This document shows positions 1 through 64,000 of a DNA stretch of 64,000 nt, one piece after another. The notes under the pieces are model-generated. The model had not been told where the DNA came from. It ran no database searches and saw only the letters and a program-made list of their open reading frames with translations. The position numbers and the translations under genes are program-made. This DNA is from an uncultured cyanobacterium. GTDB taxonomy: Bacteria; Cyanobacteriota; Cyanobacteriia; Cyanobacteriales; Cyanobacteriaceae. Location of the stretch: assembly GCA_963749915.1 (NCBI GenBank), contig CAVVOP010000021.1, positions 704,001 through 768,000 on the forward strand. Reading direction: 5' to 3'. Position 1 is the stretch's first letter. Each line of letters starts with the position of its first letter.

Positions 1-835
1 AGATTCTTTACCTACCTATAAGTATTATGCCTTGCGCTCTATAGCAACAACGATGCTTAGTAAAAACAAACAACAATATTCCAGTTATTTACGGGAGTTA
101 GAAGCGAAAAATCATTTCATTATCAAAGCACCTACTACGGGAATGCTAGGGCGATCTTTAAAATATTCCCTGCCCTTGCAAAGTTTTTTCAGCTTCAACT
201 GGGGAGCAGGGTCGCCTTTCATGGCTTGCCAATTCTACGCAATACGTATCATAGCTAACTTGTATCTCAAAAATATGGAGCATTCCATCGCTAAGTATTT
301 TCAGAAGTTGGAGAAGAAGGAGGAGTTTATCCCGGCTCCCACAGCGGTCTCTCGCTACCATTTTTTGGATGAATCTTTCCACACCACCATATCTCAATTA
401 CTGGCGAAAGATATGTATAAACATTTCCCTAAGCCAACAGCATATGAGAAATTTGTAGCTAACATGGTAATTTACATGATGCAAAGTGGCACTTTAGGCG
501 GGCTTTCTGGTGTGTTACCTCATCGTTATTTTGCCGATGACTACTCGATTATGGAGCTAATTTACCAGCTACTACAAGCCCCTTTATTTGGCATGTCCGC
601 CCAGGAAGCACTTCACTGGCTAAATCAGTGCTTATGTTATGAACATGAAGGTTTTCATGGGGCACTGGAGAATCGCCAACGCCTTTTATCAGAAATGTGC
701 CGATTCTTTGAAGATATTGATTATCTCTGGCCCATCAACCGAGAAATGCGTTTAATGGCCGCACGAGGTTCAATCAGCGAAGCCATCGGCAACAATATCA
801 GGACCTTTGAGCATTTTTCTCGCTCGGTAACTTAA
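1..835 (+). CDS. CylC/BrtJ-type dimetal-carboxylate (ferritin-like) halogenase, 5'-truncated by window edge
   Basis: Frame is open from position 2 (DSLPTYKYYALRS...). Has HFLDESFHTTISQ (ExxH metal motif) and RIIANLYLKNMEH, typical of CylC-family enzymes. Sits next to KS/ACP genes. Confidence 0.8.
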   Translation, partial: DSLPTYKYYALRSIATTMLSKNKQQYSSYLRELEAKNHFIIKAPTTGMLGRSLKYSLPLQSFFSFNWGAGSPFMACQFYAIRIIANLYLKNMEHSIAKYFQKLEKKEEFIPAPTAVSRYHFLDESFHTTISQLLAKDMYKHFPKPTAYEKFVANMVIYMMQSGTLGGLSGVLPHRYFADDYSIMELIYQLLQAPLFGMSAQEALHWLNQCLCYEHEGFHGALENRQRLLSEMCRFFEDIDYLWPINREMRLMAARGSISEAIGNNIRTFEHFSRSVT

Positions 836-923
836 TTGTTCTCGATAGCTAGAACTAGAAATAACTCCGACTATTGTTAAGTCTTTTTTCCCTAATTACT
901 TTACTTTTTTGAATTTATTAAAT

Positions 924-3395
924 ATGGAACCCATAGCAATTGTTGGCATTGGTTGCCGTTTCCCTAAAGCAAAGAATCCCGAAGCCTTCTGGCAATTATT
1001 AAGAAATGGTGTAGATGCGATCACCGAGGTACCGTCAGAGCGGTGGGATATTGACAGATTTTATGAGCCTCAGCCAGCTACCCTAGGAAAAATGAATACT
1101 CGCTGGGGATGCTTTTTGGAACATGTAGATCAATTTGACCCTGGCTTTTTTGGTATTTCCACCCCTGAAGCAGAACACATGGATCCCCAGCAAAGATTGA
1201 TGTTGGAGGTAGCCTGGGAAGCTTTAGAAAACGCCGGAATAATACCAGAAACGCTGGGGGGTACCCAGACTGGGGTATTCGTTGGCATCACCAATGCTGA
1301 TTACAATAAACTTATCTACAAAGATGCTTACCAAGTCGGGGCATACAGTCCCACGGGGACCACCCAGTGCATTGCCGCTAATCGTCTGTCCTACTTGCTG
1401 AATCTGCGAGGACCCAGTATGGCCATCGATACGGCTTGTTCGTCGTCATTATTGTCAGTTCATTTGGCGTGTCAGAGTTTGAGGAGCTTAGAGTCGTGTT
1501 TATGCCTGGTCGGGGGAGTCAATCTGGTGCTGATTCCCGAACCAACTGTAAGTTGTTCCCAAGCTCAAATGCTGTCCTCTGAGGGTCGCTGTAAGATTTT
1601 TGATGCCAGTGCCAATGGCTATGTTCGGGGAGAGGGCTGTGGCGTAATTATCCTCAAGCGTCTATCTGATGCTGTTCAAGACGGAGATAATATCCTTGCC
1701 CTCATCAGGGGTACAGCAGTTAACCACAATGGGTTGAGCAACAGTCTGAGCGCACCCAATGGACTCGCTCAACAGTCTGTAATTCGCCAAGCTTTAGAAA
1801 ATGGAAACGTCAAACCCCCAGAGATTAGCTATGTTGATGCTCACGCTGTCGGTAGTGGGCTCGGAGACGCCATCGAGTTTAAAGCCCTTAAAGCAGTTCT
1901 CATGGAAGGTCGCGAGCCAGATCAACCCTGTAGGATAGGCTCGGTCAAAACCAATATCGGTCATTTAGAATCTGCTGCTGGGATTGCTGCTTTGATTAAA
2001 GTAGTCCTCTCGTTGCAACACGAAGAAATTCCTCCGCACCTACATCTTGAAGAGCTTAATCCTTATATTTCTCTGGAAGATACCCCATTTTCCATTCCTA
2101 CCAAGTTACAGCCATGGTCTCGTGGAGAAAAGAGTCGTTTCGCTGGGGTAAGTGCTTTTAGTTTTGGTGGCACTAATGCTCACATTATTTTAGAGGAAGC
2201 ACCCCGTTCAGTAAACACTCATCAGTTAGAAGTAAACAGTAATAAAGAAACCGAGCGTCCACTCCATCTATTAACCCTATCAGCTAAAACAGAAAATGCC
2301 TTATTAGAATTAGTTGGTAATTATCAAAACTATTTGGCAACTCATCCGCAATTAAAGCTTGCAGATATTTGCTTTACTGCTAATACTAAACGCACACATT
2401 TTAACCACCGCCTCTGTATAGTTGCTGAATCCATCGCCCAGTTACGGGAAAAGTTAAAGCCTATTATCGCTCAAGAAACAACTGCTAGAGTATTCAGGGG
2501 TAAAGTAAAGGGCAGAAAACGCCCTAAAATTGCTTTCTTCTTCCCCGAGAATGAATCGGCATCTCTGAGTATGGGGTATCAACTATATCAAACTCAGCCG
2601 ACATTTCGTCAAGCTTTCGATCGCTGTGCTGATTTTCTGCAACCCTACTTAGAAAAACCTCTCTTAGAAGAACTAGGAAAGAATTCTCAATCCCAAATCG
2701 ACCAACCTGCCTTATTTGCCCTGGAATATGCCCTTGCCCAACTGTGGTATTCCTGGGGTATTAAACCCAAAGCAGTTATGGGTTGTGGAATCGGAGAATA
2801 CGTTGCGGCTACCGTAGCTGGGGTATTTAGTCTAGAAGAAGCCCTTAAATTGATTGCCGAAAGAACTCGTCTAAAGCAAGCAAACTGTTCGCTGGAAGAA
2901 ACCCTCTCTGCTTTTGCACCAATAGCCGAACAAGTAAGCTACTCTCAACCAAAGATTGGCTTTATTTCCACTTCCAGTGGAGAATTGACAACAAAATCAA
3001 TAGCGACTCCCGAGTATTGGTGTCTTCATTTACAACAGTCGGAAATCTCTGCTGGTGGTATAGAAGCTTTAGCCGACTATCAAGTGGTTTTGACCATGGG
3101 TTCACAGGCGACTTCTTTATGCCAAGAAGTGGGAACTCACCTATTTAGCTTAGGTCAAGGACGAGATGATTGGCTAGAAATGCTTTCTAGTTTAGGAGAA
3201 TTATTTGTTCGCGGGATAGCCATAGACTGGTGTAGTTTTGACCGAGATTATCCCCGTCGTCGTCTCCAACTACCGACTTATCCATTTCAGCGACAGCGAT
3301 ACTGGTTTAAATCTACTGATAATGAGCAGCAATTATTGCCTCACCACAAAGATCTAGACTCTGACTTCGAAAAAGTTTTGGCCCTCTCATCTTAA
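924..3395 (+). CDS. Type I PKS KS-AT didomain with degenerate AT (KS-AT0)
   Basis: MEPIAIVGIGCRFP start, DPQQRL, DTACSSS (catalytic Cys), HAVGSGLGD (normally HGTGT), KTNIGHLE, LPTYPFQRQRYW. AT motif is GCGIG instead of GHSxG and the AT is shortened. ATG 924 preferred over TTG 909. Confidence 0.9.
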   Translation: MEPIAIVGIGCRFPKAKNPEAFWQLLRNGVDAITEVPSERWDIDRFYEPQPATLGKMNTRWGCFLEHVDQFDPGFFGISTPEAEHMDPQQRLMLEVAWEALENAGIIPETLGGTQTGVFVGITNADYNKLIYKDAYQVGAYSPTGTTQCIAANRLSYLLNLRGPSMAIDTACSSSLLSVHLACQSLRSLESCLCLVGGVNLVLIPEPTVSCSQAQMLSSEGRCKIFDASANGYVRGEGCGVIILKRLSDAVQDGDNILALIRGTAVNHNGLSNSLSAPNGLAQQSVIRQALENGNVKPPEISYVDAHAVGSGLGDAIEFKALKAVLMEGREPDQPCRIGSVKTNIGHLESAAGIAALIKVVLSLQHEEIPPHLHLEELNPYISLEDTPFSIPTKLQPWSRGEKSRFAGVSAFSFGGTNAHIILEEAPRSVNTHQLEVNSNKETERPLHLLTLSAKTENALLELVGNYQNYLATHPQLKLADICFTANTKRTHFNHRLCIVAESIAQLREKLKPIIAQETTARVFRGKVKGRKRPKIAFFFPENESASLSMGYQLYQTQPTFRQAFDRCADFLQPYLEKPLLEELGKNSQSQIDQPALFALEYALAQLWYSWGIKPKAVMGCGIGEYVAATVAGVFSLEEALKLIAERTRLKQANCSLEETLSAFAPIAEQVSYSQPKIGFISTSSGELTTKSIATPEYWCLHLQQSEISAGGIEALADYQVVLTMGSQATSLCQEVGTHLFSLGQGRDDWLEMLSSLGELFVRGIAIDWCSFDRDYPRRRLQLPTYPFQRQRYWFKSTDNEQQLLPHHKDLDSDFEKVLALSS

Positions 3396-3446
3396 TTATA
3401 CGGAAACTTAACAAAAAACTTGTGTTCTATTATTAGGTAAAAACCA

Positions 3447-3761
3447 ATGAAAGAAAAGATTTTAGAAGCCCCACAGCATCCGAGTACTCCATCGATGAGT
3501 GCAGAAGATATTCAAGATTGGTTGGCATCTCAAATTGCTGAACAGTTAGGAGTCGACCCCGATGAGATTGATATTCGAGTACCTTTCGATAGCTACAGCT
3601 TAGACTCTGTGCAGATCATGGCCATTGCGAGCCTAGGAAAACAATATTTAGGTCTGCAACTCTCTCCCCTGGTTATCTGGAATTATCCCAATATTGACTC
3701 TCTGTCTCACCACTTGGCTCAAGAATTACAAGCTTCGGAAATAGAGGTTTTAGAACTATGA
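3447..3761 (+). CDS. Stand-alone acyl carrier protein with C-terminal docking motif
   Basis: FDSYSLDSVQIM phosphopantetheine site, WNYPNIDSLS, acidic C-terminus SEIEVLEL. Confidence 0.9.
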   Translation: MKEKILEAPQHPSTPSMSAEDIQDWLASQIAEQLGVDPDEIDIRVPFDSYSLDSVQIMAIASLGKQYLGLQLSPLVIWNYPNIDSLSHHLAQELQASEIEVLEL

Positions 3762-5668
3762 AAACTATCCATGTATCAGAACTTTTGACAAATCTTAGTC
3801 AACAAGGGGTTCAGTTGTGGAGTGATCATGACAAATTAAAAATCAATGCTCCCAAGGGAACTTTAACCCCACAAATTCAGGCAGATCTAACCGCACGCAA
3901 AACAGAAATTCTCACTTTTTTGCGTGAAAGTAATGATTCTGGTTGCCAAACTTCTACTGGACTAAGTTTACAGACAATTGGTCGTTTAATTGGTGGATCT
4001 TGTCCTAGTTCTCCCATAGAGTTCAAATCACCCATTGTCGATCCCAAAGTAATGGCAAAACACCTCAAAGTTACCTTGAGACCATTGCCAAAAGGATTTG
4101 AGAATCAAGCTATTCTGAAGCTTGGCCAAGAATTAGAACTCAAGCTGCGAAACTACGGCGTGCAAATTATTTCTTGGGAAAAAGCAACCAGGGACTTTGC
4201 TTATGGAATTCCTATTCCCTTAACTAAATGGAAAAAAACGATTAAAACCAGAGTAGTTAAACCTGAAATTAGTGCGGTAATAGATGTTAGCAGACCGAGC
4301 AATAAAATTAAAAGTTTTATTGCCGAAAAATTCTATCAAATTTATTCTCAATTTTTCTTGAGAAATCAAAAAAAATCCCTTGCGACAATTACCAAGTTGA
4401 TTGCCTGGGCTGAAGATCATACAATGCAACGTCTCGAAGATCCTACCGCTACTCAAGTAATTATGTTGACACAGCTCGATCGAGATTTTGTTGACTCAAA
4501 AGTCCCCTATGAAAGGAAAATTGCTATTGGTGTAAATACTTTAGTAAAAAGCTTTGCTGAAATTGTGATCGGGGTATCTGAGAGCAAGATTTCTATCTTA
4601 AATATGAATCTTGCCGATTCTCTTTTTCCGAGAGAAAAGTTTGATGATTTCGTTTTGAAATCCTTAATTCCGAAAATTTACGTACCGATCGCACCTTTGC
4701 CCCTCAATCGCTTTGCCATAAGTAAATACAATCCCAAACAATCACTTTATGCAACTAAATTACAACAATTGAGTCAAGAATTGGCAAATACGGGACTTTT
4801 TCCTTCCGGCTTCAAACTCGGTGAGATAATTAAACGGCAATCCCATCGAGACATTGTTGATTCAATTGTCAATGGTAGAACAGGTGTTTCTTACGGTTTT
4901 GTTGCTTATGCCGAGCCACCACAGTATATTGGCGATCGCCAAATCACAGAAAGTCAGTGGCAAAGTCTCTCATCCGTAGAGGGATTTAGTAGCAAGGAAG
5001 TCCGTCAAAATGCCATGGGCAGACGGTATCTCAAAACCAAGATCAAGGATCGATACGCCTACAAACAAATTCCCGATATCTGGCTAGTATGTTCCCGTTC
5101 CGGTGCCAATAAGACAGATTTAAAGCTAGAGGGTGACATTCTTAGGATAGGTATGAAAAATAATTTATACCTTGAGATAGCAGAAGGTATCGATCCGACA
5201 CAAGTAGATGTCAAGCCTTCTTACGATACTTACGTGATGGTAGCGATCGCCCTCTCAGCAGCTCTGTATGCACCTGAATTAATAGAGAATGGTGCACCAA
5301 TGATTCATTTTCACGGCTATCCAGCCAAAGACTGGTTTGAGTCAAAGGAATTTTGGGCTGGAGTTGAGCATCCCTCTGTCCCCTGTGGAACTTATGAATC
5401 GGGAGTATTCAATTTTCTCAGTATTTATAATTTGGTCAACCAAAAGGACACCCCTATTGCCTTAGCCAGTCTAATCGAACCGGATCACGGCACGAATATT
5501 ATCACCAGCGATTCGGAGTATTTACTAGCAAGATTAGCAAGGGGAATCCAACAGCAACAAATCGAATTAGGTGGCAAGCATTTTGCTTCCCTTAGCGAAA
5601 GACCCTTAGCCGTGGCAAATCCGCAAGGATACACCGCCATTTGCCCTGACAAAAGTTTGAACATGTAA
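3758..5668 (+). CDS. Uncharacterised enzyme: TubC-N-type beta-hairpin docking domain plus C-terminal class II aldolase/adducin-like domain
   Basis: N-terminus ELLTNLSQQGVQLWSDHDKLKINAPKGTLTP...TARKTEILTFL resembles TubC_N. C-terminus has SRSGANK...D, KPSYD, IHFHG, PCGT and PDHG in the order seen in class II aldolases. ATGA overlap with the ACP gene. Confidence 0.6.
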   Translation: MKTIHVSELLTNLSQQGVQLWSDHDKLKINAPKGTLTPQIQADLTARKTEILTFLRESNDSGCQTSTGLSLQTIGRLIGGSCPSSPIEFKSPIVDPKVMAKHLKVTLRPLPKGFENQAILKLGQELELKLRNYGVQIISWEKATRDFAYGIPIPLTKWKKTIKTRVVKPEISAVIDVSRPSNKIKSFIAEKFYQIYSQFFLRNQKKSLATITKLIAWAEDHTMQRLEDPTATQVIMLTQLDRDFVDSKVPYERKIAIGVNTLVKSFAEIVIGVSESKISILNMNLADSLFPREKFDDFVLKSLIPKIYVPIAPLPLNRFAISKYNPKQSLYATKLQQLSQELANTGLFPSGFKLGEIIKRQSHRDIVDSIVNGRTGVSYGFVAYAEPPQYIGDRQITESQWQSLSSVEGFSSKEVRQNAMGRRYLKTKIKDRYAYKQIPDIWLVCSRSGANKTDLKLEGDILRIGMKNNLYLEIAEGIDPTQVDVKPSYDTYVMVAIALSAALYAPELIENGAPMIHFHGYPAKDWFESKEFWAGVEHPSVPCGTYESGVFNFLSIYNLVNQKDTPIALASLIEPDHGTNIITSDSEYLLARLARGIQQQQIELGGKHFASLSERPLAVANPQGYTAICPDKSLNM

Positions 5669-5689
5669 TTTAATGCGGAACTGAGCGAC

Positions 5690-6559
5690 ATGACAACCAT
5701 AGCAGGTAAAACAGTACTTCTAACCGGTGCCTCCCGAGGTATTGGCCTATTTATCGCCCGTGAACTAGCCAAAAAACAGGCAACTATAGTGGCTGTAGCC
5801 CGTTCCCGAGAAAAATTGGATCGAGTCTGTGGGGAAATTAATAATAATTGGGGTGGGAAAGCTATTGGCATTTCTTTCGACCTAAGCCAGGTAGAACAAC
5901 TACCAACCTTGGTAGAAAAGATTGAAAAACAGGCTGGTTCGATTGACATCTTAATTAACAACGCCGGCAGAGAAATCTATCGAGCTTTCCCCGATTATTC
6001 CCTTGCTGAGCTTCAGTCAGTTTTATCAATTAACTTGCTGGCGGCGATGGAGTTGACCCGTTTACTATTGCCAAATATGTTAGAGCAACGCACCGGTCAC
6101 GTTGTCAATATTGCCTCTCTGGCTAGTAAAAAGGGACATCCTTACGACAGTATTTATTCTGCCAGTAAAGCCGGTTTGCTGATGTGGGCTGATGCCCTCA
6201 GACAAGAATTAGCGAATACTGGAGTAGGAATTTCTTCTATTTGCCCTGGATACATTTCCGACTTCGGACTGTTAGCCGATACTGGCGTGCCCTCACCGAG
6301 TTTGGCAGGCACCTCTAAATCACAAGATGTAGCCAAAGCAGTAGTGGGGGCGATCGAGAAAAACAAAGCGGAAGTCATAGTCAATGGTGGATTGCTTACA
6401 GAAAGTCTAACAAAGCTATTATTGGCGATCGAACAATTTTTTCCTCAACTGGGAGATTCGGTTAATCAGTTGCTAGGTGTAACTAGGCTCAATCAAATGC
6501 GCATTAAAGCTGTTGAGAATAATCAGAAAAATACTAAACAAGCGAGTTTAGTTAGATAA
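5690..6559 (+). CDS. Short-chain dehydrogenase/reductase
   Basis: TGASRGIG, NNAG, YSASK motifs. Confidence 0.92.
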   Translation: MTTIAGKTVLLTGASRGIGLFIARELAKKQATIVAVARSREKLDRVCGEINNNWGGKAIGISFDLSQVEQLPTLVEKIEKQAGSIDILINNAGREIYRAFPDYSLAELQSVLSINLLAAMELTRLLLPNMLEQRTGHVVNIASLASKKGHPYDSIYSASKAGLLMWADALRQELANTGVGISSICPGYISDFGLLADTGVPSPSLAGTSKSQDVAKAVVGAIEKNKAEVIVNGGLLTESLTKLLLAIEQFFPQLGDSVNQLLGVTRLNQMRIKAVENNQKNTKQASLVR

Positions 6560-6630
6560 ATTTTCCACAAAATAACCAAGATTTCAAGGCCAAAAAAAAC
6601 AACTTATCAGGTACAGGAGGTTTAATTAAG

Positions 6631-7785
6631 ATGAAAAAAGTATATTTCATGATTTACGACATGGGGGCAGGTCATCGTAGCACTGCCAATGCCTTGAAAG
6701 AAGTTATCGAACAGTACAAAATCCCCTGGAAAGTTGAAGTCGTTGAAGTTTTCAAAGAAGTCTTTGGCATGACTAGACCCCAGTTTGTCTATAACAATTG
6801 GGTATTGAAAAAAAAATGGGCAAAACTGATTAATGACCCCTTATCGGTTCCCTTATTCAAGCTGGAAATTCGCCTTCGACATCGAGCTTGGCAAAAACGC
6901 CTGAAAGATTATTGGCGGCAGCATCAACCAGATCTCGTCGTTTCTCTGATGCCACTAGTTAATCGGGTGCTTTCTGAAAGCTTACAGGAAGAGCTACCAA
7001 AAACTCCTTTTGTTACCTCGATCACGGATTTTGCTGACTGCCCTCCCCACTTCTGGATTGAACCCCAAGAACAGTTGCTAATTTGTCCTTCTGAGCAAGC
7101 AGTTAAACAAGCACAATCTTTTGGTTATCCCCTGGAAAGAATTTACCGAACCTCGGGAGTAGTTATTCACCCTCAGTTTTATGAGCCAGTGAAAATGGAT
7201 CGGCCGGTTGAAAGACAACGCTTAGGACTAGATCCAGATTTACCCACAGGCCTAGTTATCTTTGGCAGTAATGGCTCGAAGGAAATGATCGAGATTGCTG
7301 AGCGTTTAGAGAATTCATCCCTAAACCTCCAACTCATCTTTATCTGCGGCAGAAATGAAAAACTAGCCAAAGAGTTGCAAAATAGGCAAACTCGCTTCCC
7401 TAAGTATGTTGAAGGATTTACCACACAAATTCCCCACTATATGGATTTATGCGATTTCTTCATTGGTAAACCTGGCAGTGTTGGCGTTAGCGAGGCTGTA
7501 GGCAGAAAACTGCCAGTAATTACGGAGTGTAATAATCTCACAACTTTGTTTCAAGAACGAGCTAGTGCCCATTGGCTGACAGATAACGGATTCGGCATTG
7601 TTGTTGAGAATTTCCGCGAGATTAGCAAAGCCGTGGCAGAACTAATCCAGCCGGAAAACTTGTCTCGCTATCGGTCTAATGTGGAAGCTTATAACAATCG
7701 GGCTGTCTTTGAAGTTGTCGATATTTTAGAAAAAATCCTGGAAAACTCAACACTAGAAGCTGACCACAAATTAATTCAAGTGTAA
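6631..7785 (+). CDS. GT28 / MGDG-synthase-like glycosyltransferase (paralog 1)
   Basis: GAGHRSTA, PDLVVS, ITDF, ICGRN, FIGKPG motifs. Confidence 0.85.
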   Translation: MKKVYFMIYDMGAGHRSTANALKEVIEQYKIPWKVEVVEVFKEVFGMTRPQFVYNNWVLKKKWAKLINDPLSVPLFKLEIRLRHRAWQKRLKDYWRQHQPDLVVSLMPLVNRVLSESLQEELPKTPFVTSITDFADCPPHFWIEPQEQLLICPSEQAVKQAQSFGYPLERIYRTSGVVIHPQFYEPVKMDRPVERQRLGLDPDLPTGLVIFGSNGSKEMIEIAERLENSSLNLQLIFICGRNEKLAKELQNRQTRFPKYVEGFTTQIPHYMDLCDFFIGKPGSVGVSEAVGRKLPVITECNNLTTLFQERASAHWLTDNGFGIVVENFREISKAVAELIQPENLSRYRSNVEAYNNRAVFEVVDILEKILENSTLEADHKLIQV

Positions 7786-7867
7786 AAAACGATGAGGCTT
7801 CACAGATCGCTGTGCGATCGCAACTATTACCAATTTTCGAGAAAACAATTTTGATGGAGAATTGAAC

Positions 7868-8701
7868 ATGAAAACTATAGCAAACAAAACAGTAGTTTTA
7901 ACTGGAGCTTCAGGGGGTATTGGTGCATTCGTTGCTCGTGCTTTAGCCCAAGAGGGAGCAACCGTAGTCGGGGTTTCTCGTTCTCAGGCAAATTTAGAAC
8001 AAATCTGTACTGAGGTTGAGACATTGGGGGGCAAAGGAATCAGCATTCCCTTCGACATCAGCCGCCTAGAAAAATTACCCGTCCTGGTAGAAAAGATTGA
8101 GGCAATTGCTGGTTCAGTTGATATTTTAATTAACAATGCGGCAATTGAAAAATTTCGACCTTTCCCAAACTACGCCTTAGAAGATATCCAATCGATCTTG
8201 ACGCTCAATCTTCATGCACCCATGGAATTAACCCGCTTGTTATTGCCAAGCATGATAGAGCGAAACAGTGGTCATATCGTCAATATTTCTTCGGGTGCTG
8301 GTAAAAAAGGAGCACCTTTTAACAGCGTCTATTCTGCCAGTAAAGCAGGTTTAATCACCTGGTCTGAGGGAATACGACATGAGTTAGCCAAGACCAATAT
8401 CGGAGTTTCGGTAATCTGCCCTGGATGTACCAATGCGGGAATGTTCCTCGCCCTAGATATTCCAGCACCTAGTGGAGCTCGCATTGCCGAACCATCAGAG
8501 GTGGCAGATGTGGTAATTCAAGCCATTAAGCAAAACCAAAAAGAAGTCATCCTCGATAGTTTTGCGGTCAAGGTTTTTTATGCCCTTTCCCAACTGTCTC
8601 CAGACTTTGGCGATTCGATGATTCAAAAATCTGGAGTGGTAGAGACGAACCAAAGTCTTGCTCAAAAGCAAATGCAGCTTAAAAGTCTCGTCCGCAATTA
8701 A
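7868..8701 (+). CDS. Short-chain dehydrogenase/reductase (paralog of 5690..6559)
   Basis: TGASGGIG, NNAA, YSASK; visibly similar to the first SDR. ATG 7868 preferred. Confidence 0.92.
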   Translation: MKTIANKTVVLTGASGGIGAFVARALAQEGATVVGVSRSQANLEQICTEVETLGGKGISIPFDISRLEKLPVLVEKIEAIAGSVDILINNAAIEKFRPFPNYALEDIQSILTLNLHAPMELTRLLLPSMIERNSGHIVNISSGAGKKGAPFNSVYSASKAGLITWSEGIRHELAKTNIGVSVICPGCTNAGMFLALDIPAPSGARIAEPSEVADVVIQAIKQNQKEVILDSFAVKVFYALSQLSPDFGDSMIQKSGVVETNQSLAQKQMQLKSLVRN

Positions 8702-8744
8702 ATTTTATCAATCATGACAAAATGTCCTGGAGTAGCAAATTAAG

Positions 8745-10322
8745 ATGAATAACAATCATTATGATGTCATAATTATCGGTACCGGTGCGGGTGGTGGCAC
8801 TCTCGCCAGAACTCTGGCCCCCAGCGGCAAGAAAATTTTACTTTTAGAGCGAGGAAATTTTCTGCCCAAAGAAAAAGCTAATTGGGATTCTCAAGAAGTT
8901 TACGGTAAAGACCGCTATCGCACTACTGACGAGTGGTATGACAAAGACGGCAATCCCTTTCAACCCTTTACTCATTATTTTGTGGGTGGAAACACTAAAT
9001 TTTACGGTAGCGCACTGTACCGTTTTCGTGAACGAGACTTTGAAGAAGTTCTGCATAAAGATGGTATTTCTCCAGAATGGCCCTTGAAATATCAAGATTT
9101 TGAACCTTACTATACTAAAGCGGAAAAACTCTATGATGTACACGGAAAAAGAGGTATTGACCCGACTGAACCCCCCAGTGATCAAGACTATCCCTTTCCA
9201 CCCATCAGCCACGAACCCCAGATCGAAAAAATCTGCCATAACCTTAAAGATAGGGGTTTTCATCCCTGTTATCAGCCCCTAGGGATCAAGCTTAATGAAG
9301 TCAATCGTTTTATAAGTACCTGTATTCGTTGTAATACCTGTGATGGCTTTCCTTGCATGGTTAATGCCAAAGCCGATGGCGATGTAAATGGCGTACGTCC
9401 GGCAATGGTCTATGAGAACCTAACTTTAATCACTGAAGCCAAAGTATTGTGCCTACACACCAGTCCCTCAGGACGGGAGGTGACAGGCGTGGAAGCAGAA
9501 ATTGCGGGAGAAAGACAAATTTTTTCGAGCGATATCGTAGTAGTTGCTGGGGGAGCGATCAACTCAGCTGTTTTACTACTTAAATCTGCTAACGAGCAAC
9601 ATCCTCATGGATTAGCCAATAGTTCCGATCTAGTAGGCCGTAACTATATGCGGCACAAGATTTCAGCCATTGTCGCTTTGGGAGTTAAACCCAATCCAAC
9701 GGTGTATCCGAAAACCCTTGCTGTAAATGATTTTTATTGGGGAGAGTCAGATTTTCCTTACCCGATGGGTCACGTACAAACTTTGGGTAATATCACCGAA
9801 GACCGTGCTGCGGCTAATAGTCCGCCTTTTGTTCCCAGTAAACTAATTCCTAGAGCGGTATTTAAAGCGATCGCAAATCGCACAACTCCCTGGTTTTTGA
9901 TGGCAGAAGACTTACCAGATCCCAACAATCGCGTACGCGTCGAGGGGGAGAAAATTTTTCTCGAATATACCAACAATAACGACGAAGCACTCAACCGTCT
10001 AGTTAAACGCTGGCAGGAAGTTCTGAGGTCGATTGAACCTTTATCGCTCTTTTTTACCACAGAGATGTCCATCAAAGACGTTGGTCATCAGTGCGGTACT
10101 TGTCTTTTTGGCGAAGATCCTGCGACTTCTGTACTCGATCTCAATTGCCGCACCCACGATGTCGATAACCTTTACGTTGTGGATGGAAGTTTTTTCCCTT
10201 CCAGTGCCGCTTTGAACCCAACGCTGACCATTATTGCCAATGCCATTAGGGTGGGAGAACACCTGCTCGACAGGATGCGTTGCTCCGAGCGTGCATCCCT
10301 AAATAACTATCAGTCCGTATAG
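8745..10322 (+). CDS. GMC-family FAD oxidoreductase
   Basis: IIGTGAGGG, VGGNTKFYG, CIRCNTCDGFPC, HQCGT, NLYVVDGSFFPS...NPTLTI. Confidence 0.9.
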   Translation: MNNNHYDVIIIGTGAGGGTLARTLAPSGKKILLLERGNFLPKEKANWDSQEVYGKDRYRTTDEWYDKDGNPFQPFTHYFVGGNTKFYGSALYRFRERDFEEVLHKDGISPEWPLKYQDFEPYYTKAEKLYDVHGKRGIDPTEPPSDQDYPFPPISHEPQIEKICHNLKDRGFHPCYQPLGIKLNEVNRFISTCIRCNTCDGFPCMVNAKADGDVNGVRPAMVYENLTLITEAKVLCLHTSPSGREVTGVEAEIAGERQIFSSDIVVVAGGAINSAVLLLKSANEQHPHGLANSSDLVGRNYMRHKISAIVALGVKPNPTVYPKTLAVNDFYWGESDFPYPMGHVQTLGNITEDRAAANSPPFVPSKLIPRAVFKAIANRTTPWFLMAEDLPDPNNRVRVEGEKIFLEYTNNNDEALNRLVKRWQEVLRSIEPLSLFFTTEMSIKDVGHQCGTCLFGEDPATSVLDLNCRTHDVDNLYVVDGSFFPSSAALNPTLTIIANAIRVGEHLLDRMRCSERASLNNYQSV

Positions 10323-10355
10323 ACATCCACATCAACAATAGTCGGAGCAAAATTT

Positions 10356-11522
10356 ATGATATTTGATTGGTTAATTGTAGGAGCAGGATATTCAGCTTGT
10401 GTTCTAGCCGAGCGAATTGCGACTCAACTGGGACAGAGGGTATTGATCGTTGAACGGCGAGATCATATTGGTGGCAATGCTTACGATTATTACAATGAGC
10501 ATGGCATCCTGGTTCATAAATACGGTCCTCACATCTTTCATACCAAGTCTAAAAAAGTCTGGGATTATCTCTCTCAATTCACAGAATGGAGACACTACCA
10601 TCATCATGTATTGGGAGTAGTAGAAGGAAAGAAAGTTCCCATTCCTTTTAATCTCAATTCCCTATACGCCCTTTTTCCGCCAAAGTACGCAGAAAGGCTG
10701 GAAAATTTACTGCTAGAAAACTTCGGTTTTGGAGTAAAAGTACCTATTTTAAAACTGCGGGAAAGTACCAGTGGAGATTTAAGTTTTCTCGCTGATTACA
10801 TTTATGAAAATATCTTCCTTCGCTACACCATGAAGCAATGGGGAGTTAAACCAGAAGAACTGGATCGTGGCGTAACGGGGCGCGTACCAGTTTATCTCAG
10901 TCGGGATAATCGTTATTTTCAAGACCCTTACCAAGCAATGCCCAAGCTTGGCTACACGGAAATGTTCCGGCGAATGCTGGCTCATCCCAATATCAAGGTG
11001 TTGCTTAATACCGATTACCGCGAAATCATTAAAGATGTCAAGTTTAATCGGCTAGTTTGTACCGGACCAATCGATACTTTCTTCGACTATATGTATGGGG
11101 AATTGCCCTATCGCAGTCTGCACTTTCAATTCGAGACTTTAGATCAAGAGCAATATCAAGAAGTGGGTACAGTTAACTACCCCAATGACTACGATATCAC
11201 CCGCATTACTGAACAAAAGTATTTGTCAGGACAAACTTCTCCCAAAACTACCTTGGTCAGGGAGTATCCCCAGGCTTATGTACCGGGTCAAAATGACCCC
11301 TATTATCCCATCTTGAATGAGGACAACCGCGATCGCCTGAATCTTTACCTCAAAGAAGTAGAAAACCTCAGGGGTACGGTCTTGTTTGCCGGAAGACTGG
11401 CAGACTACAAGTATTACGACATGGATCAAGCCGTCATTCGAGCTTTAGGGTTGTTTGAAAAAGAAATAGCCCGGCCAACTCAGTTAGAACGAAGTAAACG
11501 AAGAGAGCTAATTTCTGTTTAA
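10356..11522 (+). CDS. glf: UDP-galactopyranose mutase
   Basis: IVGAGYS, HIGGNAYD, HKYGPHIFHT, YTMKQWG, LPYRSL, PYYP, GRLADYKYYDMDQ. Confidence 0.93.
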   Translation: MIFDWLIVGAGYSACVLAERIATQLGQRVLIVERRDHIGGNAYDYYNEHGILVHKYGPHIFHTKSKKVWDYLSQFTEWRHYHHHVLGVVEGKKVPIPFNLNSLYALFPPKYAERLENLLLENFGFGVKVPILKLRESTSGDLSFLADYIYENIFLRYTMKQWGVKPEELDRGVTGRVPVYLSRDNRYFQDPYQAMPKLGYTEMFRRMLAHPNIKVLLNTDYREIIKDVKFNRLVCTGPIDTFFDYMYGELPYRSLHFQFETLDQEQYQEVGTVNYPNDYDITRITEQKYLSGQTSPKTTLVREYPQAYVPGQNDPYYPILNEDNRDRLNLYLKEVENLRGTVLFAGRLADYKYYDMDQAVIRALGLFEKEIARPTQLERSKRRELISV

Positions 11523-11571
11523 CTCGCCAAAACCTATCGAGATTTAACTATCAAGAATAAGAAAAACTGTC

Positions 11572-12489
11572 ATGAAACAACCACAAGCTATTTTAAATAA
11601 GCAACGTCTCGACTGTCCGATCTGTAATTATCACGTCGATCCGAACAATGAATCGGCATTTGTTACTTTCTCCTGCAACCTGAGAGCCTTTGCCGATGAA
11701 AAATTTAGGGTTTGGCGATGTCCCGATTGCCAGACAATTCACTGTTTAGATGTGGTCGATCTGGACTACTACTACTCAAAATACCCCTATGGTGAGTTAG
11801 CTTTAACACCACCATTACGTCTCGTTTATCAGAATCTATATCGACGGCTTGCCAAACATGGATTTTCCCAGAATCATTCACTGCTCGATTATGGCTGTGG
11901 CAAGGGCTTGTTTATTCAATATCTGCGAGAGCGCGGCTTTAAAAATTGCCACGGATATGATCCCTATGGACCCCCAGAAGATTTCGGCGATCCGTCAACT
12001 CTCCAATGGGGTCAATTTGATTATATATTACTTTCCGATGTAATCGAACACGTTGAAGATCCTTACTCCCTCTTAGCTAAGTTAGACGGTCTCCTCGCCC
12101 CTGGCGGTCAGATTCTGATTGGTACGCCCAATGCAGCCAATATCGACCTGTCCCAGCCCGACCTATCCGATTATTATAACGAAGTTCACGTTCCCTATCA
12201 CCTTCATATCTACACTCGCCAATCAATTGAAGCCCTGGGCAATGGCCAGGGCTGGAAGCCTATTGATTTCTTCGAGCGAGCCTACTACGACGTACCTTGG
12301 TTGGGTTTGAATGCTCGTGCCTGGAATCAATACCAACGCCTCTGCGATGGCACAATTAATGCCGTTGTCGAAGACGCGATCGAGCTAGGGAAAGCATTAA
12401 CTTCTTACAAGTTCATCTTTTATGCAATTTTCGGCTATTGGTTGAGTTTGCGAACGGGGATGGATATTGTGTTTCGCAAAAGTAATTAA
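11572..12489 (+). CDS. Class I SAM-dependent methyltransferase with N-terminal Cys (Zn-ribbon-like) motif
   Basis: CPIC...CPDC; LLDYGCGKG; DVIEHVEDP; GTPN. Confidence 0.85.
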   Translation: MKQPQAILNKQRLDCPICNYHVDPNNESAFVTFSCNLRAFADEKFRVWRCPDCQTIHCLDVVDLDYYYSKYPYGELALTPPLRLVYQNLYRRLAKHGFSQNHSLLDYGCGKGLFIQYLRERGFKNCHGYDPYGPPEDFGDPSTLQWGQFDYILLSDVIEHVEDPYSLLAKLDGLLAPGGQILIGTPNAANIDLSQPDLSDYYNEVHVPYHLHIYTRQSIEALGNGQGWKPIDFFERAYYDVPWLGLNARAWNQYQRLCDGTINAVVEDAIELGKALTSYKFIFYAIFGYWLSLRTGMDIVFRKSN

Positions 12490-12524
12490 TCAAAAGACTC
12501 TTAATTTAAATAAGGAATTTATTT

Positions 12525-13751
12525 ATGAACATATCCCAATCATCTCCTCCAAAAGAAAAATTTGTAATTAACGTCATCACCGGACAGGGTGGTGGCGGGC
12601 ATTACGCCAGCTATCATGCCATCCGCGCTATTGCCGAGCAACAAAAACTACCTTGGCATTTCCAAGTTACTGACATGGATGAAATCATCGCCAACTTAGC
12701 ACGACAAAATCAGGTGAAAAACGCTTATGAAATGTTGGGGTTTTCCGGGCATGACCTCTATAATCTGATGCAAAAAAGTGGTTGGACATGGCTTTGGCCC
12801 TTAAAGATGCGCCTGAATAAATTTTTGGTCAAACTCAATTACGATGTCGGTGTCAAGATTTTTGAGGAATACTGGCGTGAGCAACAGCCCGATTTAGTTG
12901 TCTCTGTAATGCCTTTATACAATAAAGGACTCTCGGAAAGTTTAGAAAAAGCAAAACCAGGAACTCCTTATGTAACTGTTCCCGTAGATTTTGCCGACTA
13001 TCCACCGGCATTTTGGCTCGAGCCAGAAGCTAATAATTACACGGTCTGTGGTACGGAAAAAGCTGTTGAGCAAGCGCGATCCCTGGGAGTAAAAGAGGAG
13101 CTAATCGTTCCATCTTCAGGCATGGTAATTCATCCTCGTTTCTACGAACCCCTAGAAGGCGATCGTCGTGGCGAAAGAGAACGTTTGGGTTTAGATCCTA
13201 ACTGTTTAACGGGAATTGCCATGTTTGGGGGTAACGGCTCTAAAACAATGTTAGAAATTGCCAACCGTCTGGAGTCCTTTGGGGACAAGCTACAACTGAT
13301 ATTCCTTTGCGGACGCAATCAAGAACTGGCGTCAACTTTACGCCAATATCAAGGTATTCAGAAACGGTTTATCACTACTTTTACCGCAGACGTCCCTTAT
13401 TATATGCACCTTGGTGATTTCTTTATCGGCAAACCAGGACCTGGGAGTCTTAGCGAAGCATTGGCAATGAAGTTACCAGTGATTACAGAATGCAATGCTT
13501 CGACCCTTATTCACGAGCGATATAACGCCGAATGGGTTCGGGAGAAAGGAGTAGGATTAGTTGTTCGCAATTTTCGCCAGATCGAAAAGGCGATGGCGCA
13601 GTTTTTAGAGCCAGAAACTTTTGCTCAATATAGAGCCAATGTTGCAGCATTGAACAACCGCGGGGTATTTGAAGTTGCTGCTTTTTTACAAAAGATTTTG
13701 GCTACTAGAGACAAAAAAATAAAAGTCACAGAACTCCTAAAGCAAAATTAG
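12525..13751 (+). CDS. GT28 / MGDG-synthase-like glycosyltransferase (paralog 2)
   Basis: GGGGHYA, PDLVVS, LCGRN, GKPGPGSLSEA. Confidence 0.85.
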   Translation: MNISQSSPPKEKFVINVITGQGGGGHYASYHAIRAIAEQQKLPWHFQVTDMDEIIANLARQNQVKNAYEMLGFSGHDLYNLMQKSGWTWLWPLKMRLNKFLVKLNYDVGVKIFEEYWREQQPDLVVSVMPLYNKGLSESLEKAKPGTPYVTVPVDFADYPPAFWLEPEANNYTVCGTEKAVEQARSLGVKEELIVPSSGMVIHPRFYEPLEGDRRGERERLGLDPNCLTGIAMFGGNGSKTMLEIANRLESFGDKLQLIFLCGRNQELASTLRQYQGIQKRFITTFTADVPYYMHLGDFFIGKPGPGSLSEALAMKLPVITECNASTLIHERYNAEWVREKGVGLVVRNFRQIEKAMAQFLEPETFAQYRANVAALNNRGVFEVAAFLQKILATRDKKIKVTELLKQN

Positions 13752-13765
13752 TTAATTTAATCTCG

Positions 13766-14677
13766 ATGAATGATTTGAATCCATTAAACTCGTTTTTTTT
13801 CGATCATAAAGCTCCGACTTATTTGATAGCACTTATTCTGGAAGTAATTATTCTTTATCCTTTATTTGGTTTCTTTAAATGGTCTCTGCTTTCTAGAATG
13901 AAAATGCCTTTGACTGAACGAAAACTGATTTTCTCCAATCGCAGAAAATACTTTGAACTAAAATATTTTATTAATAGATATGGCGATAGAAATCTGAGAA
14001 TTGTAGATGGTCTTTCTCGCAAGCTGCTTCATATAGCCACAGGTCTTTGGCAGTTGGCAATCTTGAATTTATTGATTAAAGATACTTATGTAGCCTTTAA
14101 AGTTACATTGACTTATCAAATTACTATGGTTTTTCTGAGTATAGTCAGCTATTCATCCAACAAGATCATCGGCTTGGCTGGATTATTGTATGGTGCCTCC
14201 AGTCGAATTCGGGATGGGGTCTATGGTAGAAAAAATCTCTTAGTGGCTCGATTATCATTTCTGAATTTATTACCATTAATGTTCATAGACTCCCTGGCTA
14301 GAAACCAGGTGTCAGATCCAATTAACCTAGTATTTTTTTCATTTTTTATATTTTTGCCTTTAACCATTGGTGATGCTTTAGGTGAAATCATCGGAACTAT
14401 ATGGGGAAAGCAAAAACTCCACGTCTGGGGGGTAGGTGAAATTAATCGCAAATCTCTACTGGGAACAGCTTCTGTTTTTCTTGGGAGTTTATTGCCTCTG
14501 TTGTTAATAGTTTTTTTTAATGGTTTGCCTTGGTCATGGTGGCTAATGTGTCTGTCTATTGCCATCATAACTACTATAGTTGAACTGATTAGTCCCAGAG
14601 GAACAGATAACTTTTTTATCCCTTTAGGTAATGCTTTAGTTTGCCTAATTTTTGTCAATGGGTTCGCCGCTATATAG
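13766..14677 (+). CDS. Membrane phytol/dolichol/diacylglycerol kinase-like protein (CTP-dependent lipid kinase family)
   Basis: Multiple hydrophobic helices; RKLLHI, GDALGEIIG..WGK, RKS..GT, ELISPRGTDNFFIP. Confidence 0.7.
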   Translation: MNDLNPLNSFFFDHKAPTYLIALILEVIILYPLFGFFKWSLLSRMKMPLTERKLIFSNRRKYFELKYFINRYGDRNLRIVDGLSRKLLHIATGLWQLAILNLLIKDTYVAFKVTLTYQITMVFLSIVSYSSNKIIGLAGLLYGASSRIRDGVYGRKNLLVARLSFLNLLPLMFIDSLARNQVSDPINLVFFSFFIFLPLTIGDALGEIIGTIWGKQKLHVWGVGEINRKSLLGTASVFLGSLLPLLLIVFFNGLPWSWWLMCLSIAIITTIVELISPRGTDNFFIPLGNALVCLIFVNGFAAI

Positions 14678-14686
14678 GGGCTAATA

Positions 14687-14780
14687 CAATACTGCTCGGT
14701 TAGTTCCAAAAAGATTACTGTGAGGGAAAAGTAATAAGTAATAAGTAATAAGTAATAAGTAATAAGTAATAAGTAAGTAG
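14687..14780 (+). repeat. MITE-like end (CAATACTGCTCGGTT) followed by six tandem AAGTAAT heptamers (STRR)
   Basis: The same 15-mer occurs at 45780; AAGTAAT x6 at 14729-14770. Confidence 0.8.
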
Positions 14781-14813
14781 TATAAAAATCAGGCGTCCAT
14801 CGGGAATGAAAAC

Positions 14814-16049
14814 ATGACTATTGAAATCAAATCTAAACAAAAGTTTTTGATTAATGTTGTTACCGGCAAAGGTGGTGGTGGTCATTACGCCACTTATCAT
14901 GCCATCCGTGCCCTTACCCAGCAGAAACAACTACCTTGGCGTTTCCAAGTCACCGATATGGACGACATTATGGCAAGCATGACAGAGGAAAAAAAGGTAG
15001 TAAATGCTTACAGCCCATTGGGATTCTCTGTACATGACTTGTACAACCTAATGCTGAAAAGCGGTTGGACGTGGCTTTGGCCGTTGCAGATGCGCCTCAA
15101 TAAGCTCCTCGTTAAACTCAATTACGATGCTGGAGTCAAGTTTTTTGAGCAATACTGGTGCGAGCATCAACCTGACATGGTAATTTCCGTCGTGACTATG
15201 TGCAATCAAGTTTTATCAGACGCATTACAGAGAGTTAAACCTGGTACGCCTTATGTAACCATCCCTATCGATTTTGCTGATTATCCGCCGGGGTTTTGGT
15301 TTGAGCCAGCAACTAATAATTATACGGTTTGTGCCACTGAAAAGGCACTCGAACAAGCGCGATCGCTCGGGGTGAAAGAAGAGCTAATCTTCCCCACTTC
15401 CGGGATGGTAATTCACCCTCGTTTTTATGAACCGATGGATTGCGATCGCGCTACCGAAAGACAAAAATTGGGTTTAGACCCAGACTGTTTGACTGGAATT
15501 GTCATGTTTGGTGGTAATGGCTCGCAAGTAATGGTCAAAATAGCTAGGGTTTTGCAGCATTTTGGCGAAAAACTACAACTAATTTTTCTGTGCGGACGCA
15601 ATCAGGAACTAGCAGAAATTTTAGCTAACAATCAAGGTTGTCAAAAAAGATTTGTGGCTACCTTCACTACAGATGTTCCTTACTATATGCATCTTGCCGA
15701 TTTCTTCATCGGGAAACCAGGACCGGGAAGTCTTAGCGAAGCTTTAGCTATGAAGTTGCCAATAATCACCGAATGCAATGCTTCTACTCTAATTCATGAA
15801 AAATACAATACCGAGTGGGTTCAAGAAAAGCAAGTCGGTTTGGTACTGCCTAATTTTCGCCAGATAGATCATGCCGTCGAACAGTTTTTGCAGCCGGAAA
15901 CCTTTGCTCGTTACCAAGCTAATGTCGCTGATGTAAACAATCGCGCTGTGTTTGAGGTAGCCGATCTCTTACAGGAAATTCTTGCAAATCACTACCAGCC
16001 AGTATTGTCGGAAACCCTCAGGCAAATACTTCAAGTGGGCTACCCATGA
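14814..16049 (+). CDS. GT28 / MGDG-synthase-like glycosyltransferase (paralog 3)
   Basis: Long near-identical stretches with 12525..13751 (SGWTWLWPL, GKPGPGSLSEALAMKLP). Confidence 0.85.
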   Translation: MTIEIKSKQKFLINVVTGKGGGGHYATYHAIRALTQQKQLPWRFQVTDMDDIMASMTEEKKVVNAYSPLGFSVHDLYNLMLKSGWTWLWPLQMRLNKLLVKLNYDAGVKFFEQYWCEHQPDMVISVVTMCNQVLSDALQRVKPGTPYVTIPIDFADYPPGFWFEPATNNYTVCATEKALEQARSLGVKEELIFPTSGMVIHPRFYEPMDCDRATERQKLGLDPDCLTGIVMFGGNGSQVMVKIARVLQHFGEKLQLIFLCGRNQELAEILANNQGCQKRFVATFTTDVPYYMHLADFFIGKPGPGSLSEALAMKLPIITECNASTLIHEKYNTEWVQEKQVGLVLPNFRQIDHAVEQFLQPETFARYQANVADVNNRAVFEVADLLQEILANHYQPVLSETLRQILQVGYP

Positions 16050-16166
16050 TGACGTAATCGCTCCGGATTTTCCCCTCAAGTGCGTTGAGGTACTCGAACG
16101 AGATCCTTCCGTGGTCTTGTGTCACTTCCAGACAAATTGTGCTAGGACAAGTTTTTAGGTGTAACT

Positions 16167-17732
16167 ATGAAATCAATTCAAAAAAAACAAATCGAGAACC
16201 AAAAAACAATAACGCAGACCAAACAAAATCGTTTCAAAGTGCTCACGCTATCGGCGATGTGTTTGACACTTTTCATGACTAATCTCAATGATACGGTTAT
16301 GAATGTGGCACTTCCCCAAATTCAAATAATTTTGGGTTCTAATGTGTCGGGATTACAATGGATTCTCAACGCCTACACCCTAACGGCAGCTAGTCTCATG
16401 CTGCCAAGTGGAACCTTGGGAGATATTTATGGACGCAAGCGAGTTTTTCTGATGGGACTGGTAATTTTTACCATTGCTTCTCTAGCCTGCGGACTCGCTC
16501 CCAATTTGGCCACTTTGATTGTCGGACGAATGCTCCAAGGAATAGGTGCTGCTGCCTTAATCCCAACTTCTCTGGCCATCCTCACCGATACTTTCCCCGA
16601 ACCGACGGAGAAAACTAAAGCGATTGGTGTTTGGTCTGCGGTGTCAGGAATTGCTCTGGTTCTAGGTCCGGTGTTTGGTGGAGTCCTGGTAGATAATTTG
16701 GGATGGCAGAGCGTGTTCTTTCTTAATCTACCCCTAGGTGCGCTCGCTTTTTGGGTGAGTTGTCGTTTTGTTGGGAAAGGTAGACATCCCAGTCAGCAAA
16801 GTATAGATTTACTAGGTATCTTGCTGAGTGTCGGCTTACTAGCTTCGGTTACCTATGTTCTGACGGAGGGAAATACGTCGGTTGGGCGATCGCTCTGGCT
16901 ATTAGCAATTGCTATCTTTAGTTTGCTAGCATTTCTGTTGGTTGAGTCCCACAGTCGTCACCCGATGTTGCCCCTCAAGCTGTTCCAAAAACCAGCATTT
17001 GCTGTAGTTAATCTGGTCAATATTCTGGTATTTTTTACTTTCCTGAGCTTAATCTTCATTTTTAGTCTTTTCCTGCAGCAAGTACAGGGATATTCAGCTA
17101 CGGCAGCAGGAATGCGCTTTTTGCCCCTGAATGGAGCCTTTGTGAGCGCCTTGCTCGTTTCTGGATGGTTTGCAGCTCGGCTCGGCTGGCGTTTTACGAT
17201 CGCAGCAGGATTGATGCTGGCGAGCGTAGCGACCTTTTCTTTTATCCGCATCGGTGCCAATACCGAGTATGGAGTAATGTGGGCGGGGCTGGTTCTCTCA
17301 GGTTTTGGCGGTGGATTGACTCTGGCACCCTTAGCAACGGTAGCTTTAAGTTCTGTACTCCCAACTCAAGTGGGAATTGCTTCCGCCTTACTCAACGTCA
17401 CCACCCGTTTCGGTGGTGTTTTGGGAATTGCCCTCCAGGGCAAGATTCTTTCTCAAAGGCTCACCTTAGACTTGACCAGATCTCTCTCTGATTGGAACTT
17501 GCCCTCTACCTTGCAAGAGCGATTAATCGCCGCTGCTTTGCATGGCGGTTCCAAAGTTCCCAATGCCCTTCCCCTGAGCATTTCTCCCTCAGTTTGGCAT
17601 CAAGCCTTTAGTCAAGCATTTGTGTCGGGGTTACATGCTGCTATTTTAATCGCCAGTGTTGTTCTCTTAGTTGGAGCATTTTTAATTCTGGTGTTTGTAC
17701 CACCGATGCTGAAGGAGCGATCCCAGGTTTGA
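16167..17732 (+). CDS. MFS DHA2 (EmrB/QacA-type) efflux transporter
   Basis: NVALP, WILNAYTL, GTLGDIYGRKR, GRMLQGIG, WQSVFFLNLP; many hydrophobic segments. Confidence 0.92.
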   Translation: MKSIQKKQIENQKTITQTKQNRFKVLTLSAMCLTLFMTNLNDTVMNVALPQIQIILGSNVSGLQWILNAYTLTAASLMLPSGTLGDIYGRKRVFLMGLVIFTIASLACGLAPNLATLIVGRMLQGIGAAALIPTSLAILTDTFPEPTEKTKAIGVWSAVSGIALVLGPVFGGVLVDNLGWQSVFFLNLPLGALAFWVSCRFVGKGRHPSQQSIDLLGILLSVGLLASVTYVLTEGNTSVGRSLWLLAIAIFSLLAFLLVESHSRHPMLPLKLFQKPAFAVVNLVNILVFFTFLSLIFIFSLFLQQVQGYSATAAGMRFLPLNGAFVSALLVSGWFAARLGWRFTIAAGLMLASVATFSFIRIGANTEYGVMWAGLVLSGFGGGLTLAPLATVALSSVLPTQVGIASALLNVTTRFGGVLGIALQGKILSQRLTLDLTRSLSDWNLPSTLQERLIAAALHGGSKVPNALPLSISPSVWHQAFSQAFVSGLHAAILIASVVLLVGAFLILVFVPPMLKERSQV

Positions 17733-18457
17733 ATTGAGATCATTGAGTATTGTGGATTAAACTCAGCAATTCTATAAAGTAAAGAGACAAACAAAATTGT
17801 TTGAGAAAAGGAGAAAATGTGACACAAAATACTTGACAAAACTTTCCGGAAGAATTAGTATTTAGTGAGTATTTTCACTTATTCCTCTAAACAACAAATT
17901 AAATATGGTTCCAACAGAAGAACTTTCACGAAAAGGAGATTAGAAATCGTGCAGCAAACATCTAATTCTATCCCCTTACCTTCCTTGATTCCGAATCAAA
18001 ATAAATCAAAAACACATCCGGCAATTATGACACGTATCAGAAAATTTTATCGAACTTCGTAAAATTTCTTAACAATCAAAACAGCTACGAGAACACCGAT
18101 TCACTATTTAATATTTTCTTAATGTTATGCAATGAACAAGTGCTGAAACTCATATTTTTTGCGTTACATTCTTTGTTTTGTAGTATACAAAAATGTTTAT
18201 TTAATTGGTGTTCTAGAAGGTTTTATTAATCACCACTATGGTTAATTTTGGTACAAAATAATATTCTCCAAAAGTTGCCAAAGGACGAAAGGTACGTTAC
18301 TTATTTAGGGGCTCTTTAATCTTTAGAAAACCTCTTTTTTTAGTGCGGTAATGGGTGCACCCAGAAATCTTCCTTTCCCTCTTGCTCAACTTGGAGACTT
18401 TTTGTGCAACATTTTTCTGAAAAAAAATAGTAAAACATCTACAAAAAGTAAACAATA

Positions 18458-21367
18458 ATGGAAGAGCAAACTTTAAATGTCTCACTGCTGTCCCCTGTCA
18501 GTGATCTGATTTCGGGGGCAGGCACTGATCTCGATCTCATTTTCGGACGGGCCGGGAATGACGTTTTTTATCCGTTTGATCCGCTGGAAGATACTGATGC
18601 CCTGATCAATATTGACATTCTGTTTGGTGATATCTTTGACAACACACCAGAGGAATTTGAGGTCACGCTTGGCCTTGCAGGGGGCGACCCATTTGCCATC
18701 CTAAATGCGGATATTCCATCGATCGGAGCCGATCGATTTGTCCTAGGAGATGAATTTAGACCATATTATACAAGCTCCAATCCGCTCTCTCTGATAACCA
18801 CCAACTTCCTAGGGTTTAATGATTTTGCCCTCATTTATGATTTTGACCCTAATCAAGATACGATCCAACTTAACGGCGATAAAGATGACTACTTGTTGGT
18901 GAAAATAGATGCTCTCTCAGTTAGTGCGATCGCTGGGGGTGAGGCTGTCCCTGGCGACGTAACTGATTTCTCTGGCTATGCACTCTTTTCCCTGGAGTCT
19001 GGCGTCCCTGATGTGGTCAGTTTAATTGCCCAGAAGCCGGACGTGGAATTAAAGCTGGATGATGACGGGTTCCTATTTGTCGGTGATAAACCCGAGGACG
19101 ATCCTGAGGATAAGAAGATTGGCCAGTTTGGCACCACTGGCCTCGATTACGGCTATGCCGTGGCCACTGACACCTATGGCAACCTGTATGTTGCTGGCAC
19201 GACCAGCGGTTCTCTGAATGGCCCCAACCAAGGATCCTCTGATGTTTGGGTTACCAAATATAACTCCAGCGGCAATCAGGTTTTTGCCAAGCAGTTCGGG
19301 TCTGCGGCTGGAGAATCCGTCACCGAAATTATCACCGATAAGGATGGTAATTTCTATCTGGCGGGAAGTACCACCGGCAGCTTTGTTGACACCTTAAAGT
19401 CCACCAGAGGCTCAGATGCTTGGGTGGCTAAATATAGCAGCAACGGCACGATGCTGTGGGGGCGTCAGTTTGGCAGTAGTGCTGCTCAGACGCTGCCGGG
19501 AGATGAGTTTGGCTTCTCCACCAGTGCCTTTGGTTTGCAACTCGATGCCAATGGCGACGTCTATCTGTCTGGACTCACCATCAATGATAACTGGAAAGGA
19601 ATCCTAGACTTTCCGGTCGAGGATGATTCCTGGGTGATCAAGCTGGATGGTGCAACGGGTAACAATGAGTGGACCACCAGCACCAAAATTACGCCGCCGC
19701 CCCAAGATGTAGATCCCAACTTCCCCTTCTTAGCAGCCTTTAGTCCCTTCTTTGATGAAAGCTACGATCTCGCCGTTGACTCCCAAGGTAATTCCTACCT
19801 GGTGGGATGGTCCCAAGGTCTGACCACCATCTCCGACCCCAGTCGAGATTTACAAAAATACGATGTCTGGCTAGCTAAAGTGAACACCGCTGGCGAGATT
19901 GAGTGGGTGCGCCAATTTGGCAGTGCCGATCGGGGTTCAGAATTTGGTTGGGCTGTGGATACTGATGGCCAAGATAATGTCTACGTCTCCGGATGGACAA
20001 ATGGTAACCTAGGAGAACTGAGTGAGGATTTTAAGAAGGCGGCCGCGCGGGACATCTTCCTTGCCAAGTTCACCCCAGACGGTGAGATGGACTTTACCAA
20101 GCAATTTGGCTCTCCGGGCGATGATGGACAGTATTTCTCTGACATGTTCATTGATGCCTCTGACAATATTTTCTTGACGGGGTATACCGATGGTAAGTTG
20201 GGTGACGGCGACGACGACAAAAGCATCAATGCTTGGATCGGCCGCTTTGATACTGCTGGGAACAACCAATGGATTCAACAACTTGGCATCAAGGATAAAG
20301 CTGACTATGCTACCGGCGTGACCGTCAATAGTGGTGGTCAGCTGTTCGTAACTGGATTCACAGAAGGCCTATTGGGCACTAGCAGCAGTGGCAACGCGGG
20401 TTCTGCTGTCGATGCCTGGCTGGCTGAGCTCGATATCGAGAAAGGAAAACTGCAAGAATTTGAAGGGACTTCCGGAAATGTCATCAGCATCGCCGATCCT
20501 GGTGCGATCGCTGTAAGTGATGTAACTGCTCAGTTTCTAGTGGGGGATGACCTGCCTACTGGGACCAAAAATATTCCTAACCCTGGGGCCTATTACGGTG
20601 AGATTCTGGATGGCATGTCTCCCTTCTTTGACCCCAACTCCGCAAATTCCCTCCAGTCGTCCTTGATCGACGCCATGATGAATGATCCCAGTGTCTTTGG
20701 GGGCACCATGCCCAGCCTGAAGCTGGAGGGCTCTGATGGGGTCAATGATGTGCTCATGGGCTTTATGGGCGATGACGAGCTCAAAGGCAAGAAGGGGGAT
20801 GATGAACTCCATGGTCTTGCTGGTGATGACAAGCTGGAGGGCGAAGACGGCAACGATACACTTTTTGGCGGTGCCGGTGAAGATGAAGTCAAAGGTGGTA
20901 AAGACAACGATGAACTTCATGGCGATGCCGATGCTGACAAACTTAAAGGTGATGATGGTGATGACCTGCTCATCGGTGGTGCTGGTAACGATGAACTAGA
21001 GGGTGAAGATGACAACGATACGCTGATTGGTGTGAATCCGGACGCCGCTAAGGCTGGGTTTGGTGAATACGACAAATTAAAAGGCGGTAACGAAGCTGAT
21101 CTCTTTGTTCTTGGGGGGGCTAACCAAGCATACTATGTCGGTCAGGGTAATCTTGATTTCGCCCTAATCGATGACTTCAAGCTAGATCAAGGAGATATGA
21201 TTCAGCTTTACAGCAGTGCTAGCTACAGCCTGGGAGAAAATATATCTGGTCTGGAAAAGGGAACAGCTATCTTCTTTGAAGGCAATGACCTGATTGCTAT
21301 CGTCAAGGATGTCAAAGACCTCAGTCTCACTGATACCAGTGTCTTCTCCTTTGTATTAAGCGAGTAA
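18458..21367 (+). CDS. CylK/BrtB-like RTX Ca-binding plus SBBP beta-propeller protein (candidate alkyl-halide alkylating enzyme)
   Basis: N-terminal IFGRAGND / GADRFVLGD / IYDFDPNQDTIQL. Repeated D..GN.Y..G.T.G / D.W..K....G...W..QFG propeller blades. C-terminal GG.G.D nonapeptide RTX repeats. Located in a CylC-halogenase cluster. Confidence 0.72.
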   Translation: MEEQTLNVSLLSPVSDLISGAGTDLDLIFGRAGNDVFYPFDPLEDTDALINIDILFGDIFDNTPEEFEVTLGLAGGDPFAILNADIPSIGADRFVLGDEFRPYYTSSNPLSLITTNFLGFNDFALIYDFDPNQDTIQLNGDKDDYLLVKIDALSVSAIAGGEAVPGDVTDFSGYALFSLESGVPDVVSLIAQKPDVELKLDDDGFLFVGDKPEDDPEDKKIGQFGTTGLDYGYAVATDTYGNLYVAGTTSGSLNGPNQGSSDVWVTKYNSSGNQVFAKQFGSAAGESVTEIITDKDGNFYLAGSTTGSFVDTLKSTRGSDAWVAKYSSNGTMLWGRQFGSSAAQTLPGDEFGFSTSAFGLQLDANGDVYLSGLTINDNWKGILDFPVEDDSWVIKLDGATGNNEWTTSTKITPPPQDVDPNFPFLAAFSPFFDESYDLAVDSQGNSYLVGWSQGLTTISDPSRDLQKYDVWLAKVNTAGEIEWVRQFGSADRGSEFGWAVDTDGQDNVYVSGWTNGNLGELSEDFKKAAARDIFLAKFTPDGEMDFTKQFGSPGDDGQYFSDMFIDASDNIFLTGYTDGKLGDGDDDKSINAWIGRFDTAGNNQWIQQLGIKDKADYATGVTVNSGGQLFVTGFTEGLLGTSSSGNAGSAVDAWLAELDIEKGKLQEFEGTSGNVISIADPGAIAVSDVTAQFLVGDDLPTGTKNIPNPGAYYGEILDGMSPFFDPNSANSLQSSLIDAMMNDPSVFGGTMPSLKLEGSDGVNDVLMGFMGDDELKGKKGDDELHGLAGDDKLEGEDGNDTLFGGAGEDEVKGGKDNDELHGDADADKLKGDDGDDLLIGGAGNDELEGEDDNDTLIGVNPDAAKAGFGEYDKLKGGNEADLFVLGGANQAYYVGQGNLDFALIDDFKLDQGDMIQLYSSASYSLGENISGLEKGTAIFFEGNDLIAIVKDVKDLSLTDTSVFSFVLSE

Positions 21368-21371
21368 TTAT

Positions 21372-21493
21372 AAGTAGTCGAACATGAATAAACGGCTCTG
21401 GGTTAAGAACTGTTACTAAAGCTGAAACTCTTTTCGGTTCTCTGTTCCCCGTTCCCTGATCTCACAGTTAACTTGAATTGTGTCCAACTACTT
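21372..21493. mobile_element. Small MITE-like element
   Basis: Imperfect terminal inverted repeats AAGTAGTCGAACA ... TGTCCAACTACTT, with internal TGTTCCC/CGTTCCC heptamers. Confidence 0.55.
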
Positions 21494-21547
21494 GCTTTTA
21501 TAGGTTTTTGACCCTTTCCTAGCCCAGATTAATGGAGAAAAGTAAAC

Positions 21548-22861
21548 ATGGTTAGAAAAATAGATGTCAATGATACCCCATTCTTAAAGCCAGGAATTCC
21601 CTGGATTGTTGTCTTATCAATAGTGGGACTCCTGAGTATCGGGGCTAATATTGTCTATGGCCTTAGATCCACTCAGCCCCCCTCAACCTTATCAATTACC
21701 GCCTCGGAAAAGATTCCTGAAATTAAATCGGTTACGGCTCTAGGACGGCTGGAACCCCAAGGAAAAACGATCCAATTAGCACCTCCGCCAAACTTGGGGG
21801 GTGCTAAGGTCGTTGAATTGCTAGTGAAAGAGGGAGATCTCGTTAAGGCCAACCAGGTAGTGGCTATCCTCGAAAATCGAGATTTGCTCCAAGCTGCTGT
21901 GGAACAAACACAACAGGATGTTAAAGTAGCTCAAGCGAATCTGGCCATTGTCAAAGCTGGAGCTAAATCAGGGGAAATTCAGTCCCAAAATGCCACCATT
22001 AAAAGATTAGAAGCTCAGTTACAAGGAGAAAGTATCAGCTATCAAGCTAAAATCCTTCGTCTTCAAGAGAAATTACAAGGGGAAAAGGGGACTCAACAAG
22101 CAACCATTGATCGTTTGCAAGCAGAACTTCGTAATGCACAAAGTGAGTATCAACGTTATCAGCAACTTGCTGAAAATGGGGCTATCTCGGCCTCGGATTT
22201 GGATCGTCGTTCTCTGATCCTAGAAACAGCGCAAGAGAAACTAAAAGAAGCACAAGCTACTTTTAATCAAACCATTGCGACTCTAGAGCAAGATATCCGA
22301 GAGGCAAAAGCTAATGCCCAACAAGCCAAAGATACCGTATCTCAACAAATTCAAGAAGAAACAGCGGAACTCCATCGCATTACTGAGGTGCGGGATGTGG
22401 ATGTCTACAAAGCTCAAGCCGAAGTTGAAAGGGCGAAAGCTTCCCGACAAAAAGCTCGAGAAGAATTGGAATTAACCTATGTTAAAGCTCCCATAACCAG
22501 TCGCGTCCTCAAAATCTATACTTACCCTGGAGAGAGAGTGCCATCAGAGCAGAGTATTTTAGAGTTAGGCAATACAGACCAGATGATGGTAATTGCTGAA
22601 GTTTATGAAACTGATGTTGCTCAAGTAAAACCAGGACAAACTGTTAAGATTAAAAGCGAAAATGGAGCTTTTCCTGGTGAATTAGAAGGAACTGTAAGTG
22701 AGGTGGGTTGGCTCATTAACCAACAAGGAATTTTTGAAATCGATCCATCTTCAGATGTAGATAATAGAGTAGTTGAAGTTAAGATCAAATTAAATGAAGA
22801 AGAACGGGACAAATTCACCCGATTAACCTATTCACAGGTCATCGTCAAAATTTTTCTTTAA
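21548..22861 (+). CDS. DevB/HlyD-family ABC exporter membrane-fusion protein
   Basis: N-terminal TM helix, VTALGRLEPQG, LLVKEGD, long coiled coil, AEVYETD, DNRVVEVKI. Confidence 0.9.
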   Translation: MVRKIDVNDTPFLKPGIPWIVVLSIVGLLSIGANIVYGLRSTQPPSTLSITASEKIPEIKSVTALGRLEPQGKTIQLAPPPNLGGAKVVELLVKEGDLVKANQVVAILENRDLLQAAVEQTQQDVKVAQANLAIVKAGAKSGEIQSQNATIKRLEAQLQGESISYQAKILRLQEKLQGEKGTQQATIDRLQAELRNAQSEYQRYQQLAENGAISASDLDRRSLILETAQEKLKEAQATFNQTIATLEQDIREAKANAQQAKDTVSQQIQEETAELHRITEVRDVDVYKAQAEVERAKASRQKAREELELTYVKAPITSRVLKIYTYPGERVPSEQSILELGNTDQMMVIAEVYETDVAQVKPGQTVKIKSENGAFPGELEGTVSEVGWLINQQGIFEIDPSSDVDNRVVEVKIKLNEEERDKFTRLTYSQVIVKIFL

Positions 22862-22887
22862 TTAACTCAAGGTTGAAATCTCTACTT

Positions 22888-24039
22888 ATGATAAAAACTT
22901 CTTTAGCTTGGTTACAATTAAACCACCAAAAAACTCGCCTCTTAATCGCATTAGCAGGAGTCGGTTTTGCTGATATGCTGATGTTTATTCAGCTTGGGTT
23001 TCAAGCTGCACTTTTTGAAAGTAATGTCAGATTTCACAAAAGTTTTCGAGGAGATCTTTTTTTAATTAGTCCTGACTCTCGTTCTACTATATCGATGGAA
23101 GCTTTTTCTCGCACGCGGATCTATCAATCCCTAGCTATTGAGGGGGTTCAATCAACTACTACGGTCTATATGGATTTTGCTTCTTGGAAAAATCCCGTTA
23201 ATCGCAGTACCCGTACTTTACTTATTGTTGGCTTAAATCCTGATAGTAATCCTCTGAATTTACCAGGTTTATCAAAAACAATTGCTTCGATTAAACACAG
23301 AGATGTTTATTTATTTGATGCCCTATCTAGGGAAGAATTTGGACCTGTTCCCTCCTTACTTGAGGAGAAAAAGAGTGTTACAGCAGAAATAAACGATCAT
23401 CGCGTTAAAATTGGAGGATTATTTGCTTTAGGAGCTTCTTTTGCCGCTGATGGAAATCTCATCACTAGTGATATTAATTTTCATCGTCTTTTGCCTGACA
23501 GAGATCGAAGTTTGATTGATGTTGGGGTTATTCACTTAAATGAGAATGCTGATTTACAGTTAGTTCAAAAAGCTTTAACAGAGAAACTCCCACCAGATGT
23601 TAGAATTTTATCTAAGGAAGAGTTTATTGAGTGGGAGAAACACTATTGGAAAACTAGTACTGCGATTGGATTTATCTTTTCCATGGGAACCGGAATTGGT
23701 TTTATGGTTGGAGTTTTAATTGTTTATCAAATTCTCTATACTGATATCTCAGATCGCCTACCCGAATATGCAACTTTAAAAGCAATTGGTTATAAAAATC
23801 GTTACTTTATTTTGGTTGTTTTTCAAGAAGCAATTATCTTAGCAATATTAGGTTATATTCCAGGTATTTCAATAACAATGATACTGTACTCATTGGCAGC
23901 AGGTGCTACAAATTTACCGATTATTATGACTATAACTAGGGCTATTACTGTTTTAACCTTAACTATTATAATGTGTTCTGTGTCTGGACTAATTGCAATT
24001 CGTAGACTTAATGCTGCCGATCCATCTGACCTTTATTAA
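22888..24039 (+). CDS. devC: DevC-family ABC transporter permease
   Basis: LAWLQL...RLLIALAGVGFADMLMFIQLGFQ, GASFAADG, YQILYTD...EYATLKAIGY, ADPSDLY. Confidence 0.88.
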   Translation: MIKTSLAWLQLNHQKTRLLIALAGVGFADMLMFIQLGFQAALFESNVRFHKSFRGDLFLISPDSRSTISMEAFSRTRIYQSLAIEGVQSTTTVYMDFASWKNPVNRSTRTLLIVGLNPDSNPLNLPGLSKTIASIKHRDVYLFDALSREEFGPVPSLLEEKKSVTAEINDHRVKIGGLFALGASFAADGNLITSDINFHRLLPDRDRSLIDVGVIHLNENADLQLVQKALTEKLPPDVRILSKEEFIEWEKHYWKTSTAIGFIFSMGTGIGFMVGVLIVYQILYTDISDRLPEYATLKAIGYKNRYFILVVFQEAIILAILGYIPGISITMILYSLAAGATNLPIIMTITRAITVLTLTIIMCSVSGLIAIRRLNAADPSDLY

Positions 24040-24096
24040 GCAGTAATTTAACAGAACAAAAAGCCTTAATTAGACCAGTCATAAAATGTTTTAATC

Positions 24097-24681
24097 ATGA
24101 AAAAATTAGTCCTAGCTACGAGTAATGCTGGTAAACTCAAGGAAATCCAAGAACATTTACAAGTATTTGACCTTGAATTAGTTTTAAAACCTCCAGAATT
24201 GGAGGTAGAAGAAACGGGGATAACTTTTATAGAAAATGCTATCCTCAAGGCCTCACAAGTGGCCAAAGTATTAAAAGAATGGTCGATCGCCGATGATTCT
24301 GGTTTAATGGTTACAGCATTAAATGGTCGACCCGGCATTTTTTCGGCTAGATATGGTAAAACAGATCTCCATCGCATTCATCGCTTATTGCAAGAATTAA
24401 ATGGTCAAACTAATCGTAAAGCCCAATTTGTCTGTGCAGTGGCGATCGCAAATCCTCAAGGAGAAATAGTGATTAAAACCGAGGGTATTTGTGAGGGAGA
24501 AATATTGACAGAAATGAAAGGAGAAAGAGGTTTTGGTTATGATCCGATTTTTTTTGTGCCTGAATTTAAGCAAACCTTTGCACAGATGCCACCAGAATTG
24601 AAACGGAAAATAAGTCATCGAGGAAAAGCCTTTGCGTCCCTAACACCCTTACTAAAATCCCCAGAGTTCGGAGCTGGTTAG
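24097..24681 (+). CDS. rdgB: Non-canonical purine NTP pyrophosphatase (RdgB/HAM1)
   Basis: LATSNAGKLKE, ADDSGL, PGIFSARY, GFGYDPIF, SHRGKA. Confidence 0.95.
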   Translation: MKKLVLATSNAGKLKEIQEHLQVFDLELVLKPPELEVEETGITFIENAILKASQVAKVLKEWSIADDSGLMVTALNGRPGIFSARYGKTDLHRIHRLLQELNGQTNRKAQFVCAVAIANPQGEIVIKTEGICEGEILTEMKGERGFGYDPIFFVPEFKQTFAQMPPELKRKISHRGKAFASLTPLLKSPEFGAG

Positions 24682-24750
24682 TGTATGATTTCATGCAAAG
24701 TTTGACCCTTGTGCTAATCCGATCCGAGTCTGAATGCTCAATATTGAGTT

Positions 24751-24930
24751 TTAATAGGAAACTAAACGCATACTCAAATCTAACCAAGTAGAGCGGGTAA
24801 TCGGTGCGCTACTGGATATATAGTCTATTCCTGTCTTCGCCACTTCCCGAATATTGTCTAAGGTAATATTGCCCGATGCCTCGATTTTGATTTGACTGTT
24901 TTTACTGCAGATGAGTTTCACGGCTTCAGG
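24751..24930 (-). pseudogene. nadC: 3' fragment of nicotinate-nucleotide pyrophosphorylase
   Basis: IEASGNITLDNIREVAKTGIDYISSSAPITRSTWLDLSMR matches the QAPRTase C-terminus; the N-terminal part is absent. Confidence 0.8.
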
Positions 24931-24933
24931 AGT

Positions 24934-24967
24934 GTAGGTTGGGTTGCTCGATGGCAAAACCCAACAA
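24934..24967. repeat. REP-like palindrome GTAG-GTTGGGTT...AACCCAAC
   Basis: GTAG followed by a perfect 8-bp inverted repeat; a common cyanobacterial dispersed repeat form. Confidence 0.65.
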
Positions 24968-25079
24968 AAACAACGGTTAAAATATTATGGCGAATGACCC
25001 GAAAGCCTTTCCCACAGATTTTTGTTTCACGACCTTTTAAAGTAAAAAATAAATAAGGATTTTATCTAATAAATGTATT

Positions 25080-25661
25080 TTACCAAATTGGACTTAAATC
25101 TAAAGTAAATTCAGGTAAAATATCTTCTCCCGATATAGTTTGTGGATAATCTAAAACCTCTTTTTTTTGCCCTTGACGATATATTTCTACTTGTTTTTTT
25201 TCAGGGTTAATTAACCATCCTAATTTCACTCCATTATCCATATATTCTTCCATTTTATCTTGAGTATTTTTTAATGAGTCAGTTTTTGACATTAACTCTA
25301 AAACAAAATCAGGGGCAATAGGTGAAAATTTCGTTTTTTCTTCCTCTGTTAATTCATCCCATCTTTCATTTTTTATATAAGCCACATCAGGAGACCGATT
25401 ACTGCCTTTTGGTAGTTTAAAACAAGTAGAAGAATCAAAAATTTTGCCTAATTTTTTCCTACGATTCCAAACAACAAAATCGGCATTTAACTCCGCATTA
25501 TAATTTCCAGTTTCTCCCCCCGTTGGTGACACAATAATAATCTCTCCTTTTTGATTTCGTTCTAAGTTTAGTTCGGGATTATGACGGCAGAGTTGATAAA
25601 ATTTTTCGTCATCAATTTTAGAAATTACATTCAAGTTAATAGTATAAGCATTCATTATCAT
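25080..25661 (-). CDS. Uma2 family (PD-(D/E)xK) endonuclease-like protein
   Basis: SPTGGETG, DSSTCFKLP, RSPDVAYI, APDFVLELMS, GVKLGWLINP; GGAG RBS before ATG 25661. Confidence 0.9.
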   Translation of the reverse strand: MIMNAYTINLNVISKIDDEKFYQLCRHNPELNLERNQKGEIIIVSPTGGETGNYNAELNADFVVWNRRKKLGKIFDSSTCFKLPKGSNRSPDVAYIKNERWDELTEEEKTKFSPIAPDFVLELMSKTDSLKNTQDKMEEYMDNGVKLGWLINPEKKQVEIYRQGQKKEVLDYPQTISGEDILPEFTLDLSPIW

Positions 25662-25727
25662 AATTCTCCCTTTGATCACCACTGTTCTCATGGTAACACA
25701 AACACCAAAAAACACCCCCTATTACTA

Positions 25728-25759
25728 AAAAACACCCCCTATTACTAGAGAGTGTTTTT
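25728..25759 (-). terminator. Rho-independent terminator downstream of the psbA remnant
   Basis: Minus-strand RNA AAAAACACUCUCU-AGUAAU-AGGGGGUGUUUUU pairs fully with G-U wobbles. A 20-bp tandem duplication lies at 25707-25746. Confidence 0.7.
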
Positions 25760-25799
25760 TATTATTATTTAGTTGTCATTATCACAACCAAGCTAATTT

Positions 25800-25859
25800 T
25801 TAGCCATTGATTACAGGAGCAGATACAGGTTCTGCACTTGCTAAATCTAAGGGGAAGTT
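25800..25859 (-). pseudogene. psbA: 3'-terminal remnant of photosystem II D1 gene
   Basis: Manual translation gives NFPLDLASAEPVSAPVING*; NFPLDLA is the conserved D1 C-terminus before the CtpA cleavage site. No upstream psbA sequence. Confidence 0.85.
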
Positions 25860-25936
25860 GTAGAAGTTGCTACCAATTTGCATCAATTAGCCGTAGAACA
25901 ATGTGAAAGACTAAACCTTGGTAAAATTTGTTGATT

Positions 25937-26122
25937 TCATTGGTTGGGATTATTGGGAAGTTCTCGACGAGGGAAATTTTGACATCCTTCCTGCCACCAG
26001 TCGTGCATCATGCCCCATCTACCCCACATCATGCCAGACATACCTAACAAGCCGATTAAAATAGTGAGAATCACACCAGATATAAAACCAATTGCTCCGT
26101 AAATTACAAGTTTATTGTTCAT
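25937..26122 (-). CDS. Small membrane protein with Met/Gly-rich segment (copper-island associated)
   Basis: ATG 26122 with GGAG RBS; one TM helix then GMSGMMWGRWGMMH. Confidence 0.55.
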   Translation of the reverse strand: MNNKLVIYGAIGFISGVILTILIGLLGMSGMMWGRWGMMHDWWQEGCQNFPRRELPNNPNQ

Positions 26123-26245
26123 AATTTTGTCTCCCTGAGTTAATTTACATTTTCTCCTTAGACTCGATGCGAATAATCCCTTGCAAACCAAACCAGTTAT
26201 AGCGTCGAATGCCCCATTTGCCTTTGACATAAAATTTGCTGCTTT

Positions 26246-27064
26246 TTAGGTCTTTTCGTCCTCAGTTAATCTTCTAGACTTCTTACCTAAGCGAGGCAAA
26301 AATGCTGGAGTCTGGGCAGCATAGCGATCGTATTGAGCAAAGACTTTTTCTAGACATTTATTCGCATCTTGGCGGAAGAAATTTAGCTTGACTGGTAAAC
26401 CAGCTTTGACAATAATTCTGGAGGGTTCATAGCCTTTTTTAACTTCAATATCCATTTCTTGAACTCCCTGATGTAAGATGGCATTTAGACTCATTTCATC
26501 TGTTTTTTCTGAAGGTTTATGAACATGATGATGATTAGTAGCAGGTATTTCTTGCTGATTAGAACCTTGTACTTTGACAACTCCTCTAAACATATTCATA
26601 CCACAGTGAAAAGTATATTCTCCTGCTTCTGTTGGCGTAAATTCGACAGAAGTTGTTTGATTGAGTTTTAATTCTACAGCTTTATGAAAATCTGGTAATA
26701 AAACTTTTTCCAGGCAACTACTGGGATCTTTTCTGAAGAAATTGAGTCTCACTAGTTGACCTGCCTGTACAACAATTCTATCGGGGTTATAGCCACCATC
26801 AACAGTTATTTCTAGTTCTTGAATTCCTTGATGTGATGTGGCTTGTTGAGATTTAGTTTTACTGAATAAAAACCACCAAACTTCAGCCCCAATTAATCCT
26901 AAGCCTCCTAATGTTACGAATAGTTTTAAAGGTAAAGGTTGCTCAATGCGAGAAAATTCATTGGTTGATTCTGTTGATTCTATTTTGGCATTAGAAGCTT
27001 GTGCCATACCAAATATTAAACCAAGACTTAATAGTAAAGTAAGAAATGCTTTTTGCTTGTTCAT
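26246..27064 (-). CDS. Cupredoxin-domain protein, second domain truncated and fused to a foreign 3' end
   Basis: VDGGYNPDRIVV...SSCLEKV...FHCGMNMFRG. A second repeat KKGYEPSRIIVK...CLEKV breaks off into QYDRYAAQTPAFLPRL. Confidence 0.8.
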   Translation of the reverse strand: MNKQKAFLTLLLSLGLIFGMAQASNAKIESTESTNEFSRIEQPLPLKLFVTLGGLGLIGAEVWWFLFSKTKSQQATSHQGIQELEITVDGGYNPDRIVVQAGQLVRLNFFRKDPSSCLEKVLLPDFHKAVELKLNQTTSVEFTPTEAGEYTFHCGMNMFRGVVKVQGSNQQEIPATNHHHVHKPSEKTDEMSLNAILHQGVQEMDIEVKKGYEPSRIIVKAGLPVKLNFFRQDANKCLEKVFAQYDRYAAQTPAFLPRLGKKSRRLTEDEKT

Positions 27065-27089
27065 TTTTTTTGCTCCTGAGCAATCATAA

Positions 27090-27317
27090 TTAATAAAAAT
27101 TTCTTAATTTTTCGACAATAAATAAACAAGTAATTACCCCCACAACAGAACCCATAGCTAAACCGCAATTTAAAGCCCAACGAAACTTTTCCCAAGTATG
27201 ACCAGGGAATAACATAATTCCCCTGACAACCCAGTAAATAAATTCTAGTAATAAACTAAAAATTAAAGGAACAATTAAAGCGAATTGATATTGTTTGATA
27301 ATGTTTGTTTCTGACAT
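27090..27317 (-). CDS. Small hypothetical membrane protein (possibly truncated)
   Basis: 75 aa, two hydrophobic helices, co-oriented within the operon. Confidence 0.45.
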   Translation of the reverse strand: MSETNIIKQYQFALIVPLIFSLLLEFIYWVVRGIMLFPGHTWEKFRWALNCGLAMGSVVGVITCLFIVEKLRNFY

Positions 27318-27342
27318 TTTTTTGCCTTCCTCTTAATAATAA

Positions 27343-29616
27343 TTACAGGCTCAATTTAGGCTTAAATTTGCGTAATCTTAAGGCATTTGCCACTACTGAA
27401 ACTGAACTAAATGCCATAGCAGCACCCGCAATAATGGGATTGAGTAACCAGCCAAAGAAGGGATATAAAATTCCGGCGGCAATGGGAATACCAAGGCTAT
27501 TGTAAATATAGGCAAAAAAGAGATTTTCTTTAATATTTCTCATGGTGGCATGACTAAGTTGAATCGCGGTGACAATTCCCCGTAAATCGCCAGAAATTAA
27601 AGTTAAATCACTTGCTGCCATGGCCACATCCGTGCCTGTACCGATCGCTATTCCTACATCTGCCTGTGCTAAGGCGGGGGCATCATTAATACCATCACCT
27701 ACCATAGCCACAATTTTCTGTTTTTGTTTACGGCTTGGTCTTTCTTGTTGAATTTCTTGAATAATATTGGCTTTTTGGTCTGGACGTACTTGGGCGAAAA
27801 CTCTTTGAATACCGACTTCAGAAGCGATCGCTTCGGCGGTTTTTTGATTATCTCCTGTTAACATAACTACCTCTAACCCCATTTTTTGCAAGGATTTAAC
27901 CGCTTCAACGGAAGAAGGTTTGATGGCATCAGCAATACCGATTAAGCCCTCAATTTGTCCATCTACCGCTATTAGAGCAGTGGTTTTGGCTTCACTTTCC
28001 CATTGTTGACGGGTTGATTCTAACTGTTGAGAACCAATTTTTAAAGCATTCATCCAGTGTTGAGTACCAATTTGGACGAATTTACCTGAGACATTTCCTT
28101 GGACTCCCATTCCTGCAACAGCTTCAAAATTGTTTACATCGGGTAAAGGACTTGAAACTCCTTGAGATTTGGCATAGTTTACTACTGCTTCAGCTAAAGG
28201 ATGTTCGGAGTTTTTTTCGATCGCCGCCGCTATTGCTAAGAGTTCAATTTCATGATGATAGGCTACACCTTTAACGGTGATGTAGTTTGTCACACTGGGT
28301 TTACCTTCAGTAATAGTACCCGTTTTATCACAGACAATGGTATTGAGTTTATGGGCTAATTCCAGACTATCTGCCCCCTTAATTAACACTCCGTTTTCTG
28401 CCCCTTTTCCTGTACCAACCATAATTGAGGTCGGAGTTGCTAAACCCAAGGCACAGGGACAAGCAATAATTAAAACACCTACTGTGGTAATCATGGCGAG
28501 AGTTACATTGCCCATAGTATTAAACCAAATTATAAAAGTAAGAATGGCGATCGCGATTACTACAGGTACAAACCATCCCGTTACCTGATCTGCTAATTGT
28601 TGAATCGGGGCTTTACTACCTTGGGCATCTTTGACTAGCTGTACAATTTGAGCCAAGACCGTATCTTTGCCTACTTTGGTGGCTTTAAATTTAAAACTTC
28701 CAGTCTTATTAATGGTTGCCCCAATGACCTCATCACCAGCTCGTTTTTTAATAGGGATTGGTTCACCTGTTACCATAGACTCATCAATGGAAGATTCTCC
28801 TTCTACTACTTCTCCGTCTACAGGAATTTTTTCTCCAGGACGAACTAGAATGATATCTTCGACGACTACCTGTTTAATAGGAATATCTATCTCTTGTCCC
28901 TGACGAATTACCCTGGCGGTTTTTGCCTGTAAACCCATTAATTTACGAATAGCTTCTGAAGTTTGTCCTTTGGCTCGATTTTCCAATAATCTGCCTAAAA
29001 GAACCAGAGTAATCACAACTCCTGCTACTTCGTAATAAACCGCTACTTGAACGCCCTGAGATTCTAAAATGTTAGGAAAGATGGTGGCAAAAAAAGAGTA
29101 AAGATAAGCGACTCCCGTGCCTAAAGCGACTAAAGTGTCCATATTAGCAGAATGCCGCTTAAAAGCTTTCCAGCCGCCGGCAAAAAAGTCTTTCCCAACC
29201 CAAAACATTACGGGAGTTACTAACACAAACTGCACCCAAGAATTGTGTAACCATTGAGGAATCCAAGGTATTTCTAAACCTGTCATCATGGGTAAAACAC
29301 CGATAATTAATAAAACACTGATGATGCCACCTAAGATGACTTTGTGAGTTAATTCTTTTTGTTCAGCAATTCTGGCTTTTTTCTCGGCATCATGATCTTC
29401 TTCTGAGTCTAAAAAAGCCGAATATCCTGCTTCAGTTACTGCTTGTTGAATTTGAGTTAAATTAGTTATTTGAGGATTATAAGAAACGGTTGCTTGAGAG
29501 AGGGCAAAATTAACATTACATTCTTTTACTCCTGAAACTTCTTTAACAGCTTTTTCGATACTAGATGCACAACCAGCACAACTCATTCCTTGGAGTTGAA
29601 GACGAATATTTTCCAT
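27343..29616 (-). CDS. Cu(I)-translocating P1B-type ATPase (PacS/CopA-like)
   Basis: GMSCAGC HMA domain, [40 protein letters not shown] and MAFSS (P1B-1 signatures). Confidence 0.95.
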
Positions 29617-29785
29617 AACTTACTTCCTCATTATTTTAGATTCTTTTTTTGTCATTAAAGCGAGCCACTGCCGACAAATTTTGTACAGTTTTCTCGATAG
29701 TTTTGTCACAGAAATCACTCATCATCTTTTTCCCCGGACAACCACACTAAATATTTGATTATTTGCTAATTTGTTTGATTCAAAG

Positions 29786-30370
29786 TTAATTAGGCTGGCG
29801 TTGTCTCCAACCATGCCAAACTGGAAAACCGTTTTCATCCCTTAAAGTTAAGGTTTGATCACTCTTCTGTACCTTAGTAGTTATCATGGCAGATTGCCCA
29901 CTAAAGTTGACTCTTGATCCTGTGACCGTAATCTTATCTGAGGGCTGAATCTGGATATCCTGGTTTTGTAGATACCAGGCTGGTCCTAAATGGACGTCAA
30001 CTGTCTCACTATCTGTTGTCAAGCGCAGGTGCATTCCCTGAGACATGCCGCCCATTGGCGTAAAGGTATCTATGCTAACCACTTCCCCGCTGATAGTTTC
30101 TATACTATTGGGATCATACATTCTGCTATATGGGGAACGGTATCCCCAACCTCCACCTCCACAACATCCCGGGAAGCCTCCGGGACTATATTGAGCAATC
30201 AATTGATCGTTTTGATTTGATCTTTCCCCATAATGAGTAAAGTTAGAAGAGAAATTTTCTTTTCTTTCCTCATCAAGATTTGCTAAGGAAGGTGCTGCTG
30301 TTAGTGCCAACAGTCCGAACCCAAATAGAGCAATAACAATAAGAGTTTTGTAGCGCAAATTGTTAGTCAT
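29786..30370 (-). CDS. Exported OB-fold-like hypothetical protein (YDP..TI.G.V...VHLGP.WY family)
   Basis: Signal-peptide-like N-terminus, GCCGGGGWG linker, YDPNSIETISGEV, VHLGPAWYL, LRDENGFPVW. Confidence 0.6.
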   Translation of the reverse strand: MTNNLRYKTLIVIALFGFGLLALTAAPSLANLDEERKENFSSNFTHYGERSNQNDQLIAQYSPGGFPGCCGGGGWGYRSPYSRMYDPNSIETISGEVVSIDTFTPMGGMSQGMHLRLTTDSETVDVHLGPAWYLQNQDIQIQPSDKITVTGSRVNFSGQSAMITTKVQKSDQTLTLRDENGFPVWHGWRQRQPN

Positions 30371-30423
30371 TTTTTCTCCCCATTATTGATGGATATCTTT
30401 TACTTCCATGTTGCTACCCAAAT

Positions 30424-30440
30424 ATGAAATCAGGATGAAT
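30424..30440 (-). promoter_or_regulatory. Putative CopR-type direct repeat ATTCAT-N5-TTTCAT
   Basis: 11-bp-period TTCAT direct repeat about 55 bp upstream of the first gene of the copper operon; same form as the cyanobacterial CopR box. Confidence 0.5.
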
Positions 30441-30749
30441 TTGTCCAAGTTGCTTAACAAATTGTTACTAATATCAAGAATTTAATCCAATCCATTAAGT
30501 TTTGTTAATTGATTATCTACTGATAAACCCAATCCCTAACCTCCTTTATCTCTAGCCGGTTATGATATGAAGTAAAAGCCTAATAAAGTTTATGACTCTA
30601 GCAATTGCTCTTGAACCTGCACCTATAGAAACTGAGCGGAACGTCAACGTCAGGCAAATGTGATTCAGCAGGAGGCTGAACAACGTTTTAATCCCATTGG
30701 AATACGCGATCGCCTGCTTGCTAGGCGAAATCAATTCAGGTAATCCAAA

Positions 30750-31178
30750 ATGGTTCGATTTCTAGCTGATGAAAATTTTAATCACCAAATTGTGCGAGGC
30801 GTTCTTCGTCAAAAACCAGATATTAATATTGTGCGTGTTCAAGATGTGGACTTATCGGGAGCAGATGACCCAGCGGTTTTAGCATGGGCAGCTCAAGAAG
30901 TACGAATTGTTCTGACTGATGATGTTGCTACCATGATAACTTTTGCATATCAACGCATCCAAGCAGGATTATCTATGCCGGGATTGTTTGAGGTGAGTCG
31001 TCGTGTTCCGGTAGGTTTAGTTATAGAGGAAATTATTTTGATTGATTGGATTTTGACCGATACAGTTCTCAACCCGCTATTATTAAGATATGAGTTGCCG
31101 CGCCTAGGTAAACTTTTTACTAAGGAAGGAAGAGATCTCTTTGTCTCTTCGACGCCCTGCTCGGTAAGCTTCAAATAA
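30750..31178 (+). CDS. DUF5615 PIN-like protein, C-terminus probably replaced
   Basis: RFLADENFN..IVRG, VQDVDLSGADDPAVLAWAA, RIVLT.D; no cognate DUF433 partner seen. Confidence 0.7.
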   Translation: MVRFLADENFNHQIVRGVLRQKPDINIVRVQDVDLSGADDPAVLAWAAQEVRIVLTDDVATMITFAYQRIQAGLSMPGLFEVSRRVPVGLVIEEIILIDWILTDTVLNPLLLRYELPRLGKLFTKEGRDLFVSSTPCSVSFK

Positions 31179-31205
31179 CCTAACAAAGTGAAGGAGAAGA
31201 TTAAA

Positions 31206-31370
31206 ATGCCACGTCAAGTCGGAGATCGTTATGTCTGCGAAAAGTGCGGAGCCCAGCTTGTTTATGAGAAGCCTTGTCCCTGTCCAGAAACTATGCCCCA
31301 TTCAGAAATATGTTGTGGAGAGCAGATGAAGCTTGTATCGGAACAGACTCCGGTAAAGACTGACAAATAA
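31206..31370 (+). CDS. Small Cys-rich desulforedoxin-like metal-binding protein
   Basis: AAGGAG RBS; YVCEKCG...PCPC...H.EICCGEQM, i.e. the CxxC-Xn-CCG..M desulforedoxin pattern plus an extra CPC. Confidence 0.65.
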   Translation: MPRQVGDRYVCEKCGAQLVYEKPCPCPETMPHSEICCGEQMKLVSEQTPVKTDK

Positions 31371-31502
31371 GTTCTATGGCTCCCATAAATGTCCGCATTC
31401 TAAAATCGCTAATACGTTCTGGAATATTCAGTAGTAGGGACGTATTATCAAAAATGGCGGAACTTTCTACGATCGCAATCTTGTAGCTTGGGAGGTACCG
31501 TT

Positions 31503-31667
31503 ATGGCAGACTCCCACCTTCATCAAGACTGTTGTTGCCATGGTGGAAAACAAGCTCAAGTCATACCCCCTACAATTCCAGCTGATAACCATGGCGAATG
31601 TTGTGGTCAGAATCATGGTGATAATGGCAAGGAGTTTGACTTGTGGGGAGAAATGAAACTAATTATC
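31503..31667 (+). pseudogene. N-terminal His/Cys-rich fragment of a probable Zn/Cd P1B ATPase, cut by IS1634
   Basis: GGAGG RBS; MADSHLHQDCCCHGG...HGECCGQNHGDNGKEFDL..E.KLI, ending at the IS boundary. Confidence 0.5.
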
Positions 31668-33660
31668 TCATTCTCCGCACTTCAAAAAATAGTATAAAAC
31701 ACTACGCAGAAATCGCAAAGATTGCTGAGTATAAATACTCAAGAAATCTCGAGGAAAAAGCTGAGATAATAAACAGGTCATTAAAAAGATAAGAAAACAG
31801 AAAAAAGTGTCACCATTAGAAACAATAGAAATAAAAAATATAGACCATTTAGGAATAGTAGCAGGAATAATAGATGAGATAGGAATAGTCGAAGTAATAA
31901 ATGAAAGATTAGGTGTAGATAAAAGAGAAAAAATAACCAGTGGACAAGTAGTAAAAGCGATGATAATAAATGGATTAGGAATGGTCTCACGACCTCTATA
32001 CTTATTTAGCCAATTTTTTGAAGATAAAGCAGTAGAAAAATTGTTAGGTTCCCAAATAAAAAGTGAATATTTAAACGATGATAAAATAGGACGAGTAATG
32101 GATGAAATATATGAACTAGGATTAACAAATATCTTTATTGAAATAGTTTTATTAGTAATAAAAAAGTTTAACATCGAAACCAAATATAGTCATTTAGATG
32201 CAACATCATTTCATTTGCATGGAGAATATCAAAATGAAGAAGTAAAAGAAGAAAGTGAAGAAATAATCAAAAAAAGACCTATTTTAATCAAGAAAGGATA
32301 TTCTCGTGACCATAGGTTTGATTTAAAACAATGTGTCTTAGATTTAATCGTTAGTAATGATAATGCTATACCATTATTTATGAGAGCTGCAGATGGAAAT
32401 GAAACGGATAAAAAAGCATTTGGTCAAATAGTTGTTGAGTTTAAAAAACGAATAAAAATAGATAGTATAATCGTCGCAGATAGTGCATTATACAGTGAAA
32501 AGAATCTAAAATTAATGGGAAATATAAAGTATATAACCAGAGTACCATTAACGATAAAAGAGGCAAAAGAATTAATCGAAACAGTAGAAATAGAAGAAAT
32601 AAAAATCTTAGAAAAGATGAGAGAAGAAGAAAGAGAACTCAGGGAAGAATTTAAGAAGAAAGGATATAAATGGAGAGAAGAAAAAGTAGAATATAAAGGG
32701 TTAAAACAAAGATGGTTAATAGTAGAGAGTGATGCCAGAAAAAAAAGTGATTTAAAGAAATTAGAGCAAAAAATAGAAACGGAAAAAGAAAAAGCAATAA
32801 AAAAAGTAAAAGAATTAGAAAAAGAAGAGTTTGCCGAAATATCAACGGCTAGATATCAATTAACAGATAACAATAAAAAAAGCAAATTTTTTACCCTGGT
32901 TGAAGAGGAAATAATTGAATCGAGTAATCAGGGGAAAAAAGTTTATAAAATTAAAGTAAAAATAGAAGAAAATATAGAACTTAAAGAAAGAAAAATTAGA
33001 GGAGCGGGGAGATTTATTTTAGCGACAAATATGTTGGAGCAAGAAGAAATTAGTTCAGGAGAAATACTCTTAAATTATAAGAACCAACAAGGTTGTGAAC
33101 AAGGATTTGGTTTTCTCAAAGACCCTTTGTTTTTTGCCGATAGTTTCTTTGTAGAAAAGCCTTCAAGGGTAGAAACAATTTTGTGGATAATGTCTTTATG
33201 TTTATTAGTTTATAACCTGGGTCAAAGGGAACTAAGAAACAGTTTAAAAAGAAGCAAAAATTTTGTCAAAAATCAAGTAGGTAAACTGATTAACCATCCG
33301 ACTCTCAGATGGATATTTCAGAGTTTTCAAGGCATTCATTACCTCTCAATAAATGGTAGAACTCAAGTTATTAATTTAACTGAAGAACGAAGTTTTATCT
33401 TAGAATTTTTGCCTTCTTCTTGCCAAAAGTATTACCTCTAATGAAATTATTTTTGAACTAAATTGTGATAATGACAATGAAATAATATTTTCAGGGAGTG
33501 ATCAATATTCCTCATGTTTTCTCGTGGAAAAATTTATTGATTTTCTTGTGCTACACAATATATACTAAGACAATACTTGTTGTTTCTGACAACGATCGCT
33601 TTAGGGAGTAGCATTTTTTGATAAGACGGTACAATTACTTTTGTAATCTGCGGAATGTGG
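31668..33660 (+). mobile_element. IS1634-family insertion sequence
   Basis: Intact transposase; right end CTGCGGAATGTGG. Left end is approximate (CATTCTCCGCAC). Confidence 0.8.
31807..33441 (+). CDS. IS1634-family DDE transposase
   Basis: NIDHLGIVAG, HLDATSFHLHGEY, GYSRDHRFDLKQ, VADSALY, GRFILATN, EQGFGFLKDP, PTLRWIFQ. Confidence 0.93.
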   Translation: MSPLETIEIKNIDHLGIVAGIIDEIGIVEVINERLGVDKREKITSGQVVKAMIINGLGMVSRPLYLFSQFFEDKAVEKLLGSQIKSEYLNDDKIGRVMDEIYELGLTNIFIEIVLLVIKKFNIETKYSHLDATSFHLHGEYQNEEVKEESEEIIKKRPILIKKGYSRDHRFDLKQCVLDLIVSNDNAIPLFMRAADGNETDKKAFGQIVVEFKKRIKIDSIIVADSALYSEKNLKLMGNIKYITRVPLTIKEAKELIETVEIEEIKILEKMREEERELREEFKKKGYKWREEKVEYKGLKQRWLIVESDARKKSDLKKLEQKIETEKEKAIKKVKELEKEEFAEISTARYQLTDNNKKSKFFTLVEEEIIESSNQGKKVYKIKVKIEENIELKERKIRGAGRFILATNMLEQEEISSGEILLNYKNQQGCEQGFGFLKDPLFFADSFFVEKPSRVETILWIMSLCLLVYNLGQRELRNSLKRSKNFVKNQVGKLINHPTLRWIFQSFQGIHYLSINGRTQVINLTEERSFILEFLPSSCQKYYL

Positions 33661-33732
33661 ATTTTGAAGTTAGTTCATAATGAGGATTTTAGCCTTCGGT
33701 GAATAATCCAGGCTAACCTAGCAGTATTACAT

Positions 33733-33790
33733 CCCACGCCGAAACCTAGTTGTTTTTTTGTCGTGTTTACGGCGTGGGGCTTCTTTTGAC
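33733..33790. mobile_element. Orphan IS200/IS605-type end hairpin
   Basis: CCCACGCCG...CGGCGTGGG stem followed by TTTTGAC|ATTTAA, the same junction as at 37848-37860 on the opposite strand. Confidence 0.55.
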
Positions 33791-33802
33791 ATTTAAACTA
33801 AA

Positions 33803-36322
33803 CTAAAGGATTTGTTGTGTCATGATAAATTCTTGTACTTTACTACGATAAATTTGCAAATGTTCCTCTACCCATTCTCGACCATCGCTGTTAGCATAAA
33901 TATGAATTAAGGGTTCTTCCGCATCAGGTAAAATTAACACCCAGTTATCGCTATGACGTTCCACTATTTTTACTCCGTCAATTAATTCTAGTTTTTCTTG
34001 AGATTCCGTTTCTACTAAGTGACGCATTAATGAACCTTTAACCTTCCAAGGACAACGCAAAGAAAGAGACTTATGACAAACAAGGGGCAATTCACTTTTG
34101 ACTTGAGTGAGGGATCGCTCTTGTACGGTAAGCATTTCTATTAATTTAGCAATGGTAAACATCGCATCAAAACCTGGATGAACTTGAGGAAAAATAAAAC
34201 CCATATCACCGCTACCTCCTAACACCACATTATGACTATGCTGTGTTGCCTCCATGATAGCCGTAGGATTCGCTTTAGTGCGAATAACCTTTCCATCATG
34301 ACGACGGGCAATTTGTTCCACCGCCGAAGATGTATTTACAGGAATGACTACTGTTCCCCTGGGATGAGCTGTTAAAATGGCATTCACCATCAAAGCCGTC
34401 AATTCTTCCCCCCGAATTTGCATGCCTGATTCATCTACTAAAACCAATAATTCTCCATTGGCAGAGACTTGTACCCCAAAGTTAGCCTTTAAGGCCTCCA
34501 CCACATGGCCTAATTGAAATAAAAGGTTTTCTCTTTCAGGTGTTGACATCGCCCTTTGACGCAAACTAGCATTTAAAACCACCGCATCACAGCCAAATTT
34601 AGCTAATAATTGCGGTAAAATCGCCCCTGAGACGGAATAAACATAGTCAATTACAATTTTACTATTACTATTGGTAATCGCCTCAAGATTTAGATGAGCT
34701 TCAAATGTATTACGATAGGTGTCGAATACTTGAACTTGAGAAAGAGAAGACACATCACCAATATCCATGGCCTGTACTCTTCTTAAATCTTCTTTGAAAT
34801 AAGCACCTTCGATTTTTTTCTCTTTAGCTTTAGAGATATTAATGCCATTGGGGTCGAAAATTTCAATCAAAATATAGTCATGGCGATCAGGATGCAATCT
34901 TACATGAACACCTCCAACTACTCCTAATTTTGGAGTCATGGTACGAGAAATGGGAATAGCAGTTGAATCTAAGTTTTGAATATCAATACCCACGGACATT
35001 AAACCAGCAATAAAGGAACGACTTACCATGCGAGATACGCTACGCTGATCTCTCGATACCACAACACTGCTACGAGGTTTCAGGGTTGAACCATAGGCGG
35101 CACCAAGTTTAACGGCAAATTCAGGGGTAATGTCAATATTTGCTAACCCTGTAACTCCTCTTTGACCAAAAAGGTTACGATGGGCAATATTACCCCAAAT
35201 TAAGTTAATGTTTAAAATTGCACCCGATTCGATGCGTTTACTGGGCCAAACTCTCACTCCTGTATTGATTTGGGATTCTTCCCCAAGATTACATAATTGA
35301 CCGATTACTGCCCCTTCCAGAATTTGCGATCGCCGATCAATTCTTGTACCTCTAGCGATAACACAAGCTGAAAGAGATGATTCTTCCCCCACAATAACGC
35401 CATTCCAAACAATGGGACGATTGAGTTCGGCATCCTCACCAATGGTGACATTATCACCGATGGTTGTCCCACTCCGAATTTTTGCCCTGGCACCGATGCG
35501 ACAATGACTACCAATCAGAGAAGGACTTTCCACTACTGCCGTGGGATCGATATAAGTATTTTCCCCAATCCATATACCCTCTGCCGTTTCCATGTAAGGA
35601 AATTTCAGACTAACTTTGCGATCTAAAGCATCATAATGAGCATCTCGATAGGTTTCTAAATTGCCCACATCACACCAGTAACCATCAGCAACATAACCAT
35701 ACATCGGTTCATTCCGTTTCAGAAGTAAGGGAAATAAATCCTGAGAAAAATCAGCTTCTTCTTGTAAAGGTAAATAGGCCAAAACTTCCGGCTCAAGAAT
35801 ATAAGTTCCCGTGTTGACGGTATCGGAAAAAATTTCGCTAGAGGAAGGTTTTTCTAAAAAGCGTTGTATTTTACCGTCTTTATCTGTAATAACCACCCCA
35901 AACTCAATGGGATTAGGTACTCTAGCTAAAATTAAAGTAGCCTGAGATTTTTTTTCTCGGTGAAAAGCGATAGCGTCTTGTAAATTAAAATCCGTGATAC
36001 TATCGCCACTGATAACCACAAAAGTATCATCTAACATTTGTTCAATATTTTTGACACACCCAGCAGTCCCGAGGGGTTGATCTTCCTCGATGGCATATTT
36101 CATGATCACATCAAAATCTTTACCATCCTGAAAATAATTTTGGAAAATATCCGGTAAATAGTGCAGAGTAGCAATTATTTCATTAATACCTTGACGTTTA
36201 AGTAAATTAACAATATGTTCTGCGATCGGTCTGTTTAAGACGGGTACCATCGGCTTAGGCAAATCGCAAGTCAAAGGACGTAATCTTGTACCCGAACCAC
36301 CAGCCATTAAAACAGCACGCAT
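33803..36322 (-). CDS. Mannose-1-phosphate guanylyltransferase / phosphomannomutase-like fusion
   Basis: MRAVLMAGGSGTRLRPLTCDLPKPM, PLGTAG, hexapeptide repeats, C-terminal phosphohexomutase-like domain (LFGQRGV). Confidence 0.9.
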   Translation of the reverse strand: MRAVLMAGGSGTRLRPLTCDLPKPMVPVLNRPIAEHIVNLLKRQGINEIIATLHYLPDIFQNYFQDGKDFDVIMKYAIEEDQPLGTAGCVKNIEQMLDDTFVVISGDSITDFNLQDAIAFHREKKSQATLILARVPNPIEFGVVITDKDGKIQRFLEKPSSSEIFSDTVNTGTYILEPEVLAYLPLQEEADFSQDLFPLLLKRNEPMYGYVADGYWCDVGNLETYRDAHYDALDRKVSLKFPYMETAEGIWIGENTYIDPTAVVESPSLIGSHCRIGARAKIRSGTTIGDNVTIGEDAELNRPIVWNGVIVGEESSLSACVIARGTRIDRRSQILEGAVIGQLCNLGEESQINTGVRVWPSKRIESGAILNINLIWGNIAHRNLFGQRGVTGLANIDITPEFAVKLGAAYGSTLKPRSSVVVSRDQRSVSRMVSRSFIAGLMSVGIDIQNLDSTAIPISRTMTPKLGVVGGVHVRLHPDRHDYILIEIFDPNGINISKAKEKKIEGAYFKEDLRRVQAMDIGDVSSLSQVQVFDTYRNTFEAHLNLEAITNSNSKIVIDYVYSVSGAILPQLLAKFGCDAVVLNASLRQRAMSTPERENLLFQLGHVVEALKANFGVQVSANGELLVLVDESGMQIRGEELTALMVNAILTAHPRGTVVIPVNTSSAVEQIARRHDGKVIRTKANPTAIMEATQHSHNVVLGGSGDMGFIFPQVHPGFDAMFTIAKLIEMLTVQERSLTQVKSELPLVCHKSLSLRCPWKVKGSLMRHLVETESQEKLELIDGVKIVERHSDNWVLILPDAEEPLIHIYANSDGREWVEEHLQIYRSKVQEFIMTQQIL

Positions 36323-36433
36323 AAAACCCCCTTTAACAATGAACCATAAACACAATAAACAATGAACAATTAATTGTAACTGTTGCCTGTTCCCGATTGA
36401 CTATTCCCTTAATTATTACTTATTCCTTATGCA

Positions 36434-37729
36434 CTAAATTCCTAATCGTTGATAAATTGTATCAAGATTCTTCAAATGTTGTTGCGGATCAAAGCAATTA
36501 TCAATTTCGGAATCTGATAATAGCTGTTTAACTTCGGCATTATTTTCAATTAAATTACGAAAATTACCGTCTTGAATATTCCAGGCCTGATGGGCGCAAC
36601 CCTGTACAAGTTTATAAGCATTTTCTCGACTCATCCCTTTAGCCACTAAAGCTAGTAACACTTTTTGACTAAAGATGACACCGCCATAGACATTCATATT
36701 TCTTGCCATATTCTCAGGATACACTAACAAGTTTTGAATCAAATTAGTGGTTTCCTCCAACATAAAATGAATCAAAATGCAAGTATCAGGTAAAATAACT
36801 CTTTCAACGGAACTATGGGAAATATCCCTTTCATGCCATAAAGCTACATTTTCTAAGGCCGCTATCGCATTACCTCTGATAATTCTTGCCATACCTGCAA
36901 TACGTTCACTACGGATAGGGTTACGTTTATGAGGCATCGCAGAAGATCCTTTTTGTCCTTTAGAAAAATACTCCTCCACTTCTAGGACATCAGTACGTTG
37001 TAAGTTGCGAATCTCCACAGAAAATCTTTCTAAGGACGCTGCGACTAAGGCGATTTGTTGGACAAACTCTGCATGACGATCCCTTGAGATGACTTGAGTT
37101 GAGGCGGTATCAGGTTCTAATCCTAACAAGTTACAGGCGATGGCTTCAACACGGGGATCAATATTAGCATAAGTACCCACAGCACCAGAAATTTTCCCTA
37201 CGGCTATATCTTGTCGTAACTTCACAAGACGATCACGGTTACGACGCATTTCTGCTAACCAACCAGCCAATTTAAACCCGAAGGTAATGGGTTCAGCATG
37301 AATACCGTGAGATCGCCCCACCATAAAAGTATAACGGTGTTGTTGTGCCTGATAACGGATGGTTTGAATAGTAGTCTCCACACTTTCGAGAATTAGATTT
37401 AAACTAGCCACCATCTGCAATGCTAAAGCAGTATCAAGCATATCAGAGCTAGTCATACCGAGATGAATATATCTTCCTGCATCTCCTACATATTCATTAA
37501 CATTAGTCAAAAAAGCGATAACATCGTGGCGAACTTCCGCTTCAATTTCTAAGACTCGTTGAACATCAAAATTTGCCTTAGCCTTAATTTCTGCCACCAT
37601 TTCTCTGGGAATATTACCCACTTCTGCCTGTGCTTCACATACGGCAATTTCCACTTGTAACCATGTTTTTAAACGATATTCGTCTGTCCAAATTCCGCCC
37701 ATTTCGGGAAAGGTATAGCGTTCAATCAC
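36434..37729 (-). CDS. purB: Adenylosuccinate lyase
   Basis: MIERY, RHDVIAF, HLGMTSSD, GRSHGIHAEP, GSSAMPHKRNP, WHERDISHSSVER. Confidence 0.97.
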   Translation of the reverse strand: MIERYTFPEMGGIWTDEYRLKTWLQVEIAVCEAQAEVGNIPREMVAEIKAKANFDVQRVLEIEAEVRHDVIAFLTNVNEYVGDAGRYIHLGMTSSDMLDTALALQMVASLNLILESVETTIQTIRYQAQQHRYTFMVGRSHGIHAEPITFGFKLAGWLAEMRRNRDRLVKLRQDIAVGKISGAVGTYANIDPRVEAIACNLLGLEPDTASTQVISRDRHAEFVQQIALVAASLERFSVEIRNLQRTDVLEVEEYFSKGQKGSSAMPHKRNPIRSERIAGMARIIRGNAIAALENVALWHERDISHSSVERVILPDTCILIHFMLEETTNLIQNLLVYPENMARNMNVYGGVIFSQKVLLALVAKGMSRENAYKLVQGCAHQAWNIQDGNFRNLIENNAEVKQLLSDSEIDNCFDPQQHLKNLDTIYQRLGI

Positions 37730-37876
37730 TGCATTTTTTAGCTTTTTGCAAATACAACTGCTATATCTTACTATAAAAGCAAAGCCTAATTAACAATGAA
37801 TTGGGAGTTGGTCAGGGCAAACCCACGGATTTACCCACATTTCTATCTTAAATGTCAAAAATTGCTTAGCAATTCC

Positions 37877-38293
37877 TTATTCTTGAGGTGATTTTTGATT
37901 CTCCACATATTGTTTTAATTGACTTACAGTTACGCCACCACAACTAGCAACAAAATAAGCACCAGTCCAAAAATAAGGTTTATTGTCGAAATACTTACTA
38001 GCTAAATCAGGATAATCTTTTCTAATCAAACGACTGCTAACTGTTTTTAAATTAGCAATCAACTTTGATAAAGCAATATCAGGTTTGTAATCAATTAACA
38101 AATGGACATGGTCACTTTCACCATTAAATTCCACTAACTTACATTCCCATTTAGCTAATGTGTCTGTAAATATTTCTTTTAGCCTTTGCAATACTTTCTC
38201 ATTAATTGCCTTTTGACGATATTTTGTGACTAAAACCACCTGAGCGGTAAGTTTATACGTTGACCTAAAACCTTTATGATAATTCCTTGTCAT
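37877..38293 (-). CDS. tnpA: IS200-type Y1 HUH transposase TnpA
   Basis: VTKYR, DHVHLL (HUH), LKTVSSR, FWTGAYF, YVENQ. Confidence 0.92.
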   Translation of the reverse strand: MTRNYHKGFRSTYKLTAQVVLVTKYRQKAINEKVLQRLKEIFTDTLAKWECKLVEFNGESDHVHLLIDYKPDIALSKLIANLKTVSSRLIRKDYPDLASKYFDNKPYFWTGAYFVASCGGVTVSQLKQYVENQKSPQE

Positions 38294-38348
38294 TATTAAT
38301 CGTTAAAGTTTATAATTAAGATTATAACCACTGTTAACTGTTTCTTTC

Positions 38349-39086
38349 GTGATCACTCTTACTTATGGGTACAAGGTCAATGCCATATTTAAAGTCTGTT
38401 AATGCACAGGTACTACAACAAACTTTAAAAACTTTAGATAAAGCCTTTGCCGATATGAAAGCAAAGGGTTATGGCTTCCCCCGTTTTCAAAAAGTGAAAA
38501 AGGCGAGTGGATATTATGTGATGATTGCTTTTCAATCTCCAGAATCTTGCCCAGATGCCCCTGTGGGTAAAATAAGTTTGGGTATTGATGCCGGGATAGA
38601 ATCATTAACAAAATAGCTAAATTACATGAAAAAATAGCTAATACTCGCCGTGATTGGCATTTTAAGTTAGCAAATTACCTTTGTAATTTGACAGATAATA
38701 TCTTTGTGGAGGATATAAACTTCATGAGCTGGAGTCGTGGGATTGTGAGAAAACAATCTTTAGATTCTGGAATCGGGCAGTTTATCAATGAAATATTGCC
38801 TTATGTGTGTTGGAAAAGAAGTAAGTTTTATTTGAAGGTTAACAAAGATGGTACATCTCAAGAATGTAGTAACTGTGGTAATCATACGGGCAAAAAGCAG
38901 TTAGGTGAAAGAACACATCATTGTCAGTATTGTGGTTATATTGCACCCAGAGATGTAGTCAGTGCAGAGGTAATTAGAAATAGAGGATTAATTGCGGTAG
39001 GGCATACCGTGAATGAAAATGCTTGTGGAGACCTACTGACGGGGTTTAGTCAAAGTAATTTGACTCAGCTAGTTAAGTGTCTGTGA
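38349..39086 (+). pseudogene. tnpB: TnpB remnant with several internal deletions and frameshifts
   Basis: Pieces: GTG-ITLTYGYK | AQVLQQ...GFPRF | VKKASGYY...LGIDAGI | KLHEKIANTRRDWHFK...VED...TSQECSNCG...CQYCG...RD. Confidence 0.85.
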
Positions 39087-39166
39087 TACAAGAATCCCCC
39101 GTCACAGCGTAAGCTTGACGGCGGGAGTGTCAAGGAGTTTACCATCGATCACGCACCAGTGAGTTT

Positions 39167-40933
39167 TCAAGAGTCCAGTAATTTGGGGATTGCATAAATT
39201 TCTTTTTTTTCTCGACAATTATCTTCTACAATTACAATCATTTTATCTTTATCTAAGGGTGTAATCGCTTTGATAATTTTGTTAATATTTGTTTCTCCTA
39301 AATAATTACCTTGTAAATCTAATAAAGTAATACTTCCTGATTGATTGGCGCAAAGAAATCCCCATGCACTAGGTAGGTAAAAATCAGCCCTGAAATTAAG
39401 AGGGATACGGCGAACGACAAAAGGATCAAACTTAATTAAAACTAAATTATTGGTCCGTTTTTCCCTTGTTAAAAAGGTCTTTGGTATCCCCTGATGATGA
39501 ACAAGACTATGTAATGATAAAAAGACAGTATAGAGATCCTGCCAATCACCACGATGATTAAAAAAACGAAAAAAAGTCTGGTTTTTGTCTATTTCCCATT
39601 GAGTATAAATAACTACTCCGTGATCTTGATCAATAGGGATGATTTGTTTAGGTGAAAAGTCTTTAATTAAAAGAGCAATAGAGGTGAGATTTTTTGGTTC
39701 AATAATTTGGAAACATTGTTCCCCATTCAAGACTTGATTAATAGCAAACCAATGATAATTATTGGCTATTCCATAGGTTAAATATTCGCTTTGAATGTCT
39801 ATTAATGTTTGAATATCGTCATTAAAAGCATCATAGTAAAATAAAGAATATTTGTAATAATTTGATAAATCATGAGTACAAATAATACAACCTGAATTAA
39901 CACTTTGTAAATCAACAATTTGACCATCTAATTCATGGCTGGTAATTATTTTTAGACTAATTCTATCATTAGTGGATTTTTGATAATTTTCAATATAAAA
40001 ATTTTGTGAATTTCCCAGATAAATAAAATTATCTTTAGCGATTAAAAAATTAATATTTTGGTTTATAAATTCTCCATAAATTAAATCTAAACTAATATTT
40101 TTTGGATGTCTTCGATGATATAAAAATTGATTTTGACTTTGCAATTCTAAAGTGGCGTCAAGGATTTCTTTTCTCATTTCTCGAGCAGTGCAAAAACGGT
40201 TTTGAGGCAATTTTTGCAGGGCTTTCCTTAAAATTGATCCTAGGGGAGAAGGTAAATCTTGAGGGAATTGAGGAGTCTGGTTAAGATGTCCTGTCATGAT
40301 TTCCTTAGGGCTACCCCTAAAGGGACGATTACCGATAAGTAATTCATATAACATAATCCCTAGGGCATAAATATCAGAACCATAGGAGTATTTACCATAA
40401 AATTGTTCTGGTGCCATATAAGCAGGAGAGCCAGTGTCACCCATACTACTTAAATTAAGCTCTTTATCTTCTAAATCAATTTTAGCGACACCAAAATCAG
40501 ATATTTTGGCACTCCAACCTTGGGGAGTTAAGCATAATAAGATATTTTCTGGCTTTAAATCTCGGTGAATAATACCTTGTGTGTGAGCATAATTTAACCC
40601 GTCTAAAATATCGCTAATAATTTTTAACTTTTGTTCGATGCTAAGATCAACAGGGTCTTCCAATAAATCCCTTAAAGTACCACCCTCACAATATTCTGTT
40701 ACTAAATGCCGCCGGTGAGAATTATGCTCAATGCCTTGACAACGGACTATATTAGGATGCTCTAAACGTAGAAGAATACGCATTTCCCGTAAAAACTTTT
40801 TCGTGGAGAATTTTTGGGGATTAAATTCTTTTAGTGCCACTAGTTCCCCTGTTTGACGATGGATGGCGGTATAAACTTTGCTAAACTGTCCTTCGCCCAC
40901 TAAGCTCAGGGATCTATAGTGAGAATCTTTCAC
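39167..40933 (-). CDS. Hanks-type Ser/Thr protein kinase with uncharacterised C-terminal domain
   Basis: GEGQFSKVY, VALK, HRDLKPEN, DFG, YMAPE, DIYALG. Confidence 0.92.
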   Translation of the reverse strand: MKDSHYRSLSLVGEGQFSKVYTAIHRQTGELVALKEFNPQKFSTKKFLREMRILLRLEHPNIVRCQGIEHNSHRRHLVTEYCEGGTLRDLLEDPVDLSIEQKLKIISDILDGLNYAHTQGIIHRDLKPENILLCLTPQGWSAKISDFGVAKIDLEDKELNLSSMGDTGSPAYMAPEQFYGKYSYGSDIYALGIMLYELLIGNRPFRGSPKEIMTGHLNQTPQFPQDLPSPLGSILRKALQKLPQNRFCTAREMRKEILDATLELQSQNQFLYHRRHPKNISLDLIYGEFINQNINFLIAKDNFIYLGNSQNFYIENYQKSTNDRISLKIITSHELDGQIVDLQSVNSGCIICTHDLSNYYKYSLFYYDAFNDDIQTLIDIQSEYLTYGIANNYHWFAINQVLNGEQCFQIIEPKNLTSIALLIKDFSPKQIIPIDQDHGVVIYTQWEIDKNQTFFRFFNHRGDWQDLYTVFLSLHSLVHHQGIPKTFLTREKRTNNLVLIKFDPFVVRRIPLNFRADFYLPSAWGFLCANQSGSITLLDLQGNYLGETNINKIIKAITPLDKDKMIVIVEDNCREKKEIYAIPKLLDS

Positions 40934-41180
40934 AATCTTATACCTATATCGTTAAAGATAATGTGCCGGATCATATCATTTTCAGTGGTAGTCCGTCAAG
41001 TTTGAATTGAAACAGGGAAATTTGGAATTTAGAATTTAGAATTCAGAAGGGAAATTTTCACGAATTTATTACCTTCTGCCTCCTGCCTTACCACCGCCGA
41101 CAATTATATTTTCCAAAACCCTCGCAGTATTGGTTAATAATGGAAGTAAAAATATCCTAATTTACTCAAAATGACTGGTC

Positions 41181-42698
41181 ATGATCAATACTAATTGGCA
41201 AAAATTACAAAATGGTTCAGATATTCGGGGAGTTGCTTTAACAGGCATAGAAGGAGAAGACGTTAACCTAACTCCTGATGTTGTCGCTTTTATCGGTAAG
41301 GCTTTTGCCCTCTGGTTGAGTCAGCAAAAAAATAAGCCTACTTCTGAATTAACCATCTCCATCGGTAGGGATAGTCGCTTATCTGGTGAAACTTTAATGA
41401 ATGCCACTATGAAAGCGATCGCTAGTTTGGGGGTAAAAGTATATGATTTTGGGATGGCATCTACTCCCGCCATGTTTATAAGTACGATCACCATAGATTA
41501 TCAGTGTGACGGTGCAATTATGTTAACCGCCAGTCATCTGCCCTTTAACCGTAATGGCCTAAAATTTTTTACCGATAAAGGGGGTTTAGAAAAACAAGAT
41601 ATTACCGAAATTCTATCCCTTGCCGAAAAAGGGGAATTTCCCTTCGTTGAGAAAATGGGCAACATTGAAAAGCGTGATTTTATGTCGATTTATGGGAATC
41701 AGTTTGTCACCAAAATTAGAGAAGCTGTTAACCATCCCAATCATTTTGAAACCCCTTTACAAGGTTTGAAAATTATTGTTGATGCTGGAAATGGGGCAGG
41801 GGGTTTTTATGCTACAAAAGTTCTTCAACCTTTAGGTGCGGATATAGAAGGTAGTCAATTTTTAGAGCCTGATGGCACTTTTCCTAATCATATTCCCAAT
41901 CCTGAAAATAAGGAAGCCATGATGTCGATTTCTCAAGCCGTCATTAATAATCAGGCCGATTTTGGTATAATATTTGACACTGACGTCGATCGTAGTGCCG
42001 CCGTTGATAGTCAAGGAAAAGAATTAAACCGCAATAAATTAATTGCCTTAATTAGTGCCATAATTTTAAAAGAACATCCTCATAGTACTATCGTTACTGA
42101 TTCTATTACTTCCGATGGTTTGACTCAGTTTATCGAAAAAGAATTAAAAGGGAAACATTACCGTTTTAAAAGAGGTTATAAAAATGTAATTAATGAATCT
42201 TTACGGTTAAATAAAGAGGGTGTAGAATCATGGTTAGCGATGGAAACATCAGGCCATGCAGCCTTTAAAGAAAACTATTTTCTCGATGACGGTGCATATT
42301 TAGTCACTAAATTATTGATAGAATTGGCTAAACTAAAGTTAGAAAATAAGAATTTAACGGAATTAATTAGTACCTTAAATGAACCGATAGAAAGTGAAGA
42401 ATTTAGGTTAGTAATTAGTGCTAAAAATTTTAAGGATTATGGTAATAAGGTCATAGAAAAATTAACAGAATTTAGTGCTAAGCAACCAGACTGGAATATT
42501 ATTCCCAATAACTATGAGGGGATAAGGGTTTCTTGTCAAGGTGAATCAGAACAAGGCTGGTTTTTATTACGTTTATCTCTTCATGATCCTGTTTTACCGT
42601 TAAATATTGAAACAAATATTCAGGGAGGAGTCGCAAAAATAGCAGCCCGTTTATGGAAATTTTTAGCTCAATTTGAGGAATTAAAGTTAAACAATTAA
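41181..42698 (+). CDS. Phosphomannomutase/phosphoglucomutase
   Basis: NGSDIRG, TASHLP (phosphoserine loop), FDTDVDR (metal loop), METSGH. Confidence 0.93.
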   Translation: MINTNWQKLQNGSDIRGVALTGIEGEDVNLTPDVVAFIGKAFALWLSQQKNKPTSELTISIGRDSRLSGETLMNATMKAIASLGVKVYDFGMASTPAMFISTITIDYQCDGAIMLTASHLPFNRNGLKFFTDKGGLEKQDITEILSLAEKGEFPFVEKMGNIEKRDFMSIYGNQFVTKIREAVNHPNHFETPLQGLKIIVDAGNGAGGFYATKVLQPLGADIEGSQFLEPDGTFPNHIPNPENKEAMMSISQAVINNQADFGIIFDTDVDRSAAVDSQGKELNRNKLIALISAIILKEHPHSTIVTDSITSDGLTQFIEKELKGKHYRFKRGYKNVINESLRLNKEGVESWLAMETSGHAAFKENYFLDDGAYLVTKLLIELAKLKLENKNLTELISTLNEPIESEEFRLVISAKNFKDYGNKVIEKLTEFSAKQPDWNIIPNNYEGIRVSCQGESEQGWFLLRLSLHDPVLPLNIETNIQGGVAKIAARLWKFLAQFEELKLNN

Positions 42699-42712
42699 CA
42701 ATGGCTCTTCTG

Positions 42713-42990
42713 CCCACATTCAGCAGGTTATTTAAGATAAAAAATAATATTTCTGAGAAGAGGCACCAAGGCACTGCAAAATTAGTACTTGTTTATCAGT
42801 CAATTTAATCAAAGACTCCATCCTATCAACAAATACTAAATGAACTGACTGAAAACATTGAAGAATCCATCTTAAAGTAGGTCGAGCCGTAGGCTTACCT
42901 TTTTGATTAGGAAGGGTAGAATTAGTGCGTTCTAATGCATGCCTAAGTTGGCGTTGTCCTAAACTATAGACCATGAGGGCCAAGATCATT
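42713..42990 (-). pseudogene. IS1634 transposase 3' fragment with terminal repeat
   Basis: LMVYSLGQRQLR...PTLRWILQCFQ...KYY; CCCACATTCAGCAG resembles the reverse complement of the IS1634 end at 33648-33660. Confidence 0.8.
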
Positions 42991-43259
42991 TTCCTCTGAG
43001 GAACTAACTTTGACAATTATTTTTTTGGCGATCGCCTGTCTTTGTTAGCGATCGCCTGCCTACATTTTTCAAAAGGTGAATCCTTAAGTCAGCGCCATTC
43101 GTATTAGAGACGAAGGCTTAGGCTTTAAATTCATATTCAATCAAAAAACTAAATCCATTAATCAGTAAATGCACAATCATATTGATGCAGTTGGCAAGAC
43201 CTTGACAAAATATTTTCAAATTGAGAATATAAATAAAAGACAAAAACCAACTAATAAAA

Positions 43260-43559
43260 ATGCGTGTCATCAGTCGCCGAATACTACGAGAGTTTTGTCA
43301 GAGTCATAGAGATTCTTGTACTGCCCTTGAGCAATGGTATCGGCTTGCTAGTAAAGCCCAGTGGCAGAACTTAATTGAAGTTCAACAAACCTATAAGACT
43401 GCCGAGGCGGTTGGTAACTTTACTGCATTCAATATTAGAGGGAACAACTATCGTTTGATTGCCGATGTGATTTATGCTCGTCAAACTATATATATCAAGT
43501 ACATTTTGACCCATGCAGAATATGATAGAGGAGGTTGGAAAAATGACCCTTACTTTTAG
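43260..43559 (+). CDS. higB: Type II toxin HigB (RelE superfamily)
   Basis: MRVISRRILREF, FNIRGNNYRLI, ILTHAEYD. Confidence 0.9.
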   Translation: MRVISRRILREFCQSHRDSCTALEQWYRLASKAQWQNLIEVQQTYKTAEAVGNFTAFNIRGNNYRLIADVIYARQTIYIKYILTHAEYDRGGWKNDPYF

Positions 43560-43941
43560 TCCAGATAAATACGGTACATTACTAGCACAATATCAGCCTA
43601 AGCCCATTACTACCGAAGCAGAAAACGAAAAGGCGATCGCTCTTGCTCAAGAACTCGAACATCGTGATGATTTAAGCAAAGAAGAAGAAACTTTCCTGGA
43701 ATTATTATTAGTATTAATCGAAAAATTTGAAGACGAAAAATATCCTATATCAGAAGGAAATCCACAAGAAATGTTAAAACATTTAATGACAGAAAACGAG
43801 ATCAAACAAGAAGAATTGGTGGGAATTATTGGCTCAAGAGGAGTAGTTTCTGAAGTAGTAAATGGCAAAAGAAGTATTAGTAAAAATCAAGCCAAAGCAT
43901 TAGCTGAATTTTTTCATGTCGATGTTTCATTATTTATTTAA
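43543..43941 (+). CDS. higA: Type II antitoxin HigA (HTH)
   Basis: MTLTF...PKPITTEAENEKA, LIEKFE, GSRGVVSEVVNGKRSISK; overlaps the toxin 3' end. Confidence 0.9.
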   Translation: MTLTFSPDKYGTLLAQYQPKPITTEAENEKAIALAQELEHRDDLSKEEETFLELLLVLIEKFEDEKYPISEGNPQEMLKHLMTENEIKQEELVGIIGSRGVVSEVVNGKRSISKNQAKALAEFFHVDVSLFI

Positions 43942-44036
43942 TTTATAATTAATTATCTTTTTGGCAAGTTATCGAAATTTAGATATTAAGTTTTATGGGC
44001 GATCGCTTGAATGTTTTCAGTGGTGATCGCTTTGTA

Positions 44037-44410
44037 TTACAGCGGCATAAGCACCTCCAAAACTTGTTGAGAGGATTGACCTTGAGCAAACAAGCTCTGT
44101 GCTAGAGATAATAATTGACCTAAAGCCTCGCGACTTAGAGAATAAAGCTTTTGATCTAAAGTTTGCTTTCCTTCAGCAAACCTAAATCCCTCAGATTTCT
44201 GCCCACCACAAGTGGCTCTCTGAAGTAACGACTGCACTACACAACTCAATCGAAAGTGGCGCTTAACCGCTTCGTAGTTGAGTACCTGAGACGACTCCAG
44301 ACCAGTAGCTTGCTTGCTGAACTCATGAAAGACCTCTATTGGCCAAGGATAAATCCAAGTTTGGATAACTCTCTCACTTTCCCAGTGCAGTGCATCAGAA
44401 TGTTTATTTT
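44037..44410 (-). pseudogene. Transposase C-terminal fragment (IS701/IS4-like)
   Basis: SDALHWE...WPIEVFHEFSKQATGLESSQ...KRHFRLSC (W.IE..H..K motif). Confidence 0.65.
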
Positions 44411-44503
44411 TTGACTCAATCAGTTGAGTCAATTGAACGGTCAACACCCCCAAAAGCATAATTGGCATCTAGGAAATTTCCTTTGAGCATGAATGCCTTC
44501 TAA

Positions 44504-45133
44504 GAGAGCATGTTTGAAAATTCAAAATTAAGTGGACACCTGAGTCGACGAACTCCGAGTCAAACGTCTTAACATAAGATTGATCATGGAGATATAAAGC
44601 ATGGTTTCGCTGGTGGTTGGTAAATATTCATAATCCTTGCTCAAACGACGATACCGCCCAAACCAACCAAAAGTTCGCTCCACTACCCAACGTTTTGGTA
44701 AAACCTCAAACCCTTTCGTATTTTGATTCCGTTTAATTGTTTCCACCACCCAATCAAACCAACGTTTAACCCAGAGTTGCAACGGTTGACCATCATAACC
44801 ACCATCGACCCAAATTAGTTTCAAGTTCGGAAAGAGATGACGAATCTTGAACGAAAGAAATTTAAAGCCTCTTCTCTCTTGAATTGATGCACTGTGTACC
44901 ATTACAGCCAGAAGTAAGCCCATCACATCCACTATAATGTATAGCGTTGATAATTTCTCGAACATCTATCGTTCTGGGTCTTCCTCGATGATTTGCTCTT
45001 GGGAAGAAACTGGCAATTTTCAACCATTGTTCATCAGTGATATCAGTATCGTAACTTGGGCGCATCATAGAAGAGAATTTTTATCTAATTTTGAGTTCCT
45101 TGACTCATTCTACGATTTTTCAAACACTCTCTC
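44504..45133 (-). mobile_element. IS5-family element with internally deleted transposase
   Basis: Imperfect TIRs GAGAGCATGTTTGAAAA / TTTTCAAACACTCTCTC. N-terminus YDTDITDEQW...GRPR...IINAI is joined out of frame to VDVMGL...DGGY...KRWVVERTFGW. Confidence 0.85.
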
Positions 45134-45470
45134 TCAGCCAAGAGTGTAGGTTTTCGCAAGGTTACTACCGAACTAATAACTTATAGTTATTAGAAAGTTT
45201 TTTGTGTTGTCCGGCACTACTTTTTCTCAGAGATAGGCTAAATCTCCGGCTTTCTTAAGTTTTCTCCTCAAAGTCTCCTTCGGGAACAATCCCTAGACAG
45301 AAGCACTCAGAAGTGATTGGAGCAAAATCCGCTCCTTCTCCAAACAAACCGAAATCTAAGTTCAGTTTTTCCCTTTGTAACAATTTGCCCAGTTTTATTA
45401 AGATTTGTTGCATTTACTTGTCAAACTTGTTAAGCTGTGCATGCACAGTGTTACTAGAGGAGTAACTTTC

Positions 45471-45578
45471 ATGACAACTATGACGATCGCTTTAATTTCC
45501 GTGTTGGTTCTCGGCTGGCTTCTAGCTGCCACCATTGGGACTTGGGCTTACTTTGCCAATGAACGACCCGACTCTTGA
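45471..45578 (+). CDS. Unannotated 35-aa single-TM small protein (Psb35/Norf1-like helix)
   Basis: GAGGAG RBS; MTTMTIALISVLVLGWLLAATIGTWAYFANERPDS*; below the ORF-track size cutoff. Confidence 0.6.
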   Translation: MTTMTIALISVLVLGWLLAATIGTWAYFANERPDS

Positions 45579-45779
45579 GGGAATGAGAAAAACCGGCCGA
45601 GAATAGTGAAGATTCTCGATGGCAGGTCTTTCCTTTACCCTAATCGGTAATTTAGTTGTGAGTTTTCTCAACACAAATGATTAACTTTCAATCCCGTAAA
45701 CCGACTAGCCCAGAAGGTTTACGGTTACTATCATACAATATTTTCACTCTCTACTTTCCTTCCTCGCTCGCTGACGTCG

Positions 45780-45878
45780 CAATACTGCTCGGTTCACAGA
45801 AATTTGTCGGTTGAGGCAGCTCCTCAGGTCCTCAGCTTCTCTGGAGAAGAAACAAAAATTCTCAACCGAGCAGTGTTG
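45780..45878. mobile_element. MITE with 15-bp terminal inverted repeats
   Basis: CAATACTGCTCGGTT ... AACCGAGCAGTGTTG; related ends at 14687 and about 41118-41132. Confidence 0.75.
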
Positions 45879-45980
45879 GGAATAGGGGTTAATCTGAAAA
45901 GCTTGTAGAATAAAGGTCTTAATGCGAATTACAAAATTCCTTGTTTAAAATTAAGCGAACGGTGAGTTAAGGGGGTAGTC

Positions 45981-46591
45981 TTGCAGCAACCAAGTTTATT
46001 AGCCAAGCTAGTGCGAGGGGCAGGGGTCGCACTAACGATACAAGTATTCAGTACCCTGGTTTTGTACGGTTCTCAGGTATTGCTCGCCCGCTGGCTGGGC
46101 ACGGCTGCTTACGGCGTCTATGATTATGCCCTCGCCATGGGTATATTTTGGGCCTTTATCGCCGAATTGGGCTTACCGACGGCAGTACTGCGATTTATTT
46201 CAATCTACAAAGCTCAGTCAGACTGGGCACACCTACGCTGACAAGGGTAGGTTTTTAACATTTGGGTGGAGACAAGACAAGGAAGGAACGAAGGACAGTA
46301 GACAAGGGAGATAATACAAACGAAAAATGGTCTTTTCAGCAATTTCTGTATTACTTGTAATAAAGTACTTCTTGAATAATTCCCCTCTTCCTTGTCCACT
46401 TTCCACCCTTGTCCCCCTTTTCTCACCCTCACCAGAATGCTTTTGTAAAAAGCCTACACTGGTGAGTTGTGGGGGTTGCCATGGCTACGGCGTTTTCCCT
46501 GGCCCTGTGGAATGTTTGGTTGTATCTGCTGGTGGTTCAAGAGCTGGGTGTCCGCCCGTCAATTCTCGATGCATTTCGAGGGCAAATTTAG
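45981..46591 (+). pseudogene. Wzx-like polysaccharide flippase: N- and C-termini only, centre replaced by a MITE
   Basis: N-terminus LLARWLG...YG...AELGLPTAVLRFI; C-terminus GVAMATAFSLALWN... after a MITE at 46246-46458 (GTAGGTTTTTAACA / TGTAAAAAGCCTAC). Confidence 0.7.
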
Positions 46592-46762
46592 CTTAAGGGA
46601 ATGATCTGGCGTTCTGGTTCTGGTTCTAACGGATTTTATCGCTGAAAACTTTATCCAGTATAGATTTAAGAAAAATTTCCGGATCAGGATAAATTTATGT
46701 CTTGACTTTTGTATTGTAATTAGCTGTTTTATTTCTAGATTATTGGTATTGTTACTTAGTGT

Positions 46763-47308
46763 TTACCATAAAAATAATTGGTTAATTGACAATTCTAAAT
46801 TAGGAAAAGATTGAGGTTTAATTATCCCTTCAGAAACAATTTTTGTTATTTGATAATCGCCATTTTCAGCAGTCAAAAAAATGTGAACTTGACGACGATT
46901 AATATCAGCAACCCAATACTCTTTTATACCTTCTTGAGCATAAATTCTTTTCTTGTCATTAAGATCGTAATTTAGAGTTTGATTCGAGACTTCAATTAAC
47001 CAGAAAATATCTTCGGAGTATGGATGTCTATTCTTGTACTGATTTCCAGGCAGTTTTACTATAGCCACATCAGGTTCTGGTTCGGAATTACTTAATGTCA
47101 CGGGATGTGCTTCTATTACTAATGCCAATCCCTTCAAAACCTCACGAAGATAATCAACTCCACTTCTTGTTACATAGCTGTGTAAGGGGCTTTCTGGAGG
47201 CATCTCGATCAATTCTCCCTCTAATAGTTCTACATTTCTATTAGCTAATACCCCATTGTCAATCAGATTATGGTAATCCTCTAACGACCATTTCATTAAG
47301 GTTTTCAT
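46763..47308 (-). CDS. Uma2 family endonuclease-like protein
   Basis: WSLEDYH, VELLEGELIEMPP, SEPEPDVAIV, LIEVS, YAQEGIKEYWV. Confidence 0.88.
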   Translation of the reverse strand: MKTLMKWSLEDYHNLIDNGVLANRNVELLEGELIEMPPESPLHSYVTRSGVDYLREVLKGLALVIEAHPVTLSNSEPEPDVAIVKLPGNQYKNRHPYSEDIFWLIEVSNQTLNYDLNDKKRIYAQEGIKEYWVADINRRQVHIFLTAENGDYQITKIVSEGIIKPQSFPNLELSINQLFLW

Positions 47309-47405
47309 AACAATTACATTCAACATTTGATTTCGATCGATATAACACCAAGATTAACATAAAATTCTTTACCGATCGCTATGTATAAAACCGTTATCAC
47401 CGTTG

Positions 47406-48392
47406 TTACCCCTTCTGATTTTTAAACCAATCTGCCGTTACTTTCAATCCTTCATCCACTGTATAAGGCGGTGTCCAATTTAACATAGTCCGAATTTTAC
47501 TACTATCCACCTGTAACGATCCTAAAAGACGATCGCTCACATCTCCTTTTCCAACTAATTTTGTGCCCAATTTCAATAACTTAGGGGGAAAAGGCAAAAG
47601 TAACGGTGATTTGCCCATCACTTTACCGATACGTCGGATTAACTCAGGAGTCGATAAATCTTCTCCATCACTGACAATAAAAGTTTGATTTTTGGCATTG
47701 GGATGTTCAATACAGGTCATAATGGCATCTACCAAATTACCTATATAAACAAGGCTACGGGAATTTTGAATGGAAGCAAAAGGGAGCGGAATTTGTTTAT
47801 CAACGATTTTAAGTAATTGTAGGAAATTAGCTTTGACTCCAGCACCATAAATGAGGGTAGGGCGAATGATAACGACTTCCAAGCCTGTTTCTTGGGCTAG
47901 TTTTAATAAACCCTGTTCTGCTTCCCATTTACTTTGTCCATAGGGATCAACAGGATTTACGGGATCTTCTTCCGTATAAGGATGAGATAAATTAGATGTT
48001 CCTTCGCCGTTAACTTTGATGGAACTAAGGTAAATAAAACGTTTAACCCCATTATTAAACGCCTGTTTGGCTAAAGATATAGCAGCGTAGGTATTAATTG
48101 TTCGATAGGCTTCAAGAGAAGAGGACTTGCGATCGTTCATTTGATGAACTCTTGCCGCTAAGTAAACAATTACATTGGTCTTGTTTAAAGATTCAGGTGG
48201 GAAGGATTCATTAAGAGAATTAACAAGAATAGCATTAACACCTATGGGCAATTTTTCACTGTCATTAATCTTTCTGATGGTAGCGGATACCTGGTAGTTT
48301 TCCTTTATCAGTCGATGACATAAAAAAGATCCCACAAATCCCGTCGCACCTGTTACCAGAATTGAACTTAATTGATTGATCGGTACATTCAT
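47406..48392 (-). CDS. NAD-dependent epimerase/dehydratase (UDP-sugar 4-reductase/epimerase type)
   Basis: VTGATGFVG, LAARVH, SSIKVNGE, YGQSK, RSLVYIGNL. Confidence 0.9.
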   Translation of the reverse strand: MNVPINQLSSILVTGATGFVGSFLCHRLIKENYQVSATIRKINDSEKLPIGVNAILVNSLNESFPPESLNKTNVIVYLAARVHQMNDRKSSSLEAYRTINTYAAISLAKQAFNNGVKRFIYLSSIKVNGEGTSNLSHPYTEEDPVNPVDPYGQSKWEAEQGLLKLAQETGLEVVIIRPTLIYGAGVKANFLQLLKIVDKQIPLPFASIQNSRSLVYIGNLVDAIMTCIEHPNAKNQTFIVSDGEDLSTPELIRRIGKVMGKSPLLLPFPPKLLKLGTKLVGKGDVSDRLLGSLQVDSSKIRTMLNWTPPYTVDEGLKVTADWFKNQKG

Positions 48393-48903
48393 TTTTCTTT
48401 TTTCCTCGGATCAAATGGAGCTAGTGAGCGATAAATTAGATGGCTCAAACCAGGGGGAAAAATTGCTCTCAGAATGGGTGCCATAACAGCTAGATATTGC
48501 CATTTCGGAAGGTTGAGCATTCTGCAACCATTCCAGCCAATTTGAGCCTGATAGATAGCTTGTTTGAGACGTTGTTTTTGTTGACTTTTTGAAGTAAAGC
48601 GGTAATAAATTAAAACATCTGGCAAATTTGCAAATACTAAACCTACTTTAAGACAGCGAAACCAAAGTTCATAGTCTTCTTGACGACGACTAGCCTGATG
48701 TTGATAATTTCCAGCGAATAAAATTTTGTCTCTTTTAAAAGTAACGGTGGGATGAATCAAAGGACAAGCCCAAATAGAGTCTGCTATTTGCTCATGAGAA
48801 AGGGGCATTTGAGAGACAAACATCATCGGCATCCATCCGAATAATATATTTACCCCTTGCTTTTTCTGTTCTCAACCGTAGCCGTTAAGCACTTCTCGGA
48901 CAT
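48389..48903 (-). pseudogene. GT2 glycosyltransferase remnant (internal deletion)
   Basis: Only the C-terminal HPTVTF...EDYELW...YYR segment is recognisable, with a scrambled short N-terminus. Confidence 0.65.
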
Positions 48904-48960
48904 TTATTTCTCTTAATTATTCTTCCAGCTAAACTCTATGATGAAAAAATATTCATAAAT

Positions 48961-49710
48961 TTATCGACGAATTAATTCAAAAATTTTCACGAAATATTTT
49001 AATAAAACTTTATAAATATTAGTTTCTATACCATTTTCTTTACAAGCTCTAACAATTTCTTTATTTAAAATCCAATTACTTTTAAAATTAGCAGTACTTG
49101 CCCCTCCTGTTCGCATTTTTACGAAAACTTGAGGTACATAATCATATGAAATTTTATATTTAGCCATAAAACGGGTCAAGAGTTCATAGTCAGCAGAAAT
49201 TTTATAATCTGTTTTAAAGTAGCCATATTTTTCGTAAATTTCCCGTCGGAGAAAACAACTAGGATGAGCTGGCATCCATCCCCAAGCAAATTTGTCGGCA
49301 GAGAAATTAGCAGAACTATAATATCTAGTTATTTTTTCTAAATTATCAGGCTTAACATAAACTAGATCCCCAAACACTAAATTAACTTTTTTACTTTTAA
49401 AATGGGATACTACATCTGAGATAATATGATCATTTGCATAAAAATCGTCAGAATTGAGAATCCCAATAATATCACCATTTGCCAACTGTATTCCTTTATT
49501 CATTGCATCATAAATCCCTTTATCTGGTTCAGAAAGAAAATGAGAAATAGATGTTAAATAAGGTTTAATTTTTTCTATCGTACCATCAGTTGACTGACCA
49601 TCAATAACTATATATTCAATGTTAGGATAATCCTGACTTAAAACAGATTTTATTGCATCAACAATTGTAAGTTTATTGTTATAAACAACGGTTATGATAG
49701 AGACTTTCAT
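48961..49710 (-). CDS. GT2 glycosyltransferase (WcaE/WfgS-like)
   Basis: KVSIITVVYN, IDGQSTDGT, EPDKGIYDAMNKG, LNSDD, HPSCF, ADYE. Confidence 0.9.
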   Translation of the reverse strand: MKVSIITVVYNNKLTIVDAIKSVLSQDYPNIEYIVIDGQSTDGTIEKIKPYLTSISHFLSEPDKGIYDAMNKGIQLANGDIIGILNSDDFYANDHIISDVVSHFKSKKVNLVFGDLVYVKPDNLEKITRYYSSANFSADKFAWGWMPAHPSCFLRREIYEKYGYFKTDYKISADYELLTRFMAKYKISYDYVPQVFVKMRTGGASTANFKSNWILNKEIVRACKENGIETNIYKVLLKYFVKIFELIRR

Positions 49711-49759
49711 CTATAATTTTGTGTAAAAGTTTATTTTTTTAATAGCTAAACTAGACTAA

Positions 49760-50480
49760 TTAAGGGGAAAAATTGTTTTTACTTTTTAACCAAGATACTA
49801 ATTCTTTAACCCCTTGTTCAGTATTATATGGTAGTTTATCACAAACTTTTTCAGTTTCAGATAGATCGAAAACATATTCAGTTAAGATATTATTTAATCT
49901 GAATGAATTAAATGGAACATCTTTGATCCCTAGTTTTTGAACAAAATCTCCCAATCTAGCTAATAGACTTACTAATGACTCAGGGTAAGTAGGAATACTT
50001 TTTACATTTATTTCTTTCTGAATTAAATTTGTCCAGTCACGAAGAGAAATCGGTTCATAATCGGCTAAATAAAAAGTTTTTTTATTAATCAGTTCTGATG
50101 GTGCTTCCATTATTTTTAGATATTGATAAATTATATTTCCGATATAGCTATAGGATTTATACAAAGGTAAATTTCCCACATGAAAATAAAGCCCTTGATA
50201 AATCATTTTTAGAAATCTTTGATAATGAGAACTCATTCCAGATCCCCATACGGTAGTCGGTCGAACAATAGCCCACTCTATTCCTCCACCATCATGTTCT
50301 CTCACAATTTTTTCGGTCAAAACTTTACTTTTGCCATAAAGAGTGTTGGGGATATAGTCGTATTCGTCTTTGGGTACGTAGCCTACTCTACAAACAAGTT
50401 GGGAGGAGGTAAAAATACAGCGTTTAACGCTAGGACATTGCCGAATAACTTCGATCAAGTTTTCTACCCCTTAGACATTT
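49760..50480 (-). pseudogene. NAD-dependent epimerase lacking its N-terminal Rossmann motif
   Basis: TSSQLV, YGKSK and RPTTVWG present; no GxxGxxG upstream. Confidence 0.7.
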
Positions 50481-50562
50481 CCAACAATTAAGAAAAAGGG
50501 ATTGGAATGCTTATTCTACCGTCCCAAAATTATAATTTATGGAGAGGTATATTAATTAATAT

Positions 50563-51426
50563 TTATACTAGAAATATTTCAGAAAATAAAACTAGGAACT
50601 CCGTGTTTTTAAACTTAATACTTAACTTACAAGCTCTCAATAAAACAAAACACATAAGAATAAACGTATCAAAATTCACTTTCGCTATTATCTTACTACT
50701 CTCACAATATATCCTAAATCGATTGAGTAATTTTTCAAGATCTTGTTCTGTGGATGATAATTCATGAGTTAAGGTACAATTAACTACACAAAAAATATTA
50801 CAAATTTTTCTATATCTGTCAATGAATTCAAAATCACTAAAATCTAGTTTTAATTTCTCATTATATCCACCTACTTGACCAAATATTTCAGTATTAATTA
50901 ACAATCCACTATTGAGAACCGATTTCTGTTTAAATGTATGCTTTCCTACTTCTATCTGTTTAAAAGAAAAACCTCTGTTAAATAAGTACCGACAAGGAGA
51001 ATATATTGTTCGTGAATCAGAAGAAATTAGTATCGGTGCAAATAAGTTAATGTCAATATTGTCATTGACAGATTGATAATATTTTATTAAAGCATTATTT
51101 TCAAATTTAGTATCTTGATCTAGTAATAATAACCACTTTTTGTCTAATTCTTTTGCTAATTTACATCCTTCATTATATGCTTTACTAACACCGGGATTTG
51201 TTTTGTCATGAACATAATGAATGTTACAATCATGGTGCTGAGTTTGATTTTTTGAAACTAATGATGAAGGGCTGTTATCATAAATAAAAACATCTATTTT
51301 AGTAGAACTATCTTCACAAGACTCCATAAGAGATTTAAAAGAATCACAATCATCTAAATTTATTTTATAGATAACTAAAATAAATAAAATATTACTAAGA
51401 AAAGATTGATAGTTTGTTGAATCCAT
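50563..51426 (-). CDS. GT2 glycosyltransferase (rhamnosyltransferase-like)
   Basis: YDNS, NPGVSKAYNEG, LLLDQDT, NSGLLI, LDFSDFEF. Confidence 0.85.
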   Translation of the reverse strand: MDSTNYQSFLSNILFILVIYKINLDDCDSFKSLMESCEDSSTKIDVFIYDNSPSSLVSKNQTQHHDCNIHYVHDKTNPGVSKAYNEGCKLAKELDKKWLLLLDQDTKFENNALIKYYQSVNDNIDINLFAPILISSDSRTIYSPCRYLFNRGFSFKQIEVGKHTFKQKSVLNSGLLINTEIFGQVGGYNEKLKLDFSDFEFIDRYRKICNIFCVVNCTLTHELSSTEQDLEKLLNRFRIYCESSKIIAKVNFDTFILMCFVLLRACKLSIKFKNTEFLVLFSEIFLV

Positions 51427-52294
51427 ATTTTAAACCTTGATAAAAATAGTAAATTAAAGCGAGTATTTTCCAATGAGTTCCAAAATTTTGTTTGACAATC
51501 TCTAGGCATTCCTTAATAGCTAACTTAGAACTCACACCATTTGGCAAAGCATATCCAATCAATGAATCTGAAAAGAAAAAGTTTACTCCATTTTTGTATA
51601 ATCTAGCGTTAAAATCATAATCAGCGTAAATTTTATAATGTATGTTAAATGGAACAATAATAGAAAGTGATTTATGAATCAGCAGTGCTTGATGATGTAG
51701 CGTATTTCCTAATTTAAGTCTCCAATCATCAGTGGAGTGAAAAAAATTATCATCTCCCATTTTTACCTTCCCAAAAATAGCCTTGTTAGAGGACAATTCA
51801 TAAATTTTTGGTAAACTTAATATTAAATCTCCTGCACCGAGAAAAAAAATATGACTATTCTGATTTGCAATAGACCATCCCTTATTCATTGCGTCATAGA
51901 TACCCTTATCAGGTTCACTTACCCAATAATCGATCTCATCACTATATTTTTTGATTATTTCTAAAGTTTTATCAGTGCTACCGCCATCGATAATGATATA
52001 CTCTACATTGTCATAAGTTTGATTAAAGACACTGAGAACAGTTTCTTCTAAATGCTGTTCGCCATTATAAACAACTGTAATAACCGTTACCAAAGGTTTG
52101 TCAGGCAAAGATTTTTTAAAATAACCTTGTGTTCTTAATCCCCCTTCTCCTTTTCTGCCCTCGATTTCAGGTAAGAATAAAATTGTTTCAAATTTATCAT
52201 CGGGGTGATTTTTGATAATCGGTTTTTCCGTGGTGAGATTACGGGTAGTACTGCATTTTTCGTTTAGGCACAGCATTGAGTTTAAAGAGTCCAC
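51395..52294 (-). CDS. GT2 glycosyltransferase with N-terminal extension
   Basis: PLVTVITVVYN, IDGGSTD, SEPDKGIYDAMNKG, HHQA, ADYDF; start uncertain. Confidence 0.85.
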   Translation of the reverse strand: MDSLNSMLCLNEKCSTTRNLTTEKPIIKNHPDDKFETILFLPEIEGRKGEGGLRTQGYFKKSLPDKPLVTVITVVYNGEQHLEETVLSVFNQTYDNVEYIIIDGGSTDKTLEIIKKYSDEIDYWVSEPDKGIYDAMNKGWSIANQNSHIFFLGAGDLILSLPKIYELSSNKAIFGKVKMGDDNFFHSTDDWRLKLGNTLHHQALLIHKSLSIIVPFNIHYKIYADYDFNARLYKNGVNFFFSDSLIGYALPNGVSSKLAIKECLEIVKQNFGTHWKILALIYYFYQGLKYGFNKLSIFS

Positions 52295-52533
52295 AGGCGA
52301 TTTCTTGAATATAAAAGGAGAAATTATACAAAAAGCAGTTTGATTTTAGCAGATTAGGCGATTATTTGACTGACCAAGAAAGCTTTCGCTACTTATGAGA
52401 TCCTAGCCTGGATATTACTTTGGCTTACTTAAATGAGAACCAAATAAACATTGGAGAATAGGAAACATATAATTCATGTATGTTCTTTAAGACTACTTGA
52501 CTTTCTTTAATTTCTCCAACTAACAGTAATAAT

Positions 52534-52899
52534 TCATCTCGTCTCATAGATAATCTTTCCCTTCATTAAAATAATTTTTTGAAAAGAAGAATGGATATTT
52601 TCCCAGCGAACTAAATCCAGAGAAAAACTGGTCATATCTTCCACCGTAGCCAACATTTCCATAAATTTCAAAGAATCTACTCCTTCAACGGCTAAATCAA
52701 TGTCAGAAGCCTCGGAAAAATGCCTTGACTCCAATACGGATCCCCATTGAATAATCCTTTTAGGCTCATATTTATTAATGATCACGCCTATAATCTGACA
52801 AGTATCCTCTTGAGCTTTTTTCCATAAATCAAAACGTTGAGCTTTTAAAGTATCTTGTTTCTCTTGTAGATAAATTCTTGCGGATGAATAGTCAAACAC
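52534..52899 (-). CDS. Minimal nucleotidyltransferase (MNT) antitoxin; adjacent probable HEPN partner truncated (about 52425-52547)
   Basis: WGSVL...SDIDLAVEG...LDLV. A downstream overlapping ORF MRRDELLLLVGEIKE... ends after about 40 aa. Confidence 0.75.
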   Translation of the reverse strand: MFDYSSARIYLQEKQDTLKAQRFDLWKKAQEDTCQIIGVIINKYEPKRIIQWGSVLESRHFSEASDIDLAVEGVDSLKFMEMLATVEDMTSFSLDLVRWENIHSSFQKIILMKGKIIYETR

Positions 52900-53106
52900 T
52901 TTTACACCTCTTCATCAATATATTATTCCGTGTTGTATATAAACCAAAACGTTGGCGCAAATATTTGGCCAACTTTAAATGGGGATTACGAAGTGGCATG
53001 CACGCGTGAGCACACAGTATTACTTCGTTTTCGTAATATGTTAATATAGTTTAAGATTTCATTTAATTATTTCTGACTAGGATCTGGTATTTTTCATAAA
53101 AGGCTA

Positions 53107-53379
53107 CTAATTATTATTTTTGTCAAAATATAGGATAGCAAAATTTAGCATTTGTTCAGCTTTATTGATTATTTCACGAACTTCATCCGCGGAAAAACTA
53201 GGGTTAATATCGTAATCTGCCTCATTTCTTTTTATTTGAGCGTCAATTAGAAAACGATGATACTCGATCGGTATTTTTTTTGTCTTGGCAAATTCTTGAC
53301 CAAAATTAGAGATAACTGCTTTATGACTAGAAAAAGATAGATTTTTAGATAAGAGGAAGGCTTGAGCAATATAAAAGGC
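53107..53379 (-). pseudogene. HEPN-domain protein, 5'-truncated
   Basis: Manual translation: AFYIAQAFLLSKNLSFSSHKAVISNFGQEF...RNEADYD. Confidence 0.7.
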
Positions 53380-53523
53380 AAATTAGAGGGTGAATTAGCC
53401 ACACAAATCAAAATTGCTCTTAATTTGCTCAAAAGAGGGTTAACCACTAATGAGATAGTTGAGATAACTGGTTTATCTCTGGAGTTGGTTCAAGGTTTAA
53501 CTCAAAATAATCAAAATAATTAA
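53374..53523 (+). pseudogene. C-terminal fragment of Rpn/PD-(D/E)xK putative transposase
   Basis: KGKLEGE...IALNLLKRGL...IVEITGLSLE. Confidence 0.6.
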
Positions 53524-53552
53524 TTTAAAAATAGCTAAAAAATCCCTAAACC

Positions 53553-53601
53553 AACACCTAACCCCTAACCCCTAACCCCTAACCCCTAACACCTAACACC
53601 T
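53553..53601 (+). repeat. STRR heptamer array AAC(C/A)CCT x7
   Basis: Directly visible tandem heptamers. Confidence 0.9.
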
Positions 53602-53658
53602 TTTATTAAGTATTTATGCACTGGTGCGAGATCTGAGTATTAGTCTTGATTTGTGCAA

Positions 53659-54900
53659 TTAATTAAGTTTTTCAAGATGATTATAATTTAAACTTGATTG
53701 ATTTTTCTTGACATTTTTTAAAACATATTTCGTGGACTCGATGAAAAATATGATGGTAAAGTAGGTGAAAAAACCAGTTACATTAGGCCTTTGGAGAAAA
53801 TTCATCGCGACAATGAGCCAACACGAGATTAATAGTTTCTTCTTTGCACTATTTGCCGCCGTAAAAATTAGCAATGTCCAATAGAAAAAAGGTAAGAATA
53901 GAATTGTGAAACCTATTATTCCATGGGCTGCTAACGGTGAAAATAAATTTGCTCCCAAAATACTGATTATAGTATTTGCTATTAGTATCTTCTCGGTATA
54001 AAATGCCTTGTCCAATGACAGGAGAGTCTTGAAAGGCTTCCCAAGCCAGAACATATAGTTCGGATCTATTATCTCCTTCCACCATTTTTTCTGACGAAGT
54101 TGTGTCTATTTCAAATCTGCGGAGAGTCAGATCATATAGTTGAGAATTTAGAGGACTATCATATCTCGAAGTATTTATATAAAATCCTAAAGAAATAATG
54201 AGAATTGCACCTAAGATCAAATATTTTAGTTGTTTAAAATTGCCGTAAAAAAGAATGAAATAAACAATAATTGTTATATAAAATGCCAAGGATAAGGTAA
54301 ATAATCCTCCGATTATAAGTATATATTCAATTTTTTTGGAAAAGTCATATATTTTATTGAGTAAAAGTGCAAAGGTAAGAAAGTACGCGAATGTCCCTGG
54401 TTCGTCAAAGAAGCCTGCCACCCTTATTACTATTCCTTGTCCCACAGGAAAAATAGCGTTGCTATATGTCCAGAAAAAATTATAAGCTGTTCTTCCATCA
54501 GTATTTTGATGAATTGAATATATTTCTGCTCTACCTATCAACCCCAGAAAAAAAGCAATCCCGCCCATAATAGCCATTATGACCATTACATAGAGAAAGC
54601 TTTTGGCCATCTTATGAATAGAATAATAATTATATACATAGAGATAAAGTAAAAGAGTCGCTATATACTGTATACTAAGTGATACATAACCTATTTGATG
54701 AAATTGGCTGTGAAAAAAAGAGAAAGGAAATACTATCAAGAAAGCTTGAGCAATAAGAATACCGATAATTATTCGGTCTGGAAGCACTATTTTACCTTTG
54801 ATTATTAGTAGGCTAAAGGCTATGACAAGTCCTGTTGCTATGGTGATTTTATAAGGATGCCACGGTATTGCTACAAAAAACGTGAAATGGAGCGGTGGAA
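53659..54900 (-). pseudogene. Wzy-like O-antigen polymerase, frameshifted
   Basis: Multi-TM; RVAGFFDEPG and DNRS...GQG motifs; split between ORFs 53849..54787 and 53659..54054; 5' end disrupted. Confidence 0.7.
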
Positions 54901-55506
54901 GTTAAAAGAGTCCAAATCAAAACTACGTTAAGAAAATCTTTCAGTGTTGATAGTACTTTAATTTCTCCAGAAGAAACATTTTTTCGCTTTTTTCGGTTAC
55001 TTTGAACATTCAAAATTCTCATAGGGTCTAAATATAGTGCATAAATATTTTACTGCCTGATGCTTCGACTTGACATTCTCGCATCACAGTTTTTCTGATA
55101 TTTTCTGATAATTTTTGTTGGCGACCTCTTCTTGCTAAAATAGTATTTATTAATTTTTCTTAACAAAAATTAACTGATTTTTTGGTCACCCACGGGGATT
55201 ATGTTAAAAATTGTAAAGTGACGAAAAATGGAGAAAAGTAAAAACCATTATCCATTAAGGCTTTAAGGCTATTTTTAAAATCGAACTCAGGTGATCTCAG
55301 ATTGAGGTTCATTCAAATTGTTGACAGAAATCATCCACATGACAAAATAAATAATCCAAATTAAACATAGTACTCTGACAACTTTGTTTTGAAGGATAAA
55401 CAGAAGATTAAAAACTCAAACAAAAAATCTTCTCTCCCAACTCCCACCGCCCTTCTCCCCTGCTACCACAACCCCTAATTTCAAAATTGTTCAAGCAATA
55501 GGGCAG

Positions 55507-55725
55507 CAGTGGTCTAGCAATTTTGAAATGAGGGATAGCAGGATTCTCCAAAATCTAAAATCCAAAAGCGGTCGGACCCCGCGCCGCCGAAAGGCGCAAG
55601 CGGTGGGGTGGAAGCCCGCGACGACGGAAGTCGCAAGGGAACGTCCACCAAGAGAGGGAATGCCGACCAAGAGATCCAAAATAATCCGTTCCCAGTCCCT
55701 CAAAACTATCTTGACAGACCAGTAG
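55507..55725. mobile_element. MITE-like element with GC-rich structured core
   Basis: Imperfect TIRs CAGTGGTCTAGCAA...TGAGGGA / TCCCTCA...TTGACAGACCAGTAG; internal hairpins. Confidence 0.55.
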
Positions 55726-56235
55726 TTAGTTTGATTGTTTGCTATATGCGATATATGCCAATCTTTCTGGTTGGTGCTCCAAGACGAATTTGAGGGTTGA
55801 AAGTAATGTTTTCAAAACGAGTGACAATGTAATTATCAGAGGAAATTTCTGCTCGGAATTGGGAGCGGATTTTAGCAAGTCATTTAGCTTTTCGGGAAAT
55901 AAATATATTGTTCCAGAGGATTGCAATCAGGCAATTTTAAGACTAACAAAGGATAAAAAGAAAAGTTGGGCAGATTGGCTCCGAGATTTTGAGCCAAATG
56001 CCAGTTGCAGAGTTGAAAATGAATAATTCTCCACCTAGGAATGAAAATTAAATAAGACCGGAAATTATGTAAGTTGAGGTTTAGCAGTATAATTGGATTT
56101 TGGGAAATCTCAATTAAACACAATTTTCTCGATTTTCCGGTATTATTCTTAAACTCCTAATATTGAATTAATTTTTTCTAAACTTCCAAGTCGTGCTTAT
56201 ATATACTTAAGATAAATTATATTCGTGAAAGTACG

Positions 56236-56346
56236 ATGGATCAGATAAGTTGTGTCATTCCCACTTTAAATAGTGCTGTCACCCTAGATATGACCTTGTA
56301 TTCTTTGCGATCGCAAAAATCAGATCATGAAACAAAGTTTAAATAA
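56236..56346 (+). pseudogene. GT2 glycosyltransferase N-terminal stub
   Basis: MDQISCVIPTLNSAVTLDMTLYSLRSQ, breaking just after a GCGATCGC site. Confidence 0.65.
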
Positions 56347-57145
56347 AAAACAAACATTTTATAATATATACAATTCTCCTATTGAAAATAGTTCTTCAGT
56401 TTCTATCATTACAGTTGTTTTTAATGGAGAAAAATATTTAGAAAATACTATTCAATCAGTAATCAATCAATCCTACCCAAATTTAGAGTACATCATTATT
56501 GACGGAGGTTCCACTGATAAAACTTTGGGAATCATAAAGCAGTATCAAGATCAAATTGATTATTGGATTAGTGAATCCGATTCTGGAATTTATGGTGCTA
56601 TGAATAAAGGAATCTCTGTGGCTACAGGAGAGTGGATACTTTTTCTAGGCGCTGATGATTGGCTGCTGCACAATGGAATAATTGAGGAATTTATGAAGCA
56701 TTCATCTAATTCAATATCATTAATTTATGGAAATATAGTTTATAGTAACGGGGTTCAATTTAAATCTAAACTAAATTCTTGGATATTATTGCAAAACTCT
56801 ATGCATCATCAATCTTGTTTTTATCATAGAAGTTTATTTGAAAATTTTAGATACGACTGTTATTATAAATTTTGTGCTGATTATGAAATCAATCTAATTG
56901 CATTTTTGAAAAAAATACCATCTATTTATATTGACATCCCCCTTTCTTTTTGTACTCTTGAAGGTTCTAGTACAACTTTTAAAAATAGGAAAATTGCCAT
57001 TAAGGAATTAAACTCCATTCGTAAAAAACATACAAAGTGGACAACGAACTTTTCAATGTCTTCGATCTTATTTTTTGTTTATATAGTAAGTATAGTTAAA
57101 AGAATAATTATCAACTTAATAGCACGATTTAAAGATAAAAAATAG
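56327..57145 (+). CDS. GT2 glycosyltransferase (WfgS-like)
   Basis: VSIITVVFNG, IDGGSTD, GIYGAMNKG, LGADD, HHQS, ADYE. Confidence 0.9.
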   Translation: MKQSLNKKQTFYNIYNSPIENSSSVSIITVVFNGEKYLENTIQSVINQSYPNLEYIIIDGGSTDKTLGIIKQYQDQIDYWISESDSGIYGAMNKGISVATGEWILFLGADDWLLHNGIIEEFMKHSSNSISLIYGNIVYSNGVQFKSKLNSWILLQNSMHHQSCFYHRSLFENFRYDCYYKFCADYEINLIAFLKKIPSIYIDIPLSFCTLEGSSTTFKNRKIAIKELNSIRKKHTKWTTNFSMSSILFFVYIVSIVKRIIINLIARFKDKK

Positions 57146-57733
57146 ATTTTATTTACTTAAAATTATGGGAAAAAATAAGGCTCTTCTAGACTAACCATGA
57201 CAAATTAATAAGAAAAATACCAGTTTCAGTAGATCGAAAAATCATTTTTAACCAAGCCATCACTAGCACTAGAGAAGACAATTAAATAACTGACAGTTAT
57301 ATTACATTACTCTCAATGTTTAACAGTTTATTCTAAAGGAATATAAATAACTTTTACTACTTCAAAAATTCTTTCAACAGCTTGGTTCAAGAAAGAAAGC
57401 ATTTGTTTTAAAGGAAAATTTAATAAGCTGAGTAATAAAATGGAGAAGAGAGTTAGATGACATTTTATTAAAAATATAGTTTGTGAAAAGATATTAAATA
57501 TATTTAATACTAAAAAGATATTTAATATATTTAATACTATATGATAAATAATATAATGCTTGTCAAGTAAGGGTATAAAGATAAAGCATGATATAATTTT
57601 GAAGCCTAAATTTTAACATTTTATAATTTATTTATCATAACCACTCTAGAAGAGCCATTTTTTTTAGTCTAAACTACAATTCTAATAGAGCAATAAAAAA
57701 ATTTATTGAATTCTTTACGAGGAAACTATATTT

Positions 57734-58471
57734 ATGAAAAAATCTGTTTGTATGGCTGCTTATAATGGTTCTAAATATATTAAGACACAATTATTATCAA
57801 TTCTTGTTCAGCTTGAAGAAAATGATGAAGTCATCATAGTAGATGATACATCGAAAGACAATACTATACAAGTAATTAATGAATTGAATGATCCCCGAAT
57901 CAAGTTAATTCAAAATCAACAGAATCTAGGGGTTATTAAAACTTTTGAAAAAGCACTCGCTAAAGCTAGTCATGAAATAATTTTTTTGAGCGATCAAGAT
58001 GATATCTGGCTTCCCAATAAAGTTAAAACCATTACTCAACTTTTTAAGCAAAAACAAGATATAACTTTAATTTTAAGCGATGCTCAACTAATCGATAATA
58101 ATGGAGAAATTCATGAAAATTCATTTTCAGAAATTAGAGGAAAATTTATACCTGGGGCTATTCCAAATATTATCACAAATCAATATCTAGGATGTACCCT
58201 ATCATTTAAACGAAAAATGCTACAATACTTTTTACCATTTCCTGAAGACATACCTATGCATGATATGTGGATTGGTATTCTAAATGATATTTATGGAAAA
58301 ACTTTGTATCTTGAAGAAGCAATGATTCAATATAGACGACATGATGATAATGTTACTTCTGATCATCATGCTAGTATTCAACAAATGTTAAAGTGGAGAT
58401 GTGCATTAATTAAAAATCTAATAAAGCATATATTTAAGAATTTCGGCAAGTACAGGTTACCTAAAAGCTGA
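57734..58471 (+). CDS. GT2 glycosyltransferase (rhamnosyltransferase-like)
   Basis: SVCMAAYNG, VDDTSKD, SDQDDIW, GC, MHDMWIG, YRRH. Confidence 0.9.
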   Translation: MKKSVCMAAYNGSKYIKTQLLSILVQLEENDEVIIVDDTSKDNTIQVINELNDPRIKLIQNQQNLGVIKTFEKALAKASHEIIFLSDQDDIWLPNKVKTITQLFKQKQDITLILSDAQLIDNNGEIHENSFSEIRGKFIPGAIPNIITNQYLGCTLSFKRKMLQYFLPFPEDIPMHDMWIGILNDIYGKTLYLEEAMIQYRRHDDNVTSDHHASIQQMLKWRCALIKNLIKHIFKNFGKYRLPKS

Positions 58472-58682
58472 AACTAAATTATCACACTTCAGAGGAGATT
58501 GATGGCTACCAACTTAAGGCGGGACAAGAGAGAAGAGAAAAATAAGGGAGAGAGTGGGGTTAAGTTCTCGGTATTATTTGGAGAACTAAGCTCAAGATAG
58601 GCACAAGACTACTATAGAACCTCATTCTCTGAAACAGATTCTTTAATGGATATTTCTTTCTTTTAGCTTGGGGTTTGATTTA

Positions 58683-60148
58683 CAGGGCAAACGCACACAA
58701 AACTTAACAATTGAGCAAAACAAAGAAATTGGTTGATGAGAGAAAATAAATAGTCAATGTAATTATTTTGACTAATTTATGAGTAACTCACCAATAGCAT
58801 CTTTGTCAAAACATTTTGAAAATTTAACGGATCCTCGTGCCGAACATAGTATTGATCATCTTCTTATTGATATAGTAATAATCACTATTTGTGCGGTGAT
58901 TTGTGGTGCCAATAATTGGGTAGAAATTGAAAATTATGGTCACGCCAAAAAAGAATGGTTAGAAACATTTTTAGAATTACCTCACGGAATTCCCTCTCAC
59001 GATACATTGATGAGACTCTTTGCACGTTTAAAACCAAACGAATTACAGCAATGTTTTCTGTCTTGGATTGAAGCAGTGACGAACATAACGAAAGGGCAAG
59101 TAATTGCCATTGATGGAAAAACCTTACGCAGTGCATTAGAAAGAGGTCAAAAGGGAGCAATACATATGGTGAGTGCATGGGCTACAAAAAATCGCTTGGT
59201 CTTAGGACAAAGGAAAGTGAGCGCGAAATCGAACGAAATCACCGCCATTCCCGAACTACTGAAAATACTAACCATTGAGGGAAGTCTGGTCAGTATCGAT
59301 GCTATGGGTTGTCAAAAAGAAATTGCTCAAACTATTATTGAGCAAGAAGGAGATTATGTTTTAGCCTTGAAAAAGAATCATCCCAATCTTTATCAAGATG
59401 TGGTGCAGTTATTTCAATTTGCCCATCAACAAGAGTGGAAAGGAATAGAACATCAATTTCATCAAACGATTAACAAGGATCATGGTCGCCTTGAGATTCG
59501 CCGACATTGGACAATGGGTCAGACTGAATATTTGTATGGGGCAGAGCAATGGAAAGGGTTACAAAGTATTGGCATGGTAGAATCCGAACGTCGAGTTAAG
59601 GATAAAATAACGGTGGAGCAGAGATACTATTTAATGAGTATTGAAAGTGATGCTCAACGTTTTGCACAAGCAGTTCGTAGCCACTGGGGCATTGAAAATC
59701 AACTTCATTGGGTTCTGGACGTGGGTTTTCAAGAAGACAGCCTGAAAGGATGCCTTGGTTATAGTGCCGAGAATTTAGCGGTGGTTCGTCATCTGGCAGT
59801 TAATCTTCTAACCCATGAGACAACTGCAAAAGGAGGGATTCATGCCAAACGTCTGAAAGCGGGATGGAATAATAATTATCTCACTCTTGTCCTGAATTCT
59901 CTTTCTGATTCAACCTAAAGAAATCTGTTTTCAGTTTTCCATGCTCTACTACTCAACACCATAAATAATAGAGATTATTTTGAGGGGTTTTGAAGTGCTC
60001 CCTCGGGAGCACCTGCTTTGCATGCCCGCCAATCACTGAAGCGGCACTCTTGGAGCGATCGCTCCAAGAGCAAATTGCTATACTCTGGAAAATTCATTTC
60101 TGATCATAAACTCAATCGAAATGTAAAGAAATGTGTGCGTTTGCCCTG
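58683..60148 (+). mobile_element. ISAs1-family insertion sequence
   Basis: Perfect 17-bp TIRs CAGGGCAAACGCACACA / TGTGTGCGTTTGCCCTG; no matching target duplication in the flanks. Confidence 0.92.
58779..59918 (+). CDS. ISAs1 transposase
   Basis: DPR, GIPSHDT, AIDGK, KSNEITAIP, DAMGCQ, HGRLEIR, HWGIENQLHWVLDV. Confidence 0.95.
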   Translation: MSNSPIASLSKHFENLTDPRAEHSIDHLLIDIVIITICAVICGANNWVEIENYGHAKKEWLETFLELPHGIPSHDTLMRLFARLKPNELQQCFLSWIEAVTNITKGQVIAIDGKTLRSALERGQKGAIHMVSAWATKNRLVLGQRKVSAKSNEITAIPELLKILTIEGSLVSIDAMGCQKEIAQTIIEQEGDYVLALKKNHPNLYQDVVQLFQFAHQQEWKGIEHQFHQTINKDHGRLEIRRHWTMGQTEYLYGAEQWKGLQSIGMVESERRVKDKITVEQRYYLMSIESDAQRFAQAVRSHWGIENQLHWVLDVGFQEDSLKGCLGYSAENLAVVRHLAVNLLTHETTAKGGIHAKRLKAGWNNNYLTLVLNSLSDST

Positions 60149-60166
60149 AGGGAAAAGGAAAAAGGG

Positions 60167-60298
60167 TTATGAAGTCCTCCCGAACACACACACCACACGA
60201 AAACCGATAGCGTCGTCGTCGTGCGCGCGCGTATAGTCGCCGTAGCGGTAAGCACAACGGCAGTAGTCCGGATTATCGTGCCATGAACCACCCCGCAT
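60167..60298 (-). other. Putative DGR variable region (VR) with IMH-like 3' end
   Basis: GC-rich stretch with variable-looking NNC/NNT codons (CAC GAT AAT..GAC TAC..TAC GGC GAC TAT..CAC GAC GAC GAC GCT ATC) between A-poor constant codons; ends GGTTTTCGTGTGGTGTGTGTGTTCGGGAGGACT. Confidence 0.65.
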
Positions 60299-63200
60299 TA
60301 CATTAGTATTTTTATTTTCCGTAATCCAAGCACTCCCATCCCTTGGTGCATTTTCATAGTTCTTATGCCAACTATCCTCACACCATTCCCAGACATTGCC
60401 GTGCAGATCGTACAAACCAAAGCCATTAGGGGGAAACATTCCCACAGGAGTTGTTTCGCCTCTAGAGACTCCTTTTGGTTCGTCTGCATAAATCTCAGTT
60501 CCATTATAATTTGCTAAATCTGAGGTGATAGTTTCACCAAAATGAAAGGGGGAGTATATAATTTGATTGATTTCTGATTCATCACTGCTCACTGATAACT
60601 GCTCACTGCTCACTGATAACTGCTCACTGGTAACTGATAACTGCTCACTGGTCACTGCTCGGCAGGCATATTCCCACTCAGCTTCCGTCGGTAAGCGATA
60701 TTCTTGTCCCGTTAGTTGAGAAAGACGATCGCAAAATTCCTTGGCTTGATACCAATTTACTCGTTCTACGGGTCTATCCCATCGAGTAGGATGATCTCCA
60801 TAAGATGGTAAGTCTAATTTACTTCGTGTGCTGGTAAAAGCAAAAGATTGAGGATTACCTTTAAAGTAAGATGGTTCAAGAGTAATTCTAAATCCTCTTT
60901 TACTTTTAAATCAATTCGGAGGGCGATCGCTTTCCATTGCCCTTGAGTAATGGGATACTTACTCATGTAAAAAGAAGGTACTGTGACTTGATGCTGAGGT
61001 TTTTCCCTTCGATACCCTTCCCAATTAAATTTTTTAACCAGCCTTTCGATTTCCTCATCTTCTGTACCCATCATAAATGTCCCACCGGGAAGATAAACCA
61101 TGTCAAGGTTAAGCTTATTTTCTAAATATTCATTATCTTCTTGACTAGCAGTTGAATCGTAGATATTGGCAGAATAGTAATAAGCTCGAACTGGTTTTCT
61201 TTCACTAATTGTGCCAGTGCGATGGACAAAAACAGTTTCTGATTGCAAAAGCAATAAATCCTGCTTAACAAACAATTGGCTAAAGAGAAGGTTAATAGCC
61301 GAGTCAATTCTTCTGTCTAATTCTTCTTGATAAATCTTCATCTTTAAGACGATTTCGCGATCGCTTACACCTTCAAGATATTTCAGTTCAAGGGGAATAC
61401 GATACTCTTCGGGTAACAGCTTGATCTGTTCGAGCATGCGCTGATAAAGTTGACTATTAGAAATAACAGATTGATCAACTTTACTTCGCAGTTGTTTAAA
61501 TAATTCTTCTTCTCCTCCTCTGAGAACTTTAACCGTAACGATTTCGATATCTTCAGTGCGACTAGGTAGAGAAATAGGAGGACTTGGTGGAAATTTAGAG
61601 CCGTTTTCTACCTTCTGTGCTGCTTCTATTGATTCAGCAAAACGAGCATAAGCTCCTCCTAAATGTTTTAAAACTTGGGTACTAATTTCAGCAAAATGTT
61701 TGACATCAAATTCATTTATATTTTTCTCTTGTTTCAGTTTTTCTAACTCATCAGGTTTTGTCAATAAAGCATAAAAATCTTTCAAATTTTTACCCATTTG
61801 TTTGGCAAAATATCGAGAAATGACCTCAATAATATAACGAGAATCTGTTTTTGGACTTTCGGAAAGGAGTAAACCTCTTATTTTCTTCTCATCCTTACCA
61901 TCGGAATCATCATCAATAAAACGATATAAAACCTGATCTGCTTCTGTTTCTGGTGTAATTAACTCTTGCGGTTTTAAAATTCCTCCTAAGAAAACTTCTG
62001 CCACATGAACTTGATCCGATTGAGTTAATAATGTCCTCTGGATTAACCGAACAATAGGTAAATTAATCACAGGTGCAGCAGCAAGTAATCTCGCTAAATT
62101 TCGAGCCAAGGGAGAAGAACTCATATTGAAGTTGTCAACTCTTTCTTTACTGCTTAATTGAAAGGTTTCTGATTTATTTTCTTCACCTTCAACCTGTTCT
62201 TTTATAAAATCAAGAGGAAACACAAAACCCCCTGCCCCAATAGGGCTTTTCCCTGCTACCATCTCACACCAAGTTTCGGCAGATTCGGGTTGCAAACAAA
62301 AGACAGGAACTTTGAGATCATTTTCCGTCACATCATCCCAGATCAACATTTCCTTGATGTACAGGTTACGATTTGCAACCGCAGGTATGCGACTGTCTAA
62401 CTGTACCATTGCTCCTAAATTTAAAGCTGTTCTGAGCCACATCCGTTCGGGTAACATTTGTAAAATGGCGACAATATTATGTTTTCCCCAAGTTTTTAGA
62501 ACAGAAAAAGCCTTACCATTATGCCAAATTGGGTTGACACAATCACTCACAACCAAGATTAAACGACGACCACTTGGATCAACTAATTTCTTGGGAGAAT
62601 AAAGATTAAAAGAAGATGATTTTTGCTCATGATTTGCTCTTTTTTTGCGAGTCCATCGTCTTAAATAAATGTTTTCTGGAGCTTGTAAATTATCTTGCTC
62701 TTTTTTAGCTGTCACCATCTCCCAAGTTTGCATATTACGAAAGATGCCATAATGTTTGAGCAGTTGTTGTAATTCTTGAGTAGCTCGCTGCCAAAAGATC
62801 ATCGAATCACTTTTATCCACCACTAAAGCGAGATCAAATCGCAGTTCTAAGGGGGATTTCAACACAGGAATACAAATTCCTTCTAATTCAGCTATCCGAT
62901 TTATAGTGGCTTCTTCATCTAAGAAAACAGCTTTTCCCGAAGCTATATATTGAATTAGGGGACGTAAGGCTTTAGCGATTTGGAGAGGATGACGAAGAGA
63001 GGCAACATCGGGAACTTTAATGGGCAGAGAACTTCCACTTTTCTTTTTTCTTGATGAGTTTCCTCCATTTATGGGTGAAACAGGAACAAAATTAGTAGTA
63101 CCAGAACCAGTGCTTGAGGTTGAACCCGAAGTAGTGCTAGAACCAGTGCCTGAAGTTGAACCTGAAGTAGTACCAGAACCAGAGCTTGAAGTTGAGCCTG

Positions 63201-63354
63201 AAGTAGTGCTAGAACTAGTGCCTGAAGTTGAACCTGAAGTAGAGGAGTGAGGAGAACTTTGCAGAGTCAACCAGAGAATTTCAGCTATTTCTGTTCCAGT
63301 TAGCTTTAATTCTTTCTCTAGAATTCTAATTAAGCTTTCAAATTTCCCACTCAT
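60167..63354 (-). CDS. SAV_2336-like vWA + sigma70-r4-like HTH + FGE-sulfatase (CLec) protein, one frameshift near 60880
   Basis: [32 protein letters not shown]...W (vWA of MoxR ternary systems). GGTFMMG, PQHQV, PITQGQW, then in a shifted frame [43 protein letters not shown]. Confidence 0.85.
60581..60660 (-). repeat. In-frame STRR heptamer array (CAGTGAG/CAGTTAT/CAGTTAC) inside the FGE domain
   Basis: Encodes (SEQLSV[T/S]) x3 immediately after EWEYACRA. Confidence 0.9.
63095..63245 (-). repeat. Ser/Thr/Gly low-complexity coding repeat
   Basis: TSGSTS(G/S) units repeated about 5 times in the vWA protein N-terminal linker. Confidence 0.85.
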
Positions 63355-63435
63355 ATTTTTCTTGGTTTGACTCTAACATTGTTCGATTACATAAGGTATT
63401 TCATTTTTTTAGTCAATTTTTAACAGCTAAATATT

Positions 63436-64000
63436 TTACATTTCATCACTCGCTGAAAGACTTTTTAATAATAATTCCTTTAAGTCAGGAGTAAAAGCTT
63501 CAGGAGTCAGATTATTTCTAATATAAATCGTATTTAATAACTGATCTGTTGCTCTTTCTGATTCTTCTTTTTCCAAGAAGGCGTTAATTAAATTACTGAT
63601 TTTTGTTTTAGTATTATCAAAATGATCATCCCCAAAATGAGCTTCAATAATATTGTGTAGAGCTTTTTGATTAGGATCAGGCATTTTTACTCTTAAGCAA
63701 CGGCGGATAAAAGCTGGAGGAAAGTCTCTTTCACCGTTACTAGTCATAACAACAATGGGAAAATCAGTACAATGTACTCTACCTTGTCTGATAGAAGCTT
63801 TGACATCTTTATCTTCCGTACGAACTTTAACAACTTGAGATTTCTTTTTATTTTCCTCTGTTTGAGAGGTGTCAGCCCAACGTACTAATTCAGGGATTTC
63901 ATATTTACCATCTTCAAATAAATGTAGTAAATCATTAGGTAAATTAATATCACTTTTGTCAATTTCATCAATTAATAAAACTCTGGGAAAAAGGGAAGGT
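63436..64000 (-). CDS. MoxR-family AAA+ ATPase, 5'-truncated by window edge
   Basis: Manual translation: PRVLLIDEIDKSDINLPNDLL..FEDG.YEIPEL ... PIVVMTSNGERDFPPAFIRRC ... RATDQLLN. Confidence 0.92.
   Translation of the reverse strand, partial: PSLFPRVLLIDEIDKSDINLPNDLLHLFEDGKYEIPELVRWADTSQTEENKKKSQVVKVRTEDKDVKASIRQGRVHCTDFPIVVMTSNGERDFPPAFIRRCLRVKMPDPNQKALHNIIEAHFGDDHFDNTKTKISNLINAFLEKEESERATDQLLNTIYIRNNLTPEAFTPDLKELLLKSLSASDEM

Follow-up and report, generated by a model that had tools for sequence, protein, structure and literature searches.

The window, by which we mean the whole stretch of 64,000 nucleotides, contains 17 co-oriented open reading frames on its plus strand between positions 1 and 24039. 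Families were assigned to these reading frames with Pfam and NCBIfam profiles (Table 1), and both their positions and their assignments bear out the functions listed in the initial annotation. Genes for a FAAL and an ACP had been expected upstream of the window, and they are found there directly ahead of the halogenase gene, so the full cluster counts 19 genes. It begins 2.9 kb ahead of the window (contig coordinates, C21) and is 27 kb in size. All 19 reading frames are open and retain their catalytic motifs. The genome is estimated to be 100% complete, and the cluster was not found in genomes of the same family. A fragment of an IS200 transposase lies about 670 bp 5' of the FAAL gene.

The closest characterised cluster is ngl (pks3) of Nostoc punctiforme ATCC 29133, which produces the nostochlorosides (Glasser et al., Nat Chem 2024, PMC10849952). 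Five related clusters were compared fully (G260, G162, G401, G403 and G404). All are collinear with the window, and their genes have identities of 43-93%. The short PKS layout of the window is present with intact genes in three of the five (G401, G403 and G404).

Table 1. Genes of the cluster, with positions in the window or, for the two upstream genes, on contig C21.
Feature	Position	Strand	Basis or remark
FAAL	C21:701135-703027		upstream of window, precedes halogenase gene
ACP1	C21:703117-703386		upstream of window, between FAAL and halogenase gene
CylC-type diiron halogenase (NglC-like), C-terminal 277 codons	1..835	+	motifs, homology
KS-AT0 protein, 828 aa	909..3395	+	Pfam/NCBIfam: KS plus partial AT
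Free-standing ACP2, 104 aa	3447..3761	+	PP-binding, E 5e-13
NglG-like protein, 636 aa, three domains	3758..5668	+	TubC_N, E 2e-19
SDR1 (NglH-like ketoreductase)	5690..6559	+	adh_short, E 2e-55
GT28-type lipid glycosyltransferase a	6631..7785	+	MGDG_synth, E 1.4e-10
SDR2 (NglJ-like)	7862..8701	+	adh_short, E 4e-56
GMC flavin oxidoreductase (NglL-like by annotation)	8745..10322	+	GMC_oxred_N, GMC_oxred_C
UDP-galactopyranose mutase (Glf)	10356..11522	+	TIGR00031, 450.3 bits vs cut-off 303.75
Class I SAM methyltransferase (NglN-like by annotation)	11572..12489	+	Methyltransf_23, E 1.5e-21
GT28-type glycosyltransferase b	12525..13751	+	Glyco_tran_28_C, MGDG_synth
Polytopic membrane protein, 303 aa	13766..14677	+	possibly CdsA/CarS/dolichol-kinase superfamily
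GT28-type glycosyltransferase c	14814..16049	+	MGDG_synth, Glyco_tran_28_C
DHA2-family MFS efflux permease	16167..17732	+	TIGR00711, 266 bits vs cut-off 230
CylK-family alkyl-halide-utilising enzyme (NglO-like), 969 aa	18458..21367	+	SBBP propeller plus RTX
DevB-family membrane fusion protein (NglP-like by annotation)	21548..22861	+	TIGR02971, 322 bits vs cut-off 129
DevC ABC-exporter permease (NglQ-like by annotation)	22873..24039	+	TIGR01185, 524 bits vs cut-off 290

The window opens within the halogenase gene, the complete product of which has 453 amino acids (G000:C21:703474-704835). Halogenases of the CylC type conserve the motifs QExxH and HxxDExxH and have a glutamine where AurF has an aspartate, as described in PMC12101540. 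Both motifs are present here (QEYCH at residue 136 and HFLDESFH at residue 296), and the match to the Pfam model for AurF (PF11583) is confined to 55 residues and, at 16.6 bits, stays under the cut-off of 29.6. The proposal that this reading frame is of the CylC rather than the AurF type is therefore upheld. The protein is 49-77% identical to its counterparts in the five related clusters. From its sequence it is a CylC-type dimetal-carboxylate (diiron) halogenase with a putative role in chlorinating an ACP-bound fatty acyl chain. A second halogenase had been thought possible, and none was found in the genome.

The only PKS gene between the halogenase and the NglG-like gene encodes a single KS-AT0 protein. 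The KS domain keeps its catalytic residues (Cys177, His312 and His352, a C-H-H triad). The AT match spans only positions 13-123 of the 319 in the profile, and its GHSxG motif has degenerated to GCGIG. In long Nostoc-type clusters, the first-module KS shares 74% identity with this KS domain and the NglF-like KS shares 60%; the linker is nearer to that of the terminal module (0.51) than to that of module 1 (0.43). By these comparisons the protein looks chimeric, with a module-1-like KS and a terminal-module-like linker. The triad is C-H-H in the window and in three other short-type clusters, and C-Q-H in G260 and G162. In long-type clusters the C-Q-H triad is found at about residue 342, and in NglF this hallmark is at residue 344 (PMC10849952). 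The separate ACP2 carries an LDS serine motif, and its identity to the C-terminal ACP in the PKS of G260 and G162 (965 and 944 amino acids) is 61-63%. Its counterpart in long-type clusters is the ACP joined to the terminal KS.

The NglG-like protein has a docking domain of the beta-hairpin type, followed by an alpha/beta domain resembling CoaB and a domain with the class II aldolase fold. In its AF2 model (pLDDT 83, pTM 0.82) residues 3-59 match the docking domain of AerJ (Z 9.7), residues 100-313 match CoaB (5int_B, Z 10.2) and residues 325-623 match FucA (2opi_B, Z 13.4, rmsd 4.8, 175 residues aligned) and RhuA (1gt7, Z 13.2). The top Foldseek match for the model is 1pvt (E 3.7e-4). Three histidines, H517, H519 and H577, are invariant across 37 sequences. 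An aldolase-like fold has been proposed for NglG from template searches (PMC10849952). By analogy the protein is predicted to release the chain and form the 1,2-diol, although this chemistry is a hypothesis even for ngl (PMC10849952). SDR1 lies directly 3' of the NglG-like gene in all five related clusters, where it is 52-74% identical.

The sugar genes are shared to varying degrees. Transferase a is 61-79% identical and Glf 79-93% identical to their counterparts in the five related clusters; the former also matches the diglucosyl-DAG synthase model NF010135 at E 2e-30, which is below the cut-off, and the latter matches the Pfam family GLF (E 6e-72). Transferase b is 60-78% identical in related clusters, and transferase c 78% in G162 and 60% in G403. 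SDR2 and the GMC oxidoreductase are closest in G162 (81% and 86%) and are 55-58% and 74% identical, respectively, in G403 and G404. The methyltransferase is 62% identical in G260 and G162, and 66% by tblastn to locus L086 of Calothrix sp. PCC 7103, which has a Methyltransf_23 gene at 8789-9796. The furanose content of the product is a prediction from Glf. The solved ngl product bears a methylated gulose, 6-O-methylgulose (PMC10849952), the NMR shifts of which we read as those of a pyranose. As ngl, by its gene list, has an NAD-epimerase and lacks Glf, the pyranose in its product is not a test of furanose here.

The 303-residue membrane protein matches no Pfam or NCBIfam family. It has 83 relatives at E<=1e-5, some of which are named "dolichol kinase" by JGI. 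Its AF2 model is all-helical (pLDDT 88), and CarS (5guf_A, Z 7.5) and CdsA (4q2e_A, Z 7.2) head its VIA matches, with scores that fall below the safe level for helical proteins. The Foldseek match is weak (probability 0.54, E 0.3), and hhalign against the CdsA of the same genome gives a probability of 3%. The JGI name and the weak fold matches suggest that the protein possibly belongs to the superfamily of CTP-dependent lipid enzymes that includes CdsA, CarS and dolichol kinase.

The MFS permease is 47-67% identical in related clusters. Fusions of an MFS permease with a CylK homologue occur elsewhere (for example P0289 and P0293). No DevA gene was found next to DevC, which is followed 3' by a Ham1 gene. 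The sole DevA above the cut-off is at C21:68870-69526, 635 kb away.

The CylK homologue comprises an N-terminal domain, a beta-propeller and, from about residue 760, a C-terminal RTX region (HemolysinCabind, E 4e-17). It matches the CylK structures 7FH8 and 7RON with an E-value of 5e-84 over residues 7-340 and 467-672. In the printed alignment R31 corresponds to R105 of CylK and Y468 to Y473, and E434 is placed opposite D440 by the register of the motif between aligned blocks and not by the aligner. The catalytic residues of NglO are R84, E428 and Y460 (PMC10849952), and the R/E/Y triad is present in 69 of 75 sequences of the family. The Arg and Tyr are the residues that bind the halide, and the acidic residue is the base that activates the nucleophile. 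The match to CylK and the conserved catalytic residues confirm the earlier assignment of this propeller/RTX protein to the CylK/BrtB family. It is only 38% identical to the homologue in the GT1-type Calothrix cluster. NglO of N. punctiforme is not among the 120 listed of 298 matches to the CylK homologue, and these 120 all have at least 42% identity; judged from them, the identity to NglO is probably below 42%.

NglO oligomerises the ngl product in vitro with a hydroxyl as nucleophile (PMC10849952). The mid-chain hydroxyl is favoured for this role in PMC10849952, which leaves O2 as a possibility. As the cluster has no PKS ketoreductase module, no mid-chain hydroxyl would be made, and the nucleophile would be the 2-hydroxyl or a sugar hydroxyl.

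Gene identities, gene order, catalytic motifs and homology to related clusters can be read from the sequence, and the steps of the pathway below were inferred by analogy with ngl and cyl. We consider it likely that the stretch holds most of a 19-gene ngl-type cluster, whose product would be a chlorinated long-chain 1,2-diol with at most three sugars and with its units ether-linked by the CylK-family enzyme. The FAAL would activate a free fatty acid and load it onto ACP1, where the diiron halogenase would chlorinate an unactivated mid-chain carbon of the bound acyl chain. The single KS, of the first-module type with a C-H-H triad and a dead AT, may then pass the chain to ACP2, either unextended or after one malonyl extension. 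The NglG-like protein would dock through its beta-hairpin domain and, together with SDR1, free the chain as a 1,2-diol. Transferase a may add a sugar to the diol, as MGDG synthase does to diacylglycerol, and transferases b and c may lengthen the glycan, with Glf supplying UDP-galactofuranose. The candidates for remodelling a sugar are SDR2 and the GMC oxidoreductase, and the methyltransferase would O-methylate that sugar. The MFS pump and DevBC are proposed to export the product using DevA and TolC encoded elsewhere, and the CylK homologue to displace chloride with a hydroxyl, giving ether-linked oligomers. The predicted product is thus a chlorinated alkane-1,2-diol with up to three sugars, of which ether oligomers are possible. 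The architecture resembles that of the nostochloroside pathway, so the product is likely to be a chlorinated sugar-lipid. A chlorinated glycolipid had been proposed at the outset, and this is the proven product class of ngl.

A more far-reaching reading is possible, and we put it forward tentatively. The cluster may be a minimal ngl-type pathway that takes in a fatty acid and has no chain-building modules. The three-domain NglG-type protein alone would then be a new off-loading enzyme, converting an ACP thioester to a 1,2-diol longer by one carbon. The RTX-tailed CylK homologue would use a nucleophile never shown for the family, a sugar hydroxyl or the 2-hydroxyl, and the product would be an exported, ether-linked glycolipid polymer bearing galactofuranose.

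The aglycone could differ within the same pathway family. As the KS retains C-H-H it may elongate the chain, which would change the aglycone: one malonyl extension would take place with ACP2 loaded in trans, and the aldolase-fold domain would be a metal-dependent (oxidative) decarboxylase. The chain end might then derive, for example, from a 3-hydroxyacyl intermediate minus one carbon, or the product might be a hydroxy-acid glycolipid. The intact triad is consistent with this, as is the similarity of the domain to a condensing KS, that of the first module in long-type clusters. The aldolase fold of the NglG-like protein also matches decarboxylases and oxygenases, among them HMPDdc (2z7b, Z 11.4), pyruvic oxime dioxygenase (8il8, Z 10.9) and TqaM (9m0a, Z 9.8), and the termination step of ngl is called uncharacterised in PMC10849952. 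However, the AT is dead and the cluster encodes no trans-AT, the KS has AHAVGS instead of HGTGT after the first histidine, and ngl gains the same single carbon with an equivalent KS that is C-Q-H. We regard this aglycone as unlikely, though it deserves serious consideration. The CylK homologue, for its part, might act like BrtB, so that the alkyl chloride is esterified by the carboxylates of free fatty acids, or it might be inactive and leave stable chlorinated monomers. The cluster has no KR-bearing PKS module with which to install a mid-chain hydroxyl, the R/E/Y triad is so common in the family that it does not discriminate between nucleophiles, and esterification by BrtB is established (PMC7081238; also cited in PMC10849952). 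The RTX tail and the glycolipid context nevertheless match NglO and not BrtB, and PMC10849952 leaves room for O2 as the nucleophile. On this evidence BrtB-like action or inactivity appears decidedly unlikely.

A further proposal is that a longer ngl-type cluster has been decaying here, with PKS modules deleted and DevA lost as well, and that what is left makes no product. It draws on the chimeric KS-AT0, the IS200 fragment upstream of FAAL and the lack of an adjacent DevA. Against it stand the 19 of 19 open reading frames with catalytic motifs and the annotation of ngl itself as ending at DevC. Three other genomes also have the short layout in intact form, with identities of only 43-90%; this implies long purifying selection. 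We regard decay as very improbable. A pathway like those of the bartolosides or cylindrocyclophanes, with resorcinol genes elsewhere in the genome, would explain why a CylC homologue is paired with a CylK homologue, as in the cyl and brt clusters. However, a search with the type III PKS profile (Chal_sti_synt_N, PF00195) found nothing across the genome, with its estimated completeness of 100%, and there is no type III PKS in the 20 kb upstream. Resorcinol-free ngl-type clusters moreover hold a counterpart of every gene, and a resorcinol origin is so improbable as to be nearly negligible. We retain the ngl-type pathway to an ether-linked chlorinated glycolipid as the preferred reading.

Two points are open in nostochloroside biosynthesis: how the chain leaves with an extra carbon and a vicinal diol, and which hydroxyl is the nucleophile of NglO. 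With both reducing PKS modules gone, the termination chemistry would act directly on the chlorinated fatty acyl-ACP. At 27 kb, against about 36 kb for ngl, the variant is smaller and has fewer variables, which would make it better suited to heterologous expression or reconstitution in vitro. The class as a whole is spread across many cyanobacterial lineages and is modular, with no, one or two reducing PKS modules and a sugar cassette based on either GT1 or GT28 and Glf.

This modularity can be seen in the relatives. The uncharacterised clusters of G260, G162 and the loci L041-L066, from Nostoc, Desmonostoc, Komarekiella and others, share the cassette of GT28, Glf, methyltransferase, MFS and CylK homologue at 47-93% identity, and G162 additionally has SDR2, GMC oxidoreductase and three glycosyltransferases, as in the window. 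Clusters of the G260/G162 type keep one reducing PKS module (1583 or 1596 amino acids), whereas the window has none. They have a fused KS(C-Q-H)-AT0-ACP where the ACP of the window is free, and their CylK homologues lack the RTX domain (742-747 amino acids, against 969 in the window). Uncharacterised clusters of the short type are found in the MAGs to which L070 (Nostocaceae MO_167.B47), L099 (J06626_6) and L100 (MFD03250.bin.1.130) belong, and these have one KS-AT0 of 834-868 amino acids with C-H-H. Like the window they have a free ACP, an NglG-like gene, GT28s, Glf, the 303-aa membrane protein, an MFS permease and an RTX-bearing CylK homologue, but a methyltransferase is missing from all three. 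SDR2 and the GMC oxidoreductase are also absent from the L070 cluster, in which the CylK homologues are two and their arrangement is inverted; in the L099 and L100 clusters FAAL is preceded by an additional small RTX protein. L086 encodes, by Pfam, an ER-KR-ACP, a KS-ACP, a TubC_N protein, an SDR, a GT1, a methyltransferase and a CylK homologue, and tblastn with the window proteins finds the NglG-like protein there at 60% identity and SDR1 at 63%.

The cyl and brt clusters share with the window cryptic chlorination of the CylC type, after which the alkyl chloride serves a CylK-family enzyme as electrophile. They have a resorcinol-forming enzyme, whereas the type III PKS profile found none in this genome, and in the ngl class the nucleophile is a hydroxyl, as shown for NglO. 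The heterocyst glycolipid system (hgl with DevBCA-TolC) resembles the window in its polyketide-derived long-chain alcohol glycoside, HetN-type SDR and DevB/DevC-type export. Unlike hgl, the window cluster has a halogenase, a CylK homologue and an NglG-type termination enzyme, and no adjacent DevA.

The initial annotation recognised no pathway with this gene set. The cluster is in fact a variant of the known ngl class and not an unprecedented pathway, a link made through the published gene list, annotation, hallmarks and bridging relatives; the best 80 of 208 loci include none from N. punctiforme. A high gene-content match to a characterised cluster had been named at the outset as a ground for rejecting an unrecognised pathway, and ngl provides it. 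By the published list, 12 of the 19 gene types are common to both, in the same order and on one strand, and the unusual ones are among them: the TubC-docking protein, the RTX-tailed CylK homologue and the DevB/DevC pair that lacks DevA. They include the FAAL, ACP and CylC-type halogenase at the start of the cluster (Npun_F3356-3358), a terminal KS/ACP module without a working AT, and the TubC-docking "hypothetical" protein with an aldolase-like domain (NglG). Also common are two SDRs, the GMC oxidoreductase (Npun_F3367), the SAM methyltransferase, the CylK homologue with C-terminal RTX (NglO, Npun_F3370), and DevB and DevC without DevA (ABC exporter membrane fusion protein, Npun_F3372, and DevC, Npun_F3373, at which ngl is annotated as ending) (PMC10849952). 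Seven gene types of the window lack an ngl counterpart: the three GT28s, Glf, the 303-aa membrane protein, the MFS permease and, arguably, the AT0 remnant. Six ngl types are missing in the window, namely NglD, NglE, FAD oxidase, NAD epimerase, GT1 and TEII. The GT28s, Glf, the CdsA/dolichol-kinase-like protein and the MFS pump replace the last four of these, and the ngl set of GT1, NAD-epimerase and FAD-oxidase for 6-O-methylgulose is absent from the cluster. The KS is C-H-H in the window and C-Q-H in NglF, and the ACP of the window stands alone. The proven ngl products are chlorinated C21 1,2,6-triol glycolipids, in which the reducing modules NglD and NglE add four carbons and the 6-hydroxyl (PMC10849952). 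As the window lacks both modules, a shorter chain without a PKS-installed mid-chain hydroxyl is expected here.

The 17 ORFs at window 2-24039 all lie on the same strand by ORF calling, and the gene set with its listed functions, as given in the initial annotation, was confirmed by the ORFs, Pfam and NCBIfam. A fatty acyl-AMP ligase (FAAL) and an ACP had been expected upstream, and both were found on reading the upstream genome sequence. The cluster therefore comprises 19 genes over ~27 kb. A Ham1 gene follows DevC, and beyond the FAAL, further upstream, are an IS200-type transposase fragment, an opposite-strand radical-SAM gene, ClpB and unrelated genes. No RNA runs containing window 3758-12489 were found; only sediment-metagenome DNA runs contain it. 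The rest of the window and the upstream region include a low-G+C polysaccharide locus, transposases and a run of small ORFs, which are listed with the cluster genes.

Features of the cluster, its surroundings and the rest of the window (C21, contig CAVVOP010000021.1; L001 and L003, stretches upstream of the window)
Feature	Position	Remarks
Six co-oriented small ORFs, 129-160 aa	L001 4154-7635	three exactly 134 aa; no Pfam family; followed by a 929-aa Calx-beta/DUF4114 protein
IS200-type Y1 transposase, C-terminal fragment	C21:700277-700462 (L003:277-462)	profile positions 69-121 of 121
FAAL-type adenylase, 630 aa	C21:701135-703027	upstream of ACP1
ACP1, 89 aa	C21:703117-703386	upstream of halogenase gene
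Halogenase candidate, 453 aa	C21:703474-704835	first window ORF, cut by window edge; completed from upstream genome sequence
KS and partial AT		Pfam/NCBIfam
ACP2		Pfam/NCBIfam
NglG-like protein, 636 aa		sole family match, TubC_N docking domain
SDR1, SDR2		Pfam/NCBIfam
MGDG-synthase/GT28-type glycosyltransferases a, b, c		Pfam/NCBIfam
GMC oxidoreductase		Pfam/NCBIfam
UDP-galactopyranose mutase (Glf)	window 10356-11522	TIGR00031, 450 bits, cut-off 304
Class I methyltransferase (MT)		Pfam/NCBIfam
303-aa protein	window 13766-14677	no family
Tandem heptamer repeat	window 14729-14778	about seven TAAGTAA-type copies
DHA2 MFS pump		Pfam/NCBIfam
SBBP-propeller/RTX protein, 969 aa		Pfam/NCBIfam; CylK homologue
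DevB, DevC	window 21548-24039	each above curated cut-off
Uma2-family putative endonuclease	window 25080-25715	many paralogous matches (67-85%) in same-genus and same-family genomes
DDE transposases	window 31807-33441; 58779-59918
850-aa fusion	window 33803-36355	sugar-nucleotidyltransferase (hexapeptide repeats) with phosphoglucomutase/phosphomannomutase (PGM/PMM)
Separate PGM/PMM	window 41181-42698
Polysaccharide locus	window 47406-58471	G+C 27-36%; five GT2, Wzy_C-type ligase/polymerase, NAD-epimerases
DevA	C21:68870-69526	only DevA of the genome above cut-off

No Pfam family reached threshold for the halogenase candidate, the AurF model scoring 16.6 bits over 55 residues against a cut-off of 29.6, and a PDB sequence search gave no match. 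The protein contains the motifs QExxH (Q136) and HxxDExxH (H296). Excerpts of PMC12101540 describe conservation of both across CylC and 241 homologues, glutamine standing where AurF has aspartate. The gene is single copy in a search of the genome.

The propeller protein matches CylK crystal structures with an E-value of 5e-84. In the printed alignment CylK R105 and Y473 are matched by R31 and Y468, and E434, in a stretch that falls between aligned blocks, is placed by register at the CylK D440 motif. The equivalent residues of NglO, the CylK homologue of the nostochloroside (ngl) cluster of Nostoc punctiforme, are R84, Y460 and E428, and NglO has a C-terminal RTX domain absent from CylK (Glasser et al., PMC10849952, in excerpt). 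RTX repeats occupy ~760 to 969 of the window's protein. The idea that the catalytic glutamate might distinguish those CylK homologues that use hydroxyls was rejected, since R/E/Y occur in 69 of 75 family sequences. In some cyanobacteria an MFS permease is fused to a CylK homologue (~1000-1085 aa; P0289, P0293, P0302, P0305, P0308 and P0314 among the matches listed), which argues that the MFS pump and CylK homologue of the window may cooperate at the membrane.

The 636-aa protein resembles NglG, the TubC_N protein of ngl, and belongs to a family of 596 proteins at E <= 1e-10 among 8000 scored. Members among the matches listed are about 610-650 aa and carry TubC_N only, with the exception of one 479-aa fragment. 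The AF2 model (pLDDT 83, pTM 0.82) has three parts. A beta-hairpin docking domain spans residues 3-59 (Z 9.7 to AerJ). The alpha/beta domain at residues 100-313 is closest to the CoaB domain that binds CTP (Z 10.2, 143 aligned); as receiver-like folds come next, at Z about 8, the CoaB-like assignment is only suggestive. Residues 325-623 adopt a class II aldolase fold in the model, matching FucA (2opi_B, Z 13.4, rmsd 4.8, 175 aligned) and RhuA (Z 13.2), and Foldseek concurs (best match 1pvt, E 3.7e-4). A PDB sequence search of the whole protein found the docking domain only, and ESM Atlas gave no usable match for residues 65-636. H517, H519 and H577 do not vary across 37 sequences, and their H-x-H...H spacing may resemble that of the FucA zinc ligands. 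An aldolase domain has been proposed in NglG (PMC10849952, in excerpt), a proposal that the modelled fold of the window's homologue supports. Decarboxylases and oxygenases share this fold (2z7b, Z 11.4; 8il8, Z 10.9; 9m0a, Z 9.8), so the chemistry of the NglG-like protein need not be that of an aldolase.

The model of the 303-aa protein (pLDDT 88) is that of a membrane protein made up of helices throughout. Among its 83 relatives are some that carry the JGI name "dolichol kinase". The two best fold matches, CarS (Z 7.5) and CdsA (Z 7.2), score too low to be relied on for helical proteins, comparison with the genome's own CdsA by hhalign was not significant (3% probability), and a PDB sequence search gave no match. 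The earlier label "lipid-kinase-like" is unproven.

The CylK homologue has matches (E <= 1e-20) in 23 of 401 cyanobacterial genomes, and these are full-length in only three (G260, G368 and G162; 53-55% identity). The sample's two same-genus and four same-family genomes gave no such match. A scan of one genome per species gave 208 relatives, the best 80 of which yielded 76 loci, with genes counted within the retrieved flanks. By this count the CylK homologue is present in 68 loci, the NglG-like gene in 16 and the 303-aa protein in five. At least one GT28-type gene occurs in 30 of the 68, and these 30 loci include Glf (23), GMC (14), MT (17) and the MFS pump (26). Hosts among the best 80 include Nostoc, Desmonostoc, Komarekiella, Rivularia, Hydrococcus, Aliterella, Kovacikia and a Gloeobacterales MAG.

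Full comparison of five clusters showed each to be collinear with the window, with per-gene identities of 43-93%, and they are of two types. The long type (G260, G162) has one reducing PKS module and a fused KS-AT0-ACP. Its KS has C-Q-H near residue 342; the hallmark of NglF, the terminal PKS of ngl, is at residue 344 in excerpts of PMC10849952. The short type, found in Nostocaceae MO_167.B47 (G401, L070), J06626_6 (G403, L099) and MFD03250.bin.1.130 (G404, L100), has like the window a single KS-AT0 of 834-868 aa with C-H-H and a free-standing ACP. The window KS domain shares 74% identity with the long-type first-module KS and 60% with the NglF-like KS, whereas its linker is closer to the terminal module (0.51) than to the first (0.43). 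A KS nearest the first module with a linker nearer the terminal module suggests that PKS modules were lost or gained through recombination. Two CylK homologues that bear RTX (943 and 1090 aa) stand in tandem in the L070 cluster and run divergently from its biosynthetic genes (L127/L128, G401:C197:51662-57834). Ahead of the FAAL, a small RTX-only protein is present in G403 (346 aa; L125 5909-6949) and G404 (416 aa; L124, G404:C6:696595-697845).

Glf is 79-93% identical at the amino-acid level, against 43-86% for the remaining cluster genes. Recent transfer of Glf could have produced its 90-93% identities. Identity at third codon positions of conserved residues, however, is 0.59-0.64 for Glf and 0.52-0.60 for the NglG-like gene, which rules out such transfer; the conservation of Glf is therefore attributed to strong purifying selection.

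The genome has a G+C of 37.5%, and from FAAL to the CylK homologue it is 43.3%, which only 2.2% of 24-kb genome windows reach; the flanks are at 36.6-37.3% and DevBC at 39.0%. In same-genus genomes the nucleotide matches of DevBC reach only 65-67%. The two same-genus genomes keep ClpB, the radical-SAM gene and Ham1 (79-88% nucleotide identity) but have them far apart, and synteny did not define the borders of the island. The IS200 fragment is at the cluster's left edge, with the FAAL starting about 670 bp after it. From the scattered flanking genes, this fragment and the patchy distribution we infer that the cluster was probably acquired horizontally. The DNA of window 1-18400 matched five same-family genomes only in the heptamer repeat, which occurs there at dozens of places and in the window lies in the spacer that separates the 303-aa gene from GT28 c. 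That such a repeat, typical of the host, lies within a seemingly acquired cluster suggests that the cluster has been in the host for a long time.

From the gene functions, which are established by homology, we infer the chemical steps of a pathway. FAAL loading would be followed by chlorination on ACP1, the lone KS would transfer to ACP2, and the NglG-like protein with SDR1 would bring about release as a 1,2-diol. The lipid-type GT28 enzymes could carry out up to three glycosylations, with Glf, SDR2, GMC and MT shaping the sugars and the MFS pump and DevBC serving for export. In the last step the CylK homologue would displace the chloride. With a palmitate starter and no elongation, the aglycone predicted by analogy is a chloro-C17-1,2-diol.

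The interpretation as an orphan chlorinated glycolipid cluster is supported in part. The observed genes stand, but the statement that they match no pathway does not: 12 of the 19 gene types are present in ngl in unchanged order, so that a result the annotation had itself named as counting against it, a high gene-content match to a characterised cluster, is partly found. The RNA-seq table of ngl (PMC10849952, in excerpt) runs TEII, FAAL, ACP, hypothetical (halogenase), three type I PKS and TubC_N hypothetical (NglG), then SDR, FAD oxidase, SDR, NAD-epimerase, GMC, GT group 1, methyltransferase, SBBP/RTX (NglO), DevB-type MFP and DevC. Unusual genes common to both are the "hypothetical" with a docking domain, the CylK homologue with its RTX tail and a DevB/DevC pair lacking DevA, none adjoining the window's pair; DevC is the last gene of ngl as annotated, as it is here. 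N. punctiforme is absent from the best 80 of the 208 relatives, and its name does not occur among the 120 listed of 596 NglG-like matches or the 120 listed of 298 CylK-homologue matches. The link to ngl is therefore made through annotation and hallmarks rather than alignment. The GT1-type locus of Calothrix sp. PCC 7103 (L086) bridges towards ngl, with ER-KR-ACP, KS-ACP, a TubC_N protein, SDR, GT1, MT and a CylK homologue by Pfam; the window proteins match it by tblastn at 60% (NglG-like), 63% (SDR1), 66% (MT) and 38% (CylK homologue).

Our literature search, which covered nostochloroside, NglO, NglG and CylK homologues, turned up nothing later about the enzymes or about short variants, and excerpts of Eusebio et al. 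2021 (PMC8406957) mention neither glycosyltransferase nor punctiforme. According to excerpts of Glasser et al. (Nat Chem 2024, PMC10849952), the ngl products are nostochlorosides, 12-chloro-C21-1,2,6-triol lipids with 6-O-methylgulose built from a palmitate starter, and NglO oligomerised the monomer in vitro via etherification. The nucleophile favoured there for NglO is the mid-chain hydroxyl, for which the window's cluster has no module. Of what follows from the short layout, this absence is the most useful.
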